Shown: positions 1-64,000 of the stretch, piece after piece
How the letters are laid out: the number at the start of each line of letters is the position of its first letter
Position numbering within the stretch: the stretch's first letter is position 1
Origin: Ostrea edulis
Taxonomy: Eukaryota
Direction of reading: 5' to 3'
Length of the DNA: 64,000 nucleotides
NCBI RefSeq assembly: GCF_947568905.1
Contig: NC_079166.1
Coordinates: 74,710,001-74,774,000 of the forward strand
Translations under genes and position numbers: made by a program
Notes under the pieces: generated by a model
Database searches by the model: none
What the model was told of the DNA's origin: nothing
Seen by the model: only the letters and a program-made list of their open reading frames with translations

Positions 1-1850
1 GAACAAGCGGATAATTTAATAGAACCCCCATTGCTGTTCTTTAGCGAACAACACATGTTAGAAGTGTCTACGTAGCGATTGTCAATCTATTTCTCGTCAG
101 CTGATAGGCTCCCCTGGAGTTACACATGACAATTGTTTGGCATACACGGCAAACATAAATAAATGTATATAGCTTGTTTTTATAGAACTGAAACTCTATG
201 AGGTCAAATATTTCAAATTCTGTCATCATTCTATAGTTTTACAACCTTTTTATACTGGGTAAATATCATTGTCAATTGTTGAGATGAGATTAATATCAAA
301 TTTAGATGATATGTCCTGCACATGCTTGAGTGTATTAGTAAGCATGTATTTAGTTTAATACCAATAAAGATGGTCATAATTGCAGAGGACAACATCCCCT
401 GATCCCTCCGAAATACTTATTTAGCGAGTACCAATGTACATTAAGTTGTAGATGGAGGAATATTTATGTTGGGTAATATCAGATAATATTATTCACCATC
501 CAGAGTGTCACTTACAATAATAAATAGCTATCAAAAAGACATACGATATAATCCTTTTTATGTATGCTTCCAGTCCCATGCTCGAAAACTTCTTCTCTCA
601 ATATTTAATATATGATTGAATTTTTTAGTCCTTTAATCGGAAAAAAATATTTTTGGAATCCGGTATTTTTGTTGCACATTCTTTGGCTAACATTGTTTCT
701 GATTTATTCTGTGTTTTGATATAGATAATCGAACATGGTATTAGGTATATGTATTATGAATTAGGTGGGTATTATATGAGTTATCATTGTCTTGGACTTG
801 TCTTGTAATTCTCTTGCACCCAATTAGCTTAAATGAAAACAGCACATAAAAATACAACTACAACGACAAAACGACAGTGCACATAGATCAAATTTCGAAT
901 GGAAGATTCACTGTACTGGTTTCGTTTTCTGCCTCTTTGAATTGTTTTAAAACATCAAACAATTGAACTTTGTATTTTAAAGCACTGTGTAAATATTTGA
1001 AGCAGGAAATTATTCATTCTATAGATTTTTTTTTAATTTGAAATCATTCATTTAGATTTCTATATTAACAAATTCCTGAGATTCAATCACACAAATGCTT
1101 GAATGTTAGTTTGATTTGATTTGTATTGTAGATTGAATATCTTAATGTGTTCATACACAATGCAGATGTGTGGATACAGAGATACCGCGCCGTTTATTAA
1201 AATAGTTTTTATAGTTTGAGTTGCATGTACAATGTAATATTTTAATCTTCAAATATCAAATGGAATCATACTAAGCATTTCAAATCACTGTGTCTTACAA
1301 TGTTATGTGTAAAGCAGCTAAAGAGATTTAGGCACCCTCTCCTTGAACATATTGATTTATAGATCATATTGTTTCAAAATGCATATAATATTGAGTAAGC
1401 ATCTTCAATTTCTTCAAAAGAAAGTTTAACCTAAAATATGGGGTGTAATTCTAAAGAATTCGGGCTATGATAACTTTGTCGCTAGGGTAGGTTTAAATAT
1501 AGTGGGATATTTCTCTGGCTGATATTCGCATATATATCACACAAAACTGCAATTACAAGAGTTCGTAAGCATGTATAGACAGATTATCTTTGATTAAAGG
1601 ATACCTTGCAGGGTATATGAGCGAGGGTTGGGGGTGCTGGATCAGCTAGATATCGTATTTTTCTCTCTACCCAGAATTCCTAGGGCTTTGGGGACGATCT
1701 TTCAGTCCAGTGATACAATAAGATATTAAAATGTGAAAAGTAAGAATTATGTGATTATTTTGAAAGTACAAATCTTTGCATAGTAAGGATTTATATCATT
1801 GAAAGATATTTTATTGACTGCCAAAAACTAAGCATTCATGAAGGATATAC

Positions 1851-1915
1851 GGGTCACGGTATATCAGTTGTAGAGCTTTCACTTCGTAACCGGGAGGACG
1901 TAAGTTAGATCAAGT
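1851..1915 (+). mobile_element. Degenerate tRNA-derived SINE head (Thr-CGT-like); paralogous copies at ~34583-34645 and ~53179-53240
   Basis: ggtcacggtatatcagttgtagagctttcacttcgtaaccgggaggacgtaagttagatc has A-box-like and B-box-like segments and a CTTCGTAA anticodon-like loop, but no complete acceptor stem. Confidence 0.55.
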
Positions 1916-2379
1916 ACAATATCTAGAGAACATATAGCTACAAATGTATCAGGAATTCAGATGACTTCAAATTCTATATGATCATTCAACACGAAAGTAC
2001 AGGTCAATGAGAGCATCTGAATCAATTCTGAACAACAGTGCCTTCATAAGAACCATGTATGTAAACTTCCCCATTGTAGAATACACAAGTACTAAGAATT
2101 GAACATACTCTAAAAGAAATACGCCAGATTCATGCTATCTGAAAAACTGCATGATGTGATCGTGCACAATATCAAAGACAGGTGCAAAACATAATTTCAA
2201 CTTCCGTTTCATTTATTTTAACAGCATTTGGCACTGGTATATTGGTTCACATTAAAGAGCAAATAAATGAACATAGTAATACAATGGATACAGATAAAGA
2301 GTAAAAATGCAATGACATGAAATATAGCTGCCATCAGTAAAATGTTCAACCTGTCATTGATATAATATCACTCAATAAA

Positions 2380-2625
2380 AACTACAACTAACATCAGTCA
2401 GGCAATTTCTAGCATCAGTCAGTTAATCTCTATCGAACGTCAATCAGGCAATATCTAATATTAATCAGTCAATATCTATCTAATATCACTCAGTCAATCT
2501 CTAACATCACTCACTTAATCTTTATTTAACACTACTCAGTCAATATCTAACCACAGTCACTAAACTTATCAAACATCAGTTAGTCAATCTTAATTTGACA
2601 TCAGTTAGTCAATTCAAAACTCATA
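2380..2625. repeat. Degenerate minisatellite (catcagtcagtcaatctcta-type units) in the probable 3' UTR of gene A1
   Basis: Repeated catcagtca/gtcaatctct/aacatcac units 300-550 bp downstream of the A1 stop codon. Homologous arrays of different length occur at A2, A3 and A4. Confidence 0.75.
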
Positions 2626-2931
2626 TTTGTCAATATGGCCAATCTGGAACTAGTTAGTCAATCTGACCGGATCAATTTTGGCATTCTTAAGGTATTTTGA
2701 TGTCAATAGTCAGTCAATTTCAATATGACGATTTCCAGTCAGTCTTGCTTTGCTCATCCTCAATATCGTGCATGATCTTTCAATTTGTCCTTCATTGTCG
2801 ATTTCAACCTGTCATTGATCAGTCAATCTCAATTTGTCATTAGTCAATCAGTTTTAAGCTGGTATTCATTAATCAGTTAATTTTGATATCCCATTATTCA
2901 GTCAACATACGCATCATTTACTATCATCATC

Positions 2932-4922
2932 TCAAACTACTCGCATATCTACTGTCAATGGATCTTCTTCCGTGAACCCCTCAACTTTGCCTCCATTATC
3001 TTGGATATTGATGTCAGGATGCCGTGGTGTCTTTGATTCTGAAGGTACAAAGCACATATTACAGTTTGTATTATATCATAAAATATTGACTTGAACAGAA
3101 ACATGTCTAGAGGAAAACAGGAAATATGGATCAGGTAGACTTACCGTATTTTGTTGCGAACAGGGATGAACAAATACCTGAAATTGTTCAATAACACTAG
3201 CTACATCCATTATACCTTGACCAACATAAGCATTCTGCACTTATAATGAATTAAGATGAAGGTACATATAATTTATTATTACCTTTCAAGGAACAAAATC
3301 CCCGATGTTTGCAAACTCTGTATACAAGGAATATCAGACAAAGGATGAAAACTGCTATTGCTACGGGTATGATCACACAAAGAAGAACACTGTAAACATA
3401 AAATAACACAATAGACAATGCATAGCAATATCGAAGACGATGAATAAGATTTTTCCAAAAAATGATAAATATATCTGCGTTTTACATGCTCTTTTTCCTT
3501 AATACCTTAAACCAAGAATAATTACGTATTTTCGGGGGATGACTCCTGCTTTTGATTTTCTGCGTTCGTATGGTTAATTTTATGGGTGAGATGTGATTCT
3601 GACGTCGGCACTGCCTGGATATGGACAAGCAATGTTGACGATGTTGTAGATTTACCCCCATTCGCCGTATATATGCTGGACGACGTGGTGATATTAGGTT
3701 TAGCTGTCTGTCGACGTTGATAAGCTTGGCTATAACATTCTGAGTCTGTAAGTATTAAATGATCATAACTTGCTACAAACAAAATTGCATTTCTTTAAAA
3801 CACAGGCCACTGTAGTTCAGTGGCAGAGCGTTCGCATCGTAACTAGAAGGTCGTGAGATCGAGCCCCACTCATGCCATGGTCGAATCAAAACCATGGTTT
3901 AAGCATATGTAATGATTCTACCTTCGCCAAACGCTCAACATTTGGAATCACATATAGCATTAACTACGGAAGTCCCTTGTCGCGACAGGCATTGGCACAT
4001 TAAAGAACTCTGACACTTAAGCACTAAGCATAGGTGTAAATTTGTGACACTTCATCTACAAATGGTGACGTCTCAATATGATTGAAAAAAAGAGACGGGG
4101 TATAAAAACAAAGAAACAACAAAAAGAAATACATTGGACCAATCTTTTAAAATCATACTTAATCTTAAAATGTAAACGAAGCTTCTGTACGTACATTTGT
4201 AACTCTCATTTGATAGATAAACATCAGGACATGTAGCGCACTTTGCATTCCTATTCCGCTGTATTCTACGTCCACCTAAACTGTATTCTGCACACACTTT
4301 TCCTGATGGAAAATATCATTTCATATTTACTTTACCCCCAGCTATAATCTTCATGAAATTCCAAACATGACAAGATGAAATAATGACACACAATAGAAAT
4401 ATTTTCTTGGAAAGGTTTCCATACCTACAATATTCATGACTCTTGAACAGACTTCTATTGTTTCATTCTGCCATGCATTAGCCACACAGTGATACTCAAA
4501 TGCCCCGCAGCTGTTTATTATGTGACGACAACCTTTCTTTGATGCCGCAGTCGCCCACTCTGCAGCTGTTTTGGGACAACCTTGGACAACCTTTGCTGTT
4601 AAGTTGGACTCTATACATCCCTCTCCTATTGCAAACATCTTAAAATATTCCAACACTTTAATATCAATTATTGCTATAAGTTTCAGCAGCAGCAACAGCA
4701 TCATCATTCAATCACTATAATCATCATCATTCCATCACTAGCATCGTTGCTATTATATTCTATTCCAGTAGGTTAAAGTTTAGCAATTAATGTACATAAA
4801 ATGGCAATTGGATAATATGGTATTTCGTAGTTATAGCAAATTTTAAATTTTATGAATCTTACCTTAACATCTAAAAGGCATACACTGGCAACGATCATCA
4901 TTATGAGATATTGTAAAATCAT
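2932..4922 (-). CDS. Gene A1: 282-aa type I membrane protein (signal peptide, 10-Cys ectodomain, S/T stalk, TM, short cytoplasmic tail); unnamed family
   Basis: Coding exons 4922-4863, 4638-4425, 4302-4195, 3745-3526, 3389-3283, 3177-3145, 3038-2932 (849 nt). All introns are GT-AG with compatible phases 0,1,1,2,1,1 and there is no internal stop. Protein: MILQYLIMMIVASVCLLDVKMFAIGEGC...CPKTAAEWATAASKKGC...YHCVANAWQNETIEVC...CAEYSLGGRRIQRN...VLLCVIIPVAIAVFILCLIFLVYRVCK...DMRVV*. The same exon structure recurs in three other copies. Confidence 0.9.
3805..4085 (+). mobile_element. tRNA-derived SINE in intron 3 of A1, antisense to the gene
   Basis: Head ggccactgtagttcagtggcagagcgttcgcatcgtaactagaaggtcgtgagatcgagcc (A box, TCGTAA loop, B box) and 3' motif gtgacgtctcaatatga. 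It sits at the same intron position in A2 and A3, with a remnant in A4, so it predates the duplications. Confidence 0.7.
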
Positions 4923-5075
4923 ATTTGTTGAAGTCTGAACCTTCTAAACAAATTCTGCAAAGGAAAATTCATTATTACTATAGTTATATGTCATTTCTGT
5001 TTCTTCAAAATTAAGTTCCTTGAAGTATTATTAAAGGTATTGTTGTGAAAAGCGTGGCAGTCAATAGATACTTAC

Positions 5076-5185
5076 ACTTGAAGTGATATCGGGATGCCTC
5101 CAACAACAGAATTGAAAGTGTGTTGCTTGCAGGTGGTTTAGATTTGATATGAAGTCTGCATAGATAATACCACATTTATTAATGT
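5076..5185 (-). promoter_or_regulatory. Putative core promoter and non-coding first exon of A1
   Basis: A strong donor (gtaagtat, 5075-5068) is conserved in A2 (exon edge 38099) and A3 (56694). A TATA-like taataaat lies ~31 nt upstream of an Inr-like TCATATC near 5150. The TSS is inferred, not observed. Confidence 0.45.
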
Positions 5186-5238
5186 AAGCGATCCATATCT
5201 CATTCAAGATCGGAGACAACGATTTTTTTTCCGTTTTG

Positions 5239-5256
5239 TGAGTCATGGGAATCCCC
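5239..5256. promoter_or_regulatory. Adjacent AP-1 (TGAGTCA) and NF-kB/Rel (GGGAATCCCC) motifs upstream of A1
   Basis: TGAGTCA at 5239-5245, one base, then GGGAATCCCC at 5247-5256 (reverse GGGGATTCCC fits GGGRNNYYCC). Conserved in A2 and A3. Confidence 0.6.
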
Positions 5257-5514
5257 GACCGACTCCAGATAAATTATTATACATGTATGTGTGTGTTTAA
5301 AATAACCCAAATGATAAACATCCGTTCTGCTTACAAACCACGTTGGGGTAAATTATAACATTTATAATCCCTGTAGGAATACGTCATAATATCAACATTC
5401 AGTCTTCGGTGGTTTTTGTCCTACGTCCCTAGGTCTAGTACAGACAGACCGCTATTCTTGTAAAGAATAACAACAGAACGTGTCAAGGTACCACAGATAA
5501 TAAAATGAAGTAAG

Positions 5515-5515
<1 letters not shown>

Positions 5516-5590
<75 letters not shown>
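5516..5590. repeat. Compound microsatellite (TA)n(GA)n
   Basis: Directly visible. Confidence 0.98.
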
Positions 5591-5594
<4 letters not shown>

Positions 5595-6544
5595 AATAAT
5601 AAAAGTCAAGAAACACAAAACTCGAATAACATTTCACTGTTAGCTCTTTCAGCTTTAATGCCTCTTCAGACAGTAATAAATTTAAATAATATTGCAAAGT
5701 CACATCAACATATCGCGACGTAAGTAATTGTCCTTTGTGACGTCATAATAATTTACACGTGTAGCTGTATAATACACACAATATTAGACAATACTGGGAT
5801 ATCAATTGCAGAGTTCAGTTCAATATAGTTTCAATTTTACAAAGTAATTTTCTATTAAGTTTGGGATTAAACAATTTTATAAAGTATTCCTCCTTTTTAA
5901 CTCTGGAAATTTCGCAGTCATTATCCATTTTATAAAATGGAAATATGTTGAAATCTCCATGACCACAATTGGCAAAATGTTCGAAACATGGCGCATTTCT
6001 GATACTTGAGTTTGCTGTTTGTGGACGCGCATACGGGCGTTTAGTTTGTTGGTTTGTCCGATGTAGATTTAATTACAGGTAGGGCAGGTCATACAATATA
6101 TTATGTTTTCGGATTTGCATGTATTGGTAGAATTTGGTGTAATTTTTTTGCCGCATTTAAGAATTTTTTTTCTGCCTTCCACTAGATGATTACATGTACC
6201 GCAAAGTGAATCCCCATATTTTTGCACAGATTTGGAATTTTCCGTAGTAAATCGGGAGCGCGTTAGAAGTCAATTCAGATTAGGAGACTGTCTTCTGCTG
6301 TTTTTTATTTGAGATTCTTTTATCAGGTTTTTCAGATTTTGGGATTGTTCTAGTATAGGAAAAAATATTCTAGCTGTTCCAAAAATACTTTGGTTGCGTG
6401 AGTTATGCGTAATTACAAAAGGAATATCGTTCTTTACATCGTTTTCCTCGTGTCGGGAGTTTCTTACAATATATATAGGTGTGTTCCGTGACTTTTATTA
6501 TTGGATGTATTTACTATATCAAATACAGAATTCTTTTTACAACC

Positions 6545-6548
<4 letters not shown>
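5591..6548 (-). mobile_element. 5'-truncated canonical Penelope-like element: linker, C-terminal GIY-YIG endonuclease, 3' end with hammerhead, plus an inverted 3'-end fragment
   Basis: The minus strand translates as ...IPFVITHN...RRQSPNL...CGTC...NIIYCMTCPTCN*IYIGQTNKLNARMRVHKQ...EEYF.KLFNPKLN. 6481-6506 is an inverted copy (24/26 identical) of 5591-5616. Both sides are flanked by (TA)n. Confidence 0.85.
5635..5675 (-). ncRNA. Minimal type I hammerhead ribozyme motif in the Penelope 3' end
   Basis: Minus strand TACTGT-CTGAAGA-GGC attaaa GCT-GAAA-GAGCT-A^ACAGTG. Stem I is ACUGU/ACAGU, stem II has 3 bp, stem III is short with an AGCU palindrome, and the cleavage triplet is CUA. Confidence 0.75.

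Positions 6549-6596
<48 letters not shown>
6549..6596. repeat. (TA)n microsatellite
   Basis: Directly visible. Confidence 0.98.
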
Positions 6597-6600
<4 letters not shown>

Positions 6601-6790
6601 AAAGCATTAAAGTTCCAACAACACCCGATACCTCAGAGTGTCGGATCCACAACATGGATACAAGGTCAAATACAAAAAATTATACAAAGAACTAAAACGA
6701 CCAACGACACGAACAACGAGATTGTCAAAATTTTCGGTACGACCCGTCCCTTCTTCAGGACAAACGAAAAGAATTACATAATGTGGTCAA
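6597..6790 (-). mobile_element. 3' tail (pseudo-LTR fragment) of a second Penelope-like family abutting the (TA)n tract
   Basis: Contains a hammerhead motif unrelated in sequence to the one at 5635, and its 3' end runs into (TA)n. No ORF is retained, so the family assignment is inferred. Confidence 0.55.
6722..6765 (-). ncRNA. Minimal type I hammerhead-like motif
   Basis: Minus strand TTTGTC-CTGAAGA-A-GGGACG ggt CGTACC-GAAA-ATTT-T^GACAA. Stem I is UUGUC/GACAA, stem II has one G.A mismatch, there is an extra A after the core, and stem III is AAUU-type. Confidence 0.6.
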
Positions 6791-6835
6791 TATCAACAGA
6801 GCATAATAACAAAAACTACAAAAAAATACATGCAT

Positions 6836-7801
6836 GGTGAAGATAACGAACAGTGATCAATCTCATAACTTCTACAAGCAATACAAAATAGATAGTTGGG
6901 CAAACACGGACCCCTGGACACACCAGAGGTGGGATCAGGTGCCTAGGAGGAGTAAGCATCCCCTGTTGACCGGTCACACCCGCCGTGAGCCCCATATCCT
7001 AATCAGGTAAACGGAGTTATCCGCAGTCAAAATCAGAGTGCCAAGAACGGCTTAACAATCGGTATGAAACACGTCAGACAGCATTTGACCCAATACGAGG
7101 TTGTATTGACGAACTAGATCGTTATAACGACCATAGAATTTGCGAAATGCTGACTTCAATTGAGACTGTTGAAATCCCTGTACCATCAACTTGTTTGTCA
7201 GTAGCTTACCTCGATTTAAAAACAGACTTTACCCAGAACAAGCTCTTGCATATCGAATCAGTTGAGATATATAAACACCATATGCAGGTGATAATGGAAT
7301 ATGGCTACATAAATGTGGGAAGTTGACGATGGAGAAGCTGAAATCATCCCGTTTGTCATACAGTTGAGTTGTTAGTTTGCCGTTAATGTCTACTTTCAAT
7401 AAAATATATTAGTATGAAACAGAAGTGGACGACTCTGTGGTGTCCTTTATTTCGAGCTCACAGGGATATATCAAATCGACATATGAATGAAAGCTATCAT
7501 TGTTAATAGACAAAACGTCATCGATATATCTAAAAGTCGAATTGAAGGTCACAACGAGAGATTTTTTCTTCTCACGTAGAAGTTTTTGAATAAATTCTGC
7601 TTCATATGAATATAAAAACAGGTCAGCTAACAAAGGAGCACAATTCGTGTCCATGGGAATTCCAACATACTGTTGGAAGACCTGATCACCAAAGACCACG
7701 AAGATATTGTCAATGAGGAACTCTAGCATATTTTTTATTTCAACTTCAATTGGTACTTGTGCGTGGAATCAGAGTGGTGTTTAACAAAGTAAGTTTTTGA
7801 A
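6836..7801 (-). mobile_element. 5'-truncated Naiad-type Penelope-like element (RT motifs B-C-E, thumb, 3' pseudo-LTR) with a premature stop
   Basis: Translates as GIPMDTNCAPLLADLFLYSYE...FRYIDD...SVSY*. Near-identical to the RT-bearing copy at 47850-49660. Confidence 0.9.
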
Positions 7802-7905
7802 TATTTGGAGAATCGACAATGGACAAGCTGAAGTCACCCTATTTGTCATAAAGTTGTTGCTTATTTGTTTGCCGTTAACAGCCATGCTCAATAAAGTATC
7901 TAGAG
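7802..7905 (-). mobile_element. Short older Naiad-related RT fragment
   Basis: Diverged match to the NGKLTTQLYDKRDDFSFSIVNFP coding segment. Confidence 0.45.
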
Positions 7906-8198
7906 ATGCAATGAATATGGAAAACCCTAATTCACGTTAATATATCTTATTGACATATAACTAACAATGAGTATTCTTTACAGATGTGAATATATAATGA
8001 CACTTTTCGGGTACAAATGATATGCTGCTAGTGGATAAATATAATTCTTACCCCTTAAGACGTTTTGTACAGACAAGCTAAAAAGACATTGATAAATGTT
8101 TGGTAATATTTATAGTTTGCCAAATGTAAAGATTCGTTTTATTTCATAATATATACTTTAAATCAATTATATAGCGAATCAATAAAGTTAATTTTGTG

Positions 8199-8199
<1 letters not shown>

Positions 8200-8258
<59 letters not shown>
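8200..8258. repeat. (TG)n microsatellite
   Basis: Directly visible. Confidence 0.98.
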
Positions 8259-8259
<1 letters not shown>

Positions 8260-8427
8260 GCCGTTGCTATAGGGGAACATGTAGTGCACGATTGTGAGGA
8301 TTATCTATTAGATTTTTTTGTTGTAACTTTGAATGCCATTAAATAGTGCCAGTTCTTTTAATTCGTTGTGTGGTCACAGGAGATTCATATCCATATCATA
8401 ACGCTCCCATCTTCAAACTCTTCACGT

Positions 8428-8883
8428 TCAACGTTCATCATGCATTGTCCGTATAACGTTTACTGTGACATTGTAAAACACGCTGACTTTTCTGGGCGTT
8501 ATTGGAACCTCAATGCTAACGAGTCGTAAAATATTACACGCCATTGTCTTTGTATGGATAAAAAAAATTGGACGGTCTTGTCGCAAACATAAGGGTTTGA
8601 TGTCATTTGGATGATAATTAAGGTACAGTCGGATGTAAATGCGGCGCGGGTTGATGTCATAGGAGCAGAAATGATTCAGCACAGGACAGCATATCGGCTA
8701 TTTGTTTATGTTTCCGCTTGACTCATCTGCAGTTTTTGTGAAGATGTAAACCGGTTCCAAAAGTGCTACAACCTCATGCAAATATCCTGACCAAGCCCTG
8801 TAATCCTCAGTTGACCAGTACGATGGTGGGTAGTAGTTGTACATGTTTAAGGCGTTTATAGAAACGCTTTTGTCAACATTCAA
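8428..8883 (-). pseudogene. Unidentified coding-like relic: two ORFs in one frame separated by a single TAG
   Basis: Track ORFs 8698-8883 and 8428-8682 share a frame: LNVDKSVSINALNMYNYYPPSYWSTEDYRAWSGYLHEVVALLEPVYIFTKTADESSGNINK*PICCPVLNHFCSYDINPRRIYIRLYLNY. Family not recognised. Confidence 0.3.
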
Positions 8884-9128
8884 GAGTTCTTGTTACGGCA
8901 TTTTGGGTACTTCCAAACACCATGATTAATACTGCCTTGTTGTTTGCATCACTAGGTAACCAAGACAGCCTTTACGCAATGAGTGAACCAGATATCTGAA
9001 CGACAGCAAACAAATCTGAAAAGCATAAAATAAGATTATGCCGCATGTGTCCGTGACGAGCTAAGTGGGCTATTATTACATGTAGTTATATGGATCATTG
9101 GCAGGGTAGATAGACTCGCATTGAATTT

Positions 9129-9520
9129 GTACCGTATAAGTTTTACATTACGACCCCTGGGTCCAGGCCTCTGTTGGTGGACTGTTAGTCCCCGAGGGTC
9201 TCTACAGCCCAATAGCTACGTACTTCGTTACTAGCTTGAAAATACGGATTTATATTAAATTGCTTAGATAAAATTTAAAAATTCATTTCAAAATTGAGGA
9301 TTATCTCCCTCATGCATAGCTCTTATCCTTGGACGAAGTTGGCTCCAGTGTTGAATTTGGTTATTTGGTTTTTTTTTGGCGCTTTAGTTTTCCTCTTAGC
9401 TCTACAAGTTTATTGTTATTTCGAATTTCCAGAATTCCGACTTGAGCATCACTGAAGAGACATTATTGGTCGAAATTCACATCTGGTGCATCAAAATTGG
9501 TACCGTATAAGTTTTACATT
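9129..9520 (+). mobile_element. Hammerhead retrozyme, slightly more than one ~371-nt monomer
   Basis: The direct repeat gtaccgtataagttttacatt occurs at 9129 and 9500 (period 371). It has an internal type I hammerhead and no ORF. A second copy lies at 34890-35236. Confidence 0.75.
9446..9489 (+). ncRNA. Type I hammerhead ribozyme motif of the retrozyme (stem III mutated in this copy)
   Basis: GCATCA-CTGAAGA-GAC attattg GTC-GAAA-TTCACAT-C^TGGTGC. Stem I is GCAUCA/UGGUGC. Confidence 0.8.
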
Positions 9521-10382
9521 CCCTGTCAAAGTGTATCTTCTCCCGAGCTGTTAGACCAAGAATGCATATAACTAATATGTCCTACTGCAAAGCGACCAAT
9601 GTAGAAATTGTACTGAAAAAAAATATTGACACAATTTATTAGAATTTGTTTATACATTTGTGAATTACTTTCACAAAAAATCAAACAATAACAATCGTAT
9701 TTCTTTTATTTCAACTTAACATTTAATGTGAGAAAGTTATCAATAACATGTCATGTACATATGTTTAATATAGGGTTTATGAATGATAACTCATTAATTG
9801 CGATTTTATAATTGTGAATTTTCATTACATTTTGGATTAAGTATTTTCAAATCCATAATTGAAAATTAACTGTTTTACTTCTAGTTTGATCTCGAGGCAG
9901 CGCATTTTCACACGTGTTGTCAATTCTCAACTTTGACAACTCTTTTCCGTTTCACTATATATAGTGGTAATTGGTTTTTACAATCTATCAAAGTTAAGAT
10001 ACGATCTTAGGATTTGTTTTCTTTGATTTGGTTAGGCTTATCTGTGGTAAATTAATGGAATAGAGTTTTCCCCAGAATTCGCAACTTTCTTTAGTTTATT
10101 TTTTTTTGTCAATTTAAAATGCAAGTAGGCGGATCTGTCAAATGTGAGATTTGTGTCAGATTGCATGAGAGATTTCTACCTGTGAAATTAAGTTTAACTT
10201 TTTCTTTGTTAAATTTACTTGTTGGATCTAATTAAATTGAGATATACCAAATCCGGTATTTGTGAAAATTTGTGAAATAACATGGTGGAGAATCTTAACT
10301 TTCTTTTTGGACTAAATTTCTGATTTGCAGTGAGTAGCTGCATTATCAGAATGGATGATGAATCTGCATTTGAAATAATTTG

Positions 10383-10935
10383 CCTAGGACAAGTAAGCAC
10401 CCCCTGTCGATCGGTCACACCCATCGTGGGCCCTATATCTTGATCTGGTAAACGGAGTTATGTGTAGTGAAAATCATTGTGCCACGAACGGCCTATCAAT
10501 CGGTATGAATCATGTCGGACAGCAGTTGACCCAATTATAGGTTGTATTGGCAAAGTAGATCGTTATATGGATCACAGAATTTGCAAAATGCTGACTTTAA
10601 GCAAGATTATTGGAACCCCTGTACCACCGACTTCTTTGTCATTAGTCCAATTTTTAAATCGAACACGTCATCGATATATCTAAACGTCGAATTGAAGGAC
10701 ACAGCAAGAGATTTTTTCATCTCACGTAGAAGTTTTTGAATAAATTCTGCATCATATGAATATAGAAACAGGTTAGCTAACAAAGGAGCATAATTCATGA
10801 CCATAGGAATTCCAACATACTGTTGAATGACATGATCAAAACCACGAAGATATTGTCAATGAGGAACTCCAGCAATTTTTTTTTCAACTTAAGAGTACTT
10901 GTACGTTGAATCAGAGCAACGTTTAACAAAGTAAA
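10383..10935 (-). mobile_element. Diverged, internally deleted Naiad-type fragment
   Basis: Pseudo-LTR part plus APLLANLFLYSYDAEFIQKLLRE...FRYIDD. Confidence 0.8.
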
Positions 10936-12984
10936 TGTTCAGATGACTGATCGCTACATACATGTAGGACTATTTGCGTTTTCCATTGTTGTTGAAGGAA
11001 CAGCTCATTATGAGTAGATACAAAATAATAGTCCCTTGGATGAGGGGAATTGATTCACAAGTATGCATTTTGGTAAGCTTGTTCAAAGTTAACATTGATG
11101 ACGGGGGGGGGGGGGGGGCACTCGGTCTCCTGATTCACTGTAAGCCATATTTATAATGAACTTTCTTCTATTTGAATATCTAAACCCTTAAACCACTGAA
11201 TTGTTGACCATTGTATGCACTTCCCTTCAAATAACATAAAATGTGCCTCAATCAATATCTTATGAATTATCATTTACCTATTTTAGTGCCTAACCATGTG
11301 TACATTTTATATCAATTTATTTTTAAGCAAATCTTTCAGAAATTAATTCCTGACAAATCATTTATATTTAAAATAACCTCCTTTGTTATATGAAAGTCAT
11401 CAATTATATTTGAAAAATATAAATTCTCTTTATTTTTAACAGATTTTACAGACACCGTGCATATTGCAGATCTGCTAATGGCTTGGGAAAACAATCGGAA
11501 AGGTCTTATATCCTGTGTTGTGACTATGATAAGAAATCATTCTATCACAACAGTACTGTGGATGTGCAAAAGAATTTTAATGCATTTTTCATAAGTGATA
11601 TGAATACACATAAACAAGTAAACATAGTTTGGTGTTCAGTTTTTATTTTGTACATAATATATATCATCAATTTACATATAATATGTAATTTGGGTTAAAC
11701 CCAAAAGGTCTACAGGCCCCTGTCACCTGAGTTTGACACATGTTGGTAGGAATTTGTGATCGAGGCAGGAGAATTACCAACAACATCCACTATATTAACG
11801 TCCTGGAGTTTCTGTAGGAACCAAACATATCACTTCCTGTATCAATTTAAAGGCTTAATCTGAAATGCACATTCATATGTCTGATGATTTTTATCAAAAT
11901 GATAATAAAACGTTACAATTCAATAAACGTGTTCTTATTGTTTATCATGATGAATATCCACTCACATACATACTAATTATATGGTCAATTTAAAAAATGT
12001 AGATATTTGAGGTGAAGAAAAACAAAAAAAAAACAAAAAAAATCAAATGTCGCAGAAAATTAATTTTCATATTAATGAAGCACTGTAAAATAAATGTCTA
12101 TATTATTTAATACCAATGTTCTTTAATATTTTCTTCATTGAAATTGCTAATTTATTCAAGTATTTCAAATAATTTAATGCGAATTAGTAGAAAAAATGAA
12201 AATAAGTATGCCAATGGTCAAAATTGACCTACATGTAAAATTTGTACATGTATTCCGTTTCTTTTTCCAAACAACTGAATTTATTTAATGATACAAGTTT
12301 AATTTTTCATCTCATAATTATAAGAATGTTATCAAAAATATGGTTGTAAGAGATATTCATTTAAGAATTTCACAATTCATCTATTTAGTAAATTGTAAAA
12401 TTGCTTCTTTTTTGTTGTTCTGTAACTTGGGAATTTTGCATAGTACCAGCATGGATATATATATGCGCCACATTTATTTAATCAAAAGTGGATCATGTGT
12501 ACTTAGTCATGTTGTATGTATATATCATAAAACCGATCAAGTATACTCGACTAGTGATATTTTTATTGTACTACTACTTGTGTAGATTTTTTTATACCTA
12601 TTTCTGGATTTTATATTTAATTATTATATTTGCGAGAGAACTCAGTACAAATACGTTTATCTATATTTACTTGTTTTAAAATCATTTACCTTAATGGCAT
12701 CAAAATAATATGAGTTTTAGAAATATTTACAATTTTGTCATGTTAGGCCAATGATTGTTGACACTGTATTGAGTTTGTATTCAAACGTAGTGACAGTATT
12801 GAGAGTAACATCATCGACAAGGTGTAAAAATCTAAAACGCATGTAGGAAGAACACAAGTGAAAAAATATTCAGATTTTATACAAAGTTGCTTAACATGTA
12901 TATTGTATTTCATTCAAATTCACACATTTGCAAAAGTTCACTTCAATCTAGAATAATATCCATAGATATTTTGCTTGATATCCT

Positions 12985-13886
12985 TCACCTAACTTGTATA
13001 CATGTGTATATACATGTATGTATGTAGGTTACATGAACACTCAAAGTATCCATTAAATTTACATCAATATGAAATATTTTGAAAACAAATTTAATAATAC
13101 AATTCATGTCATTATGCAGCTCTAGTACAAATCTTGCAATCATTCCATACGTGGTTTGGGTAGTCATTGCATAAGTGTGTGTCCCATTCATGATGAAATC
13201 ATTTTGAATGGCAGGATCATTAATGGAATTGGATGCATGTTGTTTTTGTTGGCTGTCTTGGAATTGGGGAGGTGGGGGAAGAATAATTCGGACATTGTCA
13301 TCAACTTCTATTTCATATAAAGTAATATAAACAAATTAATAAAAGTGTACTTCAGTTATGAATAACTTGTGTGACTGCATGAAGGGGGGGGGGGCTGTAA
13401 TAAAAATAAGCTTCAGTTTGAAATAAGAATTGTGTAACGGGTGGGAGTAAAGGGATATTCGTATAGAGAACAAATAAATCGTGTCATACTATATTAATGT
13501 CAATAAAAAAGCCAATATGATTTACATCAAAACTTACGTTCTCCACAGCTCTGGAAGTTTTGTTTATGAAGGGGAAAGTTCAAATCTGTTTTCCGTTTTC
13601 GGTCCTTTCAGGCCTTTGTAGCTACCTGTAGCAGTTTGTAATCAAAGATAGTTGGGATTGCCTTTTTCTTTCATTGCATTCGTGAGTGTTCCATGTAAAG
13701 ACCGTGTCTTGGACGGTTTATGTCGGCATAACAGTCCTCAATAGAGTGCTTCGACGGCCAATAATTAGTCCATTGTTTTTAATTTCCTCGACCAAACACA
13801 ACAATCTTTTTGTGTGTAGGGAAACTAAACATTGTTATTATCTGTTTATATTAAACATTGCAGTCAGGAACCGCACATAACACCAT
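12985..13886 (-). pseudogene. Decayed THAP-domain gene, probably a transposase relic, in two exon-like segments
   Basis: 13886-13538 reads, with stops and frameshifts, MVLCAVPDC...MFSFPTHKK...VWSRKL...WPSKHS...KKAIPTIFDY and ends at a gtaag donor. These are the THAP C-x-C, FP, W and A[VI]PTIF motifs; the C-x-x-HF part is missing. ~13315-12985 reads ...PPPPQFQD...GTHTYAMTTQTT, similar to the DHxY motif and TQT linker of THAP proteins. Confidence 0.6.
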
Positions 13887-15499
13887 ATTTTCTCGTTGTT
13901 TACCGGACGTCATCTGTAGACCAGTCGTTATAAAAATAAACCTCAAACAAATAACAACAAAAACAAATGTTGTTATAATCAATCAATTGTGTATATTTTT
14001 ACAACATATCAAAAATCGACAAAAATCGACCGAGCAGTTAATTTAGAAATTAATCAAGAATATTCCGCATTTTACTTGTAACAATAATGGCATACGCGGG
14101 GTATCGTACCTGAAAATGTGCCGTCAACACGAATCAGACGATGTAATGTTTTTGTAATTTGGGTAAGTTTTTATGTGTTTTGATGATTTGTCAAATAAGT
14201 AATAAATGTTAGAGACCAGACGCATGATGGAATTTATTATATTTCCTATAGGATATATACTTTAATATTTGTGCACTATGATTTCTAAGTCGGGATGTTC
14301 AATCTTAAATTATCGGTCTGGTGTGTTATTTTTCAATTTACAAGCAATTGAATATGTACATTTAATTTATATACTTACTACAATGGATATAAGATAAAAA
14401 CACTACCAAAATATATACATTAAGAGAACAAATATTTCAGATATATATCAATTGTTCGAAGGAATTCTATCACGTAAAAAAAGTACGGAACGCTTTTATG
14501 GTAAACATTGCTTAATAGTATTTTCAAAACTTCTAAAAGTGTAGTAAGATCGCAATATATAATATATGTGTAAAATCAAATGTTTTCCAAGCATTAGGCA
14601 TTTGTCCCTCACAAGTGAATTCCATCGACTTTTTAATTTCCAGGTAGTGATAGAACTCTTGATTTGCTATACATCTCTTGGTGATAGTCAAGATATTGTT
14701 CAACTAAGAGAAAAGGGGATCATAACTGTGAACGGACGAGTGCCGTCAGAAATGACTCCATCGTAAATTGTTTATTCCACCGAAAGCTGGTGGTCGTGCA
14801 TTAGGAAGGATGGTCTCGAAAATTCACTTTTACAAAGACATAGGAATTTCAACTTTCGAAAAACTTTTCTTCGTTTGTGTAGCTCCTGTTTTGGACTAGC
14901 ATAGTAAAGTACGTGAACTCCAAAACTACCACAGCATTGAGATGGTTCAGAATAACGCACTTCGTCATTATCACTGATGTATTCCTTTACCTGCACTGCA
15001 TGGCGAATTCGGATGGAAGATTCCTCACTATTGACACTGTATAAACTATACGATACTGGGGTTGTCTACTATCAATGGACAAAATCATTAAACACGTGTA
15101 AATCAATAAATGATCAATCTAACTGGACATCACAAATGAAGTCATTATTTAAATTTTCAAATTCTACAGAAAATATATGATAGGATACTATTGTGTGACA
15201 CTGGTGATTTAAGAACAAGTTGCTTCATTATCATAATAATGAAGTGGCTAGTTCATGTAAAAGTAAATCAACTCTTAAGTTATGTTTATATAAAGACATT
15301 AACACTAATTTTAGAACCGAAAATTAATTTTCCACGGGCATTTCAAAATATCGAAGATCTTTAAAGATCTATGAAGATGTGGTATACTTCCAATTAGAAC
15401 AGAAACGGGGCGATACAAAGGAGAAGAATTAGAAGACAGAATAGGTACTCTGTGTTCTTTAGATTGTGTACCCGTGGGGGGAATGAGATCAGAAAAAAA

Positions 15500-15660
15500 T
15501 GACACCCCGTGTCACAGCAGGTGTGGCAGGATAAAGATCCTTCCCTGCTCAAAGGCCATAAGCGCCGAGTACATAGGCCTAAATTTTGCAGCCCTTCACC
15601 GGCAATAGTGACGTCTCCATATGAGAGGGACGATCAACAATATACATGTATAATCAATCA
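15500..15660 (+). mobile_element. Partial SINE 3' portion
   Basis: cataggcctaaattttgcagcccttcaccggcaatagtgacgtctccatatga resembles the 3' part of the intron-3 SINE (cataggtgtaaatttgtgacacttcatctacaaatggtgacgtctcaatatga). Confidence 0.5.
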
Positions 15661-16491
15661 CTTTTAATAGACTGTGTAGAAGATGAGTCACGTTTTACTA
15701 CCTTGTACGGCATACTTAAATCTCAGAACAGATTTTTCACTACTGGTTGTAACCCCATATTGTGCACATGTATGTTAACTTAGATTGTATTATTATTATT
15801 TTATTAACGAATTTCCTTCGGCAAACTACCCAGTTTATATAGGTCCGATGGATCGGGTGTTTTGAATTTGCATTTATAGGAAATGATGTAAGTCACTATA
15901 ACTACTGACTTACTGTAACAATGCATGACAATAAAGTGCATAAAAATGTCGCCATGACTACATTAATCCCAACACAATAATAATTATTAAAAAATGAAAG
16001 TTTGTTGTCTGAATTTACAAGTCTTAATCATGAATAAAGTCGCGATCTTCGCTCAACAACACCTACCTTTTATTTCGACAAGAACTGTATATAGGAATTG
16101 TGGCGTTAATGGCTTTTCTATCCGAACTGTAGATTGCTCAAAGAAATTTATATATATGCAGAGAAAGGAAATGAGGAATTGTCAAATACAACAACCTCCT
16201 CCCATCTAATTTCCATGCATCCGATTCAATTTATCATTAAACATGTAGCGTTAATTTTCTAACTGGTAAGCAAATTCCAACACTCTAAGCAAGTTTTTTC
16301 CCAAAGTCACGAAAAGTAGGTCAATCATCAAGGTCACAATGTCAAAATGCTTGGCACCTTCTAAAGGTTTTGTCACAAAGAATACAGATATGAAACTCGA
16401 TCATTTACCATTCAAATGTTATGGCCAAAGTTAAACATTTTGTGGACTGGCGATCAAACGAACAGAGCAAACACGATTACGGGATCATACA

Positions 16492-16850
16492 CAGGGGCGG
16501 ATCCAGGAATAGCGGTTAAGCGGGGGGGGGGGGGCACAAGTTCAGGAGGCAGGGGGTCTGGGGGCGGTCTTGACCTCTGGATTTTACAGATTTTATAGGG
16601 TTTTAAATACGTCTCATACGTAATTATTTTTACAATTTTCTTTCATTTATGATTCAGTGAAATTAATATAATGACCCAAATTTTAAGGGTTTGGGGGGAT
16701 GCAAGTTCTCCCAATAAAAATAATTAATAAAAATCAAAACATTTTGTCATTTATTTCTCCGAGAGTGGAAGAAATTATTGCTTCTTTTATCGTTTACATT
16801 TTTCTAAACAAAAGACTACGATTTACTGCGCCCCCTTAAACCCGCCACTG
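16492..16850. mobile_element. MITE with CAG(G/T)GGCGG terminal inverted repeats
   Basis: Ends are caggggcggatcc and cccgccactg. Same family as 24904-25291 but opposite orientation (shared aattattgcttctt). TSD not resolved. Confidence 0.65.
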
Positions 16851-18008
16851 ATACACACCCATGATCTTAAAATCTCAATTTTTTGAATAATTGTTTTAAT
16901 TAAGTATCACTTCTTTAACTGTCTCATATAAATAGTATCTCATTTTGTGCCAGAATCAATGTTTACGAGTTTCGTATTAACTTTTCTCATTTTCATCGAT
17001 TTTTCGTACAAAATAAGACATTGCGTCTCATAAAAACAATCATTCACTTGAAATTTTGGTATAAATAAAGTAGTTTGTAGATGCTAACACCATTTCCGAT
17101 AATTATAGCAATCGTGTTTCATTTATTTTTATCATGTGTGAAGATAAATGATAATTCCCAGTTTTCAGTGATTTTTTTTTATCAAAATGTACGTTTTTGC
17201 CCCCAAAATACACGTTTCCCCTTTGTTTTTTCCTCTCGATTTTTTATATACGCTAGAGCATCCCGTGAGTCACCGTTGGAAAACAAAAACATTACATTTT
17301 TGTTGCAATTAGTTTGAAGTTACGCTATATTTTTGGCTAGAATAACTGGACTACTGCTGATTAGCTTCTTCAGTTTCAATATGGCGGGTTCGTGTGAAGT
17401 GGCATAACTCACGCCATATTTTCTGCTCTGACACAGCTGCGCTATCTTTATCCGCGCGTATCGCGGATATATGACCAAAATGAACCGAACAAACCCGCAA
17501 AATCATTTTATACGATCTAAATGAAACAAATACATACTTAATATAGAAAAAGTTATATTCGTTTCAGATTACCTTTACACATTAATCGTGTATGATCTAT
17601 TTTTATCTTCACGTTATTCAACCCGGTGCATCAATGTGTATCCTTCGGACATGCATAACAGGAACTAGGTACTGTAAGATGTTTTAGTAAATCCTATCTC
17701 CATTTTCCATTGTACTTGAATATTTTATCATTTTTTAACAATGAACTGAAATATCGGTAATTGTTAACAATGAAAACCCTGAAAATGAAACTGTTTTCAT
17801 TTTATCTTAATATCATGCTGTATACAAACTTGTAAACATACACTGTATATTGCATCTGTTTCCTATATTTCATCTATGATGCATGTAAGAGTACTTTTAT
17901 CAGTAAAGAATATCATAATTGTGTTTTATATCAAACATAAATAAATCTAGCTACTTTAATCTATTTTTAGCGTTGACATATGATGACTTGTCAACAAAAA
18001 AAAACCTT

Positions 18009-18018
18009 GGGAATTCCC
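18009..18018. promoter_or_regulatory. Palindromic NF-kB/Rel motif GGGAATTCCC ~1.3 kb upstream of the P1 start codon
   Basis: Exact 10-bp match to the consensus; function inferred. Confidence 0.4.
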
Positions 18019-18939
18019 TTTTCATCTATGTGTGTGACACGTGCGCGAAAGCAAACATAGGAAATGGTTTATTTGAATGTGAACAATTATTGAATTATCC
18101 ATTTGTTTGTTATGTTAGTATATTAATTTATTTTGCGATAAACACTGACATTTTAACTTCACAAACAAACTTTTATTTCATAAATGTAGATGTAATGAGT
18201 ACAATGAGGTACATTGAATGATACTACTTTATAATCGGTTACGCTGATTACATACATCTGTGTTATTATATACCCCACGAAATCACTTATTTCGTTCTTC
18301 CTCACTCTTACCATGTACCTCTTGCTAATATAAGTTTAATATAAAATCAGGGCAAATTTGAAAACCATATTAAAATCTGTATTCTAATCGGTATATGAAA
18401 AAAAATCATTTCGCACCTTTTCTCGTAGTATGCCTACTGCAATCTATCAAATGCTCGACGCATAGTTCATGATGTTAGTATTGATATTTTTCCATTCGAT
18501 ACATTGAGTGTCACGGACTTTGACGAAAGCATGACATAGCAAATATACACCTGTAAGATTTGTGAAATGTTCTTTTGATTCGGGGCTCTTTCAGTACTTA
18601 TTTGTAACCGTTTGACGTGGCAAAAGGACTGAACATTGAAACCGGGAGTGGTTGCAAAACAAGTACCGTTCTAGTCAGAGTTAAACTGATTTTTTATGTC
18701 TACAAAGAGTGAAATATGCAAATATTTTATCAAATGAGGATTAAGAATAATATCACCACAACACATAATACAAAAATAAAATAATTAGGTATTTTTAGCA
18801 AATGTTAGATATTTGTATATCACTTGACTTGCTAAAAAATCTGTATAACTTGTTTAAGAATCATTTTACAAATTCTATGATCGTTATAACGATCTGATTT
18901 GAACAAAAAATTAGTCGTTGGGTCGACTACTGTTCGAGT

Positions 18940-19245
18940 GTTTCACACCAATTGTTAGGCCGTTCTTTACATACTGATTTTTACTACAGATTACTCGTTT
19001 ACCTGGTCGAGATATACGGCTCAAGGCAGGTTTCGCCGGTCGACAAATGGTGCTTACTTTTCGGAGACACCCGACCCCACTCTGGTATGTTCAGGTTCAG
19101 GTTCCTATGTTTGCTCAACTCTTAATTTGTAATATAGGAGTTATGACATTGATCATAGTTCGTTATCTTCGCCTTTCATTAGTTTGATCACTGTTTGTTA
19201 TCTGTACCATTTCATTGATCACTGTTCATTATTTCACCTTTGTCA
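18940..19245 (+). mobile_element. Diverged Naiad pseudo-LTR with three tandem copies of its 3'-terminal ~31 nt
   Basis: ttgatca(c/t)(t/a)gtt..ttat.t..cc.tt units at 19148, 19183 and 19215. Confidence 0.65.
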
Positions 19246-19303
19246 TTGAAAATGTTAATATTTTCATGTTACAACTGTATCTTTCAGAACATGTATCTCC
19301 AAC

Positions 19304-21296
19304 ATGACCACAGCTAGACTAGGCTATTATCTGTGTGTTTTACTGGTGATGACACACTTGTGATTGATTTCATAGAATATGGCATACCATATATCTAAAG
19401 GGATGACTAAAACATCTCCATTGGTTACATGTACGCCATTATATATTGTTTCTCACCGTATATCTCGTTTCTTTAGTTGTATTTTGTATATTTTTTTTCT
19501 TCAAGAACGATGATAATTGTTACTAACATTCTTTTGTAGTTTCGTCAATTTTAGACATTTTCAGAAAGTATCGCCAAATAACAGTCTACATATTGATAAC
19601 CTGTGTTGTGGGGGTAAGTTAAACACGTACATTAAAGTGAAATCATAATAATGAAGCGCATCAAATATACCGACCACTTATCAGATACAATCTTAAACAC
19701 TGTTTCCATTTACAGGTCAATGTATATGTGAATAACTCTACATGTGTGACTGATGTTGAAAGAGTCCCATATTGTCCGGCAACTGAAGAAAAATGGCGTA
19801 TGGCTGCTGAACGGAAAAACTGTTCCTCGAAGATTCCTGAGTGTCCTTACACGGATCCACTGAAATATCACTGCCTCATCAATGCCTGGCGAAACGAGAC
19901 TTATGAATTATGTGGTGTAGATACAGAAATCATAGGTAAACAACTTACATATATTCACATTTTAATCCTGGTAAAGAAAACCATATCTAGAGAATACAGA
20001 CTACAAGTGCATTGTGTATTTACCGTATGCCCTCGCGGATAAGACAAAATTCATACATTGCACGCTCCCATGTTATATCAGCTGTATCATATCTACAAGA
20101 ACATGTATTCCTTACATTTACGTTGTCTACTTTATGTGATGTTGTCCATGGAGACCATACTGTCAAATTGAACGATCACCTCGTCCACATAAAAAATATA
20201 ACTGAATTGTGATAGATTTATTCCTCGAAGATATAAGCTAAAGAGAAAAAGGTCAATATTTACGAATGCACATACCAAATGAATGATATAGTACCTTTGT
20301 CTAATTTACTAATCGATATTTTTTCTGGAAAACATTTTAAAAGTAAATTTACATACTTTAAACAAATCATTGTCGTAGCCTTTAACTGAAATTGTCCATG
20401 ACATTGAAAAATGTTGTTATAAACTATGATAACTTACTTTCTATGTTAAACTATGTCTTTCACTCGATTCAGAGATCTTTTCAAAAATAAGCAATTTGAT
20501 TCGAAATCATAATAACATTGTGTCTCCTTTATAGGGTTTTCTTGTGCAGAATACAATGCGGGTGGAAAGAAGATACAGCCAAACTACGCTAGTAGATGTG
20601 AATATTTTGATCCTGGCTGTCCTTTCAAGTATAATTCTTCAACAGGGTACTTTTGTTAGTATTCTTCATTTTTCAACCACTGTGCCTATAATTAACAAAT
20701 GCGTGCGTTTCTAAACTGAAAGGGGCTGTCTTAGAATATTTTAAAATACATTTCATTAAATGAGACTGTGCTAAATCACTATGATAATACAACAATTTTC
20801 TCTATCAAAGTAGTCATAAATGTTAACAAAATAATCAGTGTTCAGTACTGACAATAGTCGTCTTCTGTTCATTAAGTACATCGATTTGAGATTGAATTTT
20901 TAAAATTTTACAGAAAAAAGGCTAGTGAAAGAAATTATATCAGTTTATTGTTAACATCTGAAATACGTTTAGATTATATTAATATTTTGTATTCATCGTT
21001 TCGATCAACTCATCATTAAGTCATAATTATAAATTATAGCACAGACTTTTCATATATGTGCAACACATCATCACGTCTAGCGATCACTATATTTATCGTG
21101 TTTTCATATTTGCACCTTTTCTGTTTTATGCATAGATCCGAAGTGCTATCAGATATTACAAAATGACCACATAGTAGTCGAAGCTCTTAGTACCCGACAA
21201 CCCGATGATACAACTGTTGTAAATGTGACTTCTGCACAACCCGATGATACAACTGTTGTAAATGTGACTACTTCACCAAGTGAGGATGAAACGTAA
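19304..21296 (+). CDS. Gene P1: distant paralog of A1-A3 with signal peptide, 10-Cys domain and stalk; TM exon not found (180 aa if it ends at TAA 21294-21296)
   Basis: Exons 19304-19345 (weak gtgatg donor), 19716-19935, 20535-20654 and 21136-21292, with phases 0,1,1,2 as in the A genes. All ten Cys align (CPATEEKWRMAAERKNC, YHCLINAWRNETYELC, CAEYNAGGKKIQPN, YPKCY). The 3' end is uncertain. Confidence 0.75.
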
Positions 21297-21659
21297 GTCT
21301 TTTTTATTGAGGACAAGGAAATGTCACCATGTGTTACCTCAAAATATAATAAGAGGCTGAGTAGCTTTGTCGATATAATTTTCTTGGAGTATGGAATTCA
21401 AGGGCGCAGTGTTCCCAATCTTTACACGCCGCCTGAAAATAATATGAACATACCGGGTCGAAGTAAAGTGAATAAACCTTTGGATCCGCTCTAAACCTAT
21501 ATCTCCAGTATCATATCAATTACTTCTGCCATTGTTAAAAAGTCTTTTTCCTAATATGTTGTTTTTCCTGATTATTAACCATACAGCTCTGTATTTTACA
21601 TGTAGAATAATTTACAAAGTAAACCAGTTTGCAAAGTTTAATTCCACATGCATATAATA

Positions 21660-21800
21660 AAGAAGGGTCAAAATAACGAACAGTGATCAATCCCATAACT
21701 CCTATATGCAATACAAAATAAACACGGATCCCTAAGCATACCAGAGGTTGGATCAGGTGCCTATAAGGAGTAAACAGCCCCTGTCGACCGGTCACATCTA
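21660..21800 (-). mobile_element. Naiad pseudo-LTR fragment (duplicate at ~39560-39695)
   Basis: ataacgaacagtgatcaat...ggatcaggtgccta...gtcgaccggtcaca. Confidence 0.75.
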
Positions 21801-21896
21801 GCACAACTTGTTTCGCATAAACAACACTTTTTGATTTTAAATGTTTAACAAAATAATTTCACATATATAAGTAACAAATTTTTTTTACGTATTTAA

Positions 21897-23182
21897 AGAC
21901 CAAGTTTTTCGACCGGTCGGTTTACCTCAGGTAAGTTTAGTTGGGGGCGGAACTAATTTTAAGCAGGTGTGAAGCCCCGAGGGAAGAATGGTAGCTTGTG
22001 TATAGCTTTCTGAATACACGGGATGTTACCTGTGTTACCTGTACGTTTTCGTAAGATAAATCATAAGTGCAATTATTTTTCTTGTGCATGTTATTCAAAA
22101 TATTGATAAAAAAAATTAATGAATCAAACATGTTAAAGCACGATAAATTTATTTTGTAATTGAGGACGTTAGCCATTGAAAAATTAGGTTTGGATACCAT
22201 ACTCGGACTTTACGAATAACAGTAAGGTATGATGTCTCTCTTGTATCCGTACGTCTACCAAACATACAGATTCCTACGAGAATCCCTTCGTACTGCTGCG
22301 GATTTTCTGGTGATATAACGATCATCGTCCCACACCCCACGATGTCTCAACATAGGGCAGAATTTCTTATAAAGTTTTTTTCTGTTAGATTTACTTTTTC
22401 TGGACGGCACACCGGGATTTTCTGGCCACCAAAGTTGTCTGTGCGACTCGTCCATAACGCACGGCCTACACCAACAGTCGGAACGTTCAGCTCGTCCGGC
22501 ATTTCCCTCAATAGCTGGTCCAGGCGAAGAGGGTACTTCCTCATATATAACTTCTTCTTCCTCGGCATCCCAATCCCAACCATTGTATGCAAAAAGGGCC
22601 CTTACAGCGGATAATTTCTCTTCTGATAGAGTTGCGGTTACTTTTGTTGCCAGGTTTCGTCGTAAAATGACGCTGATAAAATTTCAATTGAATATAAACG
22701 GAATTTTAATGACGTATTTACTCATAATTAAAATTTTGATAATAATATATAAACACGACATTTCCAATGAAATTCGGTACAGTCTCTTGAGCATAAAATC
22801 CATGTCCATGTAAATTATGTTCTAACCATCCATAATTTTCTATCGCACCTCTTCCTAAACACAACCCATCGTAATTTATTATAATTGATGTAATTATATG
22901 TAAGATTTTCTACTCAATACATTATATTTTGTGACTATAGATGTAATACAAAGCCATAATTTTCTTATCAAAACTGTCTCTATTGAGCTGTCATACTACG
23001 CGGTAAACATCAAAAGATTTCACGGACGCATCGATCGAGAGACGAGGTGGACAATGTATACACACGGATTAGTAACTAAATGTCCATCAATTTCTAGCAT
23101 CCAATCTGAAGCTAAATTTCTCCTGATTGACAGGGGTTTACAGACCAGGTAAAATTGAAGGCGGTGCTTATTTCCTCGGTCT
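21897..23182. mobile_element. 1286-bp DNA transposon with TTAA target duplication and AG...CT termini (Kolobok-like)
   Basis: TTAA at 21893-21896 and 23183-23186. Termini are AGACCAAG and CTCGGTCT (7/8 inverted match). The duplicate block has the empty site with a single TTAA at 39791-39794. Confidence 0.75.
22149..22592 (-). pseudogene. Reading frame inside the TTAA element, interrupted by one in-frame TGA (22347-22349)
   Basis: Track ORFs 22347-22592 and 22149-22340 share a frame: MPRKKKLYMRKYPLRLDQLLREMPDELNVP...NSALC*DIVGCGTMIVISPENPQQYEGILVGICMFG. Product not recognised. Confidence 0.4.
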
Positions 23183-23259
23183 TTAACGGAATTAGTTCAA
23201 TCCGTTACATATATTTTATAGTTTTTGTGAATGTATCATGTTTTAAAGTATATTTGATC

Positions 23260-23421
23260 CAGAGCCCACGGCGGGTGTGACCGGTCGATAGGGGGTGCTT
23301 TCTCCTACGCACCTGATGCCATCTCTGGTGTGTCCAGGGGTCCGTGTTTGCCCAACTATCTATTTTGTATTGCTTGTAGGAGTTATGAGATTGATCACTG
23401 TTCGTTATCTTCACCTTTCAT
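23260..23421 (+). mobile_element. Naiad pseudo-LTR fragment (duplicate at ~39868-40031)
   Basis: cacggcgggtgtgaccggtcga...gttcgttatcttcacctttca. Confidence 0.8.
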
Positions 23422-24903
23422 CTTTCTCCCTTAATCTCTTGTGAAGGTCACCATTTGCCATCGCTGCACCTCTTCTTCTCGTATTTTTGCTGATTGTGAT
23501 GGGTATACCACTGTACATAAAGATAAAGAAAATACTCGAAAGACGGATGCCGAGAAACGGTACATTGTAATTACATACATAGGCAAACAATTCACGCGAT
23601 GTAGAGGTATGGATGCATTAGCTTCCGGAAGTAAAATATCGCACTTTGTACGTCAAGTGCACACAATAATTCAATCGCAATATTAAATATCAAATCATTA
23701 GAAAATACAATTGAGATAAAAGTAGATGTTCGTTTTAATATTTAATACTGAAAATTGAGTTTTTGACATAGTGAAAATGACAAGTTCAAAAATACTTTAA
23801 AAGTTTATTACGTGGACACTGGTGGCTTGTGAATTCTGGATAAGTTTTTAACTATTATACTGGTATAAGAAGTGGAATTCTTCATTTTCGCAGTATTTAG
23901 TAATATATTTATTATGATACCTGCGATATTTTCTACATTGTTTTGTTGAAGTCGTAAATGTTCACAAAAGCTGTCATTGATAAACATTGCGTACTAATTT
24001 GATATTTTTGGCTTTCGTCATAAACTCTGGTTTTAGGTTTCAATCATCCATTCACCGTGTCGGTCGGAAAGTTTTTTTTCAAAGACAGAAAATCCATACC
24101 ATGTTCTTTCCACACCTGCATTAAATGTTCCGTTAAACAACGAATAACAGTTACCCAGTAAACCAAAGTGATATCTTGTCGATCCCTCATCAATAGTCTC
24201 GTGTATTCTAGTTTACTGTAACGTATCTTGCTTTCTAAGTTTAAAATGTGTCGTCATAGACGTTACTGCCCTAAGGAATACTTCTAGCCTACTTTTCAAA
24301 GGTAGAATAAGTAAATAAACAATATTATTTAACCCGATATGTTGGAGCAGGATAAATAAAATGCACCATAGCTGTCTGGATTTTTTTTTCACATGATAGA
24401 AAGAATTGGAAGCATATTATACGAAACCTTTATATGTCTGCAATCACGATACCTATTAAATAATAAATATCTATTTTTGCAGATGAAAGGGAAACTACAG
24501 AAGATACCCCAATGGTCGAAACGGTGTGATAACAAATATTAATATCTCATGTAATATAGTCGAAGCCGATTGGTCGAGAACATTTGAAAAAACATTGTTA
24601 CCCTCTGAGAACAGAAAGCACACGCTCGAGCGTGATGGTATTTAGCAACGGGTAACATCACTCCATAACAGGTAATATTATTTAAATATTGAATGTACTT
24701 GATGGCATTGAACATTTTCATTCCGAGAAAACCATTGTCAATCGAGGCGTAGCCGAGGTTGAAAACGGTTTCTCGAGGAGTGAACAGGTGCAATGCTACC
24801 CTCAACTGCATGCAATGTTTGTTTTATTATACTGAATGTTATACAAACAGCAAAGCATAAAAACTTACGTTTGTTGACATTTGCTAAATCACTGTAATGT
24901 GAT

Positions 24904-25291
24904 CAGTGGCGGATTTAAGGGGATGCATCCCCCGCCCTAAAAATGTTTAATTTAAGGTAAATCGTGGTATCTTCTTTTGAGAAATGTAAATCATTCAAGA
25001 AGCAATAATTTCTTCCACTCGCAGAGCAATAAATTACAAAATCGTTTGATATATTAGAATACTTTTAATGAAAGAACTTGCATTTTTAAAACTATTTTTT
25101 ATTATCAAAAATGACAGAAAATATAAAAACTGCCTACATAGGTGACATGGGAGACATATTTGAATTCCTATAAAATCTCTAAAATCCACGAGCGTCCATT
25201 GGGGACCTCAAGGCGGCTCACAGACCACCTGCCTCATAAAGTTGCCTCATAAATCCCCCCCCCCTAACCACAATTTCTGGATCCGCCCCTG
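24904..25291. mobile_element. MITE with cagtggcgga...tccgcccctg ends (duplicate at 41528-41911)
   Basis: Terminal inverted repeats are visible; same family as 16492-16850. Confidence 0.65.
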
Positions 25292-27944
25292 GTATATCAA
25301 TCCGAGTATGCGCTCAAACGACGTCGTTTAACAATCTACGGAGAACCGTACGAGTATAAAATGGAAGTATTTTTATGATATCACCCGTTGTCAAGTATTA
25401 TTACTCGTTACTAGATACTAGTATTTTGGAGCGTGAGCTTTCTGTTCTCAGAGGGTAACAATATGCTTTTAAATGCTTCTCGACCATCAGATTCAAGTAT
25501 CTGTTGATTAGTTGAGGATAACACTCAAAATTGCCACCACTCGAGAAACCGTTGTCACCCTCGGCAACTCCTCAGTTGACAATGGTTTTCTTGCCCCAAT
25601 GTAACCCTCAAGTACATGCAATATTCATTTACTAGCACATGTACATGTACAAATTGTTTTCTATTAAAATTGTTTTGAAATTGTCAATTTGACTGACTAA
25701 TGCACTTGTGTTTGCGGATATTAAACGAGCGTAAACATGACGGAAGGTTTGCCCATTGTGACGTCATAATAGACTGGAGTAAAAGCGTAACGTCAAATGT
25801 ATACATTTTGTACATACATGTAATGTATTTCATATAAAAAAAATAAGACGTAAACATCTAGCAAGGGCACACATTCCATGAAAATGGGAATAGCTTTCTT
25901 TTCATTTTTAGCGACTGTTAATGCTGATTTGATGGTCACAAACACCCGATTCACCGGAAAAATCGGCATTAAGGCTCGCAAATAATAAACGAGAAGTTAA
26001 TTTTTCCTTAAATGCATATTTTTTCATTATGTTGTCTATTTTTATTAGTGTATCTGATGTTCTTTTTAAACATGGAGGCTATCCTGCAATATCCACAAGA
26101 ATGCATGTCTTATTTCCCAAATTAATAGTATGGAACAATTGCGTAAATTCAACTGCCGTGTATAATAACATCAGTATGCCAATTTCACATTTCGGATTTT
26201 ATTAAATACTCGACACTTTTAGTAATTCCACTCTCATTTGACGTCATAAGAGTTTACAAATTCATTGATTTATTTCGATTGATGCATGGTATGAACTTAA
26301 ATTTTGTTGGAGTATTTCCTGATAGTAATTGTAAAACAATCTTATTTAACATACAATATTTTATAAGTCTAATGTATGTATGTTAAATAAGTTTATATGT
26401 TTATTTAATAGTGGATCCAAAGGCAATAACTCTGTTTTTATTTATTTCATTATCGACTTCATTGTACACTATATTTCCTTTATTTTTCAAATATTTGGAA
26501 ATCATTGAGAATCATTGAAAATGTTTGTTAATAAACAGTTTTATGAAATTCTCATGAATTCTATTATATCCTTATAACCAGATTTTGTGTAATTTCAATA
26601 TTGCTGTTAAGGAGATTGTAATCTTTTCATGAACGATTATTTTTGTACATGCCTCGCATCTTACAAATTGCAATAAACTACGCTGTATATATTATATTTG
26701 ATAGTTTATTAGTTTTAGCTATGATGAATGGAAATAAATGCACGATCTATACGTTTATCAGATAATGATACGACTATGGAGTGAACTTAAATCAATAGCC
26801 CCTTCACTGTGTCGTTAGTACTTCATGCATATTTCAAATAAGTTTTTTTCATTGTTCAAATATCATCATCTTATAGTTGCTCTTGACAAAATTCCAATAT
26901 CGTATTATTTTTCACTTGCATTCTTAGCAGATATGGACAACATAATGGTGTTGTACATTTCTTGACTTCATGAATGAATGTAGGATGACAATTGAATTAC
27001 TGCACCCAGGAATACGTAACCCTAGTATAAATGTTTAACATAAGCCGCATTATTTCCCCCTTTATCGGATCACTAAACCTAAAGAATCCCATTCATGATT
27101 TAACTGTATAGCACGGGGTATTTAAATAGGTCATAGTAAAGACTCATCGTAAGATTATTAAAAAGCTACGAAGCCTGTGAAATATCGCACCATGTTTATT
27201 GAAAGCGAGAACTATCCCAAGGTCATCAGATTATCCACCTCATTTCATTCGACACAGTTCAGGTGATGGACAAAAAATGAAAGAAGAATGGTCTTGTAAT
27301 TTTAGTAACTGGGTGCGTCTTGTAATTGGTAATATATTTTTGGTGACTGTTTGAGTTTATTGTTTTATCAATCACAACAACAATTGTGGAAAGTTATGAA
27401 AATCAATGCGAAAAAGTCAATAATTATAGAACAATACATAATACATTTTACAACTACAATGTTTTATACATACACACACTAGACGAGAATAAATACTAAA
27501 TGAAAATAGTGTTAGTAACAGTGATTTTCATTTTAAGACATTCTGATTTAGAGAATAGCTCAGCGTCCTGCTTTTAATTATAAGGATATATATACAAGGC
27601 CTGCTGAATGTGTGACGATGTCCCGCTGCCAAAAGAGTGAAGATGTAACTGAAATAAGATATGTTCCCAGTAAAATCATTTTCATACAGCATCGTTATTC
27701 ATCACAACCTTTCTAGAATGTTTCATTCAACTAACATTGGATCTCATCAATACTGAAGCACAATAATTGAAAAATAAAGCTCGCAACGGTACATACGTTT
27801 AAAAGTTGCATTTTGTTTGTAGTTACTCCTAACTTAGACATATAAAAGAATGAGTCACATTGGAAACATTCAGCATTTTCCTTGTAGTAAATGCATTCAT
27901 AAATCAATTGTTGTCTTATAAAGTTTAAAAGGTCAATGTAACGA

Positions 27945-29110
27945 ATGATCGAAATCAGGTGGCTAGGAGGAGTAATCATTTTCTTTCAACCTATTGAACC
28001 CGACTAAATTCCTCTATTTTAATCAGGTAAATGAAGTAATTCTTAGTCAAAATTGCTATGCAAAGAACAGCCCAGCACTTGTATAAAACTCGTCAGACAG
28101 CATTTAATTTACTGACAAGTAATATTTGCAAATAAGATCGTAATGACGACCATAGGATTTGGAAATGCTGAATTTAAACGAGACTCTTCAAACGCATATA
28201 CATGTAACATCAACATATTTGTTAGCAATCTAGATTTAAAAACTGATCATACGTAAAACATGCTCCTGCTTATCGATTTAGTTGAGAGATATATCTCACG
28301 GCAGGCTTGAATTCTTAACGATCAAAATAACAGAAATTAATGAATACATTTATGTCTAATATCAGTATTATCATCTATTTTAAAACTTATCATTGATATA
28401 TTATTTCCTGATGCAGTTCCAATGAAGACGGGAAGACCTAAACATACAAACCACAAAACAAAAACAAGAAACAGAGCTCGAAATTAAAGACACCAAAGAG
28501 TCGTCCACTTCTGCTTCATACTTAGATATTTTATTGAAAGTAGACATTAAGGGCAAACTGACAACTCAACACTATGTCAAACGGAATGATTTCAGCTTCT
28601 TCATCGCCAACTTCTCATATTAATGTAGAAATATTACATTATCACCTGTGTATGGTTTTTATATCTCTCAACTGATTCGATACACAAGAGCTTGTTGTGT
28701 GTATAGTCAGGGTTTTTTTTTTTTATCGAGGCAAGCTATTGAGAAGCAAGTTGATGGTACAGGGGTTTCAACAGTCTCGTATGAAGTCAGCATTGTGCAA
28801 ATTTTGTGGTCGTTTTAACGATCTAGTTCGTCAATACAGCCTATCATTGGGTCAAATGCAATCTGACGTGTTTCATACCGATTGTTAGGCCGTTCTTGGC
28901 ACACTGATTGTGACTAGGGATAACTCCGTTTACCTGATCAAGATATAGGGCTCACAGCGGGTGTGACCGGTCGACAGGGGATGCTTACTCCTCCCAGGCA
29001 CCTGATCCCACCTCTTGTGTGTCCAGGGATCCGAGTTTGCCCAACTATCTATTTATTATTACTTATAGGAATTATGAGATTGATCACTGTTCGTTATATT
29101 AACCTTTCAT
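27945..29110. mobile_element. Old Naiad fragments in inverted arrangement (minus ~27945-28300, plus ~28480-29110); duplicate at ~44640-45985
   Basis: The plus part matches ELEIKDT.ES.TSASYLDI...VFHTDC and the pseudo-LTR. The minus part is a diverged reverse match. Confidence 0.75.
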
Positions 29111-29538
29111 GGAACAGTCTATGAATGGAAAGAACGAATCACATCCGCCGTAATTTCTAGATATTGCAATTGATTGATGACGGTAAGCGGATCCCCATTC
29201 AAAATCAGAATGTGACAAATGACAGGTTGCTTCGGCAAACAATATCACTATAGCGGCCATAAACGTTATAGATCACAGGCTTTAATCAAGATATTGAATA
29301 CTATGTAACACCAGCTTACAGTCAGCATGTCAGTGGCATGGTTCGATTCAAAATTTGATCATACGCAGAACTTGTTCGGGTGTATCGAATCAATTGAGAA
29401 AAATAAACAAGATATTATTTGCTTTTCTCATATAGAGTATTTCTGGATAAATTCTAACTCAAAAGTATACAACAAGTCAGCTACTAATGAAACATAACCT
29501 GTATCCATGGGAGTTCCAAAAGACTATTGAAAGACCTG

Positions 29539-29757
29539 GGCACCTATTCACAAAATATCTTACGACTAAGATCAAAATTTACAAACACGATAATTTCCTT
29601 ATTTTTCATTTCTTGTAGACTTTCTTAATTGATATGTAAAGTACATCCATGGTTTATAAAAGTTGAATACATACTTGTGACCTTGGGATCGGTATTTGAT
29701 TATCAGACAGAATTATTTTTTTCATCTTAGTCGTAAGATATTTTGTGAATATGGGCC
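29539..29757. mobile_element. 219-bp MITE with 34-bp TIRs and CTG target duplication (PIF/Harbinger-like)
   Basis: Left TIR GGCACCTATTCACAAAATATCTTACGACTAAGAT versus reverse-complemented right end GGCCCATATTCACAAAATATCTTACGACTAAGAT. CTG at 29536-29538 and 29758-29760. Empty site gacctggcaa near 46375. Confidence 0.8.
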
Positions 29758-29789
29758 CTGGCAATCAAAGACTATATTAGAATTGTCTA

Positions 29790-30055
29790 TGAGGCTGGTC
29801 AGTTGTGTATTTCTTAAAGTTCTGATCGAGATATTTTCATTCATACGAAGACGGAACCATTGCTGATGAAGGAATGCAACATTTAAGCATATGTTCGACG
29901 CTTATGGGCTTTTAACAGGGAGGAATAATTATCGTGCCATACCTGATGTTATAAGTGGCCTCAGATATTGCAGTCTAATACGAAGAACCGTCCCATTTAT
30001 TCACCTTTTACGACAGACAGGCAGCACTGAGGATATATTCTAACCCGGTTTCGAA
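29790..30055 (-). mobile_element. Degenerate SINE (duplicate at ~46400-46670)
   Basis: Diverged reverse match to the SINE body at 15500-15660; boundaries are approximate. Confidence 0.4.
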
Positions 30056-32156
30056 TGGCATTGCCTATGAAAAACCCCGACATTGTTTTGCTATCAACTA
30101 CAGAATACTTTTACGTAGAATTAGACTAGTGTTTAACGAAGTAATTTCCTTTGGATAACGGAGAACAAGGTATGGATATTTCACGTTCTGTATCCATTGG
30201 AGACGCAGCTGTCTATGATGTCAAAATGTATGGTCTTTAGTTGATCGAGAGGAATGGTCGTGTAACGTGTTGAAAAGTCGCATGTATAGATGCGTTGTGC
30301 GGTAACAGTGTTGTGATTATAAATTTACTAAACTCTTTTTTTTTTTTTTGCAGTTTTTGAAGATTTACATTTTATTTCCAACATATACGACGCTACTTTT
30401 ACACGAGTGTATTCAGAGACTGTTACAGATGAAATAATTTTTTTAAAATACTTAGAATTATGGTAGCTTTTTACCGTAGACCATCGTTAAGTGTAAGTCA
30501 AGAGTCACTTTCTGAATCTAATAAGTATATGATGCTCTGTTTTTCTACTCGGCGCTCTCTAATGGCATGGAGGTTAAAATGAAAATAGAAGGCTCAAACG
30601 AAAATAGTACCTGGTGTTATTAATAGGCACACGTCATGTGTACCTTTATATCAAAACCAGTTACTCTATTTTCAACAGTGAAGAACCAAAAATTCCATTC
30701 ATGAATACGCAGCAAGATGCATGGGATTTAAAGTGCTTGTCAGACAGTCTGAATGGTAAATTGTTGTGTTTGTAATAAAGGGGCGCATACATGCAGCATG
30801 TTATTTCAGGCAGATATATGTAAGGATTTCAAAGAATTTCATAATTCAATGAACTACATTTTATTGTGCTGTTCTGATCTGCCATAAATCGTGTGATATC
30901 AAATTATCAGCATACCCTGACTGGGATTGAAGTAGATTATATCATGTTATTCTGATCTACCATATCTTGAATTATCAACTCACCAGCATACACGTACATT
31001 GATTGGAATGTAACATACGCAATTAATGCAATCGCTAGCTACCAACTGGGGCAATACAAATATCATTTCAGCAACACATGTAAAAACATAGAAACTTGGA
31101 TCGAATGAACATATTTATAAAAGCCACATAGTTTTGAACTCATACCAAATGTTGTTTGTGATAGCAATACTTTGTTTGATTTTAGTTTACGAAATCAGAA
31201 AAGATAGAAGCATTCTTTAAAAACATAATTGAATACCCAGCAAATGTTCGCCATTCAGATTTAACCGAATGAATGAACATGAAAACAGTAGATACTCCCC
31301 AAGGTCTCTATTAACCCATCCCGTGTTCTTTGAGTTGTAGTTTTTAGAGTGTAAAACACATAACCTACCAGCCGACAATAATAAAAAAAAATACTAAGAT
31401 AATCTTACTTATGTAAAACATATGCGGTATAATGAGATCAATAAAGGAGAATTTTGCAGATTCGATGGAGATTGATAGAGAAAAAAACATCTACCAGAGA
31501 GAAAAAAACAGATTAGAATGAAAACCTTTTAGCAAGTATTAAATGATGTCGATATACACATTGCAGTATACAGGTTAATACATTTTATAGTGTATGAAAC
31601 AACATATTACTTTCAACAAGTCCGTCACATATTGCTATCAGAATCTCATATTCAATTTTTTCCAGGAAAAGCACTTATCACCAAAAAAAAACTTATTATC
31701 GAAATTCATATTGGTTAGCCTGTTTGTTTTGTATTATTATCATTTCATTCGTTTTTTATTTATCTAAACATGTATTTTTCCCCTTTACTCTTGTCGTCCT
31801 CTGTGAAAATTTACCTGCATAAGTGCTGTAAATCTTGCGCTATGCATGTCAATCTAGACCTTAGCAATGAGGGTTCTTTCTGCCAACGTAAATGGAAATC
31901 CTAAAAGCGAAATACTCTGCACTCCACCTTAATCGCATTTCGTTGAAAATTCTGTGAAATATGAATAGGACCCCATGTGGTATACATACAACAAAGTAAT
32001 TTAAGCTGTATGACAAACCTATTACTTCTATTTGAAGGTGAATTTCCAGTATTCTACAAACACATTGTTTAAATTTTTCCATTTGTTAAAGAAATTGTGA
32101 GAACTTTTTGGTAAGATAACACGTGTAGTTGATGGATCTGTTGATGAATTAAGTAC

Positions 32157-32408
32157 TTTGATTGATTGATTGATTGATGTTTTCCGCCACATTCAACAAT
32201 TTTTCAGTTATCTGGTGGCGCCAAGTTTTTGTTGGTGGAAGAGAGGCCCCAGTTACAATGTACCTGGGAAGAGACCACCGACCTTCTGAAAGTAAACTGG
32301 GCAACTTTCTCACTTACCGGCGCGAGAGGGATTCGAAACCGCACCGACAGAGGTGAGAGGCCGTGTGATGATGAGCGTGATGCTCTAACCACTCGGTCAC
32401 GGAGGCCC
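32157..32408 (-). mobile_element. Young tRNA-derived SINE with (ATCA)n tail and 12-bp TSD
   Basis: TSD tgaattaagtac at 32145-32156 and 32409-32420; empty site near 50920. Head is gggcctccgtgaccgagtggttagagc...tttcgaatcc. Confidence 0.85.
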
Positions 32409-34889
32409 TGAATTAAGTACAAGACGTAGATTATAAGTACTGATGTGAACGGTCCTTATATTGACACTTCAGATTAAAACAGTGAATTGTCTACTATCTA
32501 ACAATTACTCATGCAATCCGTATAGGAGTTAAGCGATGGGTCACTGTTCGTTATCTTCACCTTTCACTGTATCGCATGATGTGCACTTATCTTATCAGTT
32601 TCTCAGAAAGCAAATGTATTTTTTCAAAATTTCAAAAGAAGCAAATGCACAGCTGATAATGTAGTACTCATATACTATAGAGCGAATCCATCGTACTAGT
32701 TCTTGGTCTGAATTAGGGCAATTATCTCAATTAATGATATATATATGACAGGTGCAATCTCTTTTCAACATGTAACGTATGTAACGCAACTTTACTGAAC
32801 AAGCAGATAATTTAATAGAACCCCCATTGCTGTTCTTTAGCGAACAACACATGTTAGATTGCTTGGCATACACGGCAACATAAATATATGTATATTTATA
32901 TAGCTTGTTTTTTGCAGAACTGGAACTCTTATGGGGTCAAATATTTCAAATTCTGGCATCATTCTATAGTTTTACAGCTTTTTTATACTGGGTAAATATC
33001 ATTGTCAAGTGTTGAGATGAGATTTGTATCATTTTTAAATGATATGTCCTGCATATGCTTGAGTGTATAAGTACTCATGTATAAATAGATTTGGCTTATT
33101 ACCAAATAAGACAGGTCATAATTGTAGAGGACAAAATCACCAGATCATTCCGAAATACTTATTTGCGAGTACCAATGCACATTAAGTTGTAGATAGAGGA
33201 ATATTTATATTGGGTAACATCAGATAATATTATTGAGTATCCACAGTGTATCTTACCATATTAAATAGCAATCTGAAAGACATACGACATAATCCTTTTT
33301 ATGTATGCGTCCATTCCCATGCTCGAAAACTTCTTATTTCAATATTTAATATATGATAGAATATTTCTAATCCATTAATCGCAAAATTTATTCTTGAAAT
33401 CCGGTATTATTTTTCTTTATTTTTACCAATTTTATGGCAAACATTGCTACTGATTTATTCCGTGTTTTGATATAGATAATCAAACATGATATCGTGTACA
33501 TGTATTATGAATTGGGTCAATATTATATGAGTCATAATTGTCATGGACTTGTCGGGTAATTCCCTTGCGCCCAGTTGGCTTCAATAAAAACAGCACATTA
33601 AATTCGACCAAATCGACACTATACATATATCAAATTTCGAATGGAAGATTCACTGTACTGGTTTCGTTTTCTGTCTCTTTGAATTTAAAAAAAAACAGCA
33701 CACATTTGACAGTTGTTTTTCAAAGGATTGTATAATGATTTGAAGCGAGAAATTATTCATTTTGTATATTTGCTTTTATTTGAAATCATACATTTGGGTT
33801 TTATAGCAACAAATCTCTGAGATTCAATCACACAAATGCATGAATGTCAGTGTGATTTCATTCGAATAGTAGAATGAATATTTCAATGTGTGGGGCAAAT
33901 AGAGATACCGCGCCGTTTATTGAAATTGTTTTTTGTTTTTTTTTTTAGTTTGATTTGCATGTAAACTGTAATATTTTAATTATCAAACATCAAATGGAAT
34001 CATATCAAGCATTTCAAATAACCGTGCATTACAATGTTATGTGTAAAGCAGCTAAATAGATTTAGGCACCCTTTCCTTGAATGTGTAGATTCATAGATCA
34101 TATTGCTTCACAGATGCATGTAATACTTCGTAAGCGTCTTCAATTTCTTCAAAAGAAAGTTTAACCTAATAATGCGGGTTGCAATTCTAAAGAATTTGGG
34201 TGATGATAACTTTGTCGCTAGTGCATATTTAAATGTAGTGGGGTATTATAATGACTGCTAGTCGCATATACATCACACTAAACTAAACTTATAAAAGCTC
34301 GTAAACATCTATATCCAAATCATCTTCGATGAAGGGATACCTTGCAATATATGTGCGCGGGAGGAAGTGTTGGCTCAGCTAGGCATAGCAATCCTCTCTT
34401 TACCCAGAATTCCTAGGGCTTTTGGAACGATCTGTCAGTCAAGTGATACAATAAGAGATTAAAATGTGAAAAGTAAGAATTGTGTGATTATTTTGAAAGT
34501 ACAAATATTTGCATAGTAAGGATTTATATCATTGAAAGATATTTCATAGACTGTCAAATCTAAGCATTCATTAAGCATATACGGGTCACGGTATCTCAGT
34601 TGTAGAGCTTTCACTTCGTAACTGGGAGGCCGTGAGTTCGAGCAAGTACAGATTCTGTAGAACATATAGTTACAAATGTATCAGGAATTCAGATGCCTTC
34701 AAATTCTATATTATCACTCACCAAGAAAGTACAGGTCAATGAAAGCATCTGAATCAATTCTGAACAACAGTGACTTCATAGGAACCATGTATGTAAAATT
34801 CCTCATTGTAGAATACCCAAGTACTAAGAATTGAACATGCTCGAAAAGAAATTCCCCAGATTTATGCTATCTCAAGAACTGCATGATTT

Positions 34890-35236
34890 GACCCCTGGGT
34901 CGATGCCTCTGCTGGTGGACTGTTAGTCCCCGAGGGTCTCTACAGCCCAGTAGCTAAGTACTTCGTTACTAGCTTGCAAATACGGATGTATATTTAATTG
35001 CTGTTATAAAATTTAGAAATTCATTTCAAATTTAAGAATTATCTCCCTCATGCATAGCTCTTATTCTTGGACGAATTTGGCTCCACTTTTTTGGCACGCT
35101 GTTTTTGGCTATATTTAGCTCTAAAACTTCATAGTTATTTCAGATTTCAAACATTTCGGTTGAGCATCACTGAAGAGAAATTATTTGTCGAAATGCGCAT
35201 CTGGTGCATCAAAATTGGTACCGTATAAGTTTTACA
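34890..35236 (+). mobile_element. Second hammerhead retrozyme copy, inserted downstream of gene A2 only
   Basis: Same family as 9129-9520. Absent at the paralogous sites near 2155 (A1) and 53485 (A3). Confidence 0.8.
35164..35207 (+). ncRNA. Type I hammerhead ribozyme motif with palindromic stem III
   Basis: GCATCA-CTGAAGA-GAA attattt GTC-GAA-ATGCGCAT-C^TGGTGC. Stem III AUGCGCAU is a perfect palindrome; stem II has one mismatch. Confidence 0.85.
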
Positions 35237-35464
35237 CAATATCAAAGACAGTTGTAAAACATAATTTTAATTTCCGTTTCATTCATTTTAACAACATTTG
35301 GCACTGGTATATTGGTTCACATTAAAGAGCAAATAAATGAACATAGTAATAAAATGGATAATTGGAAACATGTAAAAAGTAAAAATGCAATGACATGAAA
35401 TATAACTGCCATCGGTTAAATTCTCAACCTGCCATCGATACACTTCACTCATTAAACACTGCAA

Positions 35465-35640
35465 CTAACATCAGTCAGGCAATATCTAGCATCGCTCAGT
35501 CAATCTCTATCTAACGTCACTCAGGCAATCTCTAACATCAATCAGTCAACCTCTATTTATCATCACTCAGTCAATCTCTAACTTCAGTCACTAAACCTAT
35601 CTAACATCAGCCAATCTCAATTTGACATCAGTTAGTCAAT
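35465..35640. repeat. 3' UTR minisatellite of A2 (short version)
   Basis: catcagtca/gtcaatctcta units. Confidence 0.7.
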
Positions 35641-35950
35641 CAAAAGCTCATATTTGTCAATAATACCAATCTGGAATTAGTTAGTCAATCTGACCCTATC
35701 AATTTTGGCATTCTTAAGGTATTTTGATGTCATTAGTCAGTCAATTTCAATATGTCGATTTCCAGTCAGTCTTGCTTTGTTCATCCTCAATATCGTGCAC
35801 GATCTTTCAATGTGTCCTTCATTGTCGATTTCAACCTACCAATAATCAGTCAATCTCAATTTGCCATTAGTCAATCAATTTTAAGCTGCCATTAATCAGT
35901 TAATTTTGATATCCCATTATTCAGTCAACATCCACATCCTTTATTCTCAC

Positions 35951-37944
35951 TCAGACTATATCTACTGTCAAAGGATGTTCTTCCGTAATCCTCTCGTCTT
36001 CAAGTTTGGCTCCATCATCTTCGATATTGATGTCTGTCTGCCGTGGTGTCTGAGATTCTGAAGGTACACAGCACAAGTCACAGTTTGTATTATATCATAA
36101 AATATGGACTTGAACAGAAACATGTCTCGGTAAAGGAAACCAGGAAATATTGATCAGGTAGACTTACCGTATTTTGTCTTGAACAGCGATGAAAAAATAC
36201 CTGAAATTGTTCAATAGCACTAGCTATATTCCTTATACCTTGACCAACACAAACATTCTACACTGATGATAAATTAAGATGAAGGGATATATAATTTATT
36301 ACTACCTTTCAAGGAACAAAATTCTCTATCTTTGCAAACTCTGTATACAAGGACTATCAGACAAAGGATGAAAACTGCTATTCCTACGGGTATGCTCACA
36401 CAAAGAAGAACCCTGTCAACATAAAATGGCACAATACATAGCAAAGTCAAAGACGATGAATAAGATCTGTCCAAATAATGATAAATATGCCATGTAGGTG
36501 TTGCATGTTCATTTTCTTTAATACCTTAAACAAAAAATAATTACGCATTTTGGGGGTATGACTCTTGCTTTTGATTTTCTGCGTTCGTATGGTTAGGGGC
36601 GAGCTTTGCTTCTGACGTCACTTCCTTCTGGATATGGATAAGCAATCTTGACGATATTGTAGATTTACCATCATTCGTCGTATATATGCTGGGCGACGTG
36701 ACGATATTAGGTTTAACTGTTTTTCGACGTTGATAAGCTTGGCTATAACATTCTGAATCTGTAAGTATTAAAGGGTCATAACTTATTACAAAAAAAGCAA
36801 AATTTGCATTTGTTCAAAACACACGCCACTGTAGTTCAGCGGTAGAGCGATCGCATCGTCACTAGGAGGTCGTGAGATCGAGACCCATTCATGCCATGGT
36901 CGAATCAAAACCACGATTTAAGCACATGTAGTGATTCTGCCTTCGCCAAACGTTCAACATTCGGAAGTGAGAATCATGGGTCTATCACATATAGCATTAT
37001 CTACGGAAGTCCCTTGCTGCGACATGCACTGGCACATTAAAGAACCCCTACTCTTAAGCACTAAGCATATGTGTAAATTTGTGTTACTTCATCTACAACT
37101 GGTGACGTCTCGATATGAGTGAAAAAAAGATGTAGAGTGTAAAAACAAAGAAACAACAAAAAGAAATACATTGGACCAATCTTTTAAAATCATACTTAAT
37201 CTTAGAATGTAAACGAGGTTTTTGTACGTACATTTGTAACTCTCATTTGATAGATAAACATCAGGACATGTAGCGCACTTTGCATTCCTATTCCGCTGGA
37301 TTCTACGTCCACCTAAACTGTATTCTGCACACGCTTTTCCTGATGGAAAATATCGTTTCAGATTTAGTTTATCTCCAGTTATAATCTTCATGAAATTCCA
37401 AACATGACAAGATGAAATAATGACAAACAATGGAAATATTTTCTTAGAAAATGTTTCATACCTACAATATTCATGACTCTCGAACATACTTCTATTGTTT
37501 CATTCTGCCATGCATTAATCACACAATGGTACTCGAATGATCCACAGTTGTTTTTGATGTGATTACAGGCTTTCTTTGATGCCGCAGTCGCCCACTCTGC
37601 AGCTGTTTTGGGACAACTTAGGACAAACTTTGCTGTTAAGTTGGACTCTATACATTCTTCTCCTACTGCAAATATCTTAAAATATTCCAACACTTTAATA
37701 TCAATTATTACTACAAGTTTCAGCAGCAGTATCATCATTGAATCACTATCATCATCATTCCATCACTATCATCGTTGCTATTATAATTCATTAATTAAAG
37801 TTTATCAATTAATGTACATAAAATGAAAATTAGATAACATGGTATTTCGTAGTTATAGCAAATCTGAAATCTTATGAATCTTACCTTAACATCTAGAAGG
37901 CATATACTGGCAACGATCATCATTATGAGATATTGCAAAATCAT
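35951..37944 (-). CDS. Gene A2: 280-aa type I membrane protein, 10-Cys ectodomain family
   Basis: Coding exons 37944-37885, 37675-37462, 37339-37232, 36758-36545, 36412-36306, 36200-36168, 36057-35951 (843 nt). GT-AG introns, compatible phases, no internal stop. TM is VLLCVSIPVGIAVFILCLIVLVY. Confidence 0.9.
36825..37125 (+). mobile_element. Intron-3 SINE of A2
   Basis: Positional and sequence match to 3805-4085. Confidence 0.7.
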
Positions 37945-38263
37945 ATTTGTTGAAGTCTGAACCCTCTAAACAAATTCTGCAAAGTGAAAATTCAATATTA
38001 CTATGGTTATATGTCATTTCTGTTTGTTCATAATCAAGTCCCTTGAATTATGATTAAAGGTATTGTTGTGAAAAGGGTGGCAGTCAATAGATACTTACAC
38101 TTGAAGTGATATCGGGATGTCTCCAACAACAGACTTGAAAGTGTGTTTCTTTAAGGTTGTTTAGATTTGATATGAAGTCTTCATAGATAATAGCAACGTT
38201 TATTAATGTAAGCGATCCATATATCATTCAAGATCAGAGACAACGATTTTTTTTTTCTTTTTG

Positions 38264-38281
38264 TGAATCATGGGAATCCCC
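38264..38281. promoter_or_regulatory. AP-1-like (TGAATCA) plus NF-kB (GGGAATCCCC) motif pair upstream of A2
   Basis: Paralogous to 5239-5256; the central base of the AP-1 site differs. Confidence 0.55.
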
Positions 38282-38587
38282 GACCGACTCCAGATAAATT
38301 ATTATACATGTATGTGTGTGTTTAAAATAACCCAAATGATAAACAGCCGTTCTGCTTACAAAGCACGTTGGGGTTAAATATAACATTTAAAATCCCTGTA
38401 AGAATACGTCATAGTATCACCATTCAGTCGTCAGTGGTTTTTGTCCTACGTCCCTAGGCCTAGTACAGATATACTGCTATTCTTGTTGAATAAGAACAGA
38501 ACGTATCCCGGTACTACAGATAATAAAATGAAATAAGCTATACATACAGAAAGAGAGAGAGAGAGAAGGAGAGAGAGAGAAAGAAAG

Positions 38588-39303
38588 ATCCAATAATAAA
38601 AGTCAAGAAACACAAAACTCGAATAACATTTCACTGTTAGCTCTTTCGGCTTTAATGTCTCTTCAGACAGTAATACATTTAAATAATACTGCTAAGTAAC
38701 GTCAACATATCGCGACGTAAGAAATTGTTCTTTGTGACGTTATAATAATTTACACTGGTAGCGGTATAATACACACAATATTAGACAATACTGGGATATC
38801 AATTGCAGAGTTCAGTTCAATGTAGTTTCAATTTTACACTGTTATTTTCTATTAAGTTTGAGATTAAACAATTTTATAAAGTATTCCTCCTTTTTAACTC
38901 TGGAAATTTCGCAGTCATTATACATTTTATAAAATGGAAATATGTTGAAATCTCCATGACCACAATTGGCAAAATGTTCGAAACATGGCGCATTTCTGAT
39001 ACTTGGACCGTGAATTTGCTGCTTGTGGACGCGCACACGGGCGTTCACTTTGTTGGTTTGTCTGATGTAGTTTTCATTCCAGGTAGGGCAGGTCATACAA
39101 TATATTACGTTTTCGGATTTGCATGTCTTGGTAGAATTTGGTGTTAATTTTTTTGCCGCATTTAAGAATTTTTTTCTCTGTCTTCCACTAGATGATTACA
39201 TGTACCGCAAAGTGAATCCCCACATTTTTGCACGGATTTGGAATTTTCCGTAGTAAATCGGGAGCGTGTTAGAAGTGAATTCAGATTAGGAGCCTGTCTT
39301 CTG
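38588..39303 (-). mobile_element. Penelope GIY-YIG fragment shared with A1, cut off by the duplication junction
   Basis: Matches 5591-6298. ORF 38842-39096 reads MTCPTWNENYIRQTNK...EEYFIKLFNLKLNRK. Confidence 0.85.
38632..38672 (-). ncRNA. Hammerhead motif, duplicate of 5635-5675
   Basis: ACTGT-CTGAAGA-GAC attaaa GCC-GAAA-GAGCT-A^ACAGTG. Comparison with A1 implies an ancestral perfect GGC/GCC stem II. Confidence 0.7.
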
Positions 39304-41527
39304 CAGTGTTCCCAATATTTCCACGCCGCCTGAAAATAATATGAACATACTGGGTCGAAACAAAGTGAATAAACCTTTGGATCCGCTCTAATCCTATATT
39401 TTCAGTATCATATCAATTACTTCTGCTTTTGTTAAAAAGCATTTTTCCTAATATGTTGTTTTTCCTGATTATTAACCATACAGCTCTGTATTTTGTATGT
39501 AGAATAATTTACAAAGTGAAACATTTTGCAAAGTTAAATTCCACATGCATATAATAAAGAAGGGTCAAAATAACGAACAGTGATCAATCCTATAACTTAT
39601 ATATGCAATACAAAATAAACACGGATCCCTAAGCACACCAGAGGTGGGATCAGGTGCCTATCAGGACTAAACAGCCCCTTTCGACCGGTCACATCTAACA
39701 CAACTTGTTTCGCATAAACAACACTTTTTGGTTTTAAATGTTTAACAAAAGAATCCACATATATAAGTAACAAAATTTTCTTTTACGTATTTAACGAAAT
39801 TAGTTCAATCCGTTACATATATTGTATAGTTTTCGTGAGTGTATCATGTTTTAAAGTATATTTGATCCAGAGCTCACGGCGGGTGTGACCGGTCGACAGG
39901 AGATGCTTTCTCCTCCTAGGCACCTGATGCCATCTCTGGTGTATCCAGGGGTCCGTGTTTGCCCAACTATCTATTTTGTATTGCTTGTAGGAGTTATGAG
40001 ATTGATCACTGTTCGTTATCTTCACCTTTCATCTTTCTCCCTTAATCTTTTGTGAAGGTCACCATTTGCCATCGCTGCACCTCTTGTTCTCGTATTTTTG
40101 CTGATTGTGATAGGTGTACTACTGTACATAAAGATAAAGAAAATACTCGAAAAACGGATGCCGATAAACGGTACATTGTAATTACATACATAGGCAAACA
40201 ATTGACGCGATGTATAGGTATGGATGCATTAGCTTCCGGAAGTAAAATATCGCACGTTGTACGCCAAGTGCACACAATAATTCAATCGCAATATTAAATA
40301 TCAATTCATTAGAAAATACAATTGAGATAAAAGTAGATGTTAGTTTTCAAATTGTGTTTTAGTATTTGATACTGAAAGTTGAGTTTTTGACATAGTGAAA
40401 ATGACAATTTAAGAAAAACTTTAAAAGTTTATAACGTGGACACTGGTGGCTTGCCAATCCTGGATAAGTTTTTAACTATTATACTGGTATAAGAAGTGAA
40501 ATTATTCATTTTCGCAGTCTTTAGTAATATATTTATTATGGTACCTGCGACATTTTCTACAGTGCTTTGCTGAAGTCGTAAATGTTCACAAAAGCTGTCA
40601 TTGATAAACAATGCTTACTAATTTGATATTTTTGGTTTTCGTCATAAACTCTGGTATTTGGTTTCAATCATCCATTCACCGTGTCGATCGGAAAGCTTTT
40701 TTCAAACACAGAAAATCTATACCGTGTTCTTTTCACACCTGCATTAAATGTTTCCGTTAAACAACGAATAACAGTTACCCAGTAAACCAAAGTGATATCT
40801 TGTCGATCCCTCATCAATAGTCTCGTGTATTCTAGTTTACTGTAACGTCGGTTGCTTTCTAAGTTTAAAATGTGTCGTCATAGACGCTACTGCCCTAAGG
40901 AGTACTTCTAGCCTACTTTTCAGAGGTAGAATAAGTGAATAAATAATATCATTTAACCCGATATGTTGGAGCAGGATAAATAAAATGCACCATAACTGTC
41001 TGGATTTTTTTCCCACTTGATATAAAGAATTGGTAGCATGTTATACGAAACCTTTATATGTCTGCAATCACAATACCTATTAAATAATACATATCTATTT
41101 TTGCAGATGAAAGGGAAACTACAGAAGATACCCCAATGGTTGAAACGGTGTGATAACAAATATTAATATCTCATGTAATTTAGTCGAAGCCGATTGGTCG
41201 AGAACATTTGAAAAAACATTGTTAACCTCTGAGAACAGAAAACACACGCACCAGCGTGATGGTATTTAGCAACGGGTAACATCACTCCATAACAGGTAAT
41301 ATTATTTAAATATTGAATGTACTTGATGGCATTAAAAATTTTCACTCCGAGAAAACCATTATCAATCGAGGCGTAGCCGAGGTTGACAATGGTTTCTCGA
41401 GGAGTGAACAGTTGCAATGCTACCATCAACTGCATCCAATGTTTGTTTTATTATACTGAATGTTATACAAACAGCAAAGCATAAAAACTTACGTTTGTTG
41501 ACATTTGCTAAATCACTGTAATGTGAC

Positions 41528-41911
41528 CAGTGGCGGATTCAAGGGGATGCATCCCCCGCCTTAAAAATGTTTAATTTAAGGTAAATCGTGGTATCTTCTT
41601 TTGAGAAATGTAAATCATTTAAGAAGCAATAATTTCTTCCACTCTCAGAGCAATAAATGACAAAATCGTTTGATATATGAGAATACTTTTAATGAAAGAA
41701 CTTGCATTTTTAAAACTTTTTTATTATCAAAAATGACAGAAAATATAAAAACTGCCTACATAGGTGACATGGGAGACATATTTGAATTCCTATAAAATCT
41801 CTAAAAATCCACGAGCTTCCATTGGGGACATCAAGGCGGCTCACAGACCCCCTGCGACATAAAGTTGCCTCATAAAGTCCCCCCCTACCACAATTCCTGG
41901 ATCCGCCCCTG
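41528..41911. mobile_element. MITE, duplicate of 24904-25291
   Basis: cagtggcggattc...ggatccgcccctg. Confidence 0.65.
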
Positions 41912-44900
41912 GTATATCAATCCGAGTATGCGCTTAAACGACATCGTTTAACATTCTACGGAGAACCGTACGCGTTTAAAATGGAAGTATTTTTATGATA
42001 TCACCCGTTGTCAAGTATTATTACTCGTTACTAGATACTATCATTTTGGAACGCGACTTTTCTGTTCTCAGAGGGTAACAATATGCTTTTAAATGCTTCT
42101 CAACCATCAGATTCAAGTATCTGTTGATTAGTTGAGGATAACACTCAAAATTGCCACCCCTCGAGAAACCGTTGTCACCCTCGGCAACTCCTCGGTTGAC
42201 AATGGTTTTCTCGCCCCAATGTAACCCTCAAGTACATGCAATATTCATATACTAGCACATGTACATGTACAAATTGTTTTCTATTAAAATTGGTTTGAAA
42301 TTGTCAATTTGACTGACTAATGCACTTGTGTTTGCGGATATTAAACGAGCGTTAACATGACGGAAGGTTTGCCCATTGTGACGTCATAATAGACTGGAGT
42401 AAAAGCATAACGTCAAATGTATACATTTCGTACATACATGTAACGTATTTCATATTAAAAATAAGACGTAAACATTTAGCAAGGGCACACATTCCATTAA
42501 AATGGGAATAGCTTTCTTTTCATTTTTAGCGACTGGTAATGCTGATTTGATGGTCACAAACATCCGATTCACCGGAAAAATCGGCATTAAGGCTCGCAAA
42601 TAATAAACGGGGTGTTAATTTTTCCTTAAATGCATATTTTTTCATTATGTTGTCTATTTTTACTAGTATATCTGATGTTCTTTTTAAACATGGAGGCTAT
42701 CCTGCAATATCCACAAGAATGCATGTCTTATTTTCCAAATTAATAATATGGAACAATTGCGCAAATTCAACTGCCGTGTATATGAACATCAATATGCCAA
42801 TTGCACATTTCTGATTTTTTTTTTAAATACTCGACACTTTTAGTAATTCCACTCTCATTTGACGTCATAAGAGTTTACAAATTTATTGATTTATTTCGAT
42901 TGATACATGGTATGAACTTAAATTTTGTTGGAGTATTTCCTGATACGAATTGTAAAACAATCTTATTTAACATACAATATTTTATAAGTCTAATGTATGT
43001 ATGGTAGATAAGTTTATATGTTTATTTGATAGTGGATCCAAAGGCAATAACTCTGTTTTTATTTATTTCATTATCGACTTCATTGTACACCAATTTCCTT
43101 TATTTTTCAAATATTTGGAAATCATTGAAAATCATTGAAAAAGTTTGTAAAATAACAGTTTCATGAAATTTTCATGAATTTTATCATATCCTTATAACCA
43201 GATTTTGTGTAATTTCAATATTGTTGTTAAGGAAAATTGTAGTCTTTTTATGAACGATTATTTTTGTACATGCCTCGCATCTTACAAATTGCAATAAACT
43301 ACACTGTATATATCTTATTTGATAGTTTATTAGTTTTAGAGATGATGAATGAAAATAAATGCACGATCTATACTTTTAACGGATAATAATACGACTATGG
43401 AGTTAAATTAATAGCCCCTTCACTGTGTCATTAATACTTCATGCATATTTCAAATAAGTTTTTTTTTATTGTTCAAATGTCGTCATTATATAGTCGCTCT
43501 TTATAAAATTCCAATATTGTATTATTTTTCATTGCATCCTTAGCAGATATGGTCAACACAATGGTGTTGTACATATCTTGGTTTCATGAATGAATGTAGG
43601 ATGACAATTGAATTACTGCACCCAGGAATGCATAACCCTAGTAAAAATGTTTAACATGGGCCGCTTTATTTCCCCCTTTATCGGGTCACTAAACCTAAAG
43701 AATACCATTCATGATTTAACTGTATAGCACGGGGTATTTAAATAGGTCATAGTAAAGACGCATCGTAAGATTATTAAAAAGCTACGAAGCCTGTGAAATG
43801 TCGCACACTGTTTATTGAAAGCGAGAACTAACCCGAGACCATCAGATTATCCAACTCATTTCATTCGACACAGTTCAGGCAATGGAGAAAAGATGAATGG
43901 AGAACGGTAGTGTGATTTTAGTGACTGCATGCGTATTGTAATAGGGCATCAAATTTTTGGTGACTGCATGAGTTTAATGTTTGATCAATCACAATAATAA
44001 ATGCGGAAAACATGAAAATCAATGCCAAAAAAGTAGATACTTCTAGAACTATGCAAAACACATTTAACAACGGCAATGTTTTATACAGACACACACTAGA
44101 CGAGACTAAATACCAAAGGATAATAGTGTTAGTAAGTGGTTTTATTATAAGCTATTCTGATTTAAAGAATGGTTCATTGCCTGGCTTTTAATTATAAGGA
44201 TCTATATCCAAGGCCTGTTGAATGGGAGAAGATGTCCCACTGTCAAAAGAGTGAAGATGTAACTGAAACAAAAAAACATTCCCAATAAAATAATTTTCAT
44301 CAGCATCATTATTCATCAAAACCTTTGTAGAATGTTTCATTCAACTAACATTTGATCTCATCAATATTGAAGCACAATAATTGAACAATAAAGCTCGCAA
44401 CAGTACATGGGTTGAAAAGTTGCATTTTGTTTGTAGTCACTTGTAAAGTAGACATTTGTAAGAATGGGTCACATTGCAAACATTAAGCATTTTCCTTATA
44501 GCGCATGTATTCATATTTCAATCGCTGTCTTATAAAAGTTGAAGATAACGAATGATTACAAATATTATGATTTTTAAGAGAAATGCAAAACAAATATAAG
44601 ACAAATATATACTCCTGGACTCATCACAGTCGGGATAATGTGGCTAGGAGGAGTAAGCATTGCCGGTCAAAGTCAAAATTAATATGCAAAGAGCGGCCAA
44701 ACACTTGTATAAAACACGTCAGAGAGCATTTAATTTACTGACAAGTTATATTTTCAAATTAGATCGTTATGATGACCAAAGGATTTGGAAATGCTGAATT
44801 TAAACGAAATTCTTCAAACGCATATACATGTAACATCAACATATTTGTTAGCAGTCTTAATTTAAAAACTGATCACACGTAGAACATGCTCCTGCTTATC

Positions 44901-44944
44901 AACTTAGTTGAGAGATATATTTCATGGCATGTTCGAATTGTCAA

Positions 44945-45193
44945 AGGGGCCTCCGTGGCCGAGTGGTTAGAGCATCGTGCTCAAAATCACACGGCCTCTC
45001 ACCACTGTCGGCGCGGGTTCGAATCCTGCTCGCGCCGGTAAATGAGAAAGTTTCCCAGTTTACTTTCGGAAGGTCGGTGGTCTCTTCCCAGGTACATTGC
45101 ATCTGGGTTCTCTCTTCCACGAATAAAAATTGGGTGCCACCAGATAACTGAAAAATTGTTGAGTGTGGCGGAAAACATCAATCAATCAATCAA
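44945..45193 (+). mobile_element. Young tRNA-derived SINE (same family as 32157-32408) with 12-bp TSD
   Basis: A box TGGCCGAGTGG, B box GGTTCGAATCC and an (ATCA)n tail. TSD tcgaattgtcaa at 44933-44944 and 45194-45205. Absent from the paralogous site near 28310. Confidence 0.88.
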
Positions 45194-47322
45194 TCGAATT
45201 GTCAACGATCGAAATAATAGAAATTAATTAATACATTTATGTCTAATATCAATATTATCATCTATTTTAAAACTAACCATTGGTATATTATTTCCTGCTG
45301 CAGTTCCAATGAAGGTGGGAATACTTAAATAAACAAACTGCAAAACACAAAGAATACACAGAGCTCGAAATTAAAGACATCACAGAGTCGTCCACTTCTG
45401 CTTCATACTTAGATATTTTATTGAAAGTAGAAATTAATGACAAACTGAAAACTCAATTGTATGACAAACGGGATGATTTCAGCTTCTTCATCGTCAACAT
45501 CCCATTTTTTATGTAACAATACTTCATTATCACCTACATATCATGTTTATATCTCTCAACTGATTCGATATGCAAGAGCTTTTTCTCCGTATGGTCCGTT
45601 TTGCAATCGAGGCAAGCTAACGACAAACAAGTTGATAGTAATGGTAATGGGGTTTCAACATTCTCGATTGAAGTCAGCATTTTGCAAATTCTATGGTCGT
45701 TTTAACGATCTAGTTCGTAAATACAGCCTACCATTGGGTCAAATGCTAGCTGATGTGTTTCATACCGATTGTTAGGCCGTTCTTGGCACACTGATTTTGA
45801 CTACGGATAACTCCATTTACCTGATCAGGATATAGGGCTCACAGGACGACAGTGGATGCTAACACCTCCTAAGCACCTGATCCCACCTCTGGTGTGTCCA
45901 GGGATCCGAGTTTGCCCAATTTTCTATTTTGTATTACTTATAGGAGTTATGAGTTTGATAACTGTTCGTTATCTTCACTTTTCATGGAACAGTCTATGAA
46001 TGGAAAGAACCATTCATATCCGCCGTGATTTCTAGATATTGCAATTGATGACGGTAAGAGGATCCCCACTCAAAATCAGAATGTGACCAATGACAGGTTG
46101 CATCGGCAAACAATATTGATATAGCGGCCATAAACATTATAATTTATAGACTTTGATGAAGACATTTTAACCTATGTAACATCAGCTTAAAATTTCATCA
46201 TACACAGAAATTGTTCTAGTGAATCGAACCAATTGAGAAAAATAAACAAGATAGTATTTGTTTTTCTCATATAGAATCTTTCTGGATAAATTCTACCCCA
46301 TAAGAATACAACAGGTCAGCTACTCATGGAACATAACCTGTATTCATAGGAGTTCCAAAAGACTATTGAAAGACCTGGCAACCAAAAACTATATAGCAAT
46401 TGTCTATGAGACTGGTTGGTTGTGTATTTCTTAAAGTTCCGATCGAGACATTTTCATTCATACGAAGACGGAAGACGTCACCATTGCCGACGAAGGACAG
46501 CAACGTTTAAGCATATGATTGACGCTTACGGGCTTTGAGCAGGGAGAAATAATTATCGTATCATACCTGATGTTATAAATGGCCTCATATATTGCAGTCT
46601 AATACTAAGGACAGTCCCATTTATTCACCTTTTACGACAGACAGGCAGCACTGAGGATATATTCGAACCATACTCCCAGTGGTATTTTCTATGGTAAAAA
46701 CCCCGACACCGTTTTACTATCAACGACATAATACTTTTGCGTATAATTAGACTAGTGTTTAACGAAGTAATTTCCTTGGATGACGGAGAACAAGATATGG
46801 ATATTCCAAGTTCTGTATCCATTGGAGATGCAGCTGTCTATGATGTCAAAATGTATGGTATTTGGTTGATTGGGAGGAATGGTCGTGTAACGTGTTGAAA
46901 ATTCGTATGCTTTGATGTTTTGTTTTGGTAACAGTGTTGTGATTACAATTTACTAAACTCTTTATTTTTTTGCAGTTTTTGAAGATTTACATTTGCCTTC
47001 CAACATATACGACGCTACGTTCACACGAGTGTATTCGGAGACTTAAAGATGAAATAATTTTAAAAAAGGACTTAGAATGATGGTAGCTTTTTACCGTAGA
47101 CTAACGTTAAGTGTAAGTCAAGAGTCACTTTCTGGATATAATAAGTGTATGATACTCTGTGTTTCTACTCGGCACTCCCTAATGCCGTAGAGGTTAAAAT
47201 GAAAATAGAAGCCTCAAACTAAAATCGTATCTGATGTTATTGATAGGCGCGCGTCATGTGTTCCTTTATATCAAAACCAGTCACTCTATTTTAAACAGTG
47301 AAGAACAAAAAATTCCATTCAT

Positions 47323-47705
47323 CGAGGTAAGCTACTGACAAACAAGTTGATGGTACAGGGATTTCAACAGTCTCGATTGAAGTCAGCATTTCGCAAATTC
47401 CATGGTCGTTATAACGATCTAGTTCGTCAATATAACCTCGCATTGGGTCAAATGCTGTCTGACGTGTTTCATACCGATTGTTAAGCCGTTCTTGGCACAC
47501 TGAATTTGACTGTGGATAACTCCGTTTACCTGATCAGGATATGGGGCTCACGGCGGGTGTGACCGGTCAACAGGGGATGCTTACTGCTCCTAGGCTCCTG
47601 ATCGCACCTCTGGTGTGTCCAGGGGTCCGTATTTGCCCAACTATCTATTTTTTATTGCTTGTACGAGTTATGAGATTGATCAATGTTCGTTATCTTCACT
47701 TTGCT
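47323..47705 (+). mobile_element. Naiad 3' fragment (end of RT plus pseudo-LTR), specific to duplication unit 2
   Basis: Interrupts ccattcat|gaatacg, which is continuous near 30700. Confidence 0.88.
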
Positions 47706-47849
47706 TGAATACGTAGGAAGAGGCAGAGGATTTAAAGTGCTTGTCAGACAGTCTGAATCGTAAATTGTAATGTTTGTAGTAAAACGGTGCATATATGCAG
47801 CATGTTATTTCAGGCAGATATATGTAAATATTTTATAGAATTTCAATGC

Positions 47850-49660
47850 AAGGTGAAGATAACGAACAGTGATCAATCTCATAACTCCTACAAGCAATAC
47901 AAAATAGATAGTTGGGCAAATACGGACCCCTGGAAACACCAGAGGTGGGATCAGGTGCCTAGGAGGAGTAAGCATCCCCTGTTGACCGGTCACACCCGCC
48001 GTGAGCCCCATATCCTGATCAGGTAAACGGAGTTATCCGCAGTCAAATCAGTGTGCCAAGAACGGCTTAACAATCGGTATGAAACACGTCAGACAGCATT
48101 TGACCCAATGCGAGGTTGTATTGACGAACTAGATCGTTATAACGACCATAGAATTTGCGAAATGCTGACTTCAATCGAGACTGTTGAAATCCCTGTACCA
48201 TCAACTTGTTTGTCAGTAGCTTACCTCGATTTAGAAACTGACTATACCCAGAACAAGCTCTTGCATATCGAATCAGTTGAGATATATAAACACCATATGC
48301 AGGTGATAATGGAATATTGCTACATAAATGTGGGAAGTTGACGATGGAGAAGCTGAAATCATCCCGTTTGTCATACAGTTGAGTTGTTAGTTTGCCGTTA
48401 ATGTCTGCTTTCAAGAAAATATCTAAGTATGAAGCAGAAGTGGACGACTCTGTGGTGTCCTTTATTTCGAGCTCACAGGGATATATCAAATCGACATATG
48501 AATGAAAGCTACCATTGTTAATAGACAAAACGTCATCGATATATCTAAAAGTCGAATTGAAGGTCACAGCGAGAGATTTTTTCTTCTCACGTAGAAGTTT
48601 TTGAATAAATTCTACTTCATATGAATATAAAAACAGGTCAGCTAACAAAGGAGCACAATTCGTGCCCATGGGAATTCCAACAGACTGTTGGAAGACCTGA
48701 TCACCAAAGACCACGAAGATATTGTAAATGAGGAACTCTAGCATATTTTTTATTTCAACTTCAGAGTACTTGTGCGTGGAATCAGAGTGGTGTTTAACAA
48801 AGTAAGTTTTTGAATGACCGATCACTAGATATGAATATTTCTGTTTTCCGTTTTTGTTGAAGAAGCAACTGTCTATGATGTCAAAAAGTCTAGTCTTTAA
48901 TTTATCGTGAGGAATGTTCGTGTATAGTGTTGGAAAGTCATAGGTTTTAATGCTATTGATTTGGGAAAAATTCTGTGATTTCAAGTTTACTAAAAGTTCT
49001 TTAGAATTTTTTAGAATCCAGATTTGATTAACACCACTTCTGGCATATGTAGTCGCACAGTAAGTATGAAGTTTCTCCTTCACAGCTGTTAACATTTTCG
49101 TGAGGAGCAAAGATAGGGGCTTGGTAGAGCACTTACTGGATCCAGCAATGTATCTTTGTTTGTAAGGGTTTTTATGTAGTTTAGGAATCCAGTATAGGTA
49201 CGGTAACTCATATTCATTCGACCCATTGACTGGAATATTAAATGTGTCTAAAACTGAAGCATGGTTTTGAAGAATTTCATCTTTTGAAAGGGCAGTTGGA
49301 GTATAAGTATGATTACCAAAAGTGGAATTAATGCCAAGTTCGTTTAAAATAGAGTTGTAATAATGAGCCTTACAAACAAAGACAATGTTGTTACTAGCTT
49401 TGTCAGCTGGAACCAAAACATATTCCTCATGTAACCTATCTAATTCTTTTATCACTTCTGGTTTACTAAACACAGAAGGATAGATGGTACGTACTTTTGT
49501 TTTCATGTGTCTAATGCGGGATTTTAATATCCCTCTTATGCTTTTAACCCATTCTGACAATGTATCAAGTTCTTCTTTTTCATATTTAGCCCATCGTCTG
49601 GCATAATTTTCGACAGAACTCATAATAGAGATGAAGTTTTGTCGCCAATTAAAATACCTT
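47850..49660 (-). mobile_element. 5'-truncated Naiad-type Penelope-like retroelement, specific to duplication unit 2
   Basis: The RT frame ends at ...VFHTDC* and is followed directly by the pseudo-LTR, with no C-terminal GIY-YIG. This is the architecture of N-terminal-EN Naiads. It is absent from the paralogous site near 30830-30870. Confidence 0.85.
48067..49623 (-). CDS. Penelope-like (Naiad-type) reverse transcriptase, open frame of 518 aa from the first ATG; endonuclease missing
   Basis: Motifs YWIPKLHK..RYI, TYDFPTLYT (A), GIPMGTNCAPLLADLFL (B), FRYIDD (C), ASYLDI (E). The track start at 49707 is a TTG in flanking host DNA. Confidence 0.88.
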   Translation of the reverse strand: MSSVENYARRWAKYEKEELDTLSEWVKSIRGILKSRIRHMKTKVRTIYPSVFSKPEVIKELDRLHEEYVLVPADKASNNIVFVCKAHYYNSILNELGINSTFGNHTYTPTALSKDEILQNHASVLDTFNIPVNGSNEYELPYLYWIPKLHKNPYKQRYIAGSSKCSTKPLSLLLTKMLTAVKEKLHTYCATTYARSGVNQIWILKNSKELLVNLKSQNFSQINSIKTYDFPTLYTNIPHDKLKTRLFDIIDSCFFNKNGKQKYSYLVIGHSKTYFVKHHSDSTHKYSEVEIKNMLEFLIYNIFVVFGDQVFQQSVGIPMGTNCAPLLADLFLYSYEVEFIQKLLREKKKSLAVTFNSTFRYIDDVLSINNGSFHSYVDLIYPCELEIKDTTESSTSASYLDIFLKADINGKLTTQLYDKRDDFSFSIVNFPHLCSNIPLSPAYGVYISQLIRYARACSGYSQFLNRGKLLTNKLMVQGFQQSRLKSAFRKFYGRYNDLVRQYNLALGQMLSDVFHTDC

Positions 49661-52600
49661 TTAATATGCTTTTCTGATCTGCCATAAATCAAATTATCAG
49701 CATACAATGACTGGGATTGAAGTAGATTATATCATGTTATTCTGATCTACCATATCTTGAATTATCAACTCACCAGCATACACGTACATTGATTGGAATG
49801 TAACATACGCAATTAATGTAATCGCTAGCTACCAACTGGGGCAATACAAATATGTCAGCTACACATATAAAACATAGACAATTGGATCGAATGAACATAT
49901 CTATGAAAGCCACATGGTTTTGAACTTATACCAAATGTTGTTTGTGAAACCAACGCTTTGCTTTATTTTATTTTACGACACCCGAGAAGATAGAAGCATT
50001 CTTTAAATAAATGAATTGAATGACCAGCAAATGTTCACCTTTCAGATGTAACTGAATGAATGAACATGAAAACAGTAGATACTCCCCAAGGTCTCTATTA
50101 ACCCATCCCGTGTTGTTTGAGTGGTAATTTTTAGAGTGTAAAACACATAACCTACAAGCCGACAATTCAAAACAAAATGCTGATATAATCTTACTTATGT
50201 GAAACTTATATAGTATAATGAGATGAATAAAGAAGAATTTTGCGGATTCAATGGAGATTGATAGACAAAAACTTTCTACCATAGAAAAAACAGATTAGAA
50301 TGAAAACATTTTATCAAGTATCAAATGATGTCGATGTACACTTTGCAGTACACAGGTTTAATACATTTGATAATGTATGAAACACCATATTACATTCAAC
50401 ATGTCCGTTACACGTTGCTGTCAGAATCTCATATTTGTTTCCAGGAAAGACACTTATCACGAAAAAAAATTTATCAAACCACTTATTGGTTAGCCTGTTT
50501 GTTTTGTATTATTGTGATTTCAATCATTTTTTTATTTATCTAATCATTTATTTTCCCCCTTTGTTCTTTTCATCCTCTGTGAACTTTTACCTGCATATGT
50601 GCTGTAAATCTTGCCCTATGCATGTCACTCTAGATCTTAGCAATAAGGTTCTTTCTGCCAACGTAAATGGAAATCCTAAAAGTGAAATATTCTGCACTCC
50701 ACCCTAATCGCATATCGTTGACAATTGGGCGAAATATGAAGAGTACTCCATGCGGTATACATTAAGCAAAGTAATTTAAACTGTATGACAAACCTATTAC
50801 TTCTATTTCAAGGTGAATTCCCGATATTCTGCAAACACATTGGGTAATTTTTTCCATTTGTTAAAGAAATTGTGATAACGCTTTCGGTAAGATAACACGT
50901 ACATGTGATAAATCTGTATATGAATTAAGTACAAGAACTAGAGTATAAGTACCGATGTGAACGGTCCTTATATTGACACTTTATATTAAACCAGTTAATC
51001 GTCTACTATCTAACAATTACTCATGCAATCTGTATAAGAGATAAGCGATCCGTCACTGTTCGTTATTGTCACCTTTCCCTGTTTGGCATGATGTGCTCTT
51101 ATCTTATCAGTTTCTCAGAAAGCAAATGGTATTTTTCAACATTTCAAAAGAAGCAAATACACAGCTGATAATGTAATACTCATTTACCATAGAGCGAATA
51201 CATCGCAGTAGTTCTTGATCGAAACTACGGCAATTATTTCAATTAATGATAGATATATGACAGGTGCAATCTCTTTTCAACATGTAACGTATGTAACGCA
51301 ACTTTACTGAACAAGCGGCTAATTTGATAGGACCTCCAATGTTGTTCTTTAGCCAACAGTACACGTTATAAGTGTCTACGTAGCGATTGTAAATCAATTT
51401 CCCTTCAACTGAAAGACTCCCCTGGAGGTACACATCACGATTTTATGGTATACACGGCAAACATAAATAAATGTATAAAGCTTGTTTTTCAAAATTGAAA
51501 CTCTATGAGGTCAAATATTTCAAATTTTGTCATCATTCTATAGTTTTACAACCTTTTTATACTGGGTAAATATCATTGTTAAGTGCTGATATGAGATTTG
51601 TATCAACTTTGAATGATATGTCCTGCACATGCTTGAATGTATAAGTAATCATATATAAATATATTTGGCTTATTACCAATAAAGATGGTCGTAATTGTAG
51701 AGGACAAAATCACCAGATCCCTCCGAAATACTTATTTCGAGAGTACCAATGCACATTAAGTTGTAGATAGAGGAATATTTATATTGGGTAACGCCAGATG
51801 ATATTATTCAGCATCCACAGTGTATCTTACTATAATAAATAGCAATCTGAAAGACACACGACATAATCCTTTTTATGTATGCTTCCATTCCCATGCTCAA
51901 AAACTTCTTATCTCAATATTTAATATATGATTGATTGTTTCTAATCCTTTAATCTCAAAATAGATTCTTGAAATCCAGTATTATTTTTCTTTCTTTCTTT
52001 TACCCATTTGATGTCAAACATTGCTTCTGATTTATTCCGTGTCTTAACATAGATGATCGAACATGATATCAGGTACATGTATTATGAATTGGGTCGAAAT
52101 TATGAGTCATAATTGTCTTGGACTTGTCGGGTAATTCCCTTGCACCCAGTTGGCTTAAATAAAAACAGAACCTAAAATGCGACTACAACGACAAAACGAC
52201 AGTATACATAGATCACATTTCGAATGGAAAATTCACTGTACTGGTTTCGTTTTCTGTCTCCTTGAATCTTCTTTTTAAAAAGCACCACACAACTGAAAGT
52301 TGTTTTTCAAAGGATTGTATAATGATTTGAAGCAGGAAAATATTCATTCTGTATATTTTCTTTTATTTGAAATCATACATTTGGGTTTTATAGCAACAAA
52401 TACCTGAGATACAATCACACAAATGCTTGAATGTCAGTTTGATTGGATTCGTATTGTAGATTGAATATCTTAATATGTTCATTCACAATACAGATGTGTG
52501 GAGACAGAGATACCACACCGTTTATTGACTTTTTTTTTTTAGTTTGAGTTGCATGTACAATGTAATATTTTAATCTTCAAACATCAAATGGAATCATGTC

Positions 52601-53719
52601 AAGTACTTCAAATCACTGTGTCTTACAATGTTATGTGTAAAGTAGCTAACAAATTAAGGCACCCTCTCATTGAATGTATTGATTTATAGATCATATTGTT
52701 TCAAAGATGCATGTAATATTTCGTAAGGGTCTTCACTTTTTTCAAAAGAAAGTTTAACCTAAAATTAATGGATCAATTGTAAAGAATTGGGGTTATGATA
52801 ACTTTGTCGCTAGGGTAGGTTTAAATGTACTTGGGTGTATTTCCGGCTGCTAGTTGCATGTATATCACACAAAACTACAATTATTAAAGTTCGTAAACAT
52901 GTATATCCAAATTATCTTTGATTAAAGTATACCTTGCAGGGTATGTGTGCAGGGGTTGGGGTGGTGCTAGATCTGCTAGGTATGCAATTTTTCTCTCTAC
53001 CCAGAATTCCTAGGGCTTTGGGGCGATCTTTCAGTCCAGTCATACATTAACAGATTAAAATATGAAAAGCAAGAATTGTGTGATTATTTTGAAAGTACAA
53101 ATCTTTGCATAGTAAGGATTTATATCATTGGAAGATATTTTATAGACTGCCACAACTAAACATTCATTTACCATATACGGGTCATAGTAGCTCAGTTGTA
53201 GATCTTTTACTTCGTAACCGGGAGGACGTGAGTTCGATCAAATTCAATCTATATAGAACATATAGTTACAAATGTATCAGGAATTCAAAAGACTTCAAAT
53301 TATATCTGGTCGCTCATGGAAAAAGTACAGGTCAATGAGAGCATCTGAATCAATTCCGAACAGCATTGCCTTCATAGGAACGACGTATGCAATGTCTATC
53401 ATTGTAGAATACACACGTACTTAGAATTGAACATGCTCGAAAATAAATTCGATAAATATAGTTTATCTTAATGACTTCATAATTTGACCGCACAATATCA
53501 AAGACAGATGCATAACATAATTTCAATTTCCGTTTCATTTATTTCAACAACATTTGGCATGGTACATTGGTTCATGGCAAAGAGCAAATAAATGAACATA
53601 GTAATAAAATGGATAATTGGAAACAAGCAAAGAGTAAAAATGCATTGAGATGAAATATAGCTGCCATCAGTTAAATTCTCAACCAGCCATTGGTATACTA
53701 TCATCCATTAAAAATTACA

Positions 53720-54230
53720 TCTAACATCAGTCAGGCTTTCTCTAGCATCACTCAGTCAATCTCTATCCAACGTCACTCAGGCAATCTTTAATATTATTCA
53801 GTCAATTTCTATTTAACATCACTCAGCCAATCTATATCTAACAACATTCTGCCAATCTATTTTTAACATCATTCAGTCGATATCTAACCTCAGTCACTAA
53901 ACATATCTAACATCAGTTAGTTAATCTCTATTTGACATCAGTCAGTCAATCTCTAACCTCAGTCACTGACCTATCTAACATCAGTTAGTTTATCTCTATT
54001 TGACATCAGTCAGTCAATATCTAACCCCAGTCACTAACCCTATCTTACATCAGTTAGTTAATCTCTATTTGACATCAGTAAGTAAATCTCTAACCTCAGT
54101 CACTAAACCTGTCTAAGATCAGTTATTCAAACTCTATTTGACATCAGCCAGTCTATCTATATCCTCAATAACTAAACCTATCTAACATCAGCTGGTCAAT
54201 CTCTATTTGAAATCAGTCGCTCAATAAAAA
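53720..54230. repeat. Expanded 3' UTR minisatellite of A3
   Basis: Several higher-order ~62-nt units (ctaacctcagtcactaaacctatctaacatcagttagttaatctctatttgacatcagtcagtcaat-like). Confidence 0.85.
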
Positions 54231-54555
54231 CTTATATTTGTCAACCATGCCAATCTGGAATTAGTCAGTCAATCCGAACCTATCATTGTCAAAATCAATT
54301 TGGCATTCTTAAGGTATAATGATGTCATAAGTCAGTCAATTTCCATATGTTGATTTTCAGTCAGCCTTGCTATGCTCAACGTTGCTTTTATAATATGATG
54401 CATTATCATTCAATTTGTCCTTCATTGCCAATTTCAACCTGCCAATAATCAGTCACTCTAAATTTGTCACAAGTCAGTCAATCTTAAACTGCCATTAATC
54501 AGTTAAATTTGGTATCCCATTATTCAGTCAATATACACATCCTTTACTATATCAC

Positions 54556-56539
54556 TCAGACTATATCAACTGTCAATGGATGTTCTTCCGTAAACCTCTC
54601 GTCTTGAAGTTTTCCTCCATTATCTTCGACATTGATGTCTATATGCCGTGGTGTCTGATATTCTGACATACAAAGCACAAGTCAAATTTTTGAATTACGT
54701 CATAAAATATGGGTTTGAACAAAAACGTATCTCAAAGAAAGTAAAAACAAGAATTAAGGATCAGGTAGACTTACCGTATTTTGTCTTGAACAGGGATGAA
54801 AAAATACCTGCAATTGTGAAAGAGTACTAGCTATATTCATTATACCTTGACCAACACAAACATTCTACACTTTTAATGAATTTAGATGAAGGTATATATA
54901 ATTTATAGCTATACCTTTCAAGGAACATTCCTTATCTTTGCAAGCTTTGTATACAACTAATACCAGGAAAAGGATGAAAACTGCTAGTGCTACGGGTATG
55001 CTCACACCAAGAAAAACCCTGTAAATTTAAAACGGCACAATGCAACAGTAATATCAAAGACATGAATAAGATATGTTCAAAAGTTGATAGATACGTCATG
55101 TGCGTGTTACATGTTCTTTTTCGTTAAATCCTTAAGCAAAAAATAGTTACGCATTTTCGTGGAATGACTCCAGCTTTTGATTTCCTGCGTCCGTATCGTT
55201 AATGTTAGAGGCGAGCTGTAACTCTGACGTCGGCACTGCCTGGATATGGGCAAGCAATGTTGACGATGTTGTAGTTATACCTTTAGTTGTCGTATATACG
55301 CTAGACGACGTGTTGATAAAAATAGGTCTTACTGTCTCTCGGCGTGGATATACTTGGCTGTAACATTCTGAATCTGTAAGCATACAATGGTCATCACTTG
55401 CCACCAAAAAACAATTTTGAAAAACAAAGATTTTAAATGGCAAAATATAATTCAAGGATTTTTAAGCCTTGCATTCGCATTTGTTTAAAACACAGGTCAC
55501 TGTAGGTCTGTGGAACAGCTTTCGTATCGTAACTGGGAGGTCGTGAGCTCCAGCCCCGGTCATACCATGGTCGCATCAAAACCACGATTTAAGCATAGAT
55601 AGTGATTCTCCCTTCGCCAAACGCTCGAAATTTAGAAGTGACAATCATGGATCTATCAGATATAAAATTGACTACAGAAGCTCCTTCTCGGGACAGGCAT
55701 TGGCACGTTAAAGAACCCTTACTCTTAAGCAATAAGCATAGGTGTAAATTTGTGACACTTCATCTGCAACTAGTGACGTTTCAATATGAATGAAACAAGA
55801 GACGGTTAAAATGTAAACGTTATTTTGTACGTACATTTGAAACTCTCATTTGATTTATAAACAGCTGGACATGCTTTGCACTTTGCATTCTTATTCCGCT
55901 GGATTCTACGGCCACCAAAACTGTATTCTGCGCATACGTTTCCTGTTGGAAAATATCGTTTCAGATTTACTTTACCCCAAGTTATGATTTTCATGAAATT
56001 CCAAACATGACAAAATGAAATAATAACAAACAATGAAAATATTTTCTTGGAAAAGTCTTCATACCTACAATATTTATGACTCTAGAACAGACTTCTATTG
56101 TTTCATTCTGCCATGCATTAGTCACACAGTGGTACTCAAATGACCCGCAGTTGTTTATTATGTGACTACAACCTTTCTTTGATGCTGCAGTCGCCCACCC
56201 TGCAGCTGTTTTTGGACAACCTTGGACAACCTTTACTGTTAAGTTGGACTCTATACATTCCTCTCCTACTGCAAATATCTTAAAATATTCCAACACTTTA
56301 ATATCAATTATTACTACAAGTTTCATCATCATCATCATCATTAAATCACTATCATCATCACCGTTGCTATTATGTTTCATTCCTGTAGGTTAAAGTTTAT
56401 CAATTAATGCACATAAAATGGCAAATAGATAATATGGTATTTCGTAGTTATAGCAAACTATAGCTCTGATTAATCTTACCTTAACATCTAAAAGGTACAC
56501 ACTGGCAACGATCATCAGTGTGAGATACTGCAAAATCAT
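54556..56539 (-). CDS. Gene A3: 282-aa type I membrane protein, 10-Cys ectodomain family
   Basis: Coding exons 56539-56480, 56278-56065, 55942-55835, 55373-55151, 55018-54915, 54807-54775, 54662-54556 (849 nt). GT-AG introns, compatible phases, no stop seen. TM is VFLGVSIPVALAVFILFLVLVVY. Confidence 0.9.
55495..55800 (+). mobile_element. Intron-3 SINE of A3
   Basis: Positional and sequence match to 3805-4085. Confidence 0.7.
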
Positions 56540-56856
56540 ATTTGTTGAAGTCTGAACCTTCTAAGCAAATTCTGAAAAATAAAAAGTCATTATTAATATG
56601 GTTATATGTCATTTCTGTTTGTTAAAAAGCAAATCTCTTGAAGTATGATTAAAGGTATTGTTGTGATAAGCGCGAGAGTCAATAGATACTTACACTTAAA
56701 GTGATATCGGGATGCTTCCAACAACAGAATTGCAAGTGTGTTGCTTTCAGGTTGTTTAGATTTAATATGAAGTCTGCATAGATAATACCAACGTTTATTA
56801 CTGTAAGTAATGCATATACTATTAGAGTTCGGGTACAACAATCTTTTTTCGTTTTA

Positions 56857-56874
56857 TGAGTCATGGGAATCCCC
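56857..56874. promoter_or_regulatory. AP-1 (TGAGTCA) plus NF-kB (GGGAATCCCC) motif pair upstream of A3
   Basis: Identical 18-mer to 5239-5256, although neighbouring sequence has diverged. Confidence 0.6.
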
Positions 56875-57400
56875 GACCGACTCCAGTTAAATTGGTATGC
56901 CTTTACATATATGTGTGTGTTGTCAAAATAACCGAAATGATAAACGGTAGTTCTGCTTACAAAACACTTTGGGGTAAATTATAGCATTTAAAATCCCTGT
57001 AAGAATTCGTCATAATACCATCATTCAGTATTCGGTGGATTTTTGTCCTACGTCCCGGTTGAGTATTTTAATATGATCTCACAGAGTACAGTTTTCTAAC
57101 CGTGACAATATGTCTTGGTGTGTAATTGTATCGCCAATAGAACGGCCAGTCGTAGTACAGACATACCGCTATTTTTGTAAAGAGTAAGAACAGGGCGTGT
57201 CCCGGTAGCACAGAGGGGACGTTCTGACTTGTCATCGCTGCTACCTTAATTTCATCCCCGTAATCGGTAGTGGTTGTATAAAAGAGGGTATGATAGTCCC
57301 CCGCTCGTACGTCTGAGTTTCCTCTCGCCCCTATTTCTAACATTACATTATAGGACCCCATTGAAAATAATAAGATGAAAGAAGCTGATTACACACACAC

Positions 57401-57402
<2 letters not shown>

Positions 57403-57445
<43 letters not shown>
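57403..57445. repeat. (TA)n microsatellite, paralogous to 5516 but without the Penelope insertion
   Basis: Preceded by ataataagatgaaagaagc, matching ataataaaatgaagtaagc at ~5498. Confidence 0.95.
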
Positions 57446-57448
<3 letters not shown>

Positions 57449-57818
57449 TAGGGATCCAGGTTCGAATAGGTCTGCAGTAGCCCTTGTTCGTCATGTGTAA
57501 CTCTCGGAGAGCCTGTTAGCTGAAGGGAAACATATTTACAATCGCTACAAAGACACCTAGAACATGTATTGTTTATTAAAGAACAATGGTGTAGGTCCTC
57601 TACGATCGAAATATCCGATTGTTCAGTAAAGTTGCTCTATATGCGTTTTATGTTGAAAAGAGAGTTCAATCTTCATTTAACTATCATCAACTGAGAAAAC
57701 TGACCTAGTTTAGTTCAAGAACTAGTACGATGGTGTAAGAATAATATATTATCAGCTGTGTATTTTTTGTCGTGTGAAATAGTGAAAATATGATTTGCTT
57801 TTTGAGAAACTGATTATA

Positions 57819-60025
57819 CAGACTCTGAAGCGTACTACTACACCACTAGCACGGAATGGTACGAAACGATTCTTGCACGGAACGGTGAACGGTTTGCACC
57901 AAACGCTGAACGGGCTGCATGTATGGTGAACAGTTTGCACGAAATACTTTGCACGAAACGCTGATTACTTTTTAGGCGTGACTTGCACGCTTTGTGAAAG
58001 GTCTGAACAAAATGCTGTGATCTTTTCGGTAATATTTGGTTCAAATAGTTTCAATATAATTGCAGTATTCTAGATATTAAAAGAAGGTTGAGAAAGAAAT
58101 GATGATCATTCATTTTAAAATGATTGCTCATTTACGACGCGGTAAATTTCATTTTTGCTTATTGGATCAATAAATTATGAACACGTTGATATGAAAACAA
58201 ATAAATTCTTTTTTTAATTTCGGAAATAAGAGAAAAATATGCAAAATATATATCGTTACGGAATATTGATTAATCAAATTTAATTGATTCATTGCTCTAT
58301 TAAATTCATTGAAACTGAATATGAAATGGTCGCGTCTGTTTCGCTAGTTTTGTACATTCATTCTGCGTGTCCTTAGAATACATTTGTAATTTGTATATTC
58401 CAGGCCTCTTCCCAAAGACAGATGTTGAATAAAGCTATACATTTTATATACATGTGTACGTGAATGAAAACAGATAAAATGATTTAAAGAAATTTCTCGT
58501 CAGGAAAGATTGAAATATTTTTTTTTTGGCGGGGAGAAGGTTGTGAACGGTCTCCACGAAACGCTAGGCATGACCTGCACGCTTTGAATTTTTTCGGCAT
58601 TATTTGTTCATCATAGGGTTAGTTTAAACAAGGAATAGTTCAATGACTTACGAACACGTTGGACTAAAAGGAAGTGAATATTTTTTTAACTTCGGAAATA
58701 AAGGGAGAAGATGAATAAATTGTATCGTCATGGAATGTTTATTATTCTCTTTTTTTCTCCATTGCTCTATTAAATTCATTGAAAAAGTCACGTCTGCATC
58801 GCTAGTTTTGTACATTCAATCTAAGTGCCGTTAAACACGTGTGCAATTTCTATTTCCAGGCCTCTTTTGAAAGACAGATTTTGAATAAACATATACATAT
58901 TTACATATGTGTATGACGACAGATAAAATTATTACAAAAATTCTCGTAAGACTGGAACATATTCTCGGGCGAGAGGAGGGATGCATCTAGACATAGAATT
59001 AGCCAGTCGATAAGAACCTGTGACCGTGGATAAGAAGGGAAAATAAAAAAAAAGGAAACAATCAACGTATGATTGAAATAGATTAAGAAATAAATCATAT
59101 AAATGAATAGATAAGACAAATAATGATTAACTACGGTAACGATAAACAGATATGCGAGCGGGTTTAACATCCAATTTTAATTAGATTGTTGCATTTGCCT
59201 TAATTTTAAACCTATAGAAAACTGCATTAATTTTTGAGAGACAAAAGATATAAACACCTCTATTGTCATATTTCAATTGCCCCCGCCGATTTTCACACCT
59301 TTTGTACGAATGTTTATTTCAAATACGAGGATTACCTTACCTCTATTGTGGTAAAAGAAAAAAGGACCTTGGAATTTGCGTAGAATATGTAAGTTATACA
59401 CAGGTCGGTCTTCGCATTATGCAGACAGTTCCGATAAACTATTTTCATAAAAATATTCTTTATTTAAAAAGAGAAACTTGATCATACAAATGTAACAAGA
59501 CAAATGAATTATTCCTATATACAAATAAAAAATAATTAAATTAAAAATAAATAAAAAGATAACGAGGGCAGAGATATACATGTCTTTGCACTTGCTAGAA
59601 ACTACAAAGGGTGCGAAAATGGTATCGGATTTTGCTCTGCCTTGTGGTTTTTCAATAAATTGTTTTCGTTCGATTGTTTGCAGATTTTCATTGTTGAAAG
59701 TCCGTCTTAGAGACATTTTGGACCACTTCCCAACAATGTTTAACTGTTCTACATTCCATTCCAAAATGACTTGCACGGTCTGTACATTTCTAAGGGCGTG
59801 GTTTGAACGATCTGTACGTTTCTATGGGTGTGGCTTGATCCTGCACGGAACGATTCTTGCACGAAACGATTTGCACGGAACGGTGAACGGTCTGAACGGA
59901 ACGGTGAACGGTTTGCACGGAACGGTGAAGGATTTGCATGAAACGTTGAACGGTCTGCACGGAATGGTGAACAGTTTACACGGAACGAAACGCTTTGGGG
60001 GTGTAGTAGCACGCTTCAGGGTCTG
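57819..60025. mobile_element. 2.2-kb non-autonomous DNA transposon with ~26-bp TIRs, TA target duplication and subterminal 21-bp tandem repeats
   Basis: Left end CAGACTCTGAAGCGTACTACTACACC; reverse-complemented right end CAGACCCTGAAGCGTGCTACTACACC. TA at 57817-57818 and 60026-60027. gcacggaacggtgaacggttt-type repeats at ~57850-57960 and ~59850-59990. Internal ~480-bp duplication. Tc1/mariner-like by ends only. Confidence 0.75.
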
Positions 60026-60919
60026 TAAGTGTCATTGTTCAGTATTGTGATAAGATTTGTATAACCTCCATGCGATGTGTCCTGCACATTCTTGAGTGTA
60101 TAAGTAAGCATTGGCTTATTACCAAGAAAGACAGACATAAGTGTAGAGGTATTTTGAATTGGGTCAGTATTATGTGAGTCATAATTATCTTGGATTTGTC
60201 GGTGAATTTTCTGGCACTTAATTGGTTTAAATGAAAACAGCACATAAAATGCGACTTTAACGACAAAGCTACCGTATACATGGGGGCAAAATCGATTGAT
60301 GTTCGTAGCCCGATTCCAACGATGGCCCGGATCCGGTTTTATTTCAATAATATTGTTCGAAATAATCATATTTTATTAACTTTGAATAATTACTGGTTTC
60401 GTAAAAAGACAATGGAACAATCCCCAATTATAATATTTAAATATTGCGATTTGTATTAAACCTATAGTTTGGAAAAGTATTCGGATTTCGTGCATGGAAT
60501 GTGAAATTCCGGTTATTTGCAGACCATAAAAAGAAAAATTCACTTATCCCCCAGGCCTCGATACAAAACACTCTTAACTTCTATGCAGTATGCAATATAC
60601 TAAACAATTCATTAATATTTATTGGATCGAGGCCTGGGGGTTATACAAATTTTTGGTGTATATTGTTGGATATTATCAACTTTTACAAAAATAACACAAT
60701 TGCTATGGGTTCTGCATGCTATAATTTCTATATGCGTGAATTTTCGCGGAAAAAACCCACTAGATTTATAAAGAAGAGGGTCTAAGCTATTTCATACCAT
60801 GATGGAATTTTGGAAGGAAGATACTTTATTTTACTCAAAATTACAGGGTCATATTTGAGTATCTGTGGCTCTTGTTCTTTCTTAACCTGCCATTAGTATA
60901 CCATCACTCATTAAAAACT

Positions 60920-61260
60920 CCATCTAACATCACTCTGTCAATCTCTGCTTAACGACGCTCGGTCAATCTCTAACATCACTTAGTCAATCTCTGACATCAC
61001 TCCGTCAATCTCTAACATCACTCAGTCAATCTCTGACATCACTCAATCAATCTCTATCTAACATCACTCAGTTGATCTCTAACATCAGTCACTAAACCTA
61101 TCTAGTATCAGTCAATCTCTAACATTACTCAGTCAATCTCTATCTAACATCACTCAGACAATCTCTAACCTCAGTCGCTTAACCTATCTAATGTCAGTTT
61201 TTCAATCTCTATTTGACATCAATCAGCCAATATCTATTTGATATCAGTCAGTCAATAAAA
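60920..61260. repeat. 3' UTR minisatellite of A4
   Basis: acatcactcagtcaatctct units. Confidence 0.8.
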
Positions 61261-61590
61261 CACTGATATTTGTCAATCAGGCCTATCTGAAATTGGTTAA
61301 TCTGAGCCTATCATTGCCAAGTTCCATTTGGCGTGCTTAAGGTATAATGATGTCATCAGTCAGTCAATTTCAATATGTCGATTTCCAGTCAAACGTGCTC
61401 AAATTTGTTTTTATAATATGGTGCATGATCTTTCAATTTGTCCTTCATTGTCACTTTTAACTTGTCATTTATCAATCTCAATTCGCCATTAGTCAGTCAA
61501 TCGTAACCTGTCACCAACTAGTCAATCTTAAGTTGTCAGTAATCAGTTAATTTTGATATGCCATTATTAAGTCGATATACGCATCCTTTA

Positions 61591-62833
61591 CTATATCACT
61601 TGGACTATATCTACTGTCAATGGATGTTCTTCCGTGAACCTCTCGTCTTCAAGTTTGTCTCCATTATCTTGGACATTGATGTCTGTCTGCCGTGGTGTGT
61701 GAGAGTCTGAAGGTACAAAGCACAAGTTACAGTTTGTATAATATCGTGAAATATGGACTTGAACAGAAACATGTCTCGGTAAAGGAAAACAGGAAATAGG
61801 GATCAAGTCGACTTACCGCATTTTGTCTCCAACAGGGATGAAAAAATACCTGAAATTGTTAAATAGTACTAGCTATATCCATCATATCCTGACCAACACA
61901 AGCATTCTCTACTGATAACAAATTCAAATGAAGGTATATATACTGTATTACTACCGTTCAAGGAATGATATTTTCTATCTTTGCAAAATCCGTATACAAT
62001 TAATATCAGACAAGGGATGGAAACTGATATTGCTCCGGCAATGCTTGCACCAAGAAGAACCCTGTAAACAAAAAGTGGCACATTGCATAATACTATTTCA
62101 AGCGATGAATAAGATCTGTCCAAAGATGGTCAGTACGTTATGTACTGGCCATATGGTCTGTTTTCTTTTATTTCGTTAAACAGAAGAAAAACATTACGCT
62201 TTTTCGGGAGATGACTCCAGCTTTTGGTTTTCTGTGTTTGTATAGTTAATGTTAGGGACGAGTTGTGACATCAGTCCTGTCTGGTTATTAAAAGCTGGTG
62301 ATGTTGCAGTTATACCCTCATTTGCTGTGTGTTCACTCGAGGACACATTAAAAAGAATGGGTGTAACGGTCTTCCGACTCTGATAGTCTTGGTGAAAACA
62401 TTCGGAATCTGTGAGTATAAAATGATCAGAATATGTTACATAAAACTATCTTGAAAAATGATTATAAAGCCAATTTTTACTGGATTAAAGGTTCCTTCAC
62501 CCCACTCTCGGCAATTATAAATGCAAATCACAGGATTTTCGGATATGATTTTAAAAACGGAGGATCTGTGTCTAGAAAGTCGTTGACAAGTTAAAGAACC
62601 CTCTCTGCTAAATATTAATCATAGATATAGATTAGCGGTATTTCACCTACAGCTGGTGACGTTTCAATATGAGTGCAAAATTCTCCACTGGACGCAAAAC
62701 AAACAACCAATGAATCACCGAAAGGAAATACATTGCAATAATCTTTTCAAATAGTCAGCATTTCAATGTTAATATGTAAATGTGTTTTATACGTACATTT
62801 ATAGCTCTCATTTGATTTATAAACAGTTGGACA
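61591..62833 (-). pseudogene. Gene A4: 5'-truncated family member (last third of exon 3 plus exons 4-7 intact)
   Basis: Exon remnants 62833-62797, 62408-62198, 62061-61955, 61849-61817 and 61706-61591 are open and phase-compatible. Homology stops mid-exon 3; promoter, signal peptide and most of the Cys domain are absent. Confidence 0.8.
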
Positions 62834-63226
62834 CGAGATATCGGTCTGTCCGTCCGTCTCTTAGCTTTTTCGTGTCCGACCCGTAACTTAAATACTACAA
62901 GGTTAAGAATCATCAAACTTTGTATGTAGATACATCTTGGGTGGAAGGTGTGTCGCACATTAAAACCAGGTCACTGTGACTTTTCATTATGAAGATATGG
63001 CCATATATGGCAAAAACTTGTCCGGCTCATAACTTGAAAACTATTAGACCTAGAATCACCAAAATTGGTCAACTAATGCATCTTAGGTAGAAGGTGTGTC
63101 GCATCCTACTTTAAGGTCACTGTGACATTTAATTAAGGTGATATTTAAAAAAAATGTTTTAATGGGTACAATCTATACTGTTAACAATATGTGACGGGTG
63201 TATCATGTGCTGTGGCGGTGCACTTT
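62834..63226 (+). mobile_element. Helentron-associated non-autonomous element (HINE-like), 5'-truncated
   Basis: GTCY microsatellite (gtctgtccgtccgtc), two ~146-bp subrepeats (aatca.caaa...ggaaggtgtgtcgca...ggtcactgtgac) and a 3' hairpin-like end before a T-rich flank. Confidence 0.6.
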
Positions 63227-63229
63227 ATT

Positions 63230-64000
63230 TAATAATCTAATCATTTATTTTCCCCCTTTGCTCTGTGAAAATTTACCTGCATAAGTGCTGTAAATCTTTC
63301 CCTATGCATATCAATCTAGACCTTAGCAATGAGGGTTCTTTCTACCAACGTAAATGGAAATCCTAAAAGCGAAATACTCTGCACTCCACCTTAATCGCAT
63401 CTCGTTGACAATTGGGTGAAATATGAATAGTACCCAATGCGGTATACATACAACAAAGTAAATTAAACTGTATGACAAACCTATTACCTCCATTTCAAGG
63501 TGAATTCGATATTCTACAAATACATTGAATTGCGAACGGTCAATGTTCGTTATCTTCATCTTTCCTTGTATCGAATGATGTGCTCTTATTTTTCAGTTTC
63601 TCAGAAAGCAAATGGTATTTTTTCAAAATTTAAAACGAAGCAAATACACAGCTGATAATATAATACTCATATACTATAGAGCGAATCAATCGTAATAGTT
63701 CTTGATGCAAACTAGGGCAATTATCTCAATTAATGATAGATAGATGACAGTTGCAATCTCTTTTCAACATCTAACGTCTATAACTTAACTTTACTGAACA
63801 AGTAGATAATTTGATAAAACCTCCAATGTTGTTCTTTAGCGAACAATACACGTTATAAGTGTCTACGTGGCGATTGTAAATCAATTTCTCTTCAGCTGAA
63901 AGGCTCCCCTGGAGTTACACATGACAACTGTTTGGCATACACGGCGACATAAATCAATGGTTATATCTTGTTTTCACACAACTGAAACGCTTATAATGTC
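63230..64000. repeat. Downstream spacer of a further (fifth) A-type unit, running off the window
   Basis: Matches 50540-51500 and 31770-32940; 63796-64000 matches window positions 1-200. Confidence 0.8.

What the first reader, a model, noticed from the sequence alone, without database searches (positions are those of the whole stretch)
2932..62833. Actively duplicating cluster of an unnamed 10-cysteine cell-surface receptor family
Seen: three intact spliced genes, one inverted distant paralog, one truncated copy and the flank of another. All share a Cys scaffold (C..CP.T..EW..AA..K.C..C..YHC..NAW.NET.E.C..G..CAEY..GG..IQ.N..C..CP..Y.S..Y..CY), an S/T stalk with N-glycosylation sequons, one TM helix and juxtamembrane cysteines. 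I recognise no named domain in it. Inference: tandem expansion, membrane and possibly secreted forms, and kB/AP-1 promoter motifs together look like a lineage-specific innate recognition receptor family. The supplied ORF track does not show it.
Basis: partly seen in the sequence, partly recalled or inferred. Interest (0 to 1): 0.75.

Follow-up and report, generated by a model that had tools for sequence, protein, structure and literature searches.

The report
Oyster-only cysteine-rich surface protein gene cluster
This stretch of the European flat oyster genome holds a tandem cluster of real, spliced genes for small cell-surface proteins whose ten-cysteine outer domain matches no named family or solved structure, and whose promoters carry a conserved NF-kB/AP-1-type switch, so an inducible defence or stress role is plausible but untested.

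Summary
The window is Ostrea edulis chromosome DNA. It carries three intact 7-exon genes on the minus strand: A 2932-4922, B 35951-37944, C 54556-56539. They equal RefSeq 'uncharacterized' proteins LOC125674688, LOC130052843 and LOC125677557. There is also a 5'-truncated copy (61600-62833), a divergent plus-strand paralogue (19716-23559) and, new here, a 3' fragment of that paralogue (39303-44540).

The family is large: at least 123 exon matches in this genome and 1186 protein clusters. All 18 clusters that carried names came from true oysters.

The composite GGGGATTCCCATGACTCA occurs only 10 times in the 895-Mb genome. Each occurrence lies upstream of one of the ten subfamily genes, and the kB 10-mer recurs upstream of the closest Saccostrea homologue.

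An immune recognition role remains inference. No RNA data were reachable and the tail has no signalling domain. Earlier notes of this scan describe apparently similar oyster-only families elsewhere in this genome.

The parts
2932..4922 (-). Gene copy A (= LOC125674688, P0180, 282 aa). Coding parts of the exons: E1 4863-4922 (signal peptide), E2 4425-4638 and E3 4195-4302 (Cys domain), E4 3526-3745 (tenth Cys plus S/T stalk), E5 3283-3389 (TM), E6 3145-3177, E7 2932-3038 (tail and stop).
   Evidence: all junctions AG/GT; tblastn of P0180 gives 96-100% identity exon by exon
5239..5256 (-). Composite kB (GGGGATTCCC) plus AP-1 (TGACTCA) site of copy A, 334 nt upstream of the ATG. A TATA-like TAATAAA lies at 5175-5181, and an inferred 5'UTR intron at 4955-5075.
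19716..23559 (+). Divergent inverted paralogue: E2 19716-19935, E3 20535-20654, E4 21136-21292, E5 (TM) 23447-23559. It has the same intron phases as the subfamily. The signal-peptide exon and the tail exons were not found.
35951..37944 (-). Gene copy B (= LOC130052843, P0179, 280 aa): E1 37885-37944, E2 37462-37675, E3 37232-37339, E4 36545-36758, E5 36306-36412, E6 36168-36200, E7 35951-36057.
38264..38281 (-). kB/AP-1 composite of copy B (one mismatch, in the AP-1 half).
39303..44540 (+). Duplicate (92.6-93% identity) of the 3' part of the plus-strand paralogue, starting in its intron 4. It includes an open copy of the TM exon at 40058-40170.
54556..56539 (-). Gene copy C (= LOC125677557, P0016, 282 aa): E1 56480-56539, E2 56065-56278, E3 55835-55942, E4 55151-55373, E5 54915-55018, E6 54775-54807, E7 54556-54662.
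56857..56874 (-). kB/AP-1 composite of copy C (exact match).
61600..62833 (-). 5'-truncated copy D: the last 41 nt of E3 (62793-62833), E4 62198-62408, E5 61955-62061, E6 61817-61849, E7 61600-61706 with the stop displaced by three codons. It has no signal-peptide exon, no exon 2 and no promoter block.
63224..63988 (-). Distal 3' flank of the next subfamily gene (LOC125677565, L004), whose exons lie beyond the window end.

Best explanation
SHOWN. The window is part of a ten-gene tandem array on Ostrea edulis chromosome contig C3 (74.565-74.779 Mb). The array belongs to a large family that, among named proteins, is found only in oysters. Each gene has seven exons and encodes a type I membrane glycoprotein. 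Its parts are a 20-aa signal peptide on its own exon, a compact ~115-aa ectodomain, a poorly constrained S/T-rich N-glycosylated stalk, one TM helix followed by two conserved juxtamembrane cysteines, and a 59-aa tail. The ectodomain has ten conserved cysteines and one invariant N-x-T sequon, and is predicted with high confidence as a helix-plus-beta-sheet fold. The tail has conserved blocks (CSLKGIFSSLFKTKYE and FTEEHPLTVD) but no recognisable signalling domain. The ectodomain is a family of its own, with no Pfam or NCBIfam model, no PDB sequence relative and no structural match. The subfamily shares a proximal promoter block, TGGAGTCGGyCGGG(G/T)ATTCCCATGACTCA. This joins the SELEX optimum of mammalian NF-kB p50 homodimers to a perfect AP-1 TRE, about 60 nt upstream of a conserved TATA-like box.

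INFERRED. These genes are switched on by Rel/NF-kB and AP-1, that is by infection, injury or stress. They place a disulfide-stabilised binding module on a mucin-like stalk at the cell surface. With no signalling domain of its own, the protein most likely acts as a ligand-binding or adhesion subunit. It would work through a partner protein, through palmitoylation-dependent membrane partitioning, or as a shed or decoy binder. The ligand and the biological role (microbe recognition versus another surface function) are unknown.
Against: There is no expression, induction or binding evidence. The only reachable runs were DNA contigs without splice joints. Binding of oyster Rel or AP-1 to the site is untested, and six of the ten genes carry GGGTATTCCC, which departs from the classical GGGRNNYYCC at position 4. 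The tail has no ITAM/ITIM-type motif, TIR, Death or kinase domain. The Cys domain shows overall purifying selection rather than the diversifying selection typical of many recognition receptors. Other family members lack the kB/AP-1 block, so an inducible promoter is a subfamily trait, not a family trait. No paper mentioning any of twelve family gene IDs was found.
Confidence: 0.55

Rival explanations
1. Same proteins, non-immune role. They would be lineage-specific surface adhesion or barrier glycoproteins (epithelial or mucosal coat, cell-cell adhesion, larval settlement, gamete or shell-related). The kB/AP-1 block would then reflect general stress or wound responsiveness, or developmental use of Rel and AP-1.
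For: Mucin-like stalk and short tail without a signalling domain. Overall purifying selection on the Cys domain. Most family members lack the kB/AP-1 block. Tails across the family are very heterogeneous, including coiled-coil, LIM and weakly HSP70-like tails, as expected for a general-purpose ectodomain.
Against: The exact kB optimum fused to a perfect AP-1 site is conserved across ten paralogues and in a second genus. This is the classical signature of inducible inflammatory or stress genes. Large tandem lineage-specific expansion is common for invertebrate immune receptors. Neither point is decisive.
Confidence: 0.3
2. The ectodomain is a highly diverged member of a known disulfide-rich alpha/beta module (SRCR, C-type lectin-like, PAN/apple, Link) that the searches missed.
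For: Size (~115 aa), a helix packed on a beta-sheet and multiple disulfides are generic features shared with those modules. The tools state that a missing match does not prove a new fold.
Confidence: 0.07
3. The array is a decaying or non-functional product of segmental duplication, made of annotation-only genes.
For: Truncated copy D, a 3' fragment of the plus-strand paralogue, one member with an in-frame stop (L010), and many transposon insertions between the copies.
Against: Nine of ten genes keep all seven exons open with canonical splice sites. pN/pS is 0.39 in the Cys domain at dS 0.14-0.28. The promoter block is conserved. A spliced transcript exists for a Crassostrea member.
Confidence: 0.04

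Closest known systems
SRCR-domain scavenger receptors (for example the expanded SRCR repertoires of sea urchin and amphioxus)
   Same: The ectodomain module is ~110 aa, disulfide-rich, and has a helix packed on a beta-sheet. It sits on single-pass or secreted proteins, in large lineage-specific tandem expansions, with a presumed recognition role.
   Different: There is no sequence or structural match to SRCR. This domain has ten cysteines in a different spacing, occurs once per protein, and sits on a mucin-like stalk.
C-type lectin-like and other bivalve-expanded recognition families (CTLs, C1q, FREPs)
   Same: Massive bivalve- or oyster-specific expansion in tandem arrays, with a surface or secreted location.
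   Different: No CTLD, C1q or fibrinogen signature or fold was found. No carbohydrate-binding motif is recognisable.
Classical NF-kB/AP-1 co-regulated inducible genes (vertebrate cytokine- and adhesion-gene type promoters)
   Same: A kB decamer identical to the p50 SELEX optimum (PMC10527052) abuts a perfect TRE about 60 nt upstream of a TATA-like box.
   Different: Binding by oyster Rel and AP-1, and inducibility, are untested. Six paralogues carry GGGTATTCCC. The two sites are separated by a single A (GGGGATTCCC-A-TGACTCA) rather than spaced apart.
Oyster-only Cys-rich single-pass receptor-like arrays noted earlier by this scan (s1-268681, s1-268727, s1-292095)
   Same: Same genome, 7-exon genes, signal peptide, Cys-rich head, one TM helix, and no known fold. 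They may belong to the same superfamily, whose exon-2 matches lie mostly on contigs C3 and C7.
   Different: Those notes describe eight fixed cysteines and tyrosine-motif tails. The subfamily here has ten cysteines, no YxxL-rich tail and a kB/AP-1 promoter block. I did not verify that they are the same family.

Membership tests
Any Pfam-A / NCBIfam family (including SRCR, Lectin_C, PAN, Fz, Ly6/uPAR, TNFR CRD) | Significant profile-HMM match of the ectodomain | tested here: not met
   No family at E<=10 for exons 2 and 3. No ectodomain hit at E<=0.01 in ten full-length members. NCBIfam gives only TM-helix noise.
Type I single-pass membrane glycoprotein | N-terminal signal peptide, one TM helix, N-glycosylation sequons in the ectodomain, and a basic stop-transfer on the cytoplasmic side | tested here: met
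   Exon 1 encodes a hydrophobic 20-aa leader. A single hydropathy peak is followed by R/K-x-C-K. The N-E-T sequon is invariant, and the stalk carries sequons. No dedicated signal-peptide predictor was available.
NF-kB target gene | kB site matching GGGRNNYYCC in the proximal promoter | tested here: met
   GGGGATTCCC at -334 from the ATG in copies A, B, C and L004. Six paralogues have GGGTATTCCC, one position off the consensus.
NF-kB target gene | Binding by Rel-homology proteins and induction on pathway activation | not testable with these tools
   No RNA runs were reachable. There are no binding data.
Innate immune pattern-recognition receptor | Demonstrated ligand (microbial or danger) binding, or a recognised signalling domain or motif (TIR, Death, ITAM/ITIM, kinase) | tested here: not met
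   The tail of 59 aa has no Pfam domain, and the three window genes have no Yxx[LIV] motif. Ligand binding is not testable here.
STAND/NLR-linked sensor module | The same domain fused to a STAND NTPase in one polypeptide | tested here: inconclusive
   ESM Atlas clusters of 739-806 aa carrying nSTAND3 (with or without Ank) match the model at TM 0.71-0.73 over 101 residues. I could not fetch those sequences. None of the 21 scored nSTAND3 loci in this genome lies next to an exon-2 match.

The most novel reading that the evidence does not exclude
The ten-cysteine module is a genuinely new protein fold that oysters invented as a general extracellular sensor head. They would have wired it to many different intracellular outputs: short palmitoylated tails, coiled coils, HSP70-like ATPases, LIM domains and, in some molluscan proteins, STAND NTPase-ankyrin modules. 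The subfamily in this window would be its Rel/AP-1-induced arm, that is surface recognition molecules raised on demand during infection.
Probability: 0.2. Interest if true: 0.8.

Novelty: new variant of a known kind. Interest (0 to 1): 0.55.

Why it matters
Bivalves survive in microbe-rich water without adaptive immunity, and much of their expanded gene repertoire is unnamed. This finding defines an orphan domain family of more than a thousand protein clusters and more than a hundred copies in one genome. It comes with a confident predicted fold that matches nothing solved, an exact exon plan, and a family alignment ready to become a domain model. One ten-gene subfamily offers a sharply testable regulatory hypothesis: a genome-unique kB/AP-1 composite that is also present in a second oyster genus. 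If the induction and a ligand are confirmed, this would add a new class of inducible surface recognition molecules to invertebrate immunity. It could also give markers for disease-resistance work in the flat oyster. If not, it still names a large piece of oyster 'dark' proteome.

Tried and rejected
1. Word-index protein search with exon 2 alone found nothing, because of its length window. The full HMMER scan with an exon-2 profile solved this.
2. The RNA evidence search failed. The only holders were DNA contig sets; laying four of them gave intron and intergenic coverage and no joints.
3. Family gene IDs in the literature: two searches with twelve LOC identifiers gave 0 papers. Three broader keyword searches gave nothing relevant.
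4. The nSTAND3 link could not be verified by sequence. Only 21 of 228 candidates in the genome were scored, and none is adjacent to a family exon. The feature search of the ESM Atlas gave no usable hit. The region-restricted search with a long member found only its Saccostrea paralogue.
5. An HSP70-like reading of the long Saccostrea tails rests on weak hits only: Pfam E 0.047, PDB profile E 0.022, NCBIfam HscA E 0.026. I keep it as a lead.
6. A viral origin or mimic was rejected, with no BFVD match.
7. My first hand splice of exons 3 and 4 (…YKC|T…) was wrong. RefSeq and the conservation of the acceptor across paralogues show …YK|YSECY.
8. Rfam at gathering score found nothing in the window.
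Full-length sequences used were those returned by the protein tools. Selection statistics were computed exon by exon and summed.
Full report
WHERE AND WHAT. The window is G000:C3:74710001-74774000. The proteins it encodes are RefSeq models of Ostrea edulis on a 98.27-Mb chromosome. It is AT-rich (30-39% GC) and has no N runs.

Self-comparison shows segmental duplication:
- 2436-6298 against 35467-39304, at 88% identity.
- 4165-5429 against 55806-57056, at 87%.
- 2367-3596 against 61038-62268, at 76%.
- 23179-27925 against 39787-44540, at 92.6%.

GENE MODELS. I derived the exons of copy A by reading the sequence and mapped them onto the other copies. The full-length sequences I used are database proteins returned by the tools.

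tblastn shows that P0180 (LOC125674688, 282 aa) is copy A, P0179 (LOC130052843, 280 aa) is copy B, and P0016 (LOC125677557, 282 aa) is copy C, each encoded exon by exon at 95-100% identity. All three have seven coding exons with AG/GT at every junction:
- E1: a 20-aa signal peptide.
- E2 (214 nt) and E3 (108 nt): the Cys domain.
- E4: the tenth cysteine (…YK|YSECY…) and the stalk.
- E5: the TM helix plus R/K-x-C-K-D-x-x-x-C-S-L-K.
- E6: IFSSLFKTKY.
- E7: an acidic tail.

My first hand splice of E3/E4 was wrong. The acceptor conserved among paralogues and the RefSeq proteins corrected it.

Copy D (61600-62833) keeps 41 nt of E3 and open E4-E7, with the stop shifted by three codons. It lacks E1, E2 and the promoter.

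E2 19716-19935, E3 20535-20654, E4 21136-21292 (stalk with NVT sequons) and E5 23447-23559 (TM helix and basic stop-transfer) all have AG/GT and the same intron phases. I could not find its signal-peptide exon. Its 3' part, from intron 4 onward, is duplicated at 39303-44540, including an open TM-exon copy at 40058-40170.

Positions 63224-63988 resemble the 3' flanks of copies B and C. They belong to the next gene, LOC125677565 (P0178, locus L004), just beyond the window.

THE ARRAY AND THE FAMILY. Exon 2 of copy A finds 123 matches in the 895-Mb genome at E<=0.01, a lower bound, mostly on contigs C3 and C7. The ten best form one array on C3, at 74.565-74.779 Mb.

All ten have the 7-exon plan. 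One (L010) has an in-frame stop in E4. Locus-wide identities are 91% for A-B and about 80% among the other window copies. They are 67-76% between the two halves of the array, and 99% for L008-L009 outside the window.

'Actively duplicating' therefore fits the array but not the window's own copies. Their synonymous divergence in the Cys domain is 0.14-0.28.

A profile of 17 exon-2 peptides (A1) finds 1186 clusters at E<=0.001 and 740 at E<=1e-10 among 1.84 billion representatives. Of the 20 clusters I looked up, 18 carried names. All 18 are 'uncharacterized protein' or a spurious name, from Ostrea edulis, Crassostrea/Magallana gigas, angulata or virginica, or Saccostrea echinata or cucullata. 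The other two are unnamed Logan assemblies. The word search gave the same taxa. I could not list the weaker hits, so restriction to true oysters is supported only for the best hits.

Most full-length members share the same plan: signal peptide, domain, stalk of about 40-65 aa, and TM helix. The tails, however, range from 8 to 511 aa.

IS THE DOMAIN KNOWN? The tests were all negative:
- Pfam gives nothing for exons 2 and 3, even at E<=10, and nothing in the ectodomain of ten full-length members.
- NCBIfam gives only TM-segment noise.
- A 77-sequence alignment (A3) has invariant C21, P22, C37, C44, Y49, H50, C51, T60, C64, C75, C93, C96 and S102, and near-invariant C8, W28, N58, E62 and C111. 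It finds nothing in PDB sequences better than E 0.61.
- AlphaFold2 on A3 gives a confident model (pLDDT 91.2, pTM 0.84) with a short helix, a longer helix at 25-35, a multi-stranded sheet at 48-101 and two short C-terminal helices.
- Foldseek against PDB has best E 2.6.
- BFVD has best E 2.5.

In the ESM Atlas the fold recurs at TM 0.91-0.93 in mollusc 'hypothetical' clusters. It recurs at TM 0.71-0.73 over 101 residues in mollusc clusters of 739-806 aa that carry nSTAND3, with or without ankyrin repeats. That last point is a lead only, because I could not retrieve those sequences. None of the 21 scored nSTAND3 loci of this genome neighbours a family exon.

SELECTION. Nei-Gojobori counts were computed exon by exon and pooled over the 45 pairs of the ten genes. 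They give pN/pS of 0.39 for the Cys domain, 0.82 for the stalk and 0.65 for TM plus tail. The head is constrained and the stalk is nearly free. There is no global signal of diversifying selection in the head. Site-specific tests were not attempted with so few sequences.

PROMOTER. At 5239-5256 (minus strand) lies GGGGATTCCCATGACTCA. This is a kB decamer followed, after a single A, by the AP-1 heptamer TGACTCA.
- In the window it occurs three times, upstream of A, B and C, against 0.03 expected.
- In the whole genome it occurs ten times at <=1 mismatch, all on the gene strand upstream of the ten array genes. The reversed control pattern gives none.
- In an alignment of the 700 nt upstream of the ten ATGs, the motif window is the most conserved of 938 windows.
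- It sits 308-337 nt from the ATG in nine genes. An insertion moves it to 1155 nt in L006.
- Downstream of it, a TATA-like box (TAATAAA or TATAAA, about 60 nt away), a TTCATAT block, and a GTAAGT…CAG pair are conserved. The last pair implies a short 5'UTR intron. This places the composite roughly 90 nt upstream of the likely start site, which is inference without RNA support.

The closest homologue outside Ostrea is Saccostrea echinata P0010 (45% identity). It has the identical decamer, inverted, 262-271 nt upstream of its ATG, and TGAGTCA 326-332 nt upstream. That decamer is the only copy in 23.4 kb, against 0.03 expected.

More distant members lack the pair. P0185 has only a weak variant, and P0152 and P0187 have none within 1.5 kb.

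GGGGATTCCC is reported as the SELEX consensus of NF-kB p50 homodimers (PMC10527052). GGGRNNYYCC and TGA(C/G)TCA are the textbook kB and TRE consensuses, from my own knowledge. Six of the ten genes carry GGGTATTCCC, one position off the classical consensus.

EXPRESSION. No RNA run holding the locus was reachable. The four runs laid are DNA contig sets covering introns and flanks, with no joints. Indirect evidence comes from a 984-nt Logan contig (L031) carrying the uninterrupted 279-aa CDS of a Crassostrea member. It aligns to that member's gene (L035) in seven blocks, so it is a spliced transcript with the same exon plan.

INTERPRETATION. Four things are shown: the genes, the architecture, the orphan status of the domain, and the constrained promoter block. 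Two things are inferred: Rel/AP-1-driven induction, and a ligand-binding or adhesion function at the cell surface.

The tail gives no signalling handle. It has no Pfam domain, and the three window genes have no Yxx[LIV] motif. A partner protein, palmitoylation at the two conserved juxtamembrane cysteines, or shedding would therefore be needed for signalling.

The domain's use with very different tails elsewhere fits a modular sensor or binding head, but does not prove it. Those tails include a coiled coil (P0026), LIM domains (P0117), and a weakly HSP70-like tail in Saccostrea (Pfam E 0.047, PDB profile E 0.022).

The main rival is a non-immune surface role with a generic stress promoter. A disguised known domain and a dead array are both unlikely.

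RELATION TO EARLIER NOTES. This scan has already described oyster-only Cys-rich single-pass families with no known fold on other pieces of this genome (s1-268681, s1-268727, s1-292095). It has also noted the AP-1/NF-kB element of this window (s1-307094). Those families may belong to the same superfamily. I did not verify that.

VERDICT. The immune-receptor reading is plausible and now sharply testable, but unproven.

Noticed in passing
window 39303-44540 (+), TM-exon copy at 40058-40170: A 92.6-93% identical duplicate of the 3' part of the plus-strand paralogue, from its intron 4 onward. It has an open copy of the TM exon but no Cys-domain exons.
   Followed up: partly
L008 and L009 (G000:C3:74.578 and 74.663 Mb); L010: Two array genes outside the window are 99% identical over 3.2 kb. 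This could be a very recent duplication, gene conversion or an assembly duplicate. L010 carries an in-frame stop in exon 4.
   Followed up: partly
P0131, P0064, P0139, P0060, P0188 (Saccostrea cucullata, 588-691 aa): These family members carry the ten-Cys head and a TM helix, followed by a ~400-aa cytoplasmic region. That region weakly and consistently resembles the HSP70/DnaK nucleotide-binding domain (Pfam E 0.047, PDB profile E 0.022, NCBIfam HscA E 0.026). They may be membrane-anchored HSPA12-like ATPases.
   Followed up: partly
ESM Atlas clusters (rows 4-5): Mollusc proteins of 739-806 aa with nSTAND3, with or without ankyrin repeats, contain a region matching the ectodomain model at TM 0.71-0.73 over 101 residues. 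The sequences could not be fetched.
   Followed up: partly
window 9129-9520 and 34890-35236: Another first-stage note calls 9129-9520 a hammerhead retrozyme. The element has an 84% identical copy at 34890-35236, but an Rfam scan of the whole window at gathering score returned no family at all.
   Followed up: partly
window 4055-4151 (intron 3 of copy A): Summed contig depth in four DNA runs rises to 124-9140 in this bin, far above the neighbouring bins. This indicates a very high-copy repeat. The adjacent sequence near 3800-3900 looks like a tRNA-derived SINE.
   Followed up: no
window 48067-49707 (-), with inverted repeats 47321-47709 / 47842-48230: A 546-aa ORF with a weak reverse-transcriptase match (RVT_1, E 3.8e-4). 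It lies in a repeat that also occurs at 6830-7802 (97% identity), 28474-29125 and 45361-46000. This is retroelement debris between the gene copies.
   Followed up: partly
L032 9670-9741 (Saccostrea echinata): The promoter of the closest non-Ostrea homologue keeps both a TGAGTCA and the exact kB decamer, but they are 55 nt apart and the kB site is inverted. The arrangement is therefore flexible while the sites are kept.
   Followed up: yes
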